This document shows positions 1 to 64,000 of a stretch of 64,000 nucleotides of DNA, one piece after another. The DNA lies in assembly GCA_958009085.1 (NCBI GenBank), contig OY253671.1, forward strand, positions 992,001-1,056,000, in the 5' to 3' direction. Origin of the DNA: Protoeuglena noctilucae (lineage: Eukaryota). The translations under genes and the position numbers were made by a program. The notes beneath the pieces were generated by a model. That model ran no database searches and was not told where the DNA came from. It worked only from the letters and a program-made list of their open reading frames with translations. Numbering within the stretch: the stretch's first letter is position 1; every line of letters starts with the position of its first letter.

Positions 1-88
1 ACAGCTGCGAGCGTGCATGGTGCTACCACAACTCCACCACTAATATGCAACTATGCTCTATGCCGGGGTAGTTGCCTTGACGCATCGA

Positions 89-2388
89 TCACCACTCTCC
101 GTTCGTGAGTGCGTCTAGCACGTCCTTTTCTGTCATCCACTGGCCTACCAGCACGCAATGGCCGTTGCACCGGGCGCGCCGGGGGCAGCATCGCCGGTGG
201 GCTGCCGCGCTCAGGCATCCCGAATGCCCCCGCAGCGCATTGGAAGTTCCAGCGAAGGGCGCAGCGAGCCAGGGACACGTGGCCAGTGCTCCGGTGGCAG
301 CAATGACGCTCGCATCGACGCCGGCAGGGGCAGCCATCGCGCTGTTACCCGCCCCGTCGCCCACGTCACCCTGCGCCGCGTCAGCGATGCCGACATCGTC
401 GCCGCTGCACCCCAGGACGAGCACGGCCAGGTTGCGCAGGTTCTCCATCGGCGGACACCAGACACGCGCGAAGGATTCGCAGCCCCAGGCGCCCACTGCA
501 GAAATGCGGGACAGGGAGGGGAGGCCGCCGAGGGCGGCGCACAGCCGCTGCGCCGTCCGCTCGTCGAGGCGGCTGCGGGGGCGAGAGACAGATCATCGTG
601 ACGTGCACCGTGTAGGCTGCTAGGACACGGGCCTGGCTGTCATCGCAGCGCAGGCGCCGCACCCTGAGACTGACATATCGATGCGGAAGTGCGTCAGTCC
701 CTCCATGACGGCGATCGCCCGTGTGCCCGCCTCAACGGCCGATGGCTGGTAATCCGTCAGCGCACACTCGCTCAGGTCCAGCGCCTGCGAGAGACGGGCG
801 AGAGCACGTTCCGACCCGGGCATCGCCACACGCCTGGCAGCGGCACAAAGCTGCTCGGTCCAACACAGGCAACGTCAGCTCGCTAGGCCGCGTCGCTCGC
901 CTGGAGGCCGCGGAGTGCGGCCAGCACCGCGACCCCTGCCCACGTCACGTGTTCGTTCCACGCCAGGCTCAGCCGCGTGAGGCTCGTGAGTCCCACCAAC
1001 CGCGGGAGCCCCTCGTCCGTGATGCCGGCGCCCGGCGCGCGCTTGGGCAGCGGGCGTCGCTGGCCAGGTGGCCCAGCAGACAGAAGGAGGCACTGGAGGG
1101 CGGGGACGCAGTGCAGGTACTGCATGCCCTCATCGGAGAGGAGCGACGACGCGGAGAGGTCCAGGTGCGTGAGGGACGACATGCCCTGCAGGGTCTCGAG
1201 GTCCAGGTACGGTGGGGCGCCGGACGTGGAGGCCCGGTGGAGGTAGGGCAGTCGGAGGGCGCGGAGGTGGCAGAGGCGGGAGAGGCCGTCGAAGGGGCGG
1301 TCGCATCCGCTGTAGAAGAAGGCGTCGGAGATGGCGAGGGAGGTCAGGGCGGACAGCGCGGTGAGCTGGTCCAGGCCCGGGTCGTCCCAGCACTCGACGC
1401 AGAAGCGCTCGAGGGAGAGCTCGCGCAGGCTGGAGAGCCCCGCCATGCGCCGGACGTCCGAGGGCGACAGGGACATGCGGTGGGTGTTGCCAGCCCGGGA
1501 CCCCACCAGGGCCAGGGACTGCAGGCCAGTGAGGGCCCAGAGACCCTCGAGGCTCCCCGGCACAAACTCCGGCTCTGAGCTGGAGACGTGGTCGCTCCAT
1601 TGGAACCACTCAGAGGGCGAGACGGAGAGGCGGGTCAGTTGAGTGAGGCCAGACGCCTCGTCCGCCTGCAGCGGGGCGACGTCCACGGCGCGCAGCGAGA
1701 GCCGGGAGAGGGACGGATGGGTGCGGCACAGGCGCAGGAGCGCGGCCCAGGGGTCGCTCGCGTCCCTGCGGGGGCCACGGAGCGGCGCTGATTGTGCGGG
1801 GCGAGCCATCAGGTGGGGTGAGGGCATGGTCGCTGGGCAATGCGGGGCTCACGAATCTGTGGCGCGGCTGGGGCGATCATCCTCCTTGGCGAAGGGATTG
1901 GGGTCGTAGTTGGGCTCGGGAATCGCATATGTGTCGCTCCCCAGCTGCGGTACCTCGACGGTGGCGTCCAGATCTGTGGCAGTCGGGCGCAAGCGGCGCT
2001 TGCCACGCAAGAAGGCGGGTGACAACTACGTCGCGCGCGCCCAACTCAGATTTACCGGTGAGCGCTGGCAGCCGAGCAAGAATCACCGCGTCCTCTGCCT
2101 GAAAGAGAACTGATGGCCCGTCCAGCTTGTGCGCGTGGTGGATGCAGCGGGTCGTGGCATCTCGCGCTTGCTTGCAACTCAGACTGCACGAAGCAGAGTT
2201 AGAGTCGCACATCGGGAGGCGATCGCGGAGCCGAGATGCCCCGGCGGCGCGCACGCGGGCGGCTCGGCAGCCCACCGGAACGCGTGCTTGGTCTCTTGCG
2301 AGCAGCGCAGAAAGACTTCTGCCAGCAGCTCGGGAGGCATGTCCAGCAGCTCCAGCTGCGGGCGCTGCGCATCCTGCGGCTCGGCCAT
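89..2388 (-). CDS. F-box/RNI-like leucine-rich-repeat protein (multi-exon)
   Basis: N-terminus MAEPQDAQRPQLELLDMPPELLAEVFLRCS resembles an F-box. Many LRRs follow (LSSLRELSL, LSALTSLAI, LCHLRALRL, MSSLTHLDLS, LTSLTRLSL, ITDEGLPRL). Last exon ends WMTEKDVLDALTNGEW* at 89. Confidence 0.75.
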
Positions 2389-2992
2389 CCTTGGCAGACT
2401 GGATTCACAGAGTCGCGGTGAAAGGGCGACGATGATTTGGGGCTGCAGGCGATGGGGGGTGGATAAGCAGCATTCAGCCAACACCTGAAGGTGACAGACG
2501 ACTGGATGGCATCAACTGGCATACCCAATTTGCCAGTCTTCGAGTTTTGGCACTATTGATGCTTAACAATCCCTCTGCATCTGTATCGCAACGCAGTCAG
2601 GCACGGGGGCGCATCTGGCCAATAGGCGGAGTTGGCTTTCTGCTGACCCGCATGTCGCAGAACATGCGCCGCTGATCGTGCGCTCCTCCAGCCCCTGATC
2701 CGCTTGCCAGGTCAATACATCGTGTTCGAAGCAGCAACAAATTGACGGTGGAACCTACCTGTTTAAAGCCGTCTCGACGGGGCTTCGCCTGATTTAGCGA
2801 GGTACCTTACCTTGCCTCGCCGATAGTTCCTTTAAGAAAGAGGCGGGGCTTGTGCGAGTAGAGAAAAGGAAAAGATGTCGATTGCGTCGGCAGCGCGAGC
2901 GCTAGCGATCGAACGGCGCAGAGCGGGAGGGTCAAACAATGCGGGCTAACACGGTTTCCTCGCCGCATCTGCAGGGCTGCGCTCCAGCAACG

Positions 2993-5900
2993 ATGGGGAA
3001 GGGGATCTTATCTTCTTGCCGCGCCTGCTGCCGCTCCTGCTGCTGCTGCGGCGGCGGCGATGGCAGCAGCCACGGCGGCAAGCTCTTGTGCGGGGGATGC
3101 GGAGGGGGCATGTGCGGATCCTGCGCCTCTGGCGGCTATGGAGGAGGTTCCACAGCTGGCTACGGAGGGTGTTTCGGGTACGGTGGCAACGGTGGCGGGC
3201 ATGGCACGTACTGGGGCCCGGGCGGCAGAGTGCGCATCATGCCGGCGTACAACCACCCCACCCGAGATGCCCACCACTCCTCCTCAACCAGCACCGTCTA
3301 CGACGTGCAAGACGGCTACGTGGTGCGTGCCGCTACCCGCTCGCGAGGCCCAGCAGGGCTAGGCCCCAACCACACCGCTGAGTCGGGACTGCTCTACACG
3401 CACATTGGCCTCTCCGTGGTCACAGTCATACACAGACGGCGCGATCGAGGACGTGAAGATCGTCAACTACTCGGGCATCGCGGTCGACATCCTGCTCATC
3501 GACCACGAGAGCGAGGGCGGCAGCAGCAGCAGCGGGAGCCACGGCGAGGTCAAGAACCTCGTCGTCACCATCCCCGCGCAGTCCCGATGCCTGGTCAAGC
3601 TGCCGCAGGGCGGGTGGATCCGGGCCAAGCCCGCGGACGGCGGCAAGGCCCGTCTCTTCTTCACCGAGTCATTTGAGAGGCGCGGGGGCCTTTTCAACTG
3701 GGGAGCGGCACGCACGGTGCTGCCGGAGGCCGCCCTGCCGCGCACGCTCTGGTTCTGCCCGATGGTCCACTACGAGACGCACCGTGCCGTGGTGGGCGTG
3801 CACCTGCTCAGTGATGCCCACAGGCGAGGGGCCCGCAGAGCGACGGGGGCTGCTGCGCACGCTTTGTCGTTGCCCGCACCGCGGCCAGACAGCCTCTCCC
3901 ACGCGTGTTCCCCCGCAGCATCCAGCCGGCCTACGTTGACAGCTCCGGTGGCGTGCACGAGAAGCGGCCCGTCAACCGCATCAAGGAGCTGATGGCCAAG
4001 GCCAGGGCAGCCGCGGCAGCGATCCGTCTGCAGGGGATGGTGCAGCGCCCGCCGCGGCGGGCCCGCAAGTCCCAGAAAGCCCTGGCTGCCGGCCAGGGTG
4101 CGCAGAAGAAGGAACGGCGGAAGACGGTGCGATGTGAGTGCCGCAGGCACGCCCTGGCTGCACAGCCAGAGCTGCAGTCGCACCTGCCGTGCCCAGCTGT
4201 TGCATGGAGGATGCATCCGCAGTGGCCGCCGCTGCGAGCCGAGTGCCGGGTTCTGTTATCCTAAACCGCAGCCGTGACGACCAAGAAGTCAGAGAGGAAG
4301 AAAGCACCGAAGAAGAACGCCAGCGCGGCTGACATGGCCCCGGGTCACGTGGCGCCGGCCCCCCTGTCCCTGATCAATGCGTTCCCGGCGAGGAAGGGGA
4401 AGCTGACGCCGCTCAAGGGGCGGGGCGAGGACAAGGGAGGTGGCGGGAAGACGGACGGCAAGGCGGGTCGCAAGGGGTGGCGAGGGACTCTGCGTGCCAC
4501 CAGGCTGGGGCCGGAGACGGCGAAGGGCGGGCGGGCATTGGTGGATTGCGAGGGGCGCGCGAAGCCCGGCGCGCCGCCCGCGGGCCACCCGGCTGGGGAG
4601 CCAGGGAAGTGGCACTTGACGGTGGCGCTGGTGTGGGTGTGGGTGACGCCAGGCAGTCCCGATTGGGGCGAGGCGCAGGCGGTGGACAGGGACGGCAAGG
4701 CATCCCCGGAGACGCGGCCGAACGACGACGCGCTTCGGTCGCTGGGGGGCGGCTCGGGCTCTACGGGTGGTGCGGGCGGGGACGGAAATGGCACGGGCGG
4801 TGCTGGGGTCGGCACAGGTGGGGAGGGCAAGGGTGAGGGCAGGGATGGAGACACGAGCCTTGTTGCGAGGGGGGGAGGCGAGAAGGGCAAGGGTGGGAAT
4901 GGTTCGGGGAAGGAGGGCAAGGGTGGAGACGGAAATGGAGATTCGAGTCTCGTTGCGATGGGGGGAGGCGAGAAGGACATGGGTGGAAGTGGCAAAGGGA
5001 AGGAGGGCGAGGATGGGGGTCGTTTGGGCGAGATGGGCAAGGGTGGGAGTGGCTTGGGCGAACGGGGCAAGGGTGGGAGTGGCTTGGGCGAACGGGGCAA
5101 GGGTGGGAGTGGCTTGGGCGAGATGGGCAAGGTTAGAGACGGAGACAACGACACGAGCGTTGGTGCGATGGGCAGAGGCGAGGCTGCCGGGCAGACGGTG
5201 CCGGGTCAGGGTGCCTTACAGGCGCACACCACGCCTGGAGGTGCGACGGTTAGAATATCTAGCGACCAGGGGAGTGGGCAAGGAGGTGCAGGGGTCGAGG
5301 GCAATGCAGAGGGAGCGGGACGGGCCGGGGGGGACGCAGGAGTGCCGATTGGCGAGCTGGGGCGATGGGAATTGGTGGACGGCGAGTGGCGGTGGGCGGC
5401 TGCTGAGGGGGGCGAAGGGGGCGTCGATGGCGCAGGGCGGGGCGAGGGCGGTGCAGCGGACAGGTGAGGACGTGAGGGTGGGTGTGCGCATGTGAGCTGT
5501 GCACGTGTGGGCTGCGAGTCGACGCCGTGTGAGACGCTGCTCGCAGGGTCAGTGAATTTCGCATGGATTGGATCGAGGATGCGTTTGCAGACAAGGCTGA
5601 CAAGGACGGCAATGCGCGTCCCACGGAGCCTCCCCCGAGGAAGGGCCACTGGGTGCTGCAGGACGGGGAGTGGACGTGGGTCGAGGACCCCATTGCATTG
5701 ACGTTCATTGAGGACGGCAGCAAGACGGAGTCCAAAGCGCCTGCCTCAGGTGAGCGCATGCGGCGGTGCGGACTGCGATGGGAAGTCACGCGTAAGGGAT
5801 AGAGCACGGTCCTAGTTTCCCTCACGATGAGGTTGAGTAAATTTGATAGTAGCAACTGTTGCCACGAACGCTGCGCTCTCAGGGGACAGGCCGGGTGGGG

Positions 5901-8900
5901 TAGTGGTGAGCGAGTCGGGGCGTGGCGTGGGCGACCCACAGCTGCAGTTTGTGGATGAGGATGGGAAACGCAAGCAGGGCGGGGAGGGTGGGCAGAGTGG
6001 CAGGGTGGGTGGCGTGGTGATAAGTGAGTCGGGCCGAGGTGTGGGCGACCCACAGCTGCAGTTTGTGGATGAGGATGGGAAACGCAAGCAGGGCGGGGAG
6101 GGTGGGCAGAGTGGCAGGGTGGGTGGCGTGGTGATAAGTGAGTCGGGCCGAGGTGTGGGCGATGCTCGGCTGCAATTTGTAGATGAGGATGGGAAACGCA
6201 AGCAGGACGGGGAGGGCAGAGAGGGTGACAGGGGTGGGGTGGCGGTGAGCGACTCGGGAAGGGGTTTGGCTGAACCTGAGCTGCAGTTTGTAGATGAAGA
6301 TGGGAAACGCAAACAAGGCGGGGAGGTTGGGCAGGTTGACAGGGCGGGTGGGGTGGTGGTGAGCGAGTCGGGGCGAGGCTTGGGCGACCCACAGCTGGGC
6401 TTTGTGGATGAGGATGGGCAGCGCAAGCAGGGCGGGGAGGGTGGCAGGGGTGGGGTGGTGGTGAGCGAGTCTGGGCGTGGCGTGGGCGACCCACAGCTGC
6501 AGTTTGTGGATGAGGATGGGCGGCGCAAGGGCGGCCAGCAGGGCAGCGATGGCACGGCCCCTGAGCCTGGCCGTGTGCGAGTGGACGTGGATGGTCCCAC
6601 AGATGGCTCCATTGGCCTTACTCTGCTGGACTCCGATGCTCCCAAACCTGGCCAGGGCGAGGGCGGCGTGGGTGCTGCTGCGGCCAACGTCGTGGTGTCG
6701 ACCGACGCTGAGCAGGTGAGTTGCACAGCGTGTGCAAACAAGCGAGCGGCTGGGTGCGAGATGCCCCGCGGTGTGCTGTTGAGCACGAAGGCAGTGGCCT
6801 GCAGCCACCTGTGCATGCTGTGCGTGGCTGCAGGTGGATGCCAGCGGGCAGCCGGCTCCCACCGAGCCTCCGCCGCGCAAGCGGGGCATGTGGGTCTTGA
6901 TCGACGGGGTGTGGACGTGGATTGAGGAGGGCGACCCACTGTGGGAGGCCCTGATGAACGCCAAGCCGAAGCAGCAGGTGGCAGAGGGCATCTCAGACCT
7001 TCTCAAGGACCTTCGTGATAAGCCCGCGGATGCCCCGAGCGTGGCGGAGGGCCAGGTCTCTGTGGATGGGCCTGAGATTGAGGCGGAGGTGTCGGGGCAG
7101 GCGGGCGAGGGTGGAGGGGCAGGCGAGGGAGAGGGTGAGATGGTGGGGGAGGTGCTGGAGATGGTGGGGGAGGAGGTAGAAGAGTCGGAGGAAGAAAGCA
7201 TGGACGAGGATGAGGGTGTGGATGAGGAGGGCGACGAGGAAGGCGACGGCGAGGGTGGGAGCGACGAGGAGGGCGCCAGTGTCAAGAGCGAGGTGAGGGA
7301 ACTGGAGCGAGGAGGCACAGCAAACTTGTGGAAACTAAGCTCTCGCTTTGCTGAAGATGAGCTTGGTGGCATGCGACGCCGCGTCGTGAGGCTATGCGGG
7401 GGCGAGAAGAGCAGCGTCATTGTGTGCTTGCAGCGGATCCCTGGGCGGTGGGTCATGCGGAACGGAGAGTACTGCTGGAAGGAGCAGGCGAGGCGTGCGG
7501 GTGGTGCATGGCTCCTGGGCGCTTGCGGGTTTCCGAAGCTATGTAACTCCATAGTATAGGTCATGGTGCATGCCGTTTGCGTCTGTGCAGGGCGAGGTGT
7601 GGACGGAGGACGAGGAAGAGGGCGACGGAGAGGGCGAGGATGGGGATGGGAAGAAGAAGAAAAAGCGAGAGGACGGCCCCCCGCAATTCACGCAAGTGGA
7701 GCTGCAGCGTCCGGAGGTGCTGGACGTCGTGGCGGTGCAGTCGGTGAACGTCAAGCCCAAGAACAAGCTGAACGTGACGATCGTCAACGCGGAGAGCGCC
7801 AGGGTGGAGGTGCAGGTCATCCAGGCCAGCGGCAACCGCACCACGCACGTCATACTGGTGAGAGCGCGAGGGGGCTGGCAATGCCGGGCGTGGTTGCCAC
7901 AGCCAGAGCATAACGCGTGACGCCCTATGCCGCATGCCGGTCACATGCCAGTCGTTGCGTAACACATCAGCTAATTTGTCGTTTTTGTGTCGCCCTCGCA
8001 GGGACCCAAGCGGAAGTGGAAGGGCCGCCTGGCCGCGGGCACCTGGTTGGCGCTCGTCAACCTGTCTGACGGCAGCGACCCGCTCTTCTTCGAGGAGACG
8101 CTCGTCCCCAGCTCCTTCGCCACTCGCACCAAGGCACGTGGAACATACGGGCGGGTACAGCAATGACACGGGGTCATGCTAGTTACTAAGCGATGCGTTG
8201 TGGTTTACCCATTGTGGTTGCCCCACAGCCGAGGGTTGCGTGATCTCAATAACCTGACGAACCCTTGCGTGACTGCAGAAGAGGCACCCACCAGGTGCCA
8301 GCGCGCGCACGTGCTGGATGGTGCCGCACGAGGGGCGCAGGGGCTACGACGTGCGGCTCGAGGTCCGCCTGGTGTCAGGTGCGAGGACAGTCATACCTGT
8401 CACCTCACCGCCTGGGGTGCAAGCGCGGTGCAAGGCCCTGGCCGTTGGATTGCTGGCATACAGAAAATGGCTTGAATTTGTCTCTTGGTTTGACATGACC
8501 CCTGCCAGGTCTCGCAGCACCGCCACGATCAGTCCATGCGCCCGCCCCCGCCCGCAGCCATCGACGGGCGGCTCCTCCCCATCGGCTTCCCTCACAAGGG
8601 CGACCTCGAGGGCCCCGAGGTGATTGAGTTCACGAACGTCAACAGCACGGGCAAGATCGACACCCGCACCCGCGTCGTGTTCCGCAACACCTGCTCCTAT
8701 CCCGTGGAGATCGAGTACGTCGACCACGAGGGCAAGACCGCCCGGGAGCTGACCCTGAAGCCCATGGCCATGTTCAGGACGACCGTCGATATGGGATCAT
8801 GGCGCAGGTGATGACACCGATACCTGACCGTGGTTCTGTGCGGGCTTTTCCTCGCTGGCTCAGTGGCTTGCGCTGGAAGCAGGGGGCTGGCACTGATGCG

Positions 8901-9237
8901 AACGAACAGCGGTGCCGTCGCTCTCTCGGCACCTGGGCACCTCATCTGCCACGCCGCCACGCTCCCACGCAGGCCGGTCAAGAGCGGTGACGCGGACGGC
9001 AAGACCAAGCTGTACTTCGAGGAGATCATGGACTATACGGGGCCGGGCTTCCCCGCGTACACGCCCAAGGGCGCCTCCCCGCGGGTGTTCTGGATGGCGC
9101 CTTACAAATCCGACCAAATGTGGGAGCCCAAGCTGTACATCCGGCCGACCAAGACCGTGAAGGCGGCGGTCATCGACGTCGACCTTTCCGCTTCCCAGGA
9201 CATCGGCTTCCTTTCGCTGCTCATGATGAACTCCTGA
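2993..9237 (+). CDS. Large multi-exon repeat protein: Cys/Gly-rich N-terminus, three VHL-beta-like domains, Gly-rich and 38-aa tandem repeats, Trp-motif repeats
   Basis: Exons join in frame via GT-AG and GC-AG introns (e.g. 7488-7590, 8134-8278). Starts MGKGILSSCRACCRSCCCC. Three homologous ~120-aa domains at ~3440, ~7730 and ~8620. Ends LLMMNS*. Confidence 0.7.
5025..5132 (+). repeat. 30-bp coding tandem repeat (GKGGSGLGER-type, ~3.5 copies)
   Basis: gggcaagggtgggagtggcttgggcga repeated with period 30. Confidence 0.9.
5890..6530 (+). repeat. ~114-bp coding tandem repeat, 6 copies (GGVVVSESGRGVGDPQLQFVDEDGKRKQGGEG)
   Basis: Near-identical units starting near 5927, 6041, 6155, 6266, 6381 and 6482, all within ORF 5843..6925. 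Confidence 0.95.
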
Positions 9238-9412
9238 GCTGCCTGGCTGTGTTGTGCGCGCTGTGCGCTCCAGAGATACGCGCATTGCGGAGAGCGGACC
9301 GCTCCGGCTGCCTGGGCATTCAAATAGATAGTCGGGCAGCTAGCTCTGAGTCTAAATCTTCTGCATCACGAGGGCCCACATAGGCTGGAAAAACGAGGCA
9401 CGAGTCAACGCA

Positions 9413-11218
9413 TCACGCAAACGCGGCGGCGAGTACTGCGCCCAGCAACGCCGCAGCCACGGCCGGCGCGGCGCAGGCGCTCGGCGTGCTGGCGGGCGTG
9501 GTGTTGGTCCCGGTGGGGGAGCTCGGCCCGGATTTGATCGGGCTCGAAGCTGCAGGGGTAGCCGAGGAGCCGGACGGCGCGCTGGCCACCGTGGCGCCCA
9601 TGCCTCCCTTGAGCAGCGGCGCCTGGGACGCAGACCAGCAGGGGCACCACAGCGTGAACTGGATGGAGCCCTGCGAGGTGGTGTACGTCTGGGCAGTGGA
9701 GGAGCACTCGGAGTAGAGAGCCTTGCACTGGGCCAGGGTCTGTGTGGCGCCGTTGCCGTAGCAGCCCAGCGTGAATGGGCCGATGTCCTGGATGTGGTAG
9801 TGGTAGAAGGGCGTCGTGGGCACGGTGCCGTCGGTCTTGGGCGCCAGGCCGATGTGCCCGCCGCACGCGTCCAAATCCGTGGGGGTCGCGGAGGTCGACT
9901 CGCGGACGCCGTAGATGCCGTAGCCGTCCAGCGCGACGCCGACGAGGTTTGAGTGGCCGGAGGTCGAGTGGTCCACTGCGGGGGTAGGCAAGTGGAATCG
10001 CAAGTTTCAAATTCGGACCCATCGCGTGCGTGGAGCCAGGCGGCGGCTGATATGGGGTGACTCACCGCACGTCATGGAGTGGTGGAAGTGGTAGGGGCTT
10101 GCGTGAGCGCCGCAGCTGTCCGGCAGCATGCCTGTGATGACGTTGGACGTCCCGCACTCGTAGTCGAGCTTGGCCTCGCACGTGGGCACGTCCATGCCGG
10201 CGGGGCAGACCCCGGCGTTTACGGTGCAGGCCTGGTTGGCGGTGAAGCCGGCCTCGAGGGGACCGTAGATGACCATGCCTCCCTGTGAGAACGTGCACAG
10301 GCGTGCATGGCTCACGCGTGGCTCATGTAGGCTCCGCAGGCGTGGCCGAGCAGGTGGACGCTGCCAAGTGGGTGCGGTGCCGTCACGCCAAGCGCCTCGG
10401 GTGTGGGGCTCACAGGCGCTTCATGGCTGCACGTCACTCGCCTTGTTCGTCGTCACGTCCCACGAGTAGCCGACGGTGCCCAGCAGGGGCGCGCCATGTG
10501 CACCCGTGGCGAAGGCGGGGTCAGGGATGGTCTGGCTGGTGCACTGCGAGCGGAGCGGGGCAAGTTGAGGCCTGGCGTCGGGCACTCGTTCGCCGCAACA
10601 CGCCTGGCGCATCCACCCGCCCTCACCGTGGGGGACGGGTTGCCCTTGCTCCCGTAGGCGTAGTGAGGGCAGATGTTGGTGACCAATGTGCCCGTGAATC
10701 GTCCGTTGGACCAGGTCAAGCCCGAGGAATCAAAGTAGTTGCCGGATCCGTCGGAAGGGCACGGGGAAGACACGGAGGGGCAGGCCGTGCTCGTCGAGGA
10801 GCCGGTGCCGTGCGTGAAGGCCGGCACGGAGCCGTTCGTCTGCATGTGCATCCCTGTGCCGCCTCCGGGAGCGCCGCCGGGGGGCTGCGCGACGCAGCCT
10901 GCAAGCGAAACACTCGCCAGCTTGGGGCAGGCCAGCCGGGTCCTCGGAGCAACCTCCGGGACGGGCGCTGCTCCTGATTTGCAGCTCTATCAATGCACGC
11001 ACATCAGATAAACAAATTTCTGCCCGATGTGCGCCCGATTCCGCGTCCGGGGCGGTCAACGCGGCGAAACATGCTTGGGGCGCGCTGCGCCCGCTCGGGG
11101 CCCCGTTACGGCGTGCACTCCCTGTCAGAGACAGGGATCCCCATTTGTCGCGCAGCTCACCCACGGACATGAGCGCGGCGAGCGCCGCAACGGAAAGGGC
11201 AACGGAAAGGGCAATCAT
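9413..11218 (-). CDS. Secreted YHYH-domain protein, probably GPI-anchored
   Basis: Signal peptide MIALSVALSVAALAALMSV. Motifs HASPYHFH, GHSNLVGVALDGYGIYG, DLDACGGH and FYHYH. Ser/Thr/Pro-rich stalk and hydrophobic C-tail AVAAALLGAVLAAAFA*. Confidence 0.8.
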
Positions 11219-11368
11219 GGTCCCACTTGAACAAACGCAGCACCCCTGGCGCGGTGCCTTTCGCGGGGGCATTCAAACGCCGCGCGGAGGCCGCAATCTA
11301 AGTGGATTTGGAGCCACGAGATCCACAAGTTAGGCATCACGCACGTTTTCCTGCAAATTCCGCCAGTG

Positions 11369-14236
11369 TCACGACCCCCCCTTGCCCCACCGCTCCTTCC
11401 GATCGCCCTCCAGAGCCTTGGCCGCGCGTTCTTTGACGCTGATCTTATCTTCCTGCAGTAGTGCAAGGGCTTTTCTTTTGAATTTCCGGGACCACCTCCA
11501 ACCCCGGGGTCCGGCCCCACCGCACCACGACCCACCTTGGCTTCCCCCCGGGACTTCCGCCCGAATCCGAAAAGCCCCACTCCGCCCTCCTCCTCCCCCG
11601 ACTCGAGGCGCTTCTGCTTCCGGAACGCGGCCGCTCCCGGAGGCAGACCCAGCGTGGTCCCCAGCATCGCCTGCGTGAGACATGGCAAGGGTCCAGCATG
11701 CCCTCGCCGGCCACTTGGAAAAGCCCGCAGCGCGGCGCAGCGTCCGCCCGCACCTCCGGAACCTCCTCGATCTCCTCCCAGAACCCATCGTCCCAGAAGT
11801 CAGCAGGCAGGGGCGTCGACGACCGGACGGGGGTGGCTGGGGCCACGGCAGGGGTCACGGGCGGCGCCGAGGACGCCCCGACCCGCGCGCTCTCCGCGGC
11901 AGGGGCCGCGGCGGGGGCGGGGGACACTCGGCCGGGCGCCGGACGGTCGGCGGGCCGGGCCTCGCGCGGCACGGGGGGTGCCGCCCCCTTGCGCAGCACG
12001 ACGTCCCTCAGCTCTGCAGGCGCGGCGCCCCGCGCAGCAGCGCCCGGCGCAACAGGAGCGGCGGGGACGGCTGCGGGCCCCGGGGACCTGGGCGGCGGGG
12101 GCGGGGAGGGCTGACGGGGTGGGGCCTCTGGGGCTGCCGCAGACACGGCGGTGGGTGGCGGTGCTTGCGAGGGTGCCCTGGCGCGCAGGGCCTGCGGGGG
12201 CGCGGTGGGCCCCGCCGGCGCGGAGGCGGCGCCCGGGCCGGCGCTGAGGTACGGCCTGGGGCTCCGAGCAGCGGGGCTGACGTGGCTCACGGACGGCGGG
12301 GGAGGGGCCGGGTTGGCGGGGCTCAACGGGGGCTGTGCGGGGGGCGCTGGGAGGCGGATGGAGACCCACGGACTGGGCTTGTCCTGCAGGCACGCGGGAC
12401 GTGCGTGGTGGCAGAGGATTTCTAACAACAGAGAGGGTCACGTTGGGTCGACTGAAGGACCCGCCTCACCTCAGCAGCATTGGCCCCGGCGCCGTCCCCC
12501 TTGCGCGCCAGCCCGCCGCCCGCCAGCGCACTGAGAGCCCCCCACATGGCCTTGTCCGTCTTGCCGCGCCCCGCAGCCTTGTCCTCTGCCGCGCGCGCCG
12601 CCTCGGCCGCGGCCGCACGCGCGGGGTCGTAGATGAGCACGACCGACGCCTCGACGACCACCTCCCCCGGCACCCCGCGCATCTCCTCCTCGGCCCACCC
12701 CCGGGGCGTCGCGCACACGGCCACGTCCACCTCGGCGGGTAGCACCGCCCGCACGGCGTTGGCGCCCGCCTGCACCGCCACCTTGGCCAGCATCTGGGCG
12801 TCCTCGGCGCCGCCGCGGAGGTGCACGCGGAGCTCCCCGTTCTCGAACGCGCGCATCTCGTTCGACGGCAGCGTCAGGCACACCAGCGCGGCCGTCGCTC
12901 CCTGCGAGACATGGCAAGTGGGTGCAACCGAGGATCGCCACGGTGCCCGCAGCTGGGGCGGGGTGCCGGAATAGCACCGTGTCACCGCAATCGCCGCTCA
13001 CCGCGAGCTTCTTCGCCAGGAACGGGGACCTGGACGCCGCGACAACCGCGTCCCCCGCCAGCTGGGCCATCAGGTCGAAAGTGAGCTCGGAGGGGCCCAG
13101 GGGGCACGAGGAGGAGCCCTTGCCGATGGCGCCGACGCCCTCGCGGCGGAGCGTCTGCCGCAGGGGCATGGGCAGCTCCAGGCGGGCGGGGTCCTGGTGC
13201 CGGCACCACATGAGCGCGCCCCGGGTGACCTGGGGTGGCGGCGGCGCACGGGCGCGGTGTGCGCCGCACGGGGGAGAGGGCGGCGACGCGCGCGGGGCCC
13301 TCGTCGGAGCGGCCATCACCTTGAGGACCTCCGGGGTGCCGGCGGCCTGCATCACGCAGAGGACGGCCTGCTCGAGGGCCGTGCTGCAGATGGCGCTGGC
13401 GCCCTCGACGGTGAGCGCCTGCGACCCCGGCATGCCCATCAGGACGTCCTGGTCGACGACGGCCACCACGTCCGCCACCCCGGCCTTGCGGAGGGACGCG
13501 ACGAAGTCCTCGGCGGCCTTGGCGCGGCGCGCGCCCTCGAAGGAGAGGGGCCGAGAGAGCGCCGCGACGACCACGCGGCCGTTGGCGGCGGACGCCGACG
13601 CGAGCTGCATGGCCGCCCGCGCCACGCCCGGTGCGCTCGCGGCGCTGCCCACCAAGAACAGGACTCCCAGGAAGGCACCCGAGCGGGAGGGCAGCATCGC
13701 GCGGATCTGGCTGCGGAGGGCGACGGGGCGGCGGGCGTCGCGACGAGCAACGCTGGACTCGCGTGGGATGGGCGTGGCACGCTGCACTCCCGCACCGGGA
13801 CTCGAAGGCCGTGATCTCGTCTGGCTTGGCTGACAGCGCGTCGATCTGAGTCGGCAACAGGCCCATGCTCTCGTCGCCCGGCTGCACCTGCACGACGTTG
13901 GGCGTCCGCGCCCGCGCCAAAACCTGGGAGGAAGGCGCAGGGTAAGTAGGGTAGGTCTCCAGTTCAGGGCCGCGCGCCCGCCCTGCGGCGACCGGAAGCA
14001 CGTCCTCACCTGCGCGTCCGTGTCAATGCACCAAAAGTCGGCTCCCGCGAGCACCCCGGACGCGACGAGCTGGTTGACGGTCTCGACACCCTGCTTGCCC
14101 AGGCCCACGATGCGGACCTCCCCGGGCCGCACACGCCCGCGCGGGGCGACGTCGGGGGTCGCCGGGACGCCCTGAGCCCGAATCTCGCGGCTGTCTCCGT
14201 CGAAAGCCTGAAACGCGGCCGAGGTTCAGGGGACAT
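11369..14236 (-). CDS. ARC3: ARC3-like plastid division protein (degenerate FtsZ-like domain, no MORN repeats)
   Basis: Transit-peptide-like start. FtsZ-like segments EVRIVGLGKQGVETVNQL, FWCIDTDAQ, PLSFEGARRAKAA and VVAVVDQDVL. The tubulin signature is replaced by GSAASAPG. Pro-rich linker, C-terminus ERAAKALEGDRKERWGKGGS*. Confidence 0.75.
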
Positions 14237-15094
14237 GGTTGGTTGCGGGCGGCACGGTTGGGGGCGTCCCCGCCGCGGGAGGGCGCCGGGTCACCTGCTC
14301 GATGCTAGCCGCAGCGACGCGAGTCGCGCTCTTGCGTCCGGCGCACGGAGAGGGGCCGGGGGAGTGCAGGGGCGACGCCGGGGCGCCTGCACACGTCGAG
14401 GCGACATCGAGGTGACGGGGCCCTCCGGAGCGTGGTGGCCGGAGGGGAGCGCGGGATCAGCGTAGGCTTAATGTGCATTTTCACGCGATGCCATCCGTCG
14501 GCGGCGTTCGATAAATCTCGGCCCACCGCGCGCGGCGTTGCATCCGGCAGGTAGTGCCGCGCAAATGCGCCAAAACCGCGGCGCGCGCTCCATCACCTCC
14601 GAATGCTCTGCGCGGCACTCCCAGTTGTCCTCGCTTGGCCGGACTGGAGGGCGAAGCCGCGTTTGCCGCCGCGAGGAGTGCAGGAGGCGACATCGCGCTC
14701 ATCGCCCGTGTCACCGCAAGGGCCCGACAGGCCGCCGCGCAGTTCGCCGTTGGCACGACCCTTTCCCTGTATCGATGCGCGGGCGCGGGCCTCGCGTCTT
14801 CCAGAGAGATCCACAGATTTCGGCGCCTGCTGCAGTTCTCGACCCGATGTGATTGCGGCAGCGAATGAGAGCGAAGTGGCGTCCGAGTAGCGATGCGGGG
14901 AAGGCAGCAGGGCGCCAATGAGCTTGCGCTCGGCGAATGCTAGCTCAGCACTGACGCCATCTGACGTGGCATGAAACATCGGATCGGGTGCGTGAGTTTA
15001 AACGTGGCGGAGATGTTGGGAGTACCAGTCCTGCCCTGGAGCACCTGGGGGGATCGCGGGGGCCAGTTGTCCTGCCTCGAGCGCTGGGGGTGCC

Positions 15095-16902
15095 ATGGAA
15101 TGCCGGGCCCCCCTGCTGAGCCTGCCCCCGGGGCCGTTTAGCTTGAAAGATCTGCTTCAGCTGGGGCTTGTGCACCGGACTGGCTTTCGTGCTAAGAGGG
15201 ACCTCCCAGACGGGACCAAGAAGGGGGACAAAACGTTCGAAGTTTTGTTGCCCGTGTTTCGGCTGCAAGACTTCCGAAAGGGGCTGGAGAAGGAGTGCTG
15301 TGGCGAAGTGAGGGTCTGGAAACTGGCGGGAAGGAATGAGCAGTGGCACTGCCGGAGAGCAAGGAAGCCCCCGCCGGAGTGTGTCGATGCTGCGAAGGTG
15401 ACTGCAGCACCAGCATGCACACCTGGCTTCCACGTTTTCCTGCGATCACCGCACGTGGCTTGCATAACCTCCAAACCCTCGCAGGCGCCCGATCAAGGAT
15501 CCGGCGCGCCTCCCGTCACGGAACCTGGGCCCAGTCACCTGCACCGCGAGATCACCAGGAGGGCAACGGGGACGACAGCTGCGCAAGGATGCACCTTCTC
15601 GGTGAGCTCACGCTGTATCCTGCTGCGTCCTCTCCACCATGGTGTGGCTGCAGCCCCCTCGATGCACCCGCTGTTGTACAGAGTGTGACCTCCGTCTGTC
15701 TCTCCCAGGTGATCCTGTCGTACACTTCCATCGAGCCAGGCATGGTGTACTGCCGATTCCCCGGCGGTATCCTGCACACTGGGCACGAGGCGGGCCCCGC
15801 CTCGTACATCCCCAAGCACGTGCGCGATCACATGAAGGAGCTGATCAAAGTCGAGACGACCTCGAGCAGCGTCCTGTGCAAGGTCGCCGAGTACGTGGGG
15901 GACCGCCTGGGCCCATCGCCGGGGATGTGCGAGCCCAGCCGGGCGGCGGCAGTGGTGGAGCACGTGAAGGTGCACGGGCCTCCCTTGGCCCTGGCGGCCG
16001 TGACGATGGATGAGAGGGCCGTCCAGAGCGTCCGGGCTTCCGTGCGTGCGGAGGGGGACGGTGGCCCACGCAACGACGCAGAGGCGGTCGAGGCTTCGGT
16101 GGGGGGCGAGAGCGTGCGCGCGCTTGCGCGTGAGCTTGGCATCGCTACGGGGCTGAGGAGGTCCGAGTCAGCGTACCGGAAGTTCCTGAGGGCGCGGCAT
16201 TACTTCAAGGACCACCCTGGGGCGTACAGCCTGGTGGGGGACGCAACGGGCAGCAACATGTTCCTGGTGAAGAGCGAGTGCGAGGAGAACACGCCGACGT
16301 GGCGCGTCGTCGTGGAGGACGCAAGCGCGACGTGCGACTGCCCGCAACCCCCGAATTGTGGCCTCTGCCGCCACATCTACTACGTGTGCGCCATGGCGCT
16401 CAGGGCTGCGCTGGCGGAGGTGGTGGCTGGGGTGAGGGTTCAGCCCAAGGCGCCGCTTGGCAGTGGCGGTGGCGTTGGCAGTGGCGGTGGGGGTGGCAGC
16501 GACGCTGGGTGCGGCGCCTCAAATGCGGCACCGGTGCGGGGCGGTGCATCGGTCTCGACATCCAGCGTGGAGCCCCAGTCTGCAGCGCCTGCCACTACTG
16601 CCGCCAAGCGTGTCCCAAGCGGCCACGAGCTCGTCGCAAAAATCAGGGCCCTTGTGGATCAGCTCGTTGCGGCAGGTGCCGCCGACCGACTGCAAGCCAT
16701 GCTTGACGTGGGTTTGCAGCCGACTTCGGACGTCCTCCCAGCGAAGAGGCCCAACAGGCACGACAGGTGACGCTAGGTCTGCAGGGTGCGAGGACTTAAG
16801 AAGCAGGCGGCATGCCTAACTGTACCTCTTCTGTGTCTGTCTAGTAGGGAAGGTGGGGCCACAGAGGTCACCACCCCGGCCAAGAAGCACAAGACGCAGT
16901 AG
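15095..16902 (+). CDS. SWIM zinc-finger protein, probably derived from a Mutator-like (MULE) transposase
   Basis: SWIM motif CDCPQPPNCGLCRH preceded by FLVKS...WRVVV. N-terminal WHCRR...GCTFSV...HTGH resembles a WRKY/GCM1-FAR1 zinc-binding pattern. Probable last exon ends PAKKHKTQ* (NLS-like). Start and 3' end uncertain. Confidence 0.6.
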
Positions 16903-17541
16903 TGAGGGTGGGTGGGTGTGTGGGCAGCAGGGAGGGTCGATTGTGGGGGGGCAGTTTTGCATTGGAGTGGCCAAGTCGTCATTGCGCGTGTGGATAAGTC
17001 GGGGTGCGCGCCCATGGCCCTTGAAGTGTGCGCCGCCTCAACGCCGCCTCAGCGCCGCCCGGGCCACGCAGCGGCAGCCTGATCAACGTGGGTCCCATGG
17101 GTTCCAGCACAGGCTCCCATAGGTATCCCCCGGGTCCTCCCCCGGGGCCACTGGCAGACGTCAACAGCGCCTGACCTCGCACGCATGGAGACCACAAGTG
17201 CATCTCAGCTCTCATGGAACACGCCGACGACAACCACGTGCATTGTCGGAGAGGGTCTCACCGGCTTTGCTGAAACAAGACTTTGCCACGAGTGGGAGGC
17301 ATCGCGCGCCCCAAAGGTGAGCTAGCGCGGTCCTTAGTATGGCAGCGAGTGAGGGAAGCAAGGGCCGGGATTTCTCGGCGAGCAGAGGCGACACGGGCCC
17401 CGTCGGTTGGCGGCAAAGGTCTTGGCCCGCATTCCGCTCGCGCGACGTCGTGCGCCGGACGGCGTTGTGGCGTATGGATGCAGTCGACGCATGCTTCTCC
17501 AAACCTGTTTGGATTCCGAGCCATGCCTCGTCCCTGCGCAG

Positions 17542-17929
17542 GGCGCCCTCGATATGGCCGAGCAGCAGAAGAGCTCGCTCCCGCCGCACATCCTGGCCGC
17601 CATTCACGGGCAAGTATCGCTGGAGGAGAAGCGGGCGGCCTACAGCGCCTCGCTGGTGAACTGGTGGCAGGTGAGAGGTGGATTTGCTTCGCTGAAGGCA
17701 CCACAGCTTGCAACTGCGTGCAGCAGTTTGGCATTCCCTCGTCGTCGCCTCCCACCCGCAGGAATACTCGGATCGGAAGAACGACGAAGACGAGCACGTG
17801 GCGGACAGCCTGCTCTACGACCGCCGGCACCTGCCCCGGTCGGCCCCGGCGCCCCAGGAGTGGCACGACGCAGGCCGCCCCACCGTGGCTCGAGGCGCCG
17901 CCGAGAAGGGCAAGTCGACGTCGGGGTAG
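17542..17929 (+). CDS. 3' exons of a hypothetical protein, start unresolved
   Basis: cag acceptor, then GALDMAEQQKSSLPPHILAAIHGQVSLEEKRAAYSASLVNWWQ, GT-AG intron 17671-17761, then EYSDRKNDEDEHVADSLLYD...STSG*. Confidence 0.4.
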
Positions 17930-18036
17930 GGACAGCGCAGGTCTGTCGAAGCAAGCTGTTCAGCCAGCTGATTAATTGATTACCACTTGAACGCGCGCAA
18001 CGCAAGCGTCTGTGACAGCAAACGCCCCGCCTGATG

Positions 18037-20943
18037 CTATGCGAGCTGGAGGACGCGGAGCAGGCCGGTGCTGTTGATCGCTGCCAGGTACCCTGCCTCC
18101 TGGTCCCACTCCTGGCTGCCAGGCCACCAGGCGACCGCAGACACGAACGGCTCCGATGCGCCTGCGACGGGCACGGCAGTCGGTGCGCGTAAGCCCCATG
18201 CCCTGCTTCGCGTCGTGCCATGCGCCGCCACGTCTGCCGCGCAAGTCACCTCGGGCGCGGGGCCGCTCGTCGTCGACGTCGCTGCCGGCATCGGCGGCCG
18301 TGGGCCGCTTGAAGCCGTGCCGCAGCATGGGCTTGGAGACGCCGTGGGAGTAGACGACGACCTCGTCCGCCTCGGAACCCGTCGCGATGTGCGAGGCGGA
18401 CACGGAGAGCCCCACAAAGTTGCGCGTGTTCTTGTGGCCCTGGTACGTCCTCACGCACTGCAAGCGCAGCCACAGGGAGCCCCTTGCGACGCCAGAGTTG
18501 GAGAGAACAACAGCGATTTCATCCCATGTGCCGCATCTAGCATCGCCCTGCCCCTCGGCCCCACCTCCGACGACCGCAGGCTCCACAGCTTCAGCGTGGA
18601 GTCGGTTGAGGCGCTGAGGACGTGATCGGGGTCCGGAAACCTGACGTAGGAAATGGCTTTGCTGTGCCCGGAGAGCGTGTGCGTGAGCTCCGGCACCGAC
18701 AGGTTCCGGAGATCGGCGATCCTGCGGGGGGCGCGCATGATCGGAGAGCGACATCATATCACACAACGTGTCAGGCCACCACAGCCACCATGGCATCGCA
18801 TGCAGACGGCTCGCTCGCCTCAGAGAGTGACTGGCCGAACCCATGGCGACGCGGAAGGCCGGACCGGGGGAGCAGGCCACTGACAGCACGTTGGCCCCCA
18901 CTGACGCCTGTCCCTGGGGAGCCATGGGTGCTCGCAGGTCCCACACCCTGCGCATAAGTCAACAGCGTCCCATCTCTACTCACGCGCGCTGTGATGTTTG
19001 CCTGCACCAGCTCCCCATGCAGGAGCAGTTCCCCTCCGCCACACGCGGCCCCTGCTCGCCTGGCAGTGCCATCGTCCGACCCCGTGACGAGCACGTTGGC
19101 GTCGTGATGGGAGAAATCAACGGACCACACGCGTTTGTCGTGCCCGCCCAACCGCAGGGCTTGCCTCCCCGCCCCGAGATCCCACAGGGCCAGGCCCCCA
19201 GCATACTCTGCCGTCACCAGGCGCCCCTCGTCCGCACGTGCCCAGCAGAGCGACGACAGCTTCGTGCCCGCGTCCAGCACCGCCGCCACGTCCTCCCCAG
19301 GCGCACCGACACTCGCGCACAGGGCCCGGTGGTCAAACAGGACCACTTTCTGCAGACACAGGGCAAAGTGCAACACTGTCTGTCGCGGCAGCCACCTCAG
19401 CGTTTCCAGGACGGGCATTGGGCGCAGCACGGAGCTCGCCTGGAATACCCCGCAGACGCCAGACGCCAGCAGGCGCCCAGTGCAGTTGTAGTCCAAAGCG
19501 CTCACGACAGCTCCCCGGGGCGCGAACGCGCAGTGGTCGACCTCGGCAACCACGCGCAGCTCGGCGAAACGGGTGTGAGCGCAGAAGATCCTGCAGCGAC
19601 GGAGCGGAGGCATATGAGGGGCGTGAGTCACACGTGAGGCGGCGTGGGCATACGCGGAGTGAAAGCAAGGCTCGAAGAGAAGTGACATGTCAGAATGGTT
19701 TGAGGTCATTGCGCCAGGGTGGGGCCGCACCTGGAGAACGCGTCCCAACCCTGGACCCCGCGACTGGAGAGGCGCAGCTTGTCGTAGTGCTGCTCCAACT
19801 CCTCGAAACTCTCGGAGAGGACCGCCGATCGCGCGTCCCTCGTTTGGTCCCCATCGCTCACCGCAACCGCCGCTGCAATCAGGCCAAGCAGCGGTGAGCG
19901 AGGGAGCAACCCATGGGTCACGATGCCATTGAATAGGCCAATCAAGCGTCGAAATGCAGCTCGTTCGCGACTCACCCGCCGTGTCGAGAGCCCCGCCACG
20001 GTCCGCCAAGGCCCGCACTCCCAGCCTGCGAGCGGCACCCTTCGTTAGCTTGGCTGCCGGCTCGGGCGGCTGCTTGTGAGTGGCCAAGAGGGCTGCAGGC
20101 AGCGACGCGCACCTGCGCTGCGCGTTCGCGAGCTCCTGCGCCCGGCTGTGCTCCCGGTCCTTCAGGATGCGGACCTCTTTTAAACGCTCCATCACGTTGG
20201 CGAGGTCCCGGCCAATCACGCCCAGAGCCCCATCGATGCCGCGGAGAGAGCCCTCCTCCGACTCCAAACGAGCCTCGAGGAACCTGCGGAGAGGCCACAT
20301 CTCCGGCTCGCGCAGGCCCTGGCTGGGATTCAGGAGATTTCACCCGCACGTGCTTCGCGCCGGCTCACTTGAGGAGCAGGTGCAGGGCGGCGGACTTGTC
20401 GTCGACCTCAATCCTCCGCTTCCGCTCTTCCAACACGCGGATGGCCTCCGTGAGGTCCTCGGCCGACAGCTCGCCCACCTCGCTGCCGTAAAGCAGCTCC
20501 CGCAGCTGCTCGGCCGCCGTGGGCCGCCGCTCCTGGCGCCGCGCCGCCTCATGGACCTCGTCCGATATACGCGCGAGGGAATAGTTAGGGAATATCCGGT
20601 CTTGCGTCAGAAAGGCAGCGCAGGACGGGCACGTCTGCCGGGTCTCCAAATGCTGCGGCAGGCGAGGCCCAGGAGCGCCTCCGATGGCGCTTCGCATCCG
20701 GTATTCCGCGCGGTAACGTGGTTTGCCGAATCTGAGGGGTAGCCGGCGAGCCTAAGCCCGCCGCAATCGCGGCCGGCGCGCCGACGGATGGGCGCACGAT
20801 TGGCCCGCGGGGCGCCTCACCTTGGCGATGCATTCGTGGCAGAAACTGTGACCACAGGGTGTCACGAAAGGGTCCTGGAGCGGACTAATGCATATCGGGC
20901 AGTCCAGGGCGTTCTCCCTCGAACTCGCGGGTCCCGTCAACAT
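18037..20943 (-). CDS. COP1: COP1-like RING / coiled-coil / WD40 E3 ubiquitin ligase
   Basis: RING CPICISPLQDPFVTPCGHSFCHECI...CPSC. WD40 repeats GHDKRVWSVDFS, GHSKAISYVRF, SASTDSTLKLW, GHKNTRNFVGLS. C-terminus AINSTGLLRVLQLA*. Confidence 0.9.
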
Positions 20944-21138
20944 CCGCTCGTCCCCGTTGTCCTGGGAGCCCGCCCATCCCGCCAAATGCAAGCGCAATCA
21001 CCAAGCGCACCGAACAAGCAATTTTCCTGGCGCTATGACGCAAGGCTCGCTTCATCTGTGGCGCGCTACATGCCAAACTGCAGCACAACAGCCGTTAACC
21101 CAACGCCAGGAAATCGAGAGGATGAAATCCAGACCTTC

Positions 21139-22552
21139 TCAGCACTCCCCGCACGGCTTCATGTCCCACATCTCCTCCGCAACCCGCCACGTCCCGTCGA
21201 CCTTCTTGAGGAAGTAGCTCTCCACCGTGCTGGCCACGCCCTTGCGCGGGAGGCCGAAGGTGTCGGCGCCCGAGCGGAAGGCGTAGGTGAGCCTCCCGCA
21301 CACGGTCGCGTACGCCTCGTCGCCCGCCGCGTTCACCGACACGGGGCCCACGCTGAGGACCTCCTGCTTGTACGGCGGCTCGTACGCATCCCGCTCGAAT
21401 TCCAGCAGCTCCTGGCGGGTCATGCGGCGCCCATTGATCGACACGGGGGACTCGGGGCTGCATGCGAACCGGTGGTGCTGGCTGGCGCAGGGCGCTCTCG
21501 CTAGCAAGGCGGCAGCCACCCACAACGATGTCGCCAGCCACACTCGCTTACCAGCAGCATTTGTAGACGTAGTCTTCGACCGTCCACTTGAGCGGCTCCT
21601 CCTCGCTGGTCCACTCGTAGTTGCCCACCTCCCTGGGCGCAGGTAGGGCATGGGCTTTAGAAACGGATCAACCAACTGCCGCCCGGCAGTAAACGTTCGC
21701 TCTACCCATAGGCATAAGCCCTCGCCTCAGCATCGCCTCCACCTCCTTCACCGCCTCGTCGTTGCGCGGCTCAGCGCTGCGATGGACACTGCAAGGGCAG
21801 GGGACGACGCGCGCCATGGGAGAGGGTGCCAGGGCAAATGGTGCCGCCTTCGCGTATCTGACGGCCCGAGCTCTGCTCGCGTCACCTGGAGAAGAGCCAG
21901 TTGCCGTTCAGCCGCTCCAGGACGATGGTGTAGGTGGCCGTGACGGCGTGGCGCTCCCCGTGGTCGGCCGCGTCCGGCGGCATCGCCCCCCGCGCCTTCA
22001 GGACGAAGGTCGGCGCCTCGAGCTCCTGCTGCGCACGCGCCGTCACCACGGCCATGTCTGCGGAGTCGGCCATCGTGATGCGCTCCACGCACGACACAGC
22101 GCTGTGCATCCGGCCGAGGACGTCCACGCTCCAGAAACGCTCCATCTCGGGCACGCCCATGACTAAGGGACCCGTGATGAAGAGACAGTCGGGCGTGCAT
22201 GAGGCGTGGAGGGTCTTGGCGGCGGCAGAGGAGTCCTCGTCCCGTGAGAAGAACGCCTCGACCGTTTGCAGGACCTCCGTGGTGTCCCTCCGGCTCTGGG
22301 CCTCCTCCGGCTTTACGCGGAAGTGCCCTACCACCTGGCCAGCGAGGCGGAGGTATCGCGGAGCAATCGCGGGACCGGCAGCACCCGTGTGCAGCGTGCC
22401 ATGCCCGCCGAGCGGACCATCCGCGAACACCGGCGCCTCCACATGCGGCACACTTGTATAGGTATACAAAATATCTTTACCTGCGAGCGCTGGGGCTTGG
22501 ACGCCCTCCCGGTGAGCGGCATGGCCGCAAACTGTCGGGACGTCGCAAACAT
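21139..22552 (-). CDS. Protein with two NTF2/SnoaL-like (DUF4440-type) domains
   Basis: Both halves end in NTF2-like strands (YTIVLERLNGNWLFS; YFLKKVDGTWRVAEEMW) preceded by DMAVVTAR / DEAYATVC. Small GT-AG exons link them. In-frame ATGs at 22612, 22552 and 22522. Confidence 0.6.
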
Positions 22553-22682
22553 CTTGACGAAATCTCGTCGCGATCGGGAAGGCGCAAAGTTGGGTCCGCG
22601 GAAGGTGTACATCAGCTCAGCAAAAGACCCCAGCGATGGGCATTCAACAGCCAGCTTGGCTTCTTTTCTGGCAAGCCCGATT

Positions 22683-25449
22683 TCAGCCCGTCAGCCCGTG
22701 CTTACTGCGGCCGAGCCAGGCCGCCAGGTCCTCCTGCCGGACCGTGAGCCTCCCGGGGTTGCGGCTGGGACTGTCGGCCGGAAGCCCGAGCTCCTGGAGC
22801 AAGCTCGCGACGACCACTTGCAGCTTGGGCTCGCTCTCCGAGTGCCGCCCCGACCCCGTCACGATCGTGAGACCGCCCCTCGGGTGCCGTCCTGTGTGCC
22901 AGCGGCGCAGCAAGCTCCGCAGCACCAGGAGCACCCCCGCTCGCGCCTCCACGGTGCTGACCCCGTGCAAGTCGATCGTCTCGAGGGATAAGCCAAGCTC
23001 GGCGTGTTCCAGCAGCGGTGGCGCATGGCCCGCCCCTGCCTCCGCCTCCCTCGCGCCGCGCTGGTCCAAGCTCAGCAGAGGGCCCTGTTGCTCGTGCCCC
23101 CCCTCTCCCGCCTCGTCCTCGGCCCCACCCGGCTCCTTTCCCCGCTGCCCTGCACCCATCGCCCTCTCGGCGCACAGGGCCAGCAGCTTTCGGAACTCGT
23201 GGTTGTCGGGAGGGAAGCCAGCACCGCGAAGATCCCGGTACACCTGCAGCGCCTCCTCCACCATCCCGGCCTCCCGGCACACCCTCAGCGCGGAGAGGTA
23301 CAGCTCCCGCGTGTCCCGGACGCCGAGGCGCTGCGGGCACGGGACCACTCACACCACCATCTCATCCTCGTCCTTCCTCGCCACGTCCTGCGTGCTACTC
23401 AATTGGAAGCGGCCCCGTCCAGTCACCTGGGACTCCAAGTAAAGCCCGAAGGCGTCCTGAGCCAGGCCGGGGTGTCCCGTGCAGGCTCGGATGGCCCGAG
23501 AGAAGGCGGTGCCATCCGTCGCGTCAGGCCGCCCGGCGCGCAGGTCGGCAAAGACCCTCAGCGCGCGCCGGGGCATGCCCGCGTCGCCGAAGAGCGTCAT
23601 GAGCGCCGTGGCAATGCGGAGGGTGGGGCGCTGCCGCGGGAGGTCATCCCGCATCATCGCCAGCATCGCGTCCGCCGCCGCGACGTGCGAGGCGCTGGCG
23701 CGGCCCTCGGCTCCCGGATGACACGCGTTGACGGCCAGGCTGTACGTCACGTCGGTGCGGGGCACGCCCGCGGCGCGCATCGCGCGGACCACCTCCATAG
23801 CACGATCGGCACGGTGGCACGCGGCGCAGGCGATGAGCAGCGCATGGAACTGCGGCTGTCTCGGCCGCAACCCGGCCTCCTCCATCTCGCGCCACAGCCC
23901 GAACGCCTTCTCCATTAGGCCTGCCCGGCCCGCGGCCATGACCAGCGCAGCCCACACTGGCGGCCCCAGTGGCGCGCCCCGTGTCTCGGCCCACGCCCGC
24001 ACGCCCAGCGCGGCGCCCACGTCGCCCGCTCGCTCGCAAGCCTTGATCAGGGAGATGTAGAAGGACTCGTCACCCGGGAGACCCCACCGATGGAGCTCGG
24101 CATTGACCCACGCCGCCACCTCCACGCTCACGCAGGCCATGGCTGCCTTGGCCGCCACATTCATGGTCACTTGGTCCGCCTGCAGGGCTGCAGGGCCAGG
24201 TGCGGCCGGTGCAGCCGACGCCACGGGGGCAGCGCTCGAGTCGGCGGGCGCGAACGACACGGGGCACGGCGCGAGTGGCGTGGAGTCGGCCGCCGAAGAG
24301 TCCGCCAACGGCAGGGGCGCCAGGGACCCGAAGTGCTCGCAATAGAGTCCCAGAGCCGTCCGTGGGTCGCCCTTCTCACACATTGCGTTCATGAGGGCGT
24401 TGACAGGTCCGGGGCTTGGCTGGACGCCGCGTGTCTGCGAGGGCGAAGCGCGGGCTCGAGTCGCAGGCAGTAGGACCAGACGCTGCTGTTGTTGCCAAGG
24501 CGGCGGTCTGCACCCTGGCCCTCCCTCCGCTCTCTCGCCTGGCAGACTGACAGGTACTGCATGAGGAGGTCGTTCGCAACGTCCAGGCATCCCCTGTGGC
24601 CGTACATATGCACGACGGCGGTGACCATGGACCGGTCCGGCACGAGGGGCTGTCCCCGCGCGTCACGCTGCGCGTTGAACGAACCCCAGAGGCGCTCCAC
24701 GGCCCGCGCGGCGCCGCGCCGGGCGTGCTCCACGACCGCAGTGCTGTAGGCCGCGGCGCGCTCCTCCACAGGCAGGCGCGTGCACTGGGGCGACACGAAA
24801 AAAAGATGAGACGCCCGGGTGCAAGACGCGCACTCCAGACGCGAGCGCGTGCTGCCAAGCTCACCAGAGTCTCCGCTACATCGACGGTATGCCGACCGAT
24901 GCGAGAGAGGTGCAGGAGCAGCGCTTGGACGTCCATGACTCGCGAGAAGGCCACGCCCCGGGGGGCGAGCACGTCGTGCAGTCGCGCAATCGCCCGCGTT
25001 GCGTCCGGGACGTGGTTCCGTCGGCAACACAGCTTGCGAATGCCGTCCGCGACGCGCCCCGCCAGCGCCAGGGTCGCTGCTTGGGCGTCCGGAGGCAGCG
25101 TCCGGCCCTGAAGGCACCCGTGCTGCTGTGCTGCCGCATCGAGCGCGCCCGCTAGGTCGGTCAGGGCCTGCTCCATGTTGACCTTGACTTCGGCCGGGTC
25201 AGTGAGAGGCAGGCGGACGCGCGTCGACCGCGGGGCGCGCCTGGATGCCCCGCCGGCGGTCCGAACGCCTCCCGCGTGGGAGGCAGCCAAAGGTCGCGGC
25301 TCTGACGCATTCCTGAAGGAAATTCCGCAGAAAAAGAGGTGCTTGGGAACAACAGACGGACGGGCGGTGGCCGGCGCGGTCCTAGCAACGAGCGGCACGG
25401 ACGACCTTCGCGGACCCGCGAAAGCGTGGGTCTGGCAGCGCTGGTTCAT
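22683..25449 (-). CDS. Pentatricopeptide-repeat protein with C-terminal SMR domain, probably organelle-targeted
   Basis: PPR motifs (FYISLIKACERAGDVGAAL, VWAALVMAAGRAGLMEKAFGLWREM, FHALLIACA). SMR motifs IDLHGVSTVEAR and LTIVTGSGRHS. Arg/Ser/Ala-rich N-terminus. Confidence 0.9.
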
Positions 25450-25686
25450 GGCCCATCACTACGCGTAGATGTCAAGCAATTGTTGCGGGAGGGGAGCTCG
25501 CTGAATGAGCCGATGGATTCGCGGCCGGGGCGGGTAGAACCCCTGCGCATGACGCGGCAGAGCATTTCACGGAACGACAAGCGCGATCAGCGGCTGTGAC
25601 GCTGGGGTTAGAAAATCTGCAGTTTGCACAGACACACTGTGCGTGACGCGCAGGTTTTGCAGCGTTGATGTAGCGGGGAGGGGAGC

Positions 25687-25758
25687 ATGAAGGGGCGGGC
25701 GTCCTTCCGCGCAGTGTGGGGGCTCTGCGCATTTTTATCAGTTGGTGAGTGTCTCATG

Positions 25759-25828
<70 letters not shown>

Positions 25829-28800
25829 AAACAAACTTTCCCTGCACGGCACGGGGCAAGAGCGATCGAGGTCTCGTTGCGATTCCCGCGCAGGGACCGC
25901 GGTCCTTTGCACAACGTTGCCGGCGCCTGCGGAGGCCTTCCTGCCGTGGAAATGGCGCCGCATCTTCAGCATCTCGGGGTCTCCTCTCGACACGGTCATT
26001 TTCGCGATCCTCGATGCGGCGGCCCGAGGCGCGGTGCTCTTCCTCGCGCGGGGGAGGCCTGCAGCGCAGGCAGGCCGAGCCTCGGGGCGTGAGGACGCTG
26101 AGGGTGACGACAACAGCACGAAGAAAAAGGGAAACAGACTGCTGTTGGTGAACAGGCGAGAGACGCACAGCCCGCAGCTGTGCAAGAGCGTGTCTGGACA
26201 ATCCCTGCCTAGTTGCGACCTATTGGCGATTGCTCAGGGAGCCTCTGGGAGCCCCGCACTCTCCCTGGCTCGCAGCGTGATCAGCTGGATCACTGGGGCG
26301 CTCTGCTGTCTGAAAGTTATCGCGGTGGCATGCCTGGGCGTCATGTGGCCTGCGCAGGGCCCCGCCAGGTACCCCATGCCGCTTCCCCTCGTGCCCGCGG
26401 TGACCCTGCTCTGCCTCTCCGGCGTCGCCGCGCACGCCACGGCCGCCGCCATCTCCATTCCCAAAGAGGAGGCGCCCGCGCCACCGAGTGACGAGGAGCA
26501 GCCCTTGCTGGGAGAGGAGCGACGGGAGGCGGGGGACTCGGGGCCAGCTGCACCCGCTTCAAGCGCGACGGCCACCATCTCCTCGCTCCTGCGCCTGTCT
26601 GCGCCCGAATCCCCGGTGCTGTCCCTGGGATTCTTCTGCGGCATTCTGGCAGCGACGGGGTCGGCCCTGACTCCTGGGCTCATCGGGAGGATCATCGCCA
26701 CCGCAGCCATCGAACGGGACGTCACGGGGTTCCGTGGGGCCGCGCTGGAGCTCCTGGCCGTGTCCCTGGGCGTCGCCGCCTTCACCGGGGCCCGGGGGTT
26801 CTGCTTCACCTTGGCCATGGCCCGGCTCAACGTCCGTGTCCGCGCGCGTGTCTTCGGGGCCCTGCTGCGCCAGGAGATCGCCTACTTCGACATGACTACC
26901 ACGGGCGACGTCACGTCCAGGCTCACGGCCGACGTGTCCGTGATGGCCGAGGGCGTGGCGGTCAACGCCAACGTGTGCGTGCGCTCGATCGCCACGTCCG
27001 TCATCACCCTCTTCTTCATGTACGCATCCTCTTGGCGCCTGACGGCCCTCACCCTGGTCATGGTGCCGTTCACCCTGCTGGTCAGCAAGGTGTACGGGGA
27101 GTACTACCGGAAGCTCTCTAAGATGACCCAGGACAGGCTGGCAGGAGCCAACGCCGTGGCACAGGTGCGCCAGCGTGGCGGACGCGGGTGGTTCATCAGT
27201 CGAATGCAGTCGCTCAACCACACCCCGTGCCCTCACCTGCCCTCCCAGGAGTGCCTGCCTCTTGCCATGACCACCACATCCCATGGCCCTCTTCCGCCCT
27301 CCCAGGAGTGCCTGTCCACCATGACGACCGTCCGCTCCTTCGCCGCCGAGCGCTTCGCCGAGTCCGACTACGCCGACCGCCTTGCCCAGTACTTCAGCAT
27401 CCAGTTCCGCGAAGCCGTGGCCTACTCAGTCTACGCCGCCTCCTCCTTCGTGCTCCTGCCGTCCCTCGTCACCGTCGCCACCCTCTCCTTCGGGGCGTGG
27501 CTCGTCCTCCATGGCCACTTCAGTGCAACGAAACTCTTCAGCTTCATGCTCTACCAGCAGAGCCTCTCGGGGTCCTTCCAGCTCATCGGAGACGTCTTCT
27601 CGGGGCTCACGGGCGCCGTCGGGGCGGCCGAGAAGGTCTTCGAAATCATCCACCGGGAGCCCAAGGTACCGCCCCCGGGGGACCTCAAGCCCGACCAGTT
27701 CAAAGGTGGTTGAAGGGGGGGGGGTGCGGGTGCAAGTGGATTGGAACAGCGCTTTGGCCGACGAACCCTCGTCTTCCCACCCTATGACTGTCGCCCACCA
27801 TCCCGTCATACAGCGCGTCCCTCCACTTCCCTCCGCCCTCACGCCAACTCCGCCACCTCTCCCCAGGCTCCCTGGCACTCGCGGACGTCACGCTGCGGTA
27901 CCCCGCGCGGCCCGAGGTGCTCGTGCTGAAGGGCCTGTCCTTGCACGTCGAGGCTGGCGAGGTCCTGGCGCTGGTCGGCCCCAGCGGAGGTGGCAAGAGC
28001 TCCGTGGTCAAGCTCATTCAGCGTTTCTATATTCCCGAGTCGGGCCGCGTGCTCGTGGACGGGCGCGACGTGGGGTCCTACGACCCAGAATGGCTCAGGT
28101 GCGGTCGCGGGGCCGACTGACGCGGCGCGACTCTAACCCATCATCGCGACCGTAACCCATGACTTGCCGTCGCCGTTGCCGGCCACTGCGCCTGTCGATT
28201 GATCGACGGGTCCTCTGTGTCGCACGCAGGCGGCACGTGTCGATGGTGGGGCAGGAGCCCGTGCTGTACGCGAGGTCCATCATGGACAACATCCGGTACG
28301 GCCTGGCAGAGGGTGACGAGGGGTTCCCATCGGACGAGGATGTGTTCAAGGTGAACATGCAGGTCGATGTCTGTACGCGTCTTCATCGATCCATTGATGA
28401 CGGGGCGTGCGGGTCGAGCGATAGCAGTTCCCAGCTTGCGAGGCTGTGTTGGGGCCCTTTGGGCGCAGGCGGCGCTCGCTGCCAACGCGCACGACTTCAT
28501 CTCGGCGTTGCCGGACGGCTACGAGACCCAGTGCGGCGACAAGGGCGTGCAGCTGTCAGGGGGGCAGAAGCAGCGCATTGCCATCGCCCGGGCCCTGGTG
28601 CGGCGCCCGACGGTGCTGCTGTTGGACGAGGCGACGTCTGCGCTCGACACCGACAGCGAGGCCGTGGTGCAGGAGGCTTTGGACGCCCTGGTGAGGCCTG
28701 CTTTGCAGTGTTAGGAGCCTGGACTGACCGTGGGATGCCATGGGCAGAGGCCCTTTGATGGTGTCACATAGCCGCGTGCCATCGGTTGCTGAGGCATGCA

Positions 28801-29306
28801 GGGATGCCATCGGCCCCCGCACCTGTGGCGAGTTGCTGCCGCCTTTGCTGCAGATGCACGAGCGTGGCCACACGGTGCTGGTGATCGCGCACCGGTTGAG
28901 CACGGTGCAAGACGCGGACCGCATCGTGGTGATCGGGGACGGGCGGGTGGTCGAGTCGGGGACGCACGACGTGCTCGTGCATAGGGGAGGCGTGTATGCC
29001 AAGCTCGTGCGCAAGCAGCTGGCCAAGGCGTCGACGAGTGCGGCGTCGCTCGTCGATGCGGCGGGGTCGAGGGGCGGCGAGGACGGGATGGGAGGGCTGA
29101 ACGGGGCAGGCCCCGCGGGGAGCTCTGATGCTGAGTCGAGGGGCGGCGAGGAGGGTGTGGGGCGGCCCGACGGCGGTCTCCAGGGGAGCAGGGCTGAAGA
29201 CGCAGCTGAGGTCACCGCAGAGGCGCCAACCTCTCTGGCGCCCGCGGAGGAGAATGGCCGTGGTGGGAGGAAGGGGAAGGGCAAGGGCAGGAGGAAGGGA
29301 GGGTAG
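25687..29306 (+). CDS. ABCB-family half transporter (TAP/ABCB9-like)
   Basis: TMD ([10 protein letters not shown]...[10 protein letters not shown]), Walker [10 protein letters not shown]-loop VGQEPVLY, signature LSGGQKQR, Walker [13 protein letters not shown]-loop IAHRLSTV. First exon [19 protein letters not shown], intron 25745-25893. Confidence 0.93.
25760..25827 (+). repeat. (TG)n microsatellite, ~34 units, in intron 1 of the ABC gene
   Basis: Perfect tgtg run between the gtgagt donor (25745) and the cag acceptor (25893). Confidence 0.98.
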
Positions 29307-29426
29307 TGTGCAGCACAGCAGGGTGTGCTTCAAGGCTAGTAAGGCTGAGGCCTGGTTCTCATTAGATAGCGCTCGAGTACGTGGTGATGAACTAGGAGCG
29401 AGTTCTGTCAATCCCGGGGGCCCGTC

Positions 29427-32400
29427 ATGCCTCCCAAGGGCGGCGGCGGGGCCGAGCGGCGCGGCAATGGCGGGGCAGATTTCAGGCTCGCCGCCAGCGC
29501 GCGTAAGGAGGGGATGCTGAGCGGGAAGACGAAGAAGGAGTACCTGAAATGGAAGCGCGCTCAGAAGCGGGAGAAGGTGGACCAATCCGAGGATGACGGG
29601 CCCCACCCGCGAGACGAGGGCGTGCGGGACGACGGGCGAGGGGCGAGGGGACCGGACATCGAGGAACGCTTCAAAGAGCTGTTAAGCACCAATTGTGAGG
29701 GTCGCTGCGGCCGCTAGGCAAGCGGATTCGCCTCTGCAAACGCCCCACTTCACGGTTGTTACGGGGCGTTCCGGAGTCGGCCGCTTGGGCGCGACGCGAC
29801 GCCGCAGCGACCGCGATGAAGCATGCGGAGATGCAACCGCAGCTCATGCGCCGCCTCTCACGCTCGGACGCCCCCGCAGCCAAGCACAAGACGCTGGTCA
29901 CGACGCTGGACGGGGAGGGTCAGCGCAGGGTCCGCGGATGGCCCCCTGAGGCCCTGGCGCCCCTCTCTTACGAGCCCTTGAACACCGTCGGGGAAGGCGC
30001 GCGCGCGTGCAGCCTGCCCAGGCTGCGGCGCTCTGACGTGGGCTTCACGCCCGAGGGCCTCCGCCTGGGCATGCCCGAGGTGAGCAGAGGAGCTGTCATC
30101 AGTCGTCGATGATGGAGTCAGGAGGTGTTTCGGTTGAGGCTGCCTGGCCTGGACAATGTGCGATGTTCTGCCCAGCGCAACTGTCCGCTCCCTGTGTCCC
30201 ACCCTTTCCCACGAATGGAGTGGCCATGCACCCGCCCCGTCCCACCCTCAGCGCCCCGACTGGCGGGGCAAGGACTGGTCGGCGGACGAGCTGCAGTCGC
30301 GGGAAGAGTCCGATTTCCTGCGCTGGGTGGGGCGACTGGAGGCGTACGGGTCGGGGCGCGTGTCGCATTTCGAGGGCAACCTGGAGTACTGGCGGCAGCT
30401 CTGGCGTGTCACGGAGCGCAGCCAGGTCGTGCTGATGCTCGTGGACGCCAGGTGCCCCCTCCTGCACTTCCCAGCCGCCCTGTATGCCAAAGTGGAGAGG
30501 GAGGGCAAGGCGGCGATCCTGCTCATGAACAAGGCCGACCTGGTGCCGTTGGCCGCCCTGGAGGCATGGCGGGAGTGGTTCGGGAGGCACTTTCCCAGCC
30601 TCGCCGTCGTCTGGGCCCAGGCGGGGGGTTTCTACCGCACGGCAGGACCCCTCGTGACGGGGGCGCGGGAGGCGGGGGCCGCCCCGCGAGGCCCGGCCCG
30701 AGGGAGGATCCGGCAGGTGTGACATTGGTGCTTTCGGAGCACGCAGTAGGACATGCGCTGGCTAGTTGCCTGTCCTCATTGACTCGCAGTCATGGACACA
30801 GCCCACCAAGTGCTGCCCATAGCCGCAACCCCTCCCTCTTTGACGTCTGTCCCCGCAGAAGGAGGAGCAGGCTGCGATGGCGCGGGAGGCGGCGCGGCGT
30901 GTGCTGGATGCGCTCCTGTCCCTCAGAGTCGCGGGCGGGGAGGGGCCGAGCGACTTGCGCGTCAGGGACGTGGTGGGTATGACGGCGGACGAGGTCATCG
31001 CGGCGTCCCAGGCTCGCAACCGGCCGGATAAATCTCACGCGGAGAAGCTGAGGCTCAAGGCGGAGGCCAAGAGGGTGCAGGCGAGGGGTGGTCGGGGTTT
31101 ACTCCGTCGCAAGTGTCGGTGTCGAGGTGGGATGTGAGCATGCACGGAGAGACAAAGGAATCATGTGAAGGTACTTTTTACTTGGTTGCAGGCGCGCATG
31201 CGTGAGTCGTATCACAGTGTGGCGGCCAAGCGTGCGGCGGCGATGGCGAGGGTCGACGTCGGGCTGGACGGCGAGGCTGGGGTGGCGGAGGCGGGGCGGC
31301 ATTTTGGGTGGGAGGACGACTGGGACATAAGAGGGAACAAGGCCAAGAAAAAGGCAGTGCTGAAGCACAAGGTGAGAGGGTCACTGCTTGGGTCTCCTGA
31401 TGCTGCCCGTCGATGCAGTGGTTGTCGGGCAGGGCGATTCGAGGGACCGTCGTTTGTTCGCAGAGGAGGGCGCGGATGCACGGGGAGGGGCACGGCCGGG
31501 CGCATGGTCAGGGGAGCGATGGGAGCGAGGGGGAGAGCTCCGACGGGGCGGGGAAGCACGGGCATGCGCACGCCGGGAGAAGCAGAGGGCGGGGCAATGA
31601 GCAGGAATCTGGGGGCGACCGGGATGGGCGGGAGGGAGGAACGAGGCGGCGAGGCGGGGGTGCGGACGATGGGACGAGCGACGACGGGGGTCGCAGCAGC
31701 CACGGTGGCGGCGAAGGTGGCGGGGGAGCGGAGGGTGCGGGGGAGGGCAGCGACTTTTGGAGCGAAGGGGGCTCTGAGGACGGATCGGGGTCGGAGGCGC
31801 TGGGTCAGGTGGACGAGGAGGCGGAGCGTGACTTTGAACGCCTGGGCGACGGGGCAGAGGGTCGCGGGAGCAGGAGCGGGGGCGCGGGGCGGGGCGACGG
31901 CGAGTGGCGTGGTCCCGTGGTGGTGGCGGTCGTGGGGGAGCCCAACGTCGGGAAGTCGTCGACGATCAATGCCCTGCTTGGGGCGCACCGGGTTGCGGTG
32001 TCCTCGCACCCTGGGAAGACCAAGCACTACCAGACGCACTACATGACGCCGACGCTGATGCTCTGCGACTGCCCGGGCGTCGTCTTCCCGAAGCTCGACG
32101 TGCCGCTCCCCATCCAGGTCGTCTTCGGCTGCTACCGCATCGCCAGCGTCCGCGACCCCGTCTCCGTCGCCAAGTACCTCGCGGAGCGTCACAGCCCGAG
32201 GATCCACGAGGTGCTGCGACTGTCGAAGGCCGTGGAGGACTCCTCGCTCGCCAGGCACCTGCCGGACGGGGAGTGGAGCGCGGCGGAGGTTTGCGAGGCC
32301 GTGGGGGCGCGGTTTGGGTGGAGGAATCGGCGTGGCGGGGTGCTGGACGCGCACCGCGCGGCGAACTGGCTGCTGCGGGCAGCACTCGCCGGGCGGTCGG

Positions 32401-32435
32401 AAGTGTCCCTTGCGTTCCTGCCGCCCCCGGATTGA
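29427..32435 (+). CDS. GNL1: Circularly permuted GTPase of the GNL1/HSR1/LSG1 family
   Basis: FEGNLEYWRQLWRV, VDARCPL, G4 NKADL located before G1 GEPNVGKSS, G2 PGKT, G3 DCPG. C-terminal HRAANWLLR. Confidence 0.88.
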
Positions 32436-32644
32436 GGCCGCACGCAGCGGCACCTGGTCGTTTCGAAAACTGATGAATGAAAGACTTGTCTGCGCGCGTG
32501 GAACACGGTTGGGACGATCCGCTTAGGTCTGATTGCTCTGGCATGTGGGCCGCGCCTGAAATGCCGTGTTCAGTGGCAGTGGCGAAGGGAAGAGCGTACC
32601 TGTACGCGTGTGCCTGGTCATTTAATCGACTTGCGCCATTCAGA

Positions 32645-34126
32645 ATGGCAAGCCCGTCCACCGACTTGGCCGTGAGCGTGACGGTGACTTCAGACCCCGG
32701 CACCGTCTTTCTTGAATCGGCGATTGCCAAGATCGCTAAGCACTACATTTCATCCAGTTCATTGCTGCTGAATAAGTGCATCCGTCGCGTCTGGAGTGCA
32801 GGACATCGTCGACGCACACGAGCGCATCAAATCTCATGTCGTCTGCACCCCCGTTCTTTCCTGCGACGCCCTGGACGATCTCGCGGGCGTGAAACTCGCC
32901 TTCAAGGCAGAGGTGCTGCAACGGAGCGGCGCATTCAAGATCCGGGGCGCGCTCAATGCGCTGGCGTGCATGACGGATACCGAGAGGAAGCACGGAGTCG
33001 TGGCGCATTCTTCCGGCAATCATGGAGCGGCGGTCGCGTTTGCAGCCCGACTGCATGGCGTCGAAGCGCGCGTAGGTGGGCACTACTTGCAGGGCCCAAT
33101 GAGGAAGTGAGTGTTTCTGGACGGCCCGCAGGGGACCTGATGGGAGCAGCCATGGCGGCACTCTGCCCGCAGTCATGCCCCGGGGCGCGCCGCAGTGCAA
33201 GAGGGAGGCCGTGACGAAGGCCGGGGCCACCCTGATCGAGTGCGAGCCGACGCTCGCGGCGCGCCAAGGGACGTGCGATGCCATCGTGAAGGAGACTGGC
33301 GCAGTCTTCATCCCCCCTTACAACCACCCGTGGGTGATTGCGGGGCAGGGGACGATCGCGCTCGAGGTGCTGAGCCAGGTCCAGGACGCCGGCGCGATCG
33401 TCGTGCCCGTATCGGGCGGCGGCATGCTGTCGGGCATCGTGGTGGCTGCCAAGGCACTCAATCCCGGCGTCCGTGTCATCGCCGCGGAGGTCAGCGGCAC
33501 GAACGACGCCGCCGACGTCGCCAAGAGCTTCAGAGCGGGGCAATTCGTCCCGTGCGACAAGCCCGACGTGCGTGGTGGGCCAGGGCGGGCGGGGGCGTGA
33601 CCCCTGCGCATTCTCATGTTGTGCGGTGGGCCTGCGAGTCACAGCGGCTTCTTACATATCCGCAGACGATCGCGGACGGTCTGCAGGCCCAGCTGGGGTC
33701 CCTGACGTGGCCCATCGTGCAGCGGCTGGTGGACGACGTGGTGGTGGTGTCCGAGGAGGAAATCCTCGAGGCCATGCGGCTGATCGTGCGGCACCTCAAG
33801 GTCAGGCACAGGCGCAGAGTGCACCCAGCAGCAGCGCGGGGTGTCTGCAGGTCGTCATCGTCACCGTCGCTGCTGTGCGGCTGCAAAGGCCCGAGAGACT
33901 TGCAGCGCCGAGGGTCGTGCTAGTCAATGTGCCAGTGATATGCCCTGCCTGCCTGCAGGTCGTGGTGGAGCCAAGCGGGGCGGTCGGTCTGGCTGCCGTG
34001 CTGGGGCAGGACGGCAGGCGGGCGCTGCAGGGCGTGCAGGGGATGTGCGTGGTGGTGCTGTGCGGGGGCAACGTGGACCTGGCCGACTTGGGGAAGGTGC
34101 TGCAGGGGTTGCACCCACGGCAGTGA
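32645..34126 (+). CDS. SRR: Serine racemase (PLP fold-type II)
   Basis: FKAEVLQRSGAFKIRGA (PLP lysine), HSSGNHG, IAGQGT, VSGGGML, TIADGL, VVEPSGA, LCGGNVD. Confidence 0.88.
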
Positions 34127-34274
34127 CGATGCAGAGCGTAAGCATCTGTTGAGAGCAGCGAGAACAGGGCAGGGCAGGGTTTGATGTGCATGTCAGGGTT
34201 CGGTAGCAACAGGACGAATAGTATCAGACACAGAGATGGGTAGGAACACCGAGTGCGCATGCCTAGGACATTCG

Positions 34275-36358
34275 TCACTTCTTGACGGCGTGGTCGGCAC
34301 CCACAGCCTCCTGCAGGCTCAAGAAGCCGTCCTTTCGCAGGCACTCTAACATCTGCCGCTTGATCTTGCGCACCAAGATTGGACCCTCGTACGCAAACAT
34401 TGTGTAGACCTGCAGGCGGAAACAAGTGTTGCCGTCATGTCAGGTGGAACCAACAGTCGCGTCACCATGCGCCGTCGCTCCGCCGCTGCTCCGCTCACCT
34501 CCACGAGCGATGCCCCGGCGCGAATCTTCTTGTAAGCGTCGTAGCCGTCCGCGATGCCCCCCACCCCGATGATGGGCACCTTGCCGTCCGTCAGGCGATA
34601 CATGTTGGCCAACAGCTGCGTGGACATGCCAAAGAGCGGCCGGCCTGCAGACCAAGTCAGGCAGATCACGTGTGAGGTGGGCACTCCGGCCGCTGCGCAA
34701 ACCAGCATATCAACACCAAGACCAATTCCTTGCTGTTAAGGCACTCGCCCGACAGTCCCCCCGCCTCCTGGGCCGCCGGGTGGCTGCGTATCGACTCAGG
34801 CCTCGTCACGGTGGTGTTGGACACGACCAGGCCATCCACGGACGCACGGGACACCACCGCGGCGATGTCCTCCTGGTCCTCGCGGCTCAGGTCCGGGGCG
34901 ATCTTCACCAGCAGCGGCGGCGGGCCCTGCTCGCCCCACGCCATCGCGTCACGTGCCGCACGGACCCTCCGCACCAGCCCCTCCAGCTCCTTCCGCCCCT
35001 GCGCAGCGCATTGGAGATACCACCTGGGCAATGTCGAACATTGGCTAATGTGCCAGCCACCGGCCACACTGCACGCATGCCCTGCAGCTGACGAGGCCCG
35101 CACCTGCAGCGACCTCAGCCCCGGGGTGTTGGGGCTCGATATGTTGACCACGATGGCGTCTGCGAGGCCTCCGAGACGCTGCACTCCCACGCAGTAGTCA
35201 GCCACCGCGTCCTCCGCCGTCTTGTTCTTCCCAATGTTGACCGCCACCAGCCCCGCCGACCGCACCTTCCCCGCCACCTGTTCCGATCGGAAGCGGGACA
35301 GCGACGCCACTGCGTAGTCCGCGCCGCGGCTGTTGAACCCGTACCGGTTGATCACCGCGCCGTGTTCCTGCAGTTGGGCGAGGGAAGTACGCTGCATCCA
35401 CCCAGGTTCAAACCTCGTCAGTCCCCCCGTGAGCCCAGGATCAGCGCAACAAGCAGGGTGGGCTCAGGCGGCGCGAGTGGGCGCGGAAGGGAATGCGACA
35501 GTGCTTGAGAGGGCTGCCTTGCCTTCAACCGAAACATCCGCGGTCGGTCGTTGCCGGGCTGCGGCAGGGGCGTGACCGTGCCGACCTCCACGAATCCGAA
35601 ACCCATCTCGAGGAGCGCGCGGGGACACTCGGCGTCTTTGTCCAACCCTGCCGCCATGCCCACGGGGTTGGGGAACGTCCGGCCCCACAGCTTCTGCGGG
35701 CAGGGGTGGGCGGCCGCAGCCCAGTCGCGCCGGTGCCAGCGGCACCCCGCCCTCACATCCAGGGTGCGCAGGAATGCAGGTGGCACTCGGTGGGTCAATC
35801 TGAGTCCCAGCGCGCAGCAGCGACGCACCACGGCCAGCTCCTTGGCATCGGGCTCCGTCTCGCGCGGCGCCAGCCCGTGCGCGAGGGACCAAACAGCCAG
35901 CGAGTGAGCGGTCTCGGCGTCGATGAGCTGGAAAACCGACGAGATGGCGGAAAAAAGCTGGAACTTGAGCTGCGGGCAAAACGCGACACACGGCTGCAAG
36001 GACGCCGCGATGGCACGATGCGCGGGGTTTTGCGCAATATGCACAAAGAAGTGCCCGATGCTAGGTCCGACGCTTGCCTCAGTAGTGCGGTCTCGCTCCG
36101 TGGTCGCCCATACCAGACCGGCGGTCCCCGCCCCTCCGACGAGGCTGTACCTCAGCAGCCTGCCCTGCGCGATGAGATCGGAGGCGACCAATCGCAAGGC
36201 ACTTGGCCAGCAGGGCATCTCCGGAGACGCCAGGACTCTGCACAACCCCCGCGCAGAGTCGCCAAAGCTCTCAGCCCACCACGTGTCCCAGCGGGCCGCG
36301 TGGGGCTGGGCAGTGGAACATTTATCATCTTGTGCCTCACCAGCCGTTGCAGTGACAT
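34275..36358 (-). CDS. DHODH: Dihydroorotate dehydrogenase (quinone, class 2, mitochondrial)
   Basis: [74 protein letters not shown]. Ends [10 protein letters not shown]. Confidence 0.95.
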
Positions 36359-36706
36359 GCAGGAGCGTCGTCTCTAGGCGGGGTGGCCAGCACCCGAGCG
36401 ACAGCGGCCTGGCGTAGTGTTTGCAAACTCTTGTGACCTCTAATGATTCTCAGCGTGTCTGTCGTACATTATATGCCGCGCTCGCGCCTTTTGTCGCGTT
36501 TTCTTGTCCCCCAGGGCCTGGCGCAGTGAAAGCCTGAGGTTGCAACGCAAGGGGGGGGGAACCCTCAGCCAGACACCCGACGCGTGGCCTAAGAATGGGA
36601 GCTTGGGCTCCGAAGAGATCGCACAAAAGTCTGCCCGAACGACCGGGCGGGGAAAGGTGCTTGTCTTTGCGATCGTGGGTCGTTGACGCCGCCGGCATCC
36701 GCAGGC

Positions 36707-37697
36707 ATGGCGGTTCTGGCCTCGACGAGGAGACTGGGCGGCAACCTCCATCTGCTCTGGCGAAGTCAGGCGTGTAGCTTTCATCAGGCCTCGCGGCTCT
36801 CGCAGCGGGCCACCCCGCCGCACGCGGGCCCCTCACGACCCACGCCCCCTGTTAACGGTGATCCTGCGGCGGATAGCGGCCCGTTTATCGCAGCGGACGT
36901 GCCTCTCGATGATATCGGCGCGTCTTTACATCCTCGCAGAAGGAGGGGCACTACGGCCGCGCCCTCGGTACGCTTCCTCGGCCTCCCGTTCGCCCACGTT
37001 CCTTGGTTTCCGCAATTCGAGGATGTTCATGGTCATCGTGGTGGCGATCGCGCTCGTGCGCCCCTCCGGCCATGTCCTAATGGCGCGCAGGCCGAAGGGC
37101 AAGTCCATGGCGGGGCTGTGGGAGTTCCCGGGCGGGAAGGTGGGTTTTTGTGAGGCCATGGAGCGAGCCACCCCATTTGAGCACAGGAAAGCACCCAAAG
37201 CAGGCGTGTCATCGGAGCATCATAAGCAGCGCTCACCATGGGTCCACGACGTTAGCCAGGCTGTCGCCCTTCCACAGGTCGAGACGGGGGAGACGTATCG
37301 GCAAGCCCTGGTGCGGGAGGTGAAAGAGGAGCTCGGGGTCACCGTGCGGGAGGAGAGCCTGCAGCCCATTATGTTCTCCGATCACCTGGAGCCGGGGGAG
37401 TGGTCGCCGGACACCTACAGCTTCAACCTGCTGATCCACTTGGTGAGCGAGTGCACTGGTGCACGGCGCAGCGTCAAGCCGGGTGCAGATGCGCTCAGGA
37501 AGCGACCGTGGTGCTCAGGGAGCGACCGTGGTGCTCGTTGGCGCACGCAGTACCTGTGCAAGGAGTGGGAAGGGGAGCCAAGGGGCATGGAGGGGCAGGA
37601 GCTGGCGTGGTGCGACTCGCAGACGCTGGTCGGCTTGCAAGTACCTCCGGCAGACATTTCCCTGATCGGGCCTATGTGTGAGGTGACACCGTGCTGA
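36707..37697 (+). CDS. Nudix hydrolase, MutT/NudG-like, with N-terminal targeting peptide
   Basis: LMARRPKGKSMAGLWEFPGGK|VETGETYRQALVREVKEELG (Nudix box), YLCKEWEGEP, PPADISLI. Upstream exons joined by introns 36858-36939 and 36968-37021. Confidence 0.88.
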
Positions 37698-38080
37698 GAG
37701 TTAAGCTAGAGTCACTGGTCCCTGATCAGCGATGGCTGGTCGACTCTCCCGTGACATGCAACCGTATCGCCCCGGCACCCAGATTCTGAACGCGGCGGCT
37801 GCAGAGGAGCGGCTACCCAGCGCAAGTCCCGGGGAGCGAGGCGACGGCGGGCCGCCTGGCTCCTGAGCAGCGCGACGATAGCACCACGGCAACTATTTCA
37901 AGCGCACATGATCGTTGCAGGCGGGGTCCTTGGAGAGACAATTGCCCACCGGTCCTAGGCCGGGGCGGCTGGGTGGGCATATGGCCACGCAAGCAGGCAG
38001 GCAGAAGTCTGTCGACAGGTCACGATCCTTCGGCCAGCGCCAGGATAGGGCGTTCTAGCAACTACGGCAAAAACGGCGGT

Positions 38081-41000
38081 CTAGCGTCTTGGATGCGTGG
38101 AATCGCTTAGCAGAGGGGTCACGGGAGCAAAGCGCGCGCGGGAGGGCGCGGCAGCTGCCAGAAACGCTCGGCAGTGTGGAGACTCGCCAGGGGCAGGTGC
38201 GAGGCTCGCTGAACACAGGGTACAAGAGTCACGGAAGCCGCGGCTGGGCGTCGCGTTGTTAGTTCCAATGTCGGAGAGAGTTGCGGCGGCACCGCGGGAG
38301 GGGCGGCGAGGACGGCGGGAATGCAATGGCCTTCCGCGTCGTCATCGCCGTCACGCGCGAGTCACGTTGTCGATGCGCCCTTCTGCCACCGGCGCCAGGC
38401 CGAGCATGTTGAACTCATCGACCCACGCCGTCATGGGCCGCGACCCGCTCACCAGCAGCTGGCCTCCTGCGGACGCGGAAGGTAACTGAAACTTAACACG
38501 CGATCCACCGTGGTGGCAGCGTCGGGGCAGACGCGCGGAGCCACACCGATCCCGTCAGCCCACGCGACCCCTTGCCTGCTGGGGCGTCTGTGATGGCGGC
38601 CGTCTTGAGCATCCCGTCGGCGTCGTCGTGAGTCCGCGACGACGGCGACAGGCGCGACCCCCCCGCGTGCCCCGACCGGCCCATGCTCGCACTCGCGCCC
38701 GCGCGGGGTGGCGCGCCTGACTTGGGCGTCAGCTGGCTGCTCTCGCCGCTCTCCACGGACTGCGATGTCGCAGGCCGCGGCACCGCCTCCTCGACCGTCC
38801 CGTCGCTGTCCATGTCTGCGTCGCCACGGCAAAGCGTCACAGTCGCAATCGCCACCCGCGAGAATCGCAAGGCATCCGTGAATCCCCGCCCGCCGCGCGC
38901 ACGCACCGTCGCCGGCCGCCCCCATGGGATGCGCGGTGACGGAGGCCTCTGGGCGGAACTCGTCCCCGCGTGCCGAGGTGTCTGCGCCCTGGCTGACGCG
39001 CTTGGTCCCTGCGGAGGCCTCCTGCAGCTCCAGCAGCATGGCGACCATCGCTAACGTGAGCGACGGGGCCTCCGACGCCGACTCGAGCACCGGGCACGCG
39101 GCCAGGATGTGCAGGCCGTGCTCGCCACGCGCCGCGCGCGCCGTCGTCACCACCCGGTACGTCCGCTGCAGAGGGAAGGGCCGAGGGGCGGTCAGCGGCC
39201 GCTCTACAGGTGACTCGTTTGCGGACGGCGACGCCGCGAAGCGCGGGGGGGGGCCAAGGAGCCACGCCGCGCATGTCACAGCCCCTCGCCCTCACCGGCA
39301 GATCGAGCGGGGCGCCCCCGACGAGCACCGTGCTCTGCACGACGCGGCGACCCGCGGGCCGCATGCCGTTGAATGCGAAGGAAATGCCGGAGACCTGCAG
39401 GAAGCCGCCGTGGGGGTGGGGCCACTGTCCCACGGACGCCTCGATCGCCTGCAGGAGCATCGACCCTGTCACGCCCAGCACGACCGTGTCCTCCGAGGGC
39501 GGCAGGAGATTTAAGACATCGCCGAGCGTGATGGGCCCGCGGGGCACCGTGGTACGGGAGTCGCGCATCGCGAGGGCCGACGCGGGGAGGAGGGCGACGT
39601 CGGCGCCCCTGCACGCGCGGCAGGCGGCGCGCCAGGCGTCGCACACCACGTTGGCCAGGGGGCACTCGCGTATCCCCAGCGAGGACGGGGAGGCATCCAA
39701 GTCACAGGCAGTCACTGCAGGGAGGCGCAGGGGGGACCGTGGTGGGGCACATTGCACGGGCGGAGGCAGAGACGCGTTGCCATGGGCGCTGGCCAGGTTC
39801 GCGGCAGCCGCACCTCCGAGCACGCGCGTGCGGTGGGCGTCCGCGGCGGCCTGGCCGTCCCGCACGAGGGTCGCCACCGTCGCGTCCTGGGCAAAGTGCG
39901 TGGTAACGTCGATGCGCTTGCACTCAATGCGCGCGCGCCGGGCCTGCTGCGGCACCCACGCGGCCAGCAGCGACGCCGTCCGCAGCTGACTCCCCGACTT
40001 GACCATCCACGTCATGTGGGGCGGCACCGGCCGAGCCTGCGGGCACCACCGGCGCAGTGATCTCGCCGACAGTCCCCCGTCGCTGCGCGCTTGCTCGCCT
40101 CTCTCGTTGCACCCCGCCACTCGCCTCGTAGCTCCCGTCGTGTCCCCCCAGCACGAGGTCGACCTCGGGCACTTGGGAGCACAGCGCGCGGTCCACCGCG
40201 GCCCGCGCGTGCGTGAGGGCCACGACGATCTCCGCCCCGTCCTGCCGCAGCTGGGACGCGAGGACCCGCGCCTCCTCCACCGCATCCAGGCACTCCAGGA
40301 CGGCGTCGTCGGCCCCGGCCGGCGCGGCCCAGTGGCCGTCCACCAGTCCGATGAGGCCGACGCGCACGCCCAGGTGCTCGATGATGCGCGAGCGCTCCGT
40401 ACCCGGGACGGGCCCCCCTCCCTTGGCCAGGCGGGCGTTGGAGAGCAGCCAGGGGAAGGCGCTCAGGCGGCTGAGCTCCTCAAAGCGCTCCAGGCCGAAC
40501 GCCAGGTCGCGGTTGCCCACCACGGCGCACTGCACCTGCATCGCGTTGAGCGCGGAGATGGCGTGCTCGCCGCGCGCCAGGACGACGGCGTCCGAGGGGC
40601 CCAGCGCGCCCCCGCTGAACAGCACCAGCGGCGCGGACCCCAGCGCCGCCTCGGCGTGGTGGATCGCGGAGGCCATCCGTGCCGCGCCGCCGACCGGCTC
40701 GCGGGGCCCCTCGCCGAGGTCCCGGACGTCGCTGAAGTGCCAAATGTTGATCCTTCGTCCGGGAAACTTGCTCCACGGCACGTCTGCGGGACGGGTGGGG
40801 AGGGGGCGTTCCGCGATACTTCACTGCTCCATCAGCGCCGTGTTGCGCGTGGGCGGGCCGAGGGGCGCCCGCCGCCCCGCGAGGGTCTTGGCCAGGCCCC
40901 CCTGGCCGGGCCACGCCGCGCGGCGTGGACGTCGGGCGTGCAAGCGGGACCGGGACCGGCCGCATCTGTAGCGTCCACAGAGGCAGCGAGAGTCGCGACA

Positions 41001-41527
41001 CACCTAGGAGGTCCTTGCGGAGGTCGGGGGCCACGTATGGGGGGAGGGTGTCCATGCCTGGGCTGAGCGAGGCCGGGGAGGGCCAGACCACATTCCTGGC
41101 CTGCGGACCCGCGACCTGGCCAGCATCCGCCTGCGGAGAAAACGGCGCGAGGGTCGTTGCCGCCTCTGCGGGACAGCATCCACCTGCCAGCGCGGCGAGG
41201 GTTCCTGGAGTTTGCGAGGCCTGCGACTGCGGATGCGGCTGCATCATCCTCGAATGTCCGCAGTGAGCGAGGCTGGAGGAGCCCCCGTCCCGCGCCGGCG
41301 CAGGAACGTGTCCGGCAAGGCGCCAAGGTCACGCGGGAGGCGCGGGGAAGGGGCCTGCCGACCGTGCGAGGTCGTTCGAGATACCAGCGTTCGGTGATGC
41401 GCGCGTGGGGGGATCCAGGTGCCGGCCCCCCGTGGGCAAGTGCGCAGGAACCGACTGAGCGGCGCAAGCTCACCCGCTGGTGCGCGTCCACCACCTCCGC
41501 CTGACGCTTTGAGGACACGCAGCCCAT
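38081..41527 (-). CDS. 5'-nucleotidase-family protein with degenerate catalytic motifs and MGC N-terminus
   Basis: IWHFSDV, GGAARMAS, FSGGALGPS, VGNRDLAFG, FPWLLSN, VALTH, LVLGGHD, ECPLANVVCDA, GPITLGDVLNLLP, GGFLQVSGISF. C-terminal exons less certain. Confidence 0.8.
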
Positions 41528-42018
41528 GCTGAGCCGGCCTTGCGCGACCGGGCGCCTTCCCGACCGTCCTAACAGGGGCCCGGACCCATCCTGGCCGGCG
41601 AGAGGGACCTTGAGTTAGCGCAGGGAGGCAGATATATCACAACCGCTCCGATGAGCGCGTTCTCGAGCGCCGGGAGGCAAACAACGCAAACAACCCCTCT
41701 CCCCAGACACAGATGGCTGGCACTACGCTCTGACATCATTTTTCGGCGTCATCCGGTCGCTGCAGCACCCACGGCAGCGAGAATCGACGCAGGAACGGGG
41801 ATTTTTGCGGTTTTCCGGCCGCTTGCTGCACCCGCGACCAAGGTCTGACCCCTTTATCGCAGCCGGTCGATTTGCGGCCCCCAGAGGTCTTCTTGCGGCA
41901 AAGTCGATTGCGAGTTGTCGGCGCTGAACTCGCGACCGGCGCGCACGTGCGGTACATGGGCGCTGGCTTCTCTGCGCGGGGCACGCACGCGAAGGGGCGG
42001 GGAGGGAGGGGAGAGACG

Positions 42019-43049
42019 ATGGCGGACGAAGAGACTTTCGATCCTTCGCTTGTGCAGGAGCTCGACGAGCGGCCTGACAGTGAGCGGCTTCGGGGGCAAT
42101 CTAACTGTGCCCCGCGGCCCCTTCGGGCTCCTGCGGGCTCCTGCGGACTCCTGCGGGCTCAGCGCTCTCCACGGGATGGGCGTCGCCTTCCCCGCCTGCA
42201 GATATCATGCCGGGCCTCTGCATGGGCTCCATGCTGGCCGAGATGAACGCCGTTGGGCTGACGAATGCCGGGGTCACGCACGTCCTGTGCGTGGCCGACA
42301 AGTTGCGCAACTCTCATCCGTCAAGATTCACGTACCACAACGTTGCCATGGATGATGACGAGCGCCAGGACGCCCTCCAGTACTTTAAGGTCAGGCTGGG
42401 CGCCAGGGAGTGGCGGCCCTCGTCGCCGGGCAGGAGGGTGACGACGTCGACGCAGAGAGTGGAACTGTCCCCCCGTCTCCTGCTTGCCCTCATCAGGAGT
42501 GCTTCGAGTTCATCGACTCTGCCATCGCAAAGGGGGGGAAAGTGTTCGTGCACTGTGCGGCGGGTGTCAGCAGATCCGGCACGGTGGTGGTGAGCTCGCT
42601 TCTCCTCTGCATGTGCCAAGGGTCGCACAATACCCCGTGCCCGAGAGCCAGCCGCGCCTCTGGGTGTCGCAGGTCGCGTACGTGATGTGGAAGCAGGGCG
42701 TCTCGATGGACGATGCCATGCGGCACGTGCAGGACTGCAGGCAGATCGTGTGCCCCAACCCCGGCTTCCTCGCACAGCTGTTCCTGTTCGACAACGAGTA
42801 CCAGGCGAGCAAGGGACGCGCATGTGCCATGGCAACTCACCCAGCCAGGGCAGCAGTGCTGCCAGTCGTCACCCCTCGCTGCCCCACGACCTGCAGAAGG
42901 ACGTGAACGCGGACTTCAGGGGGTGGAGGCAGCACTGGAAGAAGCTGCAGGATGCAGGCATCCTGGCCGGACTGGTCAGCAAATACAACCCCTGGGCGGT
43001 GGGGCCCACGGCCCAGCTGCTGGGCGGTGCGGACGGGCGCATGCTGTGA
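42019..43049 (+). CDS. Atypical dual-specificity protein phosphatase
   Basis: IMPGLCMGS, GVTHVL, VFVHCAAGVSRSGTVV (CX5R), AYVM, CPNPGFLAQL. Confidence 0.92.
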
Positions 43050-43118
43050 CCCTGGCGCCCCTGGGCGGTGGGGCCCACGGCCCGGCTGCTGGGCGGTGCG
43101 GACGGTCGCATGCTGTGA
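42989..43118 (+). repeat. 69-bp-period direct duplication spanning the DSP stop codon
   Basis: cccctgggcggtggggcccacggccc...gcatgctgtga at 42989-43049 and 43058-43118. Confidence 0.92.
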
Positions 43119-43307
43119 TGCTGGCGTGGCAAGCGGTGGCCGTCTGGTCGCGGCGATACGAACCGACACTGCCAGTCTCTAGAAATTGCGGCGGATGGAG
43201 CTCTTTGCTTCACCCTCCCGCCTGGCCGTGCACTCTTGATTGAAATCGGGCTCACGTCGCGTTCCGTAGCAGCCAGTGGCCTCGAGGATTGGCGACGCGG
43301 GGCAGCC

Positions 43308-46268
43308 ATGTCGGTGGCGGGGATCGATTTGGGGAATGACGCGTCCTGCGTGGCCCTCGCGCGGAAGCGCGGGGTGGACGTGCTGATGAACAAGGAGTCC
43401 AAGCGGGAGACGCCGAGCGCGGTGGCCTTCGGGGCCAAGATGCGGTCCTTCGGCGGGGACGCGGCGTCTGGCCGCGCGATGAACATGCGCAATACTATCG
43501 TGGACATCCGGAGGTTCCTGGGCAAGCCATTCCGCGCGCCCGATGTCCAGAAGGACGTCGCGCTGGCCCCGTTCAAGGTGCGCATCGCCGCCGCGCGCAC
43601 TCCCTCGCTCGGTGCAGTTCTTTCACTCCGAAGCTCGCACGCGGCCCGCATCGAGGGATCCGAGCCGCTCGGCGCGGCCCGGCCCTTCCCTGTGGGCGGC
43701 ATCGCCCAGGCTCCGCCGCGTCGCAGCTGCGCGCGCGGAGTCGCGATGCATGCGGGGAGGGGTTGCTCTCGCGCACGCGGTGGCGTGCGCTGCGTCCGGG
43801 AAGGCGGGGAGCGGTGGAGCCCCCGGGGCGCGTCTCCGGACGCTTCCAGCCCTCGCCGCGCCGCGTCATGCGCCCGACCGCATTGCCCTGTGCGCAGGTC
43901 GTGGAGGGCCCCCGCGGCAACTGCGCCGTCGAGGTCGACTTCCAGGGCGAGACGCAGGTGTTCTCGATGGAGAAGGTGGCGGCCATGGTGCTGGTCGAAA
44001 TGAAGAAGATCGCCGAGGCGGACCAGGGCTCCGAGATCACCGACTGCGTGCTCGCCTGCCCCGTCTACGCCACGGACGCGGAGCGGGCGGCCATGGTCGA
44101 CGCGGCGCGCATCGCGGGCCTGACCCCGCTGCGGATCGTGAACGAGAACACCGCCACCGCGCTGGGTTACGGCATCTACAAGACGGACCTGCCGGAGGAC
44201 AAGCCCGTGCACGTCGCGATCGTCGACTACGGCCACGTCGGCATCCAGGTCTCGGTCGTCGCCCTGACCCGCACGGGGCTGCGTGTGCTCGCCCACTCCT
44301 GGGACGTGTCGTGCGGCGGCCGCGCGCTGGACTGGGCGCTGTTCGAGATGGCCCGCGGGGAGTTCCGCGCCAAGACCAAGCTCGACGTCCTCGAGAACAA
44401 GCGCGCCACCCTGCGCCTGCTCCTGGCGGTCGAGAAGTGCAAGAAGGCGAGACCGCCCTCTGCCCTGCGTGCGCCCAACGCTGACGAACCGCCGCCGGCT
44501 GCGCCCCCGACGCGAACGATCCACGTAACGTCGCTCGCAGGTCCTCACTTCGAACCCCCTGGCGCCCCTCTCGGTCGAGTGCCTGATGGAGGACCGGGAC
44601 TTCAACATCATGGTGGCGCGGGAGCAGTTTGAGGGCCTCTGCCAGGCGTCTTTCCAGAGCGCGGAGGGCGCCATGCGCAGGGCCCTGGAGCTCTCGGGCC
44701 TGCCGGCCGAGGAGGTGGCCGTGGTGGAGTGCGTGGGGGGCTCGTCGCGCATCCCGGCCTTCGCCGGGGCGGTGCGCGCCGTCTTCGGCAAGGACCCCTC
44801 CCGCACCCTGCACACCAAGGAGTGCGTCGCGCGCGGGTGCGCCCTCCAGTGCGCCATCCTCTCGCCCATCTTCCGCGTGCGCGACTTCGACGTCCAGGAC
44901 TCGGTGCCTCTCCCGGTCGCCATCACGTACGACAACCCGGAGCCCAAGGACGGGCAGGGCCCGGTCGTCACGCAGACGGGTGCGTTGCGCGGCCGCTCCC
45001 GGCTCCGCCAGCCACGGCACACGCAGCCCTTTCTCTGTCGCGGCAACGTGCGCCTTTACTCCGCCATCCGCGCAGTGTTCAAGCGCGGCTCGCCCTTCCC
45101 GCTGTCGGTTAACCTCACGCTGCACCGCCGGGAGCCCTTCCCGGTGCGCGTGCACTACGCGGAGGACGCGGAGCTGCCGGAGGGGTACCCCCGCGAGCTG
45201 GGGACGTACCACGTGGGCCCGCCCATCCCGGTGCCCGAGGGGCAGGAGAAGGCCAAGCTCAAGGTGAAGCTGGGCCTGAACCTGCACGGCATGGCGTCCG
45301 TGGACGGGTGCGCGGCGGAGGAGGTCAAGGTGGTGCAGGAGGAGGTGCCGGCGGACAAGGCGGAGGACAAGGCGGGGGCGGAGGGGGGTGCGAAGGAGGG
45401 CGAGGAGGCGGCCGCGGCGGACGGGGCGGCTGCTGGCGCCGAGGCCAAGAAGGTCGACAAGACGGTGGTGAAGAAGACGCCCGTGCCGGTGGCGGCGGAG
45501 GGCGCGGCGGGCCTGACGCCGGCGGAGCTGGAGAAGGCCAAGGAGCACGAGTTCGACCTGGCGCTGCGGGACCGGGTGCAGGAGGAGACGAACAACGCCA
45601 AGAACGACCTGGAGGCGTACATCCTGGCGATGCGGGGGCGGCTGGGCGATGCGCTGGCGCCATACGTGACGCCGGGGGCCGCCGAGCACCTAATGGGGGA
45701 GCTGAACAAGGCGGAGGACTGGCTGTACGGGGACGGGGAGGACACGAGCAAGGGGGCGTACCTGGAGCGGCTGGCGGGGCTGCGGGCGATGGGTGATCCG
45801 GTGGAGGCGCGGGCGAGGGAGGACGCGGAGCGGCCGGGGGCGGCCGCGGCGCTCGAGGCGACGTGCCGGCAGTTCCTCGAGTCGGCCGCGTCCACGGCGC
45901 CCGAGCTGGCGCACATCGGCCCCGAGGACCGGGGCCGCGTGCGGTCAGAGTGCGAGGCGGCGCCGGTGTGGCTGCAGGAGAAGCAGGCGCTGCAGAGCGC
46001 GCAGCCCGCGCACGCGGACCCCGTGCTGGTCTGCAAGGACATCGCCAAGAAGGCCGAGACCGTGCAGCGGGTGTGCCAGCCCATCCTGTCCCAGCCACCG
46101 CCCGCGCCGGCCGCGCCCGCGCCCGCCTCGGCCAAGGAGGAGGACCGCGAGGCGATGGACACCGAGGAGGTGAAGCCGGCCAAGGAGGGCGCAGAGGCGA
46201 TGGAGGTGGAGGAGGGCGAGCGGGACGCGGCAGGCGGGGCCACGGGGGACAAGATGGAGACCGACTAA
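43308..46268 (+). CDS. HSP110: Cytosolic Hsp110 (HSP70-14/15-like nucleotide exchange factor)
   Basis: MSVAGIDLGN, NKESKRETPS, NENTATALGYGIYK, EKCKK|VLTSNP, VGGSSRIP, ECVARGCALQCAILSP, acidic loop, EDWLYGDGED. Confidence 0.95.
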
Positions 46269-46334
46269 GGGACTTGGCTTTGGGGTCGCGAGGGCTCTGC
46301 CGCGCTGCGGGCTGGCCCGCGCTGGAGATGCCCG

Positions 46335-46339
46335 TGTAA
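46335..46339 (+). promoter_or_regulatory. TGTAA chlorophyte-type polyadenylation signal
   Basis: TGTAA about 66 nt downstream of the Hsp110 stop codon. Confidence 0.55.
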
Positions 46340-46766
46340 TTTGAGCCTGCGCTAGGAAAGGTTGAAGGGGCACTGCGAGGCCTGTGCAGCACGAGTGGAT
46401 TGAGTGTGTCAGGAAATTTCAGCCGTTGCGTGTACCGTAGTTCGGAGTGCCTGATGGCGTGCAATCTGCATGTGTGCCGTGACAGGGGACTTCCACTCGC
46501 TGCCTCTCTGTTAGCTGCCTCTCTTCAAACATCACGTGCTCTTGCTCATGGGCCGTTGCCGGGGCCCGAAGGGACAGTCTTGGGATTAACGTCGGCGTTC
46601 GCTGCCCCGCATGACGTGACTGCGTGAGCGCGCGCCGCCCATGGGCCTCCGATTGCGCTCAGCTGTCGCACGTCGAACGATTGCTTTTCAGAGCCCGCAG
46701 CGCCGACTGCGCGTCCCGCGAGGCTCTCCCAGTAACGAATTCGTAAATCGTCCTTCTGCAGACGTC

Positions 46767-49700
46767 ATGACGGTGGTGGTTGGCGTCGCGGAGGCCGGCG
46801 CAGGTGCCAAAGCGTGGCTCGATGCGTTCCGTTCCAAGCACGGCCGCTTGCCCAAGCCTGGGGTCGACCACTTGCCGGCGGACGTAGCTGCATGGCTACG
46901 GTCGGCCGTGTGTGGTGGCGTCGCGAGGGCGCCTGTCGCAGCTGCGGAGGGGCGCGAGGAGTGCATCGCGGCATCTGATGACGAAGACGATTGCGCTGCG
47001 CCGGGGCCCTCCTCCCGCGCCGCCGCCGCTGCATTCGGAAGACGAAAGCAAGCGTGGTCGGGATCGCGCACCGGCATCGGGGACGGCGGGGGGCACGCCC
47101 GGGTCACCGCCAGCGACATGCGCGCTGCGCGCAGCGCAGGGAGGTCCGCGAGCGAGCTGGCGGCAGAGCGCGCGCGCAGGGAGGCGCGCCGCATGGCGGA
47201 AGCGCGAGGGAAGGAAGCGCGCGAGTCTGCGCGTTTCAACGACGCGTCTCTGCGGGCGCAGGAGCCTGCCTGCAGTGTCGACCCTGCAGTCGCCGATGCC
47301 GACTGGGCTCCGGAGCCAGCTGCCGCCGCGCGGACGAGCCAAGTCCCCGCGCCTAAGGCTGCGACCCGCCACTTTCCGCCAGAGGCGCTGCCCGAGCCGG
47401 GTGGCCTCGGTGCTCAAGCACCATGCGAGACCACGGCAGGTCCCAACACGTCTGTGCACGTCCCCAGCGCAGTCCAGGCACGCGTCCGCCCGTGTCCGCC
47501 GCGCCCGTCCCAGCCTTCAAAGCGGTCCGACGTGTGCACCAGCAGCGAGGCCTCGGACGGCAGCCACGTATCGGGAGACGACTTGGGGGGCGACGAGAGC
47601 GGCAGCGACACGCAAGACGGAGAGGGAGATGACGGGGAGGAGGGTGGGGTGGCGGGCGAGAGTGCGCGGGCCCGAGAGCCCCGCGCTCGGCCGCGCCCGG
47701 CACCACGCGTTTTGGCGGAGGTGTCGGTGGCGGACCTGCCGGGCCTCACGGTGGCAGAGCTCAAGATGGAGCTGAAGATGCGGTCCATGCCGCAGTCGGG
47801 GCGGCGTGCGGAACTCGTGGAGCGGCTCACGGCTGCGATCGAGGGGCGGGCACTCGCGCCGACCGAGCCGCGGACCGAGGCGGTTTCGGGGGCGGGCAGC
47901 GCACGCGGACCGGCGCCGCTGGTGAGGGCTCGCAGGGCGTGTGTGGGGCAAGGCCATTTTCGCTGCCTGGTTGGAGCGACGGCTGATGCGTCCCCTTGTG
48001 CTTGTCCCTCCCCAGTCCCGCAACTTCGTTCGGTTCAACCTCAAGAAGCCAAAGCAGTTTAAGTCGGGTCCCGGTGGCGGACTGCGTTTAAAGCGCAAGA
48101 GCAAGTTCCGTGCCAAGCCCCTCTCGTGAGTCCCATGGTTGTTCTGGCAAGTGTCACAGTCTGGCACAGGCTGGCGGTGGTGTGCGTAACGCAGGTGTTT
48201 GCCCCCGCAGCCAGCCAGGCGTGGGCGTCAAAGGTCGGCTGGGCGCGGTGAACGCTCTGGAGGAGGTGTCGACTCTCGCGGGCCGGGACGTGGCCCCGAG
48301 GCTCCTCTGCTTTGCGTGCGGCCAGCCGGGCCACTTTGCGCACTCGTGCCCCAACCGACTGGACGACGCGGGGCTCCCCGCCGCCGAAGCAGACGGAGCC
48401 GACGCGGCGCATCGAGAGAACGGCCAGGACGCGCCGTCCGACCCAGCGAGCGCGCCGGGCGGCCCCCTTGCGATGGCGGCCCCGGGGCGCGAGGAGGTGC
48501 CCGGGCCCCAAGGGGACGCCTTCCGCCGCGTGCGCGCGCTCGCGGAGAGCGTGGATTTCGACCAGCCGGGTGGCGTCTCCGAGGCCGACCTGCTGCCTGT
48601 CCTCCAGGGTGTCTTCGGTCACGGTGCTTTCCGCCCGGGCCAGGTTGCCGTGCTGCGCCGGGTGCTATCCCCGGGCAGCCGCACGCTGGCCGTGCTTCCC
48701 ACGGGCTCCGGGAAGAGTCTGCTGTACCAGCTCCCCGCCGCGCTGGGCCGCGGCATGGTGGTCGTCGTGTCGCCCCTGACGGCGCTCATGCGCGACCAGG
48801 TCCGCGTCCTGCCACCCGGCCTCCGCGGCGCGATGCTCGGGGGCGCGCAGAGGAAGGACGACTACTTCGCGGCGCTCGTCGCGTTGCAGAGGGGCGACGT
48901 CGACGTCCTCTTCATGGCCCCGGAGCGCCTGCAGAGCCCCTACACCCAGCGCATCCTCCAGGCCGTTCCTGAGGCGAGTAGCCAGCGCTAATGCCGCCTC
49001 ACTCAAGCCCACGGGAGGTTGCAGAGGCTTTTTCGCAGAGGACGTGTTGCGACTTTTGACCTGCCCTCGCCTGCTACCCGTTTAGCACCCTTGCCTTCCC
49101 AACCCCAGGGGCGCCGCCCGTCGCTGCTGGTGGTCGATGAGGCGCACTGCATCACCGAGTGGGGCCACAACTTCCGCCCGGCGTACCTGCGCGTCGGGTT
49201 GGTCGCCGCTTCCCTCTTCCCCCAAGCTTCCATCCTCGCCCTGACCGCCACCGCCACACGCGCCACGGAGGTCGCCATCTGCGCCGCCCTGGGCGTCCCA
49301 AACAGGTATGGCTCGCCATGCACTGCGCTGCGCCGTCCTCGCCCGCCCTGCGCCCAAGCTCGCACCTCCTCCTTGCCTCAGCGGCGTCGTGCGTGACGCC
49401 TCGCTTCCCGCCAACCTGCGCCTGCACGTCGAGCGCATCCGCGGGGACGCCCTGGGCGCCGACGCCCGCGGCCGCCTCACGTGGCTCCTCACCGAGGGTC
49501 CTCTGCGCGAGCGGCACTCGGTCCTCGTCTACGCGTCCCTCAAGCAGCAGGCCGACGACCTCGCCAAGCACCTGTACGTGTCGGGCGTGCCGTGCCTGGC
49601 GTACCACGCCGGCAAGGCGCCCCAGGAGAGGGCGCGCGTCGAGTCGCTCTTCGCGGCCGGCAAGCTCCGCTGCGTGGTGGCCACCGTCGCGTTCGGCATG

Positions 49701-51385
49701 GGCGTCAACGTGCCCCACGTGGGTGGCGTCGTGCACGTCGGAGCGCCACGCAGCCTCGAGGAGTATGTCCAGCAGGTCGGGCGCGCGGGGCGGTCAGGGT
49801 CCGAGGAACACTGCTGGCTCCTCCTGTCAGGTGACCGGGCAAAGGGTGCCGAGCTGAGAGGACGAGAGGGTGCCTGCATGGCTGCGACGACAAGTCTCGA
49901 AAGCAGCCGCCCTCTGCAGACCCCGACTTCGTCCTCCTGCGCTCGCTGGCCTTCTCGGACGGCGCCGACGCTGCGTCTGTGCGTGGGGTCCTCGAGGCCA
50001 TCTTGCGTCCCGAGGGGCGGCGTGCGAGCGCCGGCTCCGTCCGGGTGCTCCCGGTCGAGAAGCTCTGCCCGAAACTCGACGTCAAGGCCGAGGTGGTCGA
50101 GACGCTGCTGTCCTTCCTTGAAGCCACGCCCGCGGCCGGTTACGCGCCCGACGCGACGGGCCCCCTGGCGCGGGTGCTTCCCGGGTGCTCTGAACGTGTC
50201 GACGTCTCCTTCTACGTGGCGCCGCGTGAGGTGGCGGCGGAGAGCGAGGTGGCGCGGGCGGTGCTCGAGTGCTCTCGCCGGGCGTCCGGGGGGCGCTTCT
50301 CGTGCGGCATGGCGGACCTCTGTGCTGCGCTGGGGTGCGACCCCGTCGAGGTCGTGCGTGGCCTGGCGGAGCTGGCCGGGGTGCTGCCGGGCGGGAGCGG
50401 GGAGGCCGAGGGGCGGCTGCGCTTTGAGATGGCCGGCGGCGAGGCCCTGGCGTGCCAGGTGGCAGAGGGCGTGGGGCCCCTGTCCGACGTCGCCATGGAG
50501 CGTCTGGCACGCGATCTGCACCGGCGGCTGCAGGACGTCGAGACGGGCAAGGTCGCCCGCATGGACGCCGTGTACCGAGTGAGTCAGGCCCGCTGGGATG
50601 GTGCGGGACGGGGTGATGGCAGGCGCACCTGCAGTGAGCGATGGTGAGATCGGTGTAACGGTGATCCTCTGCTGGACGCGCAGGTCATGGCGGCGGCGGC
50701 CGACGCAGGCGACCCGTCTGCCGCGGAGGCGCTGCTTCGCCGCGAGATTGATCAGTACTTCGAGCGGCGGATGGGCGACGAGTCGCTGGTATCCGAAGCG
50801 GTGGCCGGCATGTCTCTGCCCGTTTGCTCTAAGAGCAGGTGAGAAACGAGGGGGGGGATGGAGGACAGGCCGCACCCGTACCAATCCTTCAATTCGATGC
50901 CTTGGGACGTTGGGAGCGCGCGCATGGGTCCCTGCGCTTCTCGCCCACCTATCGCCGCGCCTCTCGCTCTGTCGCGCAGGCTGCTGGCGGCAGATGCGGC
51001 GGTGGTGATCCAGTGGGTGGTGGCGGGCAACGGGGCCGCGCACCGCGACCACGAGGCATGGCGGCGGCCAGAGGCCGGGGGAGGTGCACGGAGTGGTAGG
51101 GGGAAGCGGGCCGACAGAGAGTCGCCGAGTGAGGGAGCGGATGATGATGATGGGGAGGAAGACGGAGACGGGGATTTGCCGCAGTGGCTGACGGCCCGGG
51201 TGGTGGCACGAGCGATGCATGGCCTGGCGAGCCCGGCGTTTGCACCCGCGGTGTGGAGCCGTGCTCCCGGGTGGGGCACCAGGCGTGACGTGGACTTTGA
51301 CGCGGCCATGCGCGCGGCGCAGGTTGCGATCGAAGCCGCGCGGGGTCGCAAGCGTGCGAGGGTGGCAAACAACCTGGCAGCCTGA
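46767..51385 (+). CDS. RECQL4: RecQ4-type DNA helicase (Sld2-like N-terminus, SAP domain, CCHC knuckle)
   Basis: [91 protein letters not shown]-terminus [13 protein letters not shown]...W. Confidence 0.92.
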
Positions 51386-51752
51386 GTGGGGTTGAACTGG
51401 ATTCAAGGAGCAGCACCTGCGCCCACGTTCTGGCATCGGCGCGCGTTTCCCTTGAGCGCAACAGAGCCGCTGACGAAGGTCCTCCCCGCCAGAGTGACCC
51501 AGCGCGTTGCACGCGCTTGATGGGGTCGGCGCGCCTCTCGCATGCGATACTGATCCGTGTCATCTGCGCAACAGCCGCGTCTGCGGCGCCTCCTGTCATG
51601 TTGGCGCGCCGCCTGGGCGCCTAGATGGGCATGGGCACGCCGGCGCTCGCACCGGCCCGGCGCTGGAGCGGATGGGTGCGGGGACGACCGCAGTTGTCTC
51701 TTAGTCATGGTAAGGAATGGGTGTGATCCCGGCCGTCTGATTCGCGCGGCTT

Positions 51753-53531
51753 ATGGCTCGGACGCATGCACTTTCGGGGGGAATGTTGGCCTCCCCGTTG
51801 CGTAAGCTCCTCCGTCCTTTTCTGCCCACCGTCACGTCGCAACAGCACTGTCTCACTTTCATCACAGGACGGGGAGCCGGAGGACGCGGGAAGGGCGCGC
51901 CCGCGCCCCCGCGGGTGTCGCGTCGGTCCCCCGATCCACAGGAGGCGTCGCCGTCCTCGAGCGGCTCGCCCATCCTGTCGGGGGATTACCCAGCTGGGTT
52001 TCCGGGCACCGTCCCCTATCCTCCAGGCGGGACGTCCGGTGCGTCGAGGCGTGGCGCGGGCAGAGACATGCGCATCGCGCGCGTTTCTTCGCTCCCTGCG
52101 CCAACGCGAGCCCTGTCCCTCGCTGCAGGCGCGTCGCGGGTGAATATCAACGTGGAGGACTTCCCTGTGGCCCTGCGCAAGGAGTGCGTGCTCTTCTACG
52201 CTCCAGAGACGGAGCGGCTGGCGAGGAAGATAGCTGCCCTGTCCCCGTCGGGTGAGGCGGGGCCGACGCCGACGCCTCGCGGAGCACGCACCCGTGCGCA
52301 GGCGATCGACTGCCGCTCGCGACTTCTCGCAGTGAGCCTGGGCGACATCTGCTGGGCCAAATTCTCGGATGGATTCCCGAACTTGTTTGTGAACGACGCT
52401 CTCGAGGTCCGCAACAAGCACGTGGCCTTCCTGGCGTCCTTCCACCACCCCGCCGTCATCTTCGAGCAGCTCTCCATCATCTACGCTCTGCCCAAGCTCT
52501 TCGTCTCCAGCTTCACCCTCGTGCTGCCCTTCTTCCCCACGGGGACCGCAGAGCGCATGGAGGTGGGGGACGGGACGATCTGGATGCGCGCACCTCGCAC
52601 TGCGGCTCGCGCGCGTGGCATCTGCCCCACCCTTGGTCCCGCAGAACGAGGGCGACGTGGCCACGGCCTTCACCCTGGCGCGCATCCTCTCCAACATCCC
52701 CCTGTCCCGCGGCGGGCCGACGTCCGTGGTCATCTTCGACATCCACGCCCTGCAGGAGCGCTTCTACTTTGGCGACACGGGTGCGCGCTGCGGTCACCAG
52801 CATGCGCCAGTGCGCGCCGCAGGGCACGAGGGTGCAGGGTCGTCACTGACACGTCTCCTCCCTCTCCCCACGCTCTCCAGTGCTTCCACTGTTCGAGTCC
52901 GGCATCCCCCTCCTTCGCCAGCGACTGCGGTCGATGCCAGAGTCAGGGCCCTACGCCATCGCCTACCCGGACGAGGGCGCGTGGAAGCGCTTCCACTCCC
53001 TCTTCGGGGACTACCCCGAGATCATCTGCACGAAGGCGAGCGCAGCGCCGGCGCCTGGCTCGAAAGCAGATGGGGCGCACGGCCGCGAAGGCTTCCTCGC
53101 GAGAGGCGCAGGTCCGGGACGGGGACAAGCGCATCGTGCGATTGAAGGAGGGGGACCCGACGGGCCGACACGTCGTGATCGTGGATGATCTGATTCAGTC
53201 GGGATCGACCATCATCGAGTGCCAGAAGCTCCTCAAGGCCCTGGGCGCACGGCAGGTGTCCGCCTACGCGACCCACGGCGTCTTCCCCAAGGTGCGGATC
53301 GGGGATGCGAGGCGAGCGGAAGCGCCTTACGCGTATCTGCGGCTGAGCGATCCTTCCGCGCGTCCGCAGCGGTCGTGGGAGCGCTTCAAAAGCACGGAGG
53401 AGGACGGGGATGGCTTTTCGTACGTGTGGATCACCGATTCGGTCAGCTTCACTGCAGAGGCTGTGGAAGGAAAAAAACCGTTCGAGGTCTTGTCGCTGGC
53501 GAGGGTCATCGCCGACACGCTGCAGATTTAG
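51753..53531 (+). CDS. PRS: Class II PRPP synthetase, copy A, with N-terminal transit-peptide-like extension
   Basis: [69 protein letters not shown]. Plant PRS3/PRS4 type. Confidence 0.93.
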
Positions 53532-56500
53532 GGGGCTGACACAGGCAGCCTGCGTGCCGCACGCCGATCGCGGGCAGACGAGGCCGGGCGTCCGATAGCG
53601 GCGCGCATTAAAGACGATGATCGTTCAAATGTGAAGGATTCGAGCCCAGATTCCGCGCTACTGAAGTGGAGAGGCCGCGCGACTGAGCCACCACAACTTA
53701 GTCTTCGCACTCGCCGTCCGCTGTCCACGGTGAGTCCCACAGCGCAACGTTTTGCAGGTGCGCTGCTCCTATGCTTAACTCTCACTTGGCGGCCCGCGAT
53801 GCCAGACAGCGACCTTCCTCGGACGCGGCGGCTCGTGACGGTGTTCACGCTCTGCGCCGCCCCCGGGACCTGGCCGGCGCACGGACCCGGCTGGAGAATA
53901 CCGCAGGATCGCGTGCATGTCATTCCTTGTCTTCTGAAGATGCCGCATCGCCCTTTCATCGCTCCCAGGATCTGTGCCGACCATGGCACACAAGGGCCCA
54001 CCGGGAGACCCCGCGGCGCATGCCGATGCGGCCCACCTCCACTCCGGTGAGAAGCACGCTAAAATACAAACCTTCTTCACGCTTGGCTGCCCACCACGGA
54101 GCCCGGGTCATCCTCGTGGCTGCACCTCCCTGTTCCTTCTGCCTTGCAGCCATGTCGCGCGTCAATCTCAAGGCGGAGGATTTCCCGGAGGTCCTTCGCA
54201 AGGACTGCATGCTATTTTACGCCCCGGAGATGGAAGGCCTGGCGCGGAAGATCGCTGCAGTTTCGCCTTCCGGTGCGGTGCTGCAAACTTCACTGGCCCC
54301 GCCGCCGCCGGCGCTTCACCGCCGATTCCGCGAGCGCTTTCACCTGCCTGCAGTTCGGTTGAGCAATATTCGCTGGGCCAAATTCGAGAGCGAGTTCCCC
54401 AACCTGTTCGTGGAGGACGCATTAGAAGTACGCAACAAGCACGTGGCCTTCCTGGCGTCCTTCCACCACCCCGCCGTCATCTTCGAGCAGCTCTCCATCA
54501 TCTACGCCCTCCCGCGCCTCTTCGTCGCCAGCTTCACCCTCGTGCTGCCCTTCTTCCCCACGGGGACCATGGAGCGAATGGAGGTGGGCGGGGCCAGGGG
54601 CCTGCTGCTGCCTCGCAGCCCTCGTGGCTGTGGCACGACAGCTGCGCGGAGAGTCGAGGCACCTGGCAGCGGCGCCGTCAAGGGGGCTTTCAGACTGCGA
54701 CACCGACACGCACGTTGCTCTGGATCGCAGAACGAGGGCGACGTGGCCACGGCCTTCACCCTGGCGCGCATCCTCTCCAACATCCCCCTGTCCCGCGGCG
54801 GGCCGACGTCCGTGGTCATCTTCGACATCCACGCCCTGCAGGAGCGCTTCTACTTTGGCGACACGGGTGCGCGCTGCGGTCACCAGCATGCGCCAGTGCG
54901 CGCCGCAGGGCACGAGGGTGCAGGGTCGTCACTGACACGTCTCCTCCCTCTCCCCACGCTCTCCAGTGCTTCCACTGTTCGAGTCCGGCATCCCCCTCCT
55001 TCGCCAGCGACTGCGGTCGATGCCAGAGTCAGGGCCCTACGCCATCGCCTACCCGGACGAGGGCGCGTGGAAGCGCTTCCACTCCCTCTTCGGGGACTAC
55101 CCCGAGATCATCTGCACGAAGGCGAGCGCAGCGCCGGCGCCTGGCTCGAAAGCAGATGGGGCGCACGGCCGCGAAGGCTTCCTCGCGAGAGGCGCAGGTC
55201 CGGGACGGGGACAAGCGCATCGTGCGATTGAAGGAGGGGGACCCGACGGGCCGACACGTCGTGATCGTGGATGATCTGATTCAGTCGGGATCGACCATCA
55301 TCGAGTGCCAGAAGCTCCTCAAGGCCCTGGGCGCACGGCAGGTGTCCGCCTACGCGACCCACGGCGTCTTCCCCAAGGTGCGGATCGGGGATGCGAGGCG
55401 AGCGGAAGCGCCTTACGCGTATCTGCGGCTGAGCGATCCTTCCGCGCGTCCGCAGCGGTCGTGGGAGCGCTTCAAAAGCACGGAGGAGGACGGGGATGGC
55501 TTTTCGTACGTGTGGATCACCGATTCGGTCAGCTTCACTGCAGAGGCTGTGGAAGGAAAAAAACCGTTCGAGGTCTTGTCGCTGGCGAGGGTCATCGCCG
55601 ACACGCTGCAGATTTAGGGGGCTGACACAGGCAGCCTGCGTGCCGCACGCCGATCGCGGGCAGACGAGGCCGGGCGTCCGATAGCGGCGCGCATTAAAGA
55701 CGATGATCGTTCAAATGTGAAGGATTCGAGCCCAGATTCCGCGCTACTGAAGTGGAGAGGCCGCGCGACTGAGCCACCACAACTTAGTCTTCGCACTCGC
55801 CGTCCGCTGTCCACGGTGAGTCCCACAGCGCAACGTTTTGCAGGTGCGCTGCTCCTATGCTTAACTCTCACTTGGCGGCCCGCGATGCCAGACAGCGACC
55901 TTCCTCGGACGCGGCGGCTCGTGACGGTGTTCACGCTCTGCGCCGCCCCCGGGACCTGGCCGGCGCACGGACCCGGCTGGAGAATACCGCAGGATCGCGT
56001 GCATGTCATTCCTTGTCTTCTGAAGATGCCGCATCGCCCTTTCATCGCTCCCAGGATCTGTGCCGACCATGGCACACAAGGGCCCACCGGGAGACCCCGC
56101 GGCGCATGCCGATGCGGCCCACCTCCACTCCGGTGAGAAGCACGCTAAAATACAAACCTTCTTCACGCTTGGCTGCCCACCACGGAGCCCGGGTCATCCT
56201 CGTGGCTGCACCTCCCTGTTCCTTCTGCCTTGCAGCCATGTCGCGCGTCAATCTCAAGGCGGAGGATTTCCCGGAGGTCCTTCGCAAGGACTGCATGCTA
56301 TTTTACGCCCCGGAGATGGAAGGCCTGGCGCGGAAGATCGCTGCAGTTTCGCCTTCCGGTGCGGTGCTGCAAACTTCACTGGCCCCGCCGCCGCCGGCGC
56401 TTCACCGCCGATTCCGCGAGCGCTTTCACCTGCCTGCAGTTCGGTTGAGCAATATTCGCTGGGCCAAATTCGAGAGCGAGTTCCCCAACCTGTTCGTGGA

Positions 56501-56943
56501 GGACGCATTAGAAGTACGCAACAAGCACGTGGCCTTCCTGGCGTCCTTCCACCACCCCGCCGTCATCTTCGAGCAGCTCTCCATCATCTACGCCCTCCCG
56601 CGCCTCTTCGTCGCCAGCTTCACCCTCGTGCTGCCCTTCTTCCCCACGGGGACCATGGAGCGAATGGAGGTGGGCGGGGCCAGGGGCCTGCTGCTGCCTC
56701 GCAGCCCTCGTGGCTGTGGCACGACAGCTGCGCGGAGAGTCGAGGCACCTGGCAGCGGCGCCGTCAAGGGGGCTTTCAGACTGCGACACCGACACGCACG
56801 TTGCTCTGGATCGCAGAACGAGGGCGACGTGGCCACGGCCTTCACCCTGGCGCGCATCCTCTCCAACATCCCCCTGTCCCGCGGCGGGCCGACGTCCGTG
56901 GTCATCTTCGACATCCACGCCCTGCAGGAGCGCTTCTACTTTG
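52640..56943 (+). repeat. Tandem segmental duplication, period 2086 bp (52640-54857 = 54726-56943)
   Basis: The sequence and the ORF track repeat with a +2086 offset. Identity breaks at 52639/54725 and 54858/56944. Confidence 0.95.
54152..55617 (+). CDS. PRS: Class II PRPP synthetase, copy B (chimera: 5' from copy C, 3' from copy A)
   Basis: Start [19 protein letters not shown] is identical to copy C. From the NEGDVATAF exon onward it is identical to copy A. Confidence 0.85.
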
Positions 56944-57746
56944 ACGACACGGGTGCGTGCTGCGGGCGCTAGCACGCGCCAACGCGCGCCACAGGGCACC
57001 GGGGTGCAGGGTCATCGCTAACATGTCTTTCTCTCTCTCTACTTTCTTCAGTGCTTCCTCTCTTTGTTTCTGGCGTGCCCCTGCTCCGTCACCGCCTGCG
57101 CCTCCTCCCTGACAGCGACCGCCTGGCCATCGTGTACCCTGACGAGGGTGCTTGGAAGCGCTTCCACACCATGTTCACCGACTTCCCCGAGATCATCTGC
57201 ACCAAGGCGAGCGGTCATGCGGCGCGCTCGAGGGCGGCGCATGTCGAGGGCTGGCAGCTGCAAGGTGGGCGAGGTGCGAAGTTTGACTCTGACCCGCGGT
57301 TCCTGAAGCGCAGGTGCGTGAGGGCAACAAGCGCATCGTGCGGCTCAAGGAGGGGGACCCCAATGGCCTCCACGTGGTGATTGTGGACGACCTCATCAAC
57401 ACAGGCGGCACCATCATCGAGTGCCAGAAACTGCTCAAGGCCCACGGAGCCAAGCACGTCTCCGCCTACGCCACGCACGGGGTGTTTCCGCAGGCGAGGT
57501 CTCGCGGCACGCTGGCATGGGCAGCCTTGCGGTGCGCATGTGTGCAGGCGCTGACAGACCGTCGGGCTTCCTTGTGCCCCGCAGCGGTCGTGGGAGCGTT
57601 TCAAGAGCGAGGATGAGAACGGAGACGGGTTCTCGTACGTCTGGATCACGGACTCGGTCAGCACCACGGCAAGCGTGCTGGAAGGCCGCAAGCCCTTTGA
57701 GGTCCTCACCCTCGCGCAAGTCATCGCCGACACACTGCAGATCTAA
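56238..57746 (+). CDS. PRS: Class II PRPP synthetase, copy C, no transit peptide
   Basis: Same exon structure as copy A with a divergent 3' half ([25 protein letters not shown]). Ends LQI* (TAA). Confidence 0.92.
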
Positions 57747-58066
57747 GTCGCTCCGGCAAGCAGGCGCCGAGGGCGCTGCGCTGAGGTGCCGTCGGCGAGC
57801 GACTGGTGGGCGCGCGACTGCTCTCTTTAAGCATCAAACTAACCGTATCAGCCGCGGGCGAGGTTAGAGTAGGGAAACGGTGCCACCGTCAAGGGTGCAA
57901 ACCCGGCGTGATGACGCGACGTCATCAGTGCGATAGTATCTAATGCTCAGGAGGTATGCAGGGTCCGTGACGCCTTGCCACTCTGCACTGCTGTGCTGCC
58001 ACTAAGAGCGGACGCTGGCCGAAGACCGCACCGCCGTAAGCTCAGAAAGGCTGCGGCAATCTCGGC

Positions 58067-60448
58067 TCAGTAGATGTACGGGAACATGGAGTACTTCACG
58101 ATGCTGCAGTACTTGTCCCAGTCCTTTCCGTACTTGGCCTGCGCCACAAGCGACACTCATGTGCAGGTCACGCCTGCTGCCTGCGCATGCGCATCATGGG
58201 CCCAAAGCCGCGGCCGCGCCAGCGCCGGTCCGTCCGTGCACTACAAAGATCGCGCCGTCACCTTGCAGCTCTGGTAGTCGCGCATGTCGCGGTGCAGTAA
58301 CAGCGCGAGGAAGTAGGCCGCATAGAAGTACGTGACGGGGGTGGCAAAGCCCGTGGGCAGGCACCAGGCCAGCCCCATCAGCCTGGGTGGTGGCGGAGAG
58401 GGGAAGAGTCGTCTGCGCTGACGCATCCTCACGTGCCAGAGCACCAGCGGTGCTTGAAACTCACCAGTCGCCCGTGTAGTTGATGTGCCGCGCCACGCCC
58501 CACCAGCCGGAGACGATCAGCTTGGTCCCCCGGGCCGTCTCGAGCGTGCGCAGGTGCTTCACTGCGGGAGCGAGGCCAAGCACAGCGCAGTGTTGAGGGC
58601 TTGCCCGGGTGGGATGCGTGCGCAACGGTTGGTCCAACCCTGTCATCCACACGCACCTTTGGGGCTGTTGGGGTCGCGCCGGAAAGCGTCCTTCTGGCTG
58701 TTGCTGCCGCGGAACGTGACGTAACCGAGGACCTTGAGGGCCACGATGGCCGCGATGGCGATGCGCCCGAGGGGCACGGGGTTGAAGGCCAGGAAGCGCG
58801 CCTGCGTGGAGTAGGTGAACGGCACCCACGCCAGGTCCCCGAACGCCAGCATGAACCCAAAGCCGTCCGTGGTGATGTCCATGGTGGTGAGGATGGCCGG
58901 CTCGTTGCTGTAGGCGTCGTACACGTACAGGAGCTGGAAGGCGTTCACCAGGAGCATCGAGGCAGTGACTGCGGGGGAGGACGGCGAGGATGCATACAAG
59001 CGCGGGGCAGGCACTGTTAAGAGCGCTGACAACCGATGCTGGACGCCGCTCGCTTAGCCAGGCACCCATAACGCTCGCTCCCTCCCTCGCAGCGGCGCTT
59101 AGGAGCCTAAACGCATGCGCTCACGCACCTTGCGAGGAGCGCTGGTACTGTCGCACCAGCATGCAGAGGTTGAGGACTGCCCACGCTGTGAGGCCGGGGT
59201 AGAGCTCGCACCACTCCTTCAGGTCGAGCTGGCCCAGGCGCGGGTTGAGCTCGCGGCCCATGAAGAAGTCGTAGATGAAGTACCCGCGGGCGCCGTGGCA
59301 CAGCATGGCGCCGGGGCGGAAGGACGTAGCGTAGAGGCAGGCTGCGGGGGCAACAGGGATTGCTGGCCTTGGGCGAGCAGAATTTCCGAGCAGATGCCGC
59401 CCGTGACAGACATGGGTGGTGCGCGACGTGCGCCACGAGCGGCACTGCGGGCAGCGCACCCGCAAGCGCGAAGCAGATGACGATGGTGGCAGTCGCGAGC
59501 TCGGCAAAGTGCTCGGCGACCCATCCGAGGTTAAGTACGGTCGCGGCGGGGTTCCAGATGCTGTGCGCCGCCGCGAGAAGCGCGAGGCCGTACGTGACGA
59601 AGAAGCAGAGCTGGGCGTTGACGCGGTAGGTGAGCCGCGACCCGTCGGGGAGCTTGGTGCCTTCGACGAGCCGTGCGGGGAGAGCGAAGTGGAGGAAGAG
59701 CATGAAGCCGAGGTACCCCAGGACGACCGCGAAGCCCCGCAGCGTGAAGGACTTGGTAATGATGGACAGGCTCATCTGGGGGCGAAGAGCCAAGGCGCGT
59801 GTCGCAGCTGGGACGCATGGCGGCGCGAAGCCCCGCGACTCCGCCTCCATCAGCCATGCCAACCCCTGAAGCGGCAAGTATAGTGCGCGCAGGCGCGGGC
59901 GCGCACCTCGGGGATGTGCAGAGGCGACAGGGTGAGGCAGTCATGCTGCGGGGAGGGAGGGACGTGGATCCGCGACCAGCACGCGTCCATAGGCGGCATC
60001 GTGGTTACCAGACAATCAAGCTTTAGCTGTCTTAAACGCCGGCGGCCGATCACAGGGCCGGGGTGCGCGCGCGAGCAAGCACGATGCCGACCCAGCTGGT
60101 TGGCATCCAGGCGTTGTGTACGGGCCAGCTCGACGGGGGCTTCGCGCCTCGCGATGGCCGCGCGTGGGATTTGGCCCTCACCTCATTGCACGCCATGTAG
60201 AGCAGATGGACCACCAGGGGGAGAAACACGACCATGGCGGTCGGGCCCACGTAGGGCCTGCGGGGCGCGGGGCGAGCGCGCCGGTCCACGCTTCGGCGCA
60301 CCGGCGATCGCCGCTCTATCTCCAAGCTCTAGACATCGCGGGTAAAGACGCGGTCTTTCGGTGCCGCGCACCGCCCGCGTCCCAGGCCTGGGTTCCGCCC
60401 TCACCCGAAGAACTCGAAGTCCTCCGATGTCTCTCCCTGTTTTCCCAT
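58067..60448 (-). CDS. ERG24: Delta(14)-sterol reductase (ERG24/FACKEL/LBR family)
   Basis: [88 protein letters not shown]...PYIY*. Confidence 0.93.
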
Positions 60449-60628
60449 GGTTCGCGCGATGTGATGTCAAAGATTGGACAGGATGCATGATGCAGCTGGA
60501 AGTCAAGAGCAGAGGCGGACGCCAGGGAGGGAGGGCAATTCGCATGTGGGCCAGCCGTGATCTCACTCCAGCACCCAAGCTTCATTGGATGGCAGGGTAA
60601 GATCAAGTTTTGTGCTGCAAGTCCTTGT

Positions 60629-61465
60629 TCACAGGCGCTCCAGTTCGGCCTCGGCCAAGGCCAGGAGAGCCTCGGGGGTGTCGCTGCGCCGCGCCAGGGC
60701 CCTCGCAAGCAGGGTGGCAAACAGCTCTCGGACGCCCTGCCCCGTCAGGGCGCTCGTCTCGAAGTGGGGGCACCCCAGCTTGGTCGCGAACCGCCTCCCG
60801 TCCGCCTCGCCCACCTCCCGCGCCCCGCTGTCGGCCTTGTTCCCCGCGACCAGCACGACAGGGGCGGGCTCCCCGCTGCCGTAGTGCTCCAGCTCGTCCA
60901 CCCACCAGGACAGCCGCTGGAACGTCGCACGGCACGTCGAGTCGTACACGATTACGACCGCTCCTGCCCCCGCGTAGAGCTCCCTCCGCACGTCCGCGTA
61001 CTCCTGCGCACCCGCCATGTCCCTGCAAGCCCGGCGTGTGCAGATCCAGCGGCCACAGTGGCGGTCACACTGAAAGCAGATCCCAAAGCCCTATGATGTG
61101 GAATCCAGGCCAGTGAAGGGGCAGGCTTTGTGTGGCACTCTGCTGCACGCACCAGAGGCCCAAGTGGACCTCGTGCTCCCCCAGGGTGACCTTGTGCGCA
61201 GCGAAGTCCACCCCGACAGTCTCCATGGACTTGTCGTGCCAGCCCTCCTCCCCGCAACAGAATCTGCACGCATGACGGGGCACGAGTTGGCGCGTAAAGC
61301 GCGAGCTCAAAGCTGAGCGAGCTGTTGCGCATCCCCGCTGCATTACCCGTTCACCCGTTCCCACCTGCGAATTAGGGCGGACTTGCCGCTTTTCTCAGGC
61401 CCGACAAACACGACCTTTACGCGAATTCGCGCCTCCTGCTGGGCCTCGCGCACGGCCCGGCTCAT
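60629..61465 (-). CDS. RJL: Rab-like small GTPase, RJL family
   Basis: G1 GPEKSGKS, G2 TVGVDF, G3 DMAGAQEYADVRRELY (no WDTAGQ), G4 GNKAD, G5 FETSA. No C-terminal Cys prenylation motif. Confidence 0.75.
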
Positions 61466-61738
61466 GGATGATCCACGCCACGCCTTCCTCAGCAAGCGCA
61501 CCGAGCGACATGGACGTCAGATGGACGCAGGGGGCGGCATCGGGCCCCTACGTGCGCGGTCGGGAGGCCGGTGTGACCTACTGACACTCACAGTCCTGGC
61601 TTCTCAGCGATCCACTGGTCCAAGCTATGCACTCATTGGCAAAACCAAAAAACTTTCGCCCACCTGCATCTATAGGCTGTGACCAATCTGACGCCGCTAG
61701 ATAAAGCTTTGCCCCCTCGCGACACGTCATCACGCTGC

Positions 61739-62628
61739 ATGCTCGCTGTGGCTAGTCCGGCGCTCAAGGCCGTCCCTGCTTGTCTGAGAGCTCGAGCTCT
61801 TAGCTCACACACCGGCCGGCTGTCCATCCGTGCACAGGGAGGGATGGCCGGGCCGCTCCATGGGGACGTGTTCTTCTTGGACGGCTTCGCGCTGCGCCAG
61901 TGGGACGATCCCGGTTATTCGGGCACCAAGATAAGCTTCGACAAGGCCGAGTTTGTGCGAAAGGTACACGAGTTCCATCGGCAGGGCGCGCCGCTCGTGG
62001 ACGGCTATGCACCCTTTTGCAAGGTAAGCGGGGTGCTGCTCCACAGCGGCTGTCCCCCTGTGGGGTGGGCAACGACGCGACGGCACTGTGCGACGCTTGC
62101 CCGCAGCACATCTTCGTCCCCAACTTCGTGGGCGCCAAAGTCGGGGCTCTGCGAATTACGGCGTCCAACCGCAGCCTGCTGCGTAGCGGCTATCGGCGCC
62201 GGCGGCCGGAGGAGCTCGCCGTCCTGAGCCGGTGGTTTGACCGAGCGGATGTGGAGCCTCCACTGGCCAAAATGCTCGACGTCATCCTCTACTCGCGAGA
62301 GCAAATCCTCAAGGAGTACGAGGCGCTCCCCGCCGCCGACAAGTCGGGTCCCGCGGTGCCGGACGCCCCCTGGGGCATCATCTCCATCAAGGCCCAGGAC
62401 GAGGACTACGAGACGCCGGTGACTGGCTGCGCTATCGAAGACGGCATGTATTAGGAATGCGCCGCGGCTCTCCAGGGTCCCTTGCGCGTCTCTCGCATGC
62501 AGATGCAGCCCATCACGATCATGAGGAACTCGCTCGGCCGAGAGGAGGGCGGCAGCGGGGTGCCTCTGGACCGCGAGGCGTACGAAGCGTCCTGCGCGTT
62601 TTGGGAAGAGCATGCCATCATTTCCTGA
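61739..62628 (+). CDS. DUF3228 family protein (FAP173-like)
   Basis: FFLDGFALRQWDD, LVDGYAPFCKHIFVPNF, ELAVLSRWF, LDVILYSREQI, WGIISIKAQ, PMQPITIMRNSLGREEGGSGVPLDREAY. Confidence 0.88.
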
Positions 62629-63184
62629 GCCTATCGCGTCACTGCGTCGCCAGGCTTTCGCGAGCTTGCGAAAGTCTTGTGACATTTAAGGGATTTATGC
62701 GGAAGGCGACCAGGGATGACCTGGGCGGCCCGCTGTGGCCCGCTGTCGGGGATTCCGAGCAAGCCATCCCTCGAAATCGCTCGCAACGCGGTCCCGCACA
62801 CGACCGCGCCCGACATTTCGCGCCGCGTGCCGATAAAAGGGCGAGATCCGCTTTTGTTTTCTGACACCCGGGAGATCCCGCGCCTCGGGGTGTCGTGGAG
62901 CCATCGGGGCACGCGAATCGACTGTCGTTGCACCGATCGACGTCGGCAGTGACGCTCGCCTGCCGTGCGTCCCTCTCGCGAGCAGACGGCGGGCAACAAG
63001 ATCCACAGACCTTGGGCACTCGCCTGGCGCTACCTGCGCTGCATCAGAAGTGCGCAGCCGCCTGCGTGAGCGAGCGGGACGGCGCGGGGGGCCGGTGATG
63101 CGAAGGAGCGGGGAGTGGGCCTGAGGGCAGCGGCGTGAGCTGGCAGGTCCCAGGCCTGTGCCCGACCGCCCCAGCCCAGGCGAC

Positions 63185-64000
63185 ATGGAGGCGGGGGTCC
63201 CGCAGGTCCCAGAAGTCGACATCCCAGATGTCTACACCCTCAAGGTGCCATGGCCCAGCCGCGGAGGGCGCTGGCCCCGGTCTAGGAGGGGCACGGGCAT
63301 GGCTAGTCCAGCAGCACTGCCAGCCTGAGCCCCGCCATGGGTGCCGTCGCCTTCACCGCCAGCGCCGCCCGTGCGCAGAGGCAGCGAGCGCGCTGTTCAC
63401 GCGCTCCCGCGTGCCGCCTACCGCCGCAGGCCGACACCGAGCTCCCGCTTCGTCAGATTGACAACCTGGCCATCTTCCGTTCTCGGGAGGACGGCAGCAG
63501 GGAGATGTGCACGCTCGATGAGGCCCTGGAACTCGAGCCGCTTCGACTGGGGGGAGCGCGGCCGGGCGGTCGTGGGCGTGCCGCACAGCGCGAGGCCCCC
63601 CGGGTCTCCATGACCGGCGTGCTGCACTGCCTGGGAGAGGAGGAGGCGGGCCACCCACCCCTGAGAGTCGAGCTGGGGCCGCCGAGAGACTGGTGCATTG
63701 AGCACGACCAGCTGCCCTGCATTTGGATCGTTACCGACCACGGTGAGGGCGCGGCAGGGCCAGGGGGAGGGAAGCAGGGTGCCACAGGGTGCCGTGCGTG
63801 CATGAAACGCGCACGGCTCCGGCGTCCACGCAGGCTGGTACCGCGTTGCCAGGACGGACAGCGCCTTCTCGCGCAGCTGGTGGGCGACACAGCGCAAGTT
63901 TGACCTGGCGACCCGTGCGGCGCGAGGTGGGAGCCGTGCCCTTGCATGTTCGCGCTCGCCCCATGCAACCTGTGGCCGCTTGCTTCCCTGACCGGTTTCC
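63185..64000 (+). CDS. 5' part of an RFTS (DNMT1 replication-foci domain) protein, truncated by the window end
   Basis: LPLRQIDNLAIF...MTGVL...VELGPPRDWCIEHDQLPCIWIVTDH|GWYRV fits the recalled RFTS pattern (W.I.y...iwi.T..awY.L). Confidence 0.7.

Follow-up and report, generated by a model that had tools for sequence, protein, structure and literature searches.

The stretch from 2993 to 9237 of the 64,000-nt DNA analysed here (the window) raises the question of whether one gene encodes an unrecognised domain in three copies, and whether that domain is related to the beta domain of pVHL, as an earlier note had proposed. Three mutually similar modules of ~125 aa each were indeed present at the places given in that note, all on the + strand (Table 1). 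Identities were counted in MAFFT alignments using RNA-supported splice sites, and local BLOSUM62 scores were compared with those of 1000 shuffles. Modules 2 and 3 were identical at 34/121 aligned positions, with a local score of 115 (z 17.6) that no shuffle reached (0/1000), followed by modules 1 and 3 (31/120 positions; score 69, z 9.9, 0/1000 shuffles) and modules 1 and 2 (28/123 positions; score 46, z 4.4, reached by 2/1000 shuffles). The residues V, V, N, V, G, W, G, L, F, E, F, P, A, R, W and P were invariant across the three copies, and the C-terminal signature L-[FY]-F-x-E ... R-x-x-W-x-x-P, already pointed out in the earlier note, was found in all of them as well as in one outside relative (P0002, see below). 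The three modules are homologous to one another. No fourth copy came up when the entire window was searched by tblastn with the three modules; the next-best match (12062-12145, E 0.008) lies in an Arg/Ala-rich low-complexity frame and was discounted. Since z was ≤2.1 in all nine comparisons (9/9) of N-terminal with C-terminal halves, an internal duplication of the module was rejected. When exon fragments were aligned onto module 1 with MAFFT, fragments of the N-terminal half were repeatedly misplaced.

The DNA here is a spliced eukaryotic nuclear gene on the + strand, from a GC-rich marine eukaryote that is probably a microalga. A 12-exon model spanning 2993-9237, built on phase-compatible GT/GC-AG sites, gave a protein of 1547 aa (or 1578) free of internal stops, and the limits set by the earlier note fit this model, 2993 being the ATG and 9237 the end of the stop codon. 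Translation could start at ATG 2993 or, in the same frame, at ATG 2939, and a short ORF begins further upstream at ATG 2875. Among the 11 introns, five are RNA-confirmed (5/11) and six are predicted only (6/11).

Table 1. Exons of the gene model and the three modules, with positions in the window
Feature	Position	Strand	Description
Exon 1 (predicted)	2993..3322	+	M-G-K-G... start at ATG 2993; frame open 2906-3676; Cys/Gly-rich N-terminus; donor GTGCGT at 3323, in compatible phase with acceptor 3425/3426
Exon 1, last 11 codons	3290-3322	+	probably first strand of module 1
Exon 2	3426..3823	+	carries module 1; GC3 0.85-0.97 in frame; predicted GC donor at 3824
Exons 3-4	3919-4133, 4272-5463	+	predicted junctions; GC3 0.82-0.90 in frame 2 over 3880-4690
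Exon 5 (predicted)	5547..5749	+	GC3 0.85 in frame 1
Exon 6	5883..6715	+	3' end RNA-confirmed; frame open 1089 nt in purine-rich DNA
Exon 7	6834..7292	+	5' end RNA-confirmed; predicted 3' end, 7292 or 7385; GC3 0.74-0.90
Exon 8	7591..7857	+	acidic/basic linker, then N-terminal part of module 2 (7711-7857); GC3 0.87-0.95
Exon 9	8002..8133	+	middle of module 2 (G-x-W, L-F-F-E-E); then GC-AG intron 8134-8278
Exon 10	8279..8378	+	C-terminal part of module 2 (R-x-x-W-x-x-P and last strand)
Exon 11	8558..8807	+	18-aa linker, then N-terminal half of module 3 (8614-8807); GC3 0.95-0.97
Exon 12	8973..9237	+	C-terminal half of module 3 (8973-9165), 23-aa tail, stop codon 9235-9237
Module 1	3290-3809	+	almost wholly in one exon (3426-3809); first strand probably at 3290-3322
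Module 2	7711-8378	+	three exons: 7711-7857, 8002-8133, 8279-8378
Module 3	8614-9165	+	two exons: 8614-8807, 8973-9165

The modules are coding and transcribed. GC3 was 0.85-0.97 across the module exons, and contigs from 4/4 marine metatranscriptome runs matched the region, with no differing letters listed; this RNA support comes from one study and consists of assembled contigs, from which transcript ends are not readable. Five introns on the + strand were confirmed in this way (6716-6833, 7858-8001, 8134-8278, 8379-8557, and 8808-8972). The joint 6711>6830 (GT..AG with the cut at +4) sets the 3' end of exon 6 and the 5' end of exon 7, while 7856>8001 (GT..AG) was seen in 2 runs. The joint 8131>8277 also fits 2 places further right, where it becomes GC..AG, and lies on the same contig as 8375>8555 (2 runs); 8802>8968 was seen in 3 runs, in contigs that continue to 9282-9310. 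One contig of run X2 spans the joints 8131>8277, 8375>8555, and 8802>8968, and one of run X3 spans 7856>8001. Modules 2 and 3 are on one mRNA. Upstream, contigs covered 2832-3003 and 3019-3275 in the area of exon 1 and 3399-3634 within the area of the module 1 exon, and further on 4289-4817 (unspliced) and 6063-6469. RNA cover was absent from the bins 3719-4035 and 7206-7522, and no contig ties module 1 to the remainder of the gene. The genes on either side lie on the - strand, with CT..AC joints at 1764>1852, 2183>2276, and 9975>10066.

The earlier note had treated the region as one protein with a repeated domain. This holds for modules 2 and 3, which share a transcript, while module 1 would be joined to them through predicted junctions, so that all three would lie in one polypeptide. 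Alternatively, the region could hold two or more genes, with module 1 (about 2993-3992) being a separate small protein and modules 2-3 belonging to another gene. The strongest GT donor after module 1 (GTGATG after 3810), used with the best acceptor (3919), leads to a stop at 3990, the next frame is opened by an ATG at 3992, and it is here that the bin lacking any RNA contig lies. However, the frame stays open if a GC donor (GCGAGG after 3823) is used with 3919, and the RNA contigs prove a GC-AG intron in the same gene. Furthermore, the downstream frame already has a GC3 of 0.87 from about 3880, ahead of the ATG at 3992, and every other junction has consensus sites in compatible phase. We therefore regard a division into several genes as unlikely.

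The modelled protein of ~1550 aa is long and mostly disordered, with 19% glycine and mostly low-complexity sequence, and has one module close to its N-terminus and a tandem pair at its C-terminal end. Exons 3-4 encode clusters rich in Lys/Arg and, after these, a Gly-rich low-complexity part with tandem repeats of 30/60/90 nt, as well as the first occurrence of a W-x4-G-x-W-x-W motif (5366-5395). Exon 5, bounded by consensus splice sites (GTGAGG after 5463, 5547, and GTGAGC after 5749), holds the second W motif (5650-5679) with P-T-E-P-P-P-R-K just before it. In exon 6, Tandem Repeats Finder detected a 114-nt (38-aa) repeat in 5.6 tandem copies (5893-6520), and exon 7 carries the third W motif (6891-6920), followed by an acidic tract from about 7086 to 7292. 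No matches were obtained when the PDB sequences were searched with the W-motif exon.

To what extent the module has relatives was addressed in public sequence collections. As claimed in the earlier note, the domain was unrecognised: hmmscan against Pfam gave no family for module 1 and only weak rows for the other exons, and a single true relative was found among 1.84 billion representative proteins. This relative, P0002 (phmmer E 1.8e-11), is a 125-aa predicted protein from a contig of 484,647 bases in an ENA assembly; it resembles the C-terminal half of module 1 at 32/71 identical positions and shares with it G-x-W-I-R-A, L-F-x-T-E, P-R-T-x-W-x-C-P, and V-H-Y; unlike the module, it is a fragmentary gene call, and its Pro-rich N-terminus does not align. 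The other three of the 4 phmmer matches at E≤0.001 (P0003-P0005) were internally repetitive proteins matched over short stretches only and were judged artefacts. A search of near-length proteins with a profile of the C-terminal half (A3) returned just P0002 and P0006, the latter being the exon 12 ORF of the window itself as present in the protein collection. Among longer proteins (234-2000 aa), none of 352 candidates for module 1 and none of 5301 candidates for profile A3 was significant, and no relative was found in the viral contigs scanned. Searching the ESM Atlas with the N-terminal half of module 3 gave no usable match, and with module 1 it suggested DUF5719 (score 0.92), which was rejected on account of a recognition value of 2062, below the 2300 mark, and no match to Pfam DUF5719. 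A single metagenome locus from a single-protein query (L001) was also rejected, as the match lay in an off-frame; by eye, the long opposite-strand ORF of its contig was transposase-like and the composition actinobacterial. From these searches, the module is nearly an orphan and appears to be lineage-restricted: a single outside relative turned up, and no known family was detectable.

The pVHL beta domain has a V-x-F-x-N-x-S strand pattern and a G-x-W motif, is ~90 aa long, and is heavily represented in the PDB. The modules have both the pattern and the motif in common with it, which formed part of the reasoning behind the idea of the earlier note that they are far-diverged VHL-beta domains making up a trivalent hydroxyproline reader. 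The idea is also favoured by the all-beta AlphaFold2 models of the modules, by a roughly similar size class, and by the occurrence of VHL-beta domains outside animals (PMC7736814, PMC9002001). However, hmmscan at E≤10 listed no PF01847 row for 10 translations that together cover all the module exons, a result that excludes only matches better than about E 0.1, above which the HMMER filters drop most matches. No pVHL chain was listed at E≤10 when 177,635 distinct PDB sequences were searched by phmmer/hmmsearch with the module 1 sequence, the N-terminal half of module 3, an N-half profile (A2), and a whole-module profile (A7). The V-x-F-x-N-x-S...V pattern on which the resemblance was based is generic to beta-sandwich strands; indeed, the best PDB match of the profile containing it was a de novo designed Ig domain. 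pVHL was absent among the matches listed by Foldseek and VIA-align, but with query models this poor (pLDDT 44.7 and 52.2) its absence carries little weight. The module is also longer than the VHL beta domain and has a conserved C-terminal extension. The hydroxyproline pocket of pVHL comprises Trp88, Tyr98, His110, Ser111, His115, and Trp117, according to section 3.1 of PMC9528729. Compared by residue type within the alignment of the modules, no His, Ser, or Tyr column was invariant across the three copies, and a conserved Ser or His for such a pocket would be lacking. In a PF01847 search for bacterial VHL-beta sequences (profile cut-off 21 bits) in 401 genomes of one phylum, reached via locus L002, 4/401 matched at E≤0.01 and 1 was above the cut-off; this one was spurious, being an off-frame ORF overlapping a longer ORF. 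By eye, that longer ORF had regulator-like and cupin-like motifs. Nothing tested ties the module to the human VHL hydroxyproline reader, and we consider descent from VHL-beta domains highly improbable.

Recognition of hydroxyproline-rich algal cell-wall proteins, also raised in the earlier note, seems unlikely as well. The modelled protein contains no signal-peptide-like or membrane-spanning hydrophobic stretch (highest 19-residue Kyte-Doolittle mean, 1.27), and without a signal peptide, contact with wall glycoproteins is unlikely. Basic clusters (residues 306-325 and 1231-1236) and a long acidic tract, with 24 D+E in one stretch of 50 residues, are features typical of intracellular proteins. 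Because of the basic clusters, the acidic tract, and the lack of a signal peptide or membrane segment, the protein is probably soluble and intracellular, and possibly nuclear.

Two alignments were usable for folding, A7 (C-half rows) and A12 (N-half rows), and both AlphaFold2 models (n=2) were of low confidence. In these low-confidence models, DSSP assigned 6 and 7 strands and no helix, which tentatively suggests that the module is all-beta, with 6-8 strands in about 125 aa, and each module may fold as a beta-sandwich. The best structural Z (6.3) was at background level. A relation to MATH/TRAF-type domains, peptide-motif-binding beta-sandwiches that would suit a multivalent scaffold, was suggested by the second model, whose top 10 Foldseek rows were all SPOP MATH chains (E 0.029-0.12, non-significant; probability up to 0.54), with TRAF4 and TRAF6 lower in the rows; SPOP MATH rows were among the matches of the first model too. 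The length of the module also fits that of the MATH domain (about 130-140 aa). The Pfam MATH profile did not match module 1 in hmmscan and was not among the weak rows of the other exons, and we hold that the modules are very improbably divergent members of this group. Carbohydrate-binding or glycosidase-accessory beta-sandwiches (CBM-like) are a further, very improbable, alternative. For generic Ig-like, FN3, and CBM modules no match rose above background, and therefore no family membership can be claimed.

Together, these results favour, with a probability of about 0.5, a scaffold protein, soluble and intracellular, in which a lineage-restricted beta-sandwich module occurs three times as a putative binding unit. 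As binding units, the modules would give the flexible scaffold three attachment points, and their ligand would most likely be a protein or peptide. A far bolder proposal, to which we give very little credence, is that of an undescribed beta-sandwich family, confined to a narrow marine eukaryote lineage, whose three copies would together read a short linear motif or modified residue. In the boldest version of this proposal, the module would be a hydroxyproline reader of the VHL type that has diverged too far for profiles to detect; if true, this would place multivalent hydroxyproline recognition outside the oxygen-sensing pathway of animals.

As it stands, the protein is a typical lineage-restricted orphan, and it is mainly of value as a target for structure determination and as a record of a proposed VHL resemblance that failed on testing. 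The gene is expressed in the sea, as its presence in the four marine metatranscriptome runs indicates. With its three modules, long disordered spacers, and four hairpin-like motifs rich in Trp, its product would be a candidate organiser of multivalent assemblies. Should the module prove to be a new binding domain, it would add one more family to the many function-unknown proteins of marine phytoplankton.

Three homologous, transcribed and coding modules, predicted to be all-beta, are present in the studied region, two of them in one mRNA, and one relative is conserved outside it. With corrected splicing, the modules could be aligned over about 120 columns at 23 to 28% identity. The mutual similarity described in the earlier note was borne out against 1000 shuffles, none of which reached the local score of modules 2 and 3 (z 17.6) or of modules 1 and 3 (z 9.9), while that of modules 1 and 2 was modestly above the shuffles (z 4.4, reached by 2). 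Among other positions, the modules share V-x-x-x-N (second strand), G-x-W, D/G-G, L-[FY]-F-x-E, and P-x-x-A-x-x-R-x-x-W-x-x-P. No fourth copy was found within the 64-kb window, and half-against-half comparison ruled out that the module is an internal duplication of two halves.

For the gene model, the coding frame of each segment was taken from third-position G+C, and phase-compatible splice sites were then listed. The resulting 12-exon model encodes 1547 aa with 0 internal stops; an alternative donor at 7385 gives 1578 aa instead. RNA contigs of four metatranscriptome runs, placed on positions 1500-11000, agreed with the window there (no differing letters listed) and confirmed 5 of the 11 introns, the other 6 being predicted. 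Modules 2 and 3 lie on one mRNA, since a single contig from one marine run (X2) spans the joints 8134-8278, 8379-8557, and 8808-8972, and one contig from another (X3) carries 7858-8001. The splice inside module 2 (8133/8279) was also set by an RNA contig. Upstream of the M-G-K-G start at 2993 are an in-frame ATG at 2939 (+), 18 codons earlier, and a short ORF from the ATG at 2875 (2875-2949, +); the uncertain start codon (2939 or 2993) makes any N-terminal lipidation uncertain too.

Features of the gene and its neighbours (window positions)
Feature	Position	Strand	Remarks
Upstream neighbour	886-2353	-	leucine-rich repeats, E 7.4e-7; RNA-confirmed CT..AC introns
Exon 1	2993-3322	+	model
Exon 2	3426-3823	+	model
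Exon 3	3919-4133	+	model
Exon 4	4272-5463	+	model
Exon 5	5547-5749	+	model
Exon 6	5883-6715	+	model
Exon 7	6834-7292	+	model
Exon 8	7591-7857	+	model
Exon 9	8002-8133	+	model
Exon 10	8279-8378	+	model
Exon 11	8558-8807	+	model
Exon 12	8973-9237	+	model
Intron	6716-6833	+	GT-AG; 1 run
Intron	7858-8001	+	GT-AG; 2 runs
Intron	8134-8278	+	GC-AG after equally well-fitting 2-base shift; 1 run
Intron	8379-8557	+	GT-AG; 2 runs
Intron	8808-8972	+	GT-AG; 3 runs
Trp-rich motif W-x4-G-x-[WY]-x-W, four copies	5366-5395, 5650-5679, 6891-6920, 7449-7478	+	
114-nt tandem repeat	5893-6520	+	5.6 copies, 82% matches; 38-aa Gly/Glu/Asp-rich unit
Downstream neighbour	9335-10899	-	sole match a weak YHYH; RNA-confirmed CT..AC introns

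The genes on both sides are on the - strand, and their CT..AC joints in RNA contigs (1764>1852, 2183>2276, 9975>10066) confine the + strand unit to about 2600-9330. The studied gene and its downstream neighbour converge at their 3' ends, which unstranded RNA contigs bridge. Three long - strand ORFs within 5259-7687, whose translations of 452, 396, and 602 aa are rich in Pro and His, were rejected as a second gene, being expected from the purine-rich, high-GC3 composition and shared wobble positions and disfavoured by the GT..AG joint at 6716-6833. The G+C content of the window is 64-75%, its reading frames are interrupted, as expected for an intron-bearing eukaryotic gene, and exons for Hsp70-like, Ras-family, ERG4/ERG24, and PLP-enzyme proteins lie elsewhere in it. 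The stretch was present wholly or partly in 8 of 12 listed public runs, with 0.99 of its sampled words found in four runs of one organism and 0.13 to 0.25 in four marine metatranscriptome runs of one study. The gene is therefore taken to be nuclear and to come from a marine eukaryote with GC-rich DNA that is probably a microalga.

The junction after module 1 is the weakest of the model: splicing from the strongest GT donor (3810) to the strongest acceptor (3919) gives a frame that ends at 3990, as would be expected if module 1 were a separate gene. The GC donor 3823|GCGAGG is the sole one keeping the frame open past module 1. Because another intron of the gene is a proven GC-AG one and GC3 is 0.87 in the downstream frame already from about 3880, one gene is favoured. 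We consider it likely that all three modules belong to it, and a separate module 1 gene unlikely. One GC donor is RNA-confirmed (8134) and another, at 3824, is needed for the single-gene model; such non-canonical donors may be common in the host organism.

The earlier note had described the modules as VHL-beta-like, but a link to the VHL beta domain (PF01847) was not supported by the searches. At E<=10, no exon translation matched PF01847, module 1, with its entire domain in a single exon, had no match to any Pfam family, and PDB sequence searches with the modules returned no pVHL chain. What the PDB searches matched instead were de novo Ig domains (a 19-residue hairpin, seen twice, at E 5.7e-4), Ig domains of CEA (E 0.034), and, at E 0.18, a domain of the MucBP type, indicating that the N-terminal module pattern is a generic sandwich-strand signature. 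Bacterial VHL-beta sequences sought in 401 genomes gave spurious matches alone. The pVHL pocket residues named in section 3.1 of PMC9528729 are Trp88, Tyr98, His110, Ser111, His115, and Trp117. Compared with one another, modules 1-3 have no invariant His, Ser, or Tyr. Both AlphaFold2 models of module 1 were all-beta, with 6-7 strands and 0 helices, at a mean pLDDT of 44.7 with C-half rows (alignment A7) and 52.2 (pTM 0.43) with correctly aligned N-half rows (A12).

When module 1 was compared by phmmer with 1.84 billion representative proteins, 4 matches were obtained at E<=0.001, and the sole true relative among them was P0002, a 125-aa unnamed gene call from an ENA assembly (E 1.8e-11, 32 of 71 positions identical). 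The others (P0003-P0005) were rejected as repetitive proteins matched over short stretches alone. Word-indexed protein searches added nothing beyond the window's own ORF, and metagenome and viral contig scans gave no real relative. Judged by sequence, the module would be a new family within the collections searched, which may lack correctly spliced algal proteins. None of the papers surfaced by full-text literature searches concerned a repeated algal module of this kind, VHL-like or similar.

Outside the modules, the modelled protein has an N-terminus rich in Cys and Gly, basic clusters (residues 306-325 and 1231-1236 of the 1547-aa model), Gly-rich repeats, and an acidic tract in which one 50-residue window holds 24 D+E. 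A Sep15_SelM match (Pfam, 29.2 bits against a cut-off of 26; residues 145-168 of the 5837-6925 translation) is probably spurious, because it covers 24 profile positions alone, inside the repeat. The Trp-rich motifs, 2 of the 4 with P-T-E-P-P-P-R-K before them and acidic residues after them, look like short beta-hairpins and had no match in Pfam or PDB; the fourth (7449-7478) falls in a modelled intron, where an exon may therefore be absent from the model. Its Kyte-Doolittle mean over 19 residues peaks at 1.27, with no hydrophobic N-terminus. From these features, the protein would be soluble and intracellular, possibly nuclear, which makes contact with extracellular hydroxyproline-rich glycoproteins, the recognition once speculated for the modules, unlikely. 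A far-diverged trivalent hydroxyproline reader is highly improbable.

We are confident of the anatomy described here. One polypeptide chain of roughly 1550 aa would carry all three modules, with flexible low-complexity spacers presenting three copies of a putative binding sandwich, and the protein may act as a multivalent scaffold. A role in binding proteins or peptides is a tentative assignment, and a multivalent scaffold with three binding-sandwich modules is the best explanation overall, at a probability of roughly 0.5. Lineage-restricted orphans are frequent in phytoplankton genomes. The gene gives no sign of a new kind of mechanism: the module is new within the searched collections, and the kind of protein, sandwich modules on a disordered scaffold, is familiar.

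What the first reader, a model, noticed from the sequence alone, without database searches (positions are those of the whole stretch)
7488..57584. Exceptionally frequent GC-AG introns across many unrelated genes
Seen in sequence: the reading frame, and often a conserved motif, is restored only with a GC donor in at least 16 introns. These are 7488-7590 and 8134-8278 (repeat protein); COP1 donor 19059 (SDDGTAR|VWDL); PPR donor 24538; GNL1 31081-31191; three in DHODH (donors 36077, 35522 [16 protein letters not shown], 34748 GGLSG|RPL); 5'-nucleotidase 40037-40124; DSP 42805-42896; Hsp110 44447-44540 (EKCKK|VLTSNP); RecQ4 48974-49108; PRS 53036, 55122, 57207 and 57494. Nearly all read AG|GC(G/A)AG. 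That is roughly 15% of about a hundred introns (rough count). Established: GC-AG is about 1% in most eukaryotes. Inference: a lineage-wide relaxation of 5' splice-site recognition, perhaps driven by extreme GC pressure or an altered U1/U6 snRNP.
Basis: partly seen in the sequence, partly recalled or inferred. Interest (0 to 1): 0.8.

Follow-up and report, generated by a model that had tools for sequence, protein, structure and literature searches.

The report
Abundant GC-AG introns, GC-rich green alga
About one intron in five in this GC-rich marine green-algal DNA really does start with GC instead of GT, but this is a pattern already described for other very GC-rich algae and looks like ordinary splicing under strong GC pressure.

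Summary
Spliced RNA contigs and transcript-derived proteins fix 33 introns in the window; 10 of them are GC-AG, and none has an equivalent GT-AG placement. This set covers 7 of the 16 claimed introns. An eighth (55122) is a 100% identical copy of one of them.

Of the other 8 claims:
- one fits an RNA contig's length exactly;
- three are fixed by homology;
- three rest only on my own gene parse;
- one (8134-8278) is doubtful.

The window-wide estimate from my parse is 25 GC-AG of 123 credible introns (20%). Among the RNA joints shown it is 3 of 13.

The 5'-nucleotidase intron lies on the minus strand. The PRS donors 53036, 55122 and 57207 are one intron position in tandem paralogues, and two of them sit in a perfect 2086-bp duplication.

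GC donors are stricter than GT donors, not looser: 9 of 10 match all five flanking consensus positions, against 1 of 23 GT donors. Both classes carry about one mismatch.

High GC-AG shares in GC-rich algae are in print (Aureococcus 39.6%, Micromonas pusilla 22.2%), with a canonical U1 5' end. This is therefore a new member of a known kind. Earlier scan notes covered only Ostreococcus GT-AG donors, not GC-AG abundance.

The parts
42805..42896 (+). GC-AG intron, dual-specificity phosphatase gene (claimed)
   Evidence: RNA contigs of X1 and X4 skip it. The only canonical placement is GC..AG.
44447..44540 (+). GC-AG intron, Hsp110 gene (claimed)
   Evidence: RNA contigs of X1 and X4 skip it. The only canonical placement is GC..AG.
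38467..38575 (-).
   Evidence: RNA contigs of X1 and X4 skip it. It reads GC..AG on the minus strand only.
40037..40124 (-). GC-AG intron, 5'-nucleotidase gene (claimed; the donor is at 40124 on the minus strand)
   Evidence: X1 record 3 resumes at 40123. Its 1140 letters between the two pieces equal the predicted exons. The joint itself was not among the rows shown.
35970..36077 (-). GC-AG intron, DHODH (claimed)
   Evidence: Exact threading of the transcript-derived protein P0001.
35368..35522 (-). GC-AG intron, DHODH (claimed)
   Evidence: Exact threading of P0001.
34645..34748 (-). GC-AG intron, DHODH (claimed)
   Evidence: Exact threading of P0001.
18948..19059 (-). GC-AG intron, COP1-like RING/WD40 gene (claimed)
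   Evidence: Exact threading of the transcript-derived protein P0242.
19350..19439 (-).
   Evidence: Exact threading of P0242.
18722..18818 (-).
   Evidence: Exact threading of P0242.
53036..53111 (+). GC-AG intron, PRPP synthetase copy 1 (claimed)
   Evidence: Residues 84-349 of P0130 thread copy 1 exactly.
55122..55197 (+). GC-AG intron, PRPP synthetase copy 2 (claimed)
   Evidence: It is a 100% identical copy of 53036-53111 inside a perfect 2086-bp duplication, so it is not independent.
57207..57313 (+). GC-AG intron, PRPP synthetase copy 3 (claimed)
   Evidence: It is the same intron position as 53036. Gap-free alignment to P0130 fixes the junction, and the only canonical placement is GC..AG.
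57494..57584 (+). GC-AG intron, PRPP synthetase copy 3 (claimed)
   Evidence: Alignment to P0130 fixes the junction. The same intron in copies 1 and 2 starts with GT. Copy 3 has A at +4 where copies 1 and 2 have C.
48974..49108 (+). GC-AG intron, RecQ-type helicase gene (claimed)
   Evidence: Pfam DEAD positions 2-109 lie in the upstream exon and 118-163 in the downstream exon. An in-frame stop lies 15 nt after the donor, and the best GT alternative has a donor score of -4.2. No transcript evidence was seen.
7488..7590 (+). Predicted GC-AG intron, lineage-specific repeat protein (claimed)
   Evidence: Own parse only. The frame shifts if it is unspliced, and the best GT alternative has a donor score of -2.6. 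The exon has no relative other than its own genomic ORF, P0287.
8134..8278 (+). Doubtful GC-AG intron, repeat protein (claimed)
   Evidence: The donor is the atypical GCACGT. A GT donor 21 nt downstream, used with the same acceptor, also keeps the frame.
24435..24538 (-). Predicted GC-AG intron, PPR protein gene (claimed)
   Evidence: Own parse only. The frame shifts if it is unspliced, and the best GT alternative has a donor score of -0.7.
31081..31191 (+). Predicted GC-AG intron, LSG1/GNL1-like GTPase gene (claimed)
   Evidence: Own parse only. An in-frame stop lies 54 nt after the donor. A metagenome scan for a spliced copy found only a weak relative.
785..900 (-).
   Evidence: Own parse only.
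3824..3918 (+).
   Evidence: Own parse only.
5178..5339 (+).
   Evidence: Own parse only.
10283..10441 (-).
   Evidence: Own parse only.
21633..21725 (-).
   Evidence: Own parse only.
26156..26275 (+).
   Evidence: Own parse only.
52634..56886 (+). Perfect tandem duplication of a 2086-bp unit within the PRPP synthetase gene cluster
   Evidence: 100% identity at shifts of +2086 and -2086. It makes two of the claimed donors copies of each other.

Best explanation
These are ordinary major-spliceosome (U2-type) introns whose second base is C instead of T. In this 67% G+C green-algal genome, substitution pressure towards G and C wears down every donor site until it carries about one mismatch to the U1/U6-pairing consensus AG|GTRAG. 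In most introns that mismatch sits at +4 or -2. In about one intron in five it sits at +2, and the other positions then stay perfect (AG|GC[G/A]AG).

Shown here: the GC-AG borders are used in RNA, the GC donors have a stricter context, and the mismatch load is equal in the two classes.

Inferred: the cause is mutation or gene-conversion bias acting against a fixed pairing threshold, with no change to the splicing machinery.
For: - Usage in RNA. Ten GC-AG introns are fixed by spliced RNA contigs or transcript-derived proteins, and none has an equivalent GT-AG placement.
- Stricter context. +4 is A in 10 of 10 GC donors against 10 of 23 GT donors (Fisher p = 0.002). All five flanking positions match in 9 of 10 against 1 of 23 (Mann-Whitney p = 8e-6).
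- Equal mismatch load. Against AG|GTRAG, validated GT donors carry 0, 1 or 2 mismatches in 1, 15 and 7 cases (mean 1.26); validated GC donors carry 1 or 2 in 9 and 1 cases (mean 1.10).
- Paralogue switch. The last PRPP-synthetase intron starts GTGCGG in copies 1 and 2 and GCGAGG in copy 3. The +2 T/C change therefore goes with a +4 C/A change.
- Not U12-type. No U12-type donor or branch box is found in 123 credible introns.
- Not a repeat family. No sequence families occur among the introns except the tandem PRS copies.
- Same size class. Median length is 104 nt for GC introns and 100 nt for GT introns.
- Parse control. Allowing GC donors gives a summed score of 2671 and recovers 31 of 33 validated introns. 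GT-only gives 2188 and recovers 18 of 33. Decoy donors GG and GA give 2254 and 2294, with 8 and 7 decoy introns against 25 GC introns.
- Literature. GC-AG shares are 39.6% in Aureococcus, 22.2% in Micromonas pusilla and 7.7% in a Chlorella, linked there to high G+C, with a canonical U1 5' end (PMC3033335, passages). Pelagophytes show 14-17%, attributed to G+C content (preprint passage). Compensation at the other donor positions is described in PMC1557818 (passages).
Against: - G+C content alone is not sufficient. Micromonas RCC299, at 64% G+C, has only 2.7% GC-AG introns (PMC3033335).
- C at +2 may be nearly neutral. Among donors with perfect flanks in my credible set, C at +2 outnumbers T by 23 to 13 (64%). 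This equals the intron C/(C+T) of 0.64. That is what +2 would show if T and C were nearly equivalent, which may need a more tolerant spliceosome than the human one. The figure leans on my parse, whose GC-donor matrix favours perfect flanks, so it is partly circular.
- The evidence base is narrow. Only one 64-kb window was available, and no snRNA or splicing-protein genes could be inspected.
- The transcript evidence is not fully independent. The RNA runs belong to one study, and the JGI-sourced proteins may come from related material.
- Not all RNA joints were seen. Only 15 of 38 joints were displayed.
Confidence: 0.7

Rival explanations
1. The spliceosome of this lineage has itself changed so that U and C at intron position +2 are nearly equivalent. 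The change could lie in a U1 snRNP protein such as U1C or LUC7, in an snRNA base modification, in U6 or in Prp8. GC pressure then only fills the space that this opens.
For: - In the credible set, donors with perfect flanks carry C at +2 in 23 of 36 cases, which equals the intron C/(C+T) of 0.64.
- Among validated donors with perfect flanks, 9 are GC and 1 is GT.
- G+C content alone does not explain the gap between Micromonas pusilla (22.2%) and RCC299 (2.7%). The authors themselves suggest base modifications or U1 snRNP proteins (PMC3033335).
Against: - GC donors still need perfect flanks (9 of 10), as in organisms with ordinary spliceosomes (PMC1557818).
- The 23:13 figure depends on a parse whose GC matrix favours perfect flanks.
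- The validated genes were partly chosen because GC introns were claimed in them.
- No component of the machinery could be inspected.
Confidence: 0.2
2. The GC donors are mis-called exon borders, and nearby GT donors are the ones really used.
For: - One claimed intron (8134-8278) has an atypical donor, and a frame-keeping GT donor lies 21 nt downstream.
- My parse produced one false GC intron (37637-37782) where RNA shows GT-AG at 37683-37782.
Against: - Ten GC-AG introns are fixed by RNA contigs or exact protein threading with no GT-AG placement.
- For the other claims, the best GT alternatives have donor scores from -4.2 to +0.5 against +6.6 to +7.5 for the GC donors, apart from 8134.
- A GT-only parse loses 15 of the 33 validated introns.
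Confidence: 0.04
3. The GC-AG introns are copies of a mobile intron family (introner-like elements) that carries a GC donor.
For: Recalled, not checked here: the two algae with the highest published GC-AG shares are also known for introner elements.
Against: - An all-against-all blastn of 123 credible introns gave 8 similar pairs. All of them lie within the tandem PRPP-synthetase copies.
- No dispersed repeats of 60 nt or more occur among the introns.
- Similarity between GC donors stops at +5 or +6.
Confidence: 0.03

Closest known systems
Abundant GC-AG introns of very GC-rich algae: Aureococcus anophagefferens 39.6%, Micromonas pusilla 22.2%, Chlorella sp. 7.7% (Iwata & Gotoh 2011, PMC3033335); Aureococcus 14-17% and Pelagomonas about 14% (bioRxiv 10.1101/2024.10.30.620910)
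   Same: - The genome G+C is about 65-70% (window 67%).
- The GC-AG share is an order of magnitude above the usual 1% (3 of 13, 10 of 33 and 25 of 123 here).
- Introns are short, and GC and GT introns have similar lengths.
   Different: - It is a different organism. The DHODH tree places it inside Chlorophyta with no close named relative. It is not Micromonas pusilla or Chlorella variabilis, since no named protein matches at 100% and the best named hit is about 50% identical.
- It is intron-rich, with about 6 introns per gene in this window.
- The share is known here for one window only, not genome-wide.
U2-type GC-AG introns of model eukaryotes (0.4-0.9% of introns; Sheth et al. 2006, PMC1557818)
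   Same: - The donor is GC and the acceptor AG.
- The rest of the 5' splice site fits the consensus better than in GT introns, which compensates for the +2 mismatch with U1.
- The acceptors look alike in the two classes.
   Different: - The frequency is 20-30 times higher.
- The local consensus has G rather than A at +3 (GCGAG; GTGAG or GTGCG).
GT-to-GC donor turnover in mammals (Churbanov et al. 2008, PMC2490688, abstract seen)
   Same: One homologous intron is GT in two PRPP-synthetase paralogues and GC in the third. This shows that the two states interconvert by point substitution.
   Different: - The direction of the change was not inferred here.
- That paper suggests selection for alternative splicing as the driver. 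Here base-composition pressure is the more likely driver.

Membership tests
U2-type GC-AG introns | The intron starts with GC, ends with AG, and is removed from RNA at exactly these borders. | tested here: met
   Ten introns are fixed by spliced RNA contigs or exact threading of transcript-derived proteins. Every equivalent placement was listed, and none is GT-AG.
U2-type GC-AG introns | The remaining donor positions fit the U1-pairing consensus better than in GT introns (compensation). | tested here: met
   All five flanking positions match in 9 of 10 GC donors against 1 of 23 GT donors (p = 8e-6). +4 is A in 10 of 10 against 10 of 23.
U2-type GC-AG introns | The intron is not U12-type: no RTATCC or GCATCC donor and no TCCTTRAY branch box. 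| tested here: met
   0 of 123 credible introns have either motif.
U2-type GC-AG introns | The donor is recognised by a U1 snRNA with the canonical 5' end. | not testable with these tools
   No genome is held and there is no snRNA gene in the window. In Aureococcus and Micromonas the putative U1 5' end is canonical (PMC3033335).
GC-rich algal genomes with abundant GC-AG introns | Genomic G+C is about 65% or more. | tested here: met
   Each 4-kb bin of the window is 65-71% G+C. Exons are 68.9% and introns 66.0%.
GC-rich algal genomes with abundant GC-AG introns | The GC-AG share is far above 1-2%, measured genome-wide. | tested here: inconclusive
   It is met within the window: 3 of 13 RNA joints, 10 of 33 validated introns, and 25 of 123 credible introns. 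The genome-wide share cannot be measured without the genome.
Introner-like mobile introns | The introns form dispersed families of similar sequence. | tested here: not met
   Only the tandem PRPP-synthetase copies match each other.

The most novel reading that the evidence does not exclude
In this alga a donor with otherwise perfect consensus may be indifferent to T or C at +2. C is found there in 23 of 36 such donors, the same share as C/(C+T) in intron DNA (0.64). If that holds genome-wide, the spliceosome of this lineage no longer distinguishes U from C at +2. That would point to a changed component (U1C/LUC7, U6 or Prp8 contacts, or an snRNA modification). It would also give a natural system for the unexplained GC-AG excess that Iwata & Gotoh called an enigma.
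Probability: 0.2. Interest if true: 0.6.

Novelty: new member of a known kind. Interest (0 to 1): 0.3.

Why it matters
Practical value: gene finders that allow only GT donors would mis-model many genes of this organism. A GT-only parse here lost 15 of 33 validated introns.

Biological value: the window adds an intron-rich chlorophyte to the short list of GC-rich algae where GC-AG introns reach 20% or more. It also gives a clean picture of a one-mismatch budget at the donor site. The phenomenon and its link to G+C content are already in print, so a specialist would not be much surprised.

Tried and rejected
- Whole genome: none is held. Genome-wide donor counts and a search for U1, U6, U1C, LUC7 and PRP8 were therefore impossible.
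- Rfam on the window found no family.
- Read laying displayed only 15 of 38 joints. The joints for GNL1 and RecQ4, if they exist, were not seen. X2 contigs run unspliced through introns that X1 and X4 remove, so X2 adds little.
- A search for a transcript-derived protein of PRS copy 3 found none at 100% identity. P0121 is a relative. P0130 matches copies 2/3 over residues 1-115 and copy 1 over residues 84-349, so it is a chimera relative to the window.
- A representative search with the repeat-protein exon found only its own unspliced genomic ORF, P0287.
- A metagenome scan with the GNL1 exon found only a weak 34-residue match, L001.
- Pfam gave nothing for the exons flanking the GNL1, PPR and repeat-protein introns or the other parse-only GC introns.
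- My first gene parse, with loose settings, chained the whole window into one gene. The final parse still merges neighbouring genes through tiny exons. I dropped 18 introns (8 GC) that touch an exon under 30 nt or exceed 330 nt, and one GC intron contradicted by RNA.
- Earlier scan notes, searched by genome, relatives and words, hold nothing on this genome. They hold only Ostreococcus GT-AG donor notes.
- PMC6310983 passages held nothing on algal GC-AG shares.
- The class of the organism was not resolved: the DHODH tree shows a polytomy inside Chlorophyta.

Full report
**What the window is.** The 64 kb are 65-71% G+C in every 4-kb bin and carry intron-rich nuclear genes. A DHODH exon finds core chlorophyte proteins at about 50% identity as its best named relatives. 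A maximum-likelihood tree puts the gene inside Chlorophyta in an unresolved position, next to an unnamed metagenome protein. Marine metatranscriptome runs hold the exons at 99-100% identity. No whole genome is held, and Rfam finds no RNA family in the window.

**Direct test with RNA.** I laid contigs of three RNA runs (X1, X2, X4, all from one study) and one DNA run (X10) on 30400-50399.
- Fifteen of 38 joints were displayed. Two occur only in DNA contigs, have 20-24-nt sides, and are not introns. Thirteen are RNA joints.
- Listing every equivalent placement gives 10 GT-AG and 3 GC-AG.
- The GC-AG joints are 42805-42896 (DSP, claimed), 44447-44540 (Hsp110, claimed) and 38467-38575 on the minus strand (new).
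- None of the three has a GT-AG reading, and X10 shows none of the joints.
- X2 shows only two of the 13 joints. Its contigs run unspliced through introns that X1 and X4 remove.

**Transcript-derived proteins.** The protein collection holds products of spliced contigs of this organism. I threaded each through the window, demanding an exact translation and listing all junction placements.
- P0001 (403 aa) gives 6 DHODH introns. Three are GC-AG at exactly the claimed donors (35970-36077, 35368-35522, 34645-34748) and three are GT-AG.
- P0242 (583 aa) gives 9 introns in the COP1-like gene. Three are GC-AG: the claimed 18948-19059, plus 19350-19439 and 18722-18818.
- P0130 (349 aa) is a chimera of the PRPP-synthetase copies relative to the window. 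Residues 84-349 thread copy 1 with 4 introns, including GC-AG 53036-53111. Residues 1-115 thread copies 2/3 with 2 GT-AG introns.
- Together with the RNA joints this makes 33 validated introns, 10 of them GC-AG. The genes were partly chosen because GC introns were claimed in them, so 30% is biased upward. The 3 of 13 from the RNA joints is the less biased figure.

**The remaining claims.**
- 5'-nucleotidase. The intron is on the minus strand (donor at 40124), not the plus strand. RNA contig X1 record 3 resumes at 40123, and its 1140 letters between 38465 and 40123 equal the predicted exons once the ambiguous end bases are counted.
- RecQ-type helicase. The flanking exons carry Pfam DEAD positions 2-109 and 118-163. 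A stop follows the donor after 15 nt, and the best GT alternative scores -4.2.
- PRS copy 3. Gap-free alignment to P0130 fixes both junctions (57207-57313 and 57494-57584), and only GC..AG is canonical there.
- Three claims (7488-7590, 24435-24538, 31081-31191) rest only on frame and site scores in my own parse. Searches for transcripts or relatives gave nothing.
- One claim (8134-8278) is doubtful. Its donor is GCACGT, and a GT donor 21 nt downstream also keeps the frame.
- The PRS donors are not independent. A 2086-bp unit is repeated perfectly over 52634-56886, so 53036 and 55122 are the same sequence. Donor 57207 is the same intron position in the third, diverged paralogue.

**Denominator.** I wrote a small dynamic-programming gene parser using codon log-odds, separate GT and GC donor matrices, an acceptor matrix and a length penalty. 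I trained it on the validated set and iterated it three times.
- It recovers 31 of the 33 validated introns. It also predicts every one of the 16 claimed introns.
- It merges neighbouring genes through tiny exons. I dropped 18 introns (8 GC) that touch an exon under 30 nt or exceed 330 nt, and removed one GC intron that RNA contradicts. I then added the two validated introns it missed.
- The result is 123 credible introns, 25 of them GC-AG (20%), or 24 of 117 after removing identical copies.
- Controls:

| Alternative donor allowed | Summed score | Credible introns | With the alternative donor | Validated introns recovered |
|---|---|---|---|---|
| GC | 2671 | 121 | 25 | 31 of 33 |
| GG (decoy, same matrix and penalty) | 2254 | 107 | 8 | 19 of 33 |
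| GA (decoy, same matrix and penalty) | 2294 | 113 | 7 | 18 of 33 |
| none (GT only) | 2188 | 104 | 0 | 18 of 33 |

- Most of the decoy GG introns (7 of 8) and one of the 7 GA introns are forced substitutes that share an acceptor with a real GC intron.

**What the donors look like.**
- All 10 validated GC donors read G|GC[G/A]AG.
- Nine of the 10 match -2A, -1G, +3R, +4A and +5G together, against 1 of 23 validated GT donors (Mann-Whitney p = 8e-6). +4 is A in 10 of 10 against 10 of 23 (Fisher p = 0.002).
- GT donors are mostly GTGAG or GTGCG.
- Against AG|GTRAG, GT donors carry a mean of 1.26 mismatches and GC donors 1.10 (validated set). In the credible set the means are 1.12 and 1.08. Both classes thus carry about one mismatch, and the GC class carries it at +2.
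- The last PRPP-synthetase intron shows the trade directly: GTGCGG in copies 1 and 2, GCGAGG in copy 3.
- Intron lengths do not differ (medians 104 and 100 nt).
- There are no U12-type signals in the 123 introns.
- The introns share no sequence family apart from the tandem PRS copies.

**Interpretation.** The simplest reading is ordinary U2-type splicing with a fixed pairing threshold, in a genome whose substitution bias pushes every tolerated position towards G or C. The same compensation is described for the rare GC-AG introns of human, mouse, fly, worm and Arabidopsis (PMC1557818, passages). GT/GC turnover at donors is known in mammals (PMC2490688, abstract).

One result leaves room for more. 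In the credible set, donors with perfect flanks carry C at +2 in 23 of 36 cases, the same as C/(C+T) in intron DNA, 0.64. That would mean near-neutrality of +2 in that context. The figure is partly circular, because my GC matrix favours perfect flanks.

**Comparison with what is known.**
- Iwata & Gotoh 2011 (PMC3033335, passages) report GC-AG shares of 39.6% in Aureococcus anophagefferens, 22.2% in Micromonas pusilla and 7.7% in a Chlorella, against an average of 1.3%. They link this to G+C content. They note that Micromonas RCC299 (64% G+C) has only 2.7%. They find the canonical U1 5' end in all three picoplankton genomes examined and call the origin an enigma.
- A 2024 preprint reports 14-17% in Aureococcus strains and about 14% in Pelagomonas, attributed to G+C content (one passage).
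- My literature searches found no report that I could tie to this organism, whose name I do not know.

I therefore rate the finding as a new member of a known kind.

Noticed in passing
window 52634-56886: A 2086-bp unit is repeated perfectly (2.04 copies) inside a cluster of three PRPP-synthetase genes. The middle gene therefore has the 5' part of the third gene and the 3' part of the first. This is the pattern expected from a very recent unequal crossover between two diverged paralogues, or from an assembly artefact.
   Followed up: partly
window 53292-53369, 55378-55455 and 57494-57584: The same intron position is GT-AG (GTGCGG) in PRPP-synthetase copies 1 and 2 and GC-AG (GCGAGG) in copy 3. 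The +2 T/C difference is coupled to a +4 C/A difference.
   Followed up: yes
window 3239-9237: A large predicted gene encodes a lineage-specific Gly/Glu/Asp-rich repeat protein. It holds 114-bp tandem repeats (5779-6543) and 30/90-bp repeats (4795-5184), and the strand has a strong G over C skew (0.34 in 4001-8000). One of its exons has no relative among 1.8 billion representatives other than its own ORF.
   Followed up: partly
window, all GT donors: GT donors have G at +3 in 93 of 98 credible introns and C at +4 in 30 of 98 (GTGCG). This resembles the GTGCG donors that earlier scan notes report for Ostreococcus.
   Followed up: partly
window 38682-39297, 40284-41243 and 43463-44039: Contigs of RNA run X2 run unspliced through introns that runs X1 and X4 remove. 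X2 therefore holds pre-mRNA or contaminating DNA of this organism.
   Followed up: no
window 42989-43126: A 69-bp direct tandem duplication (94% identical) lies between the phosphatase and Hsp110 coding regions.
   Followed up: no
window about 25750-25830: A (GT)n microsatellite lies just upstream of the ABC transporter gene. It reads as a run of Val-Cys in one frame.
   Followed up: no
window 36858-36939: An RNA-supported GT-AG intron lies upstream of the predicted start of the NUDIX gene (37023). The gene therefore has either a 5' UTR intron or an upstream coding exon that my parse missed.
   Followed up: no
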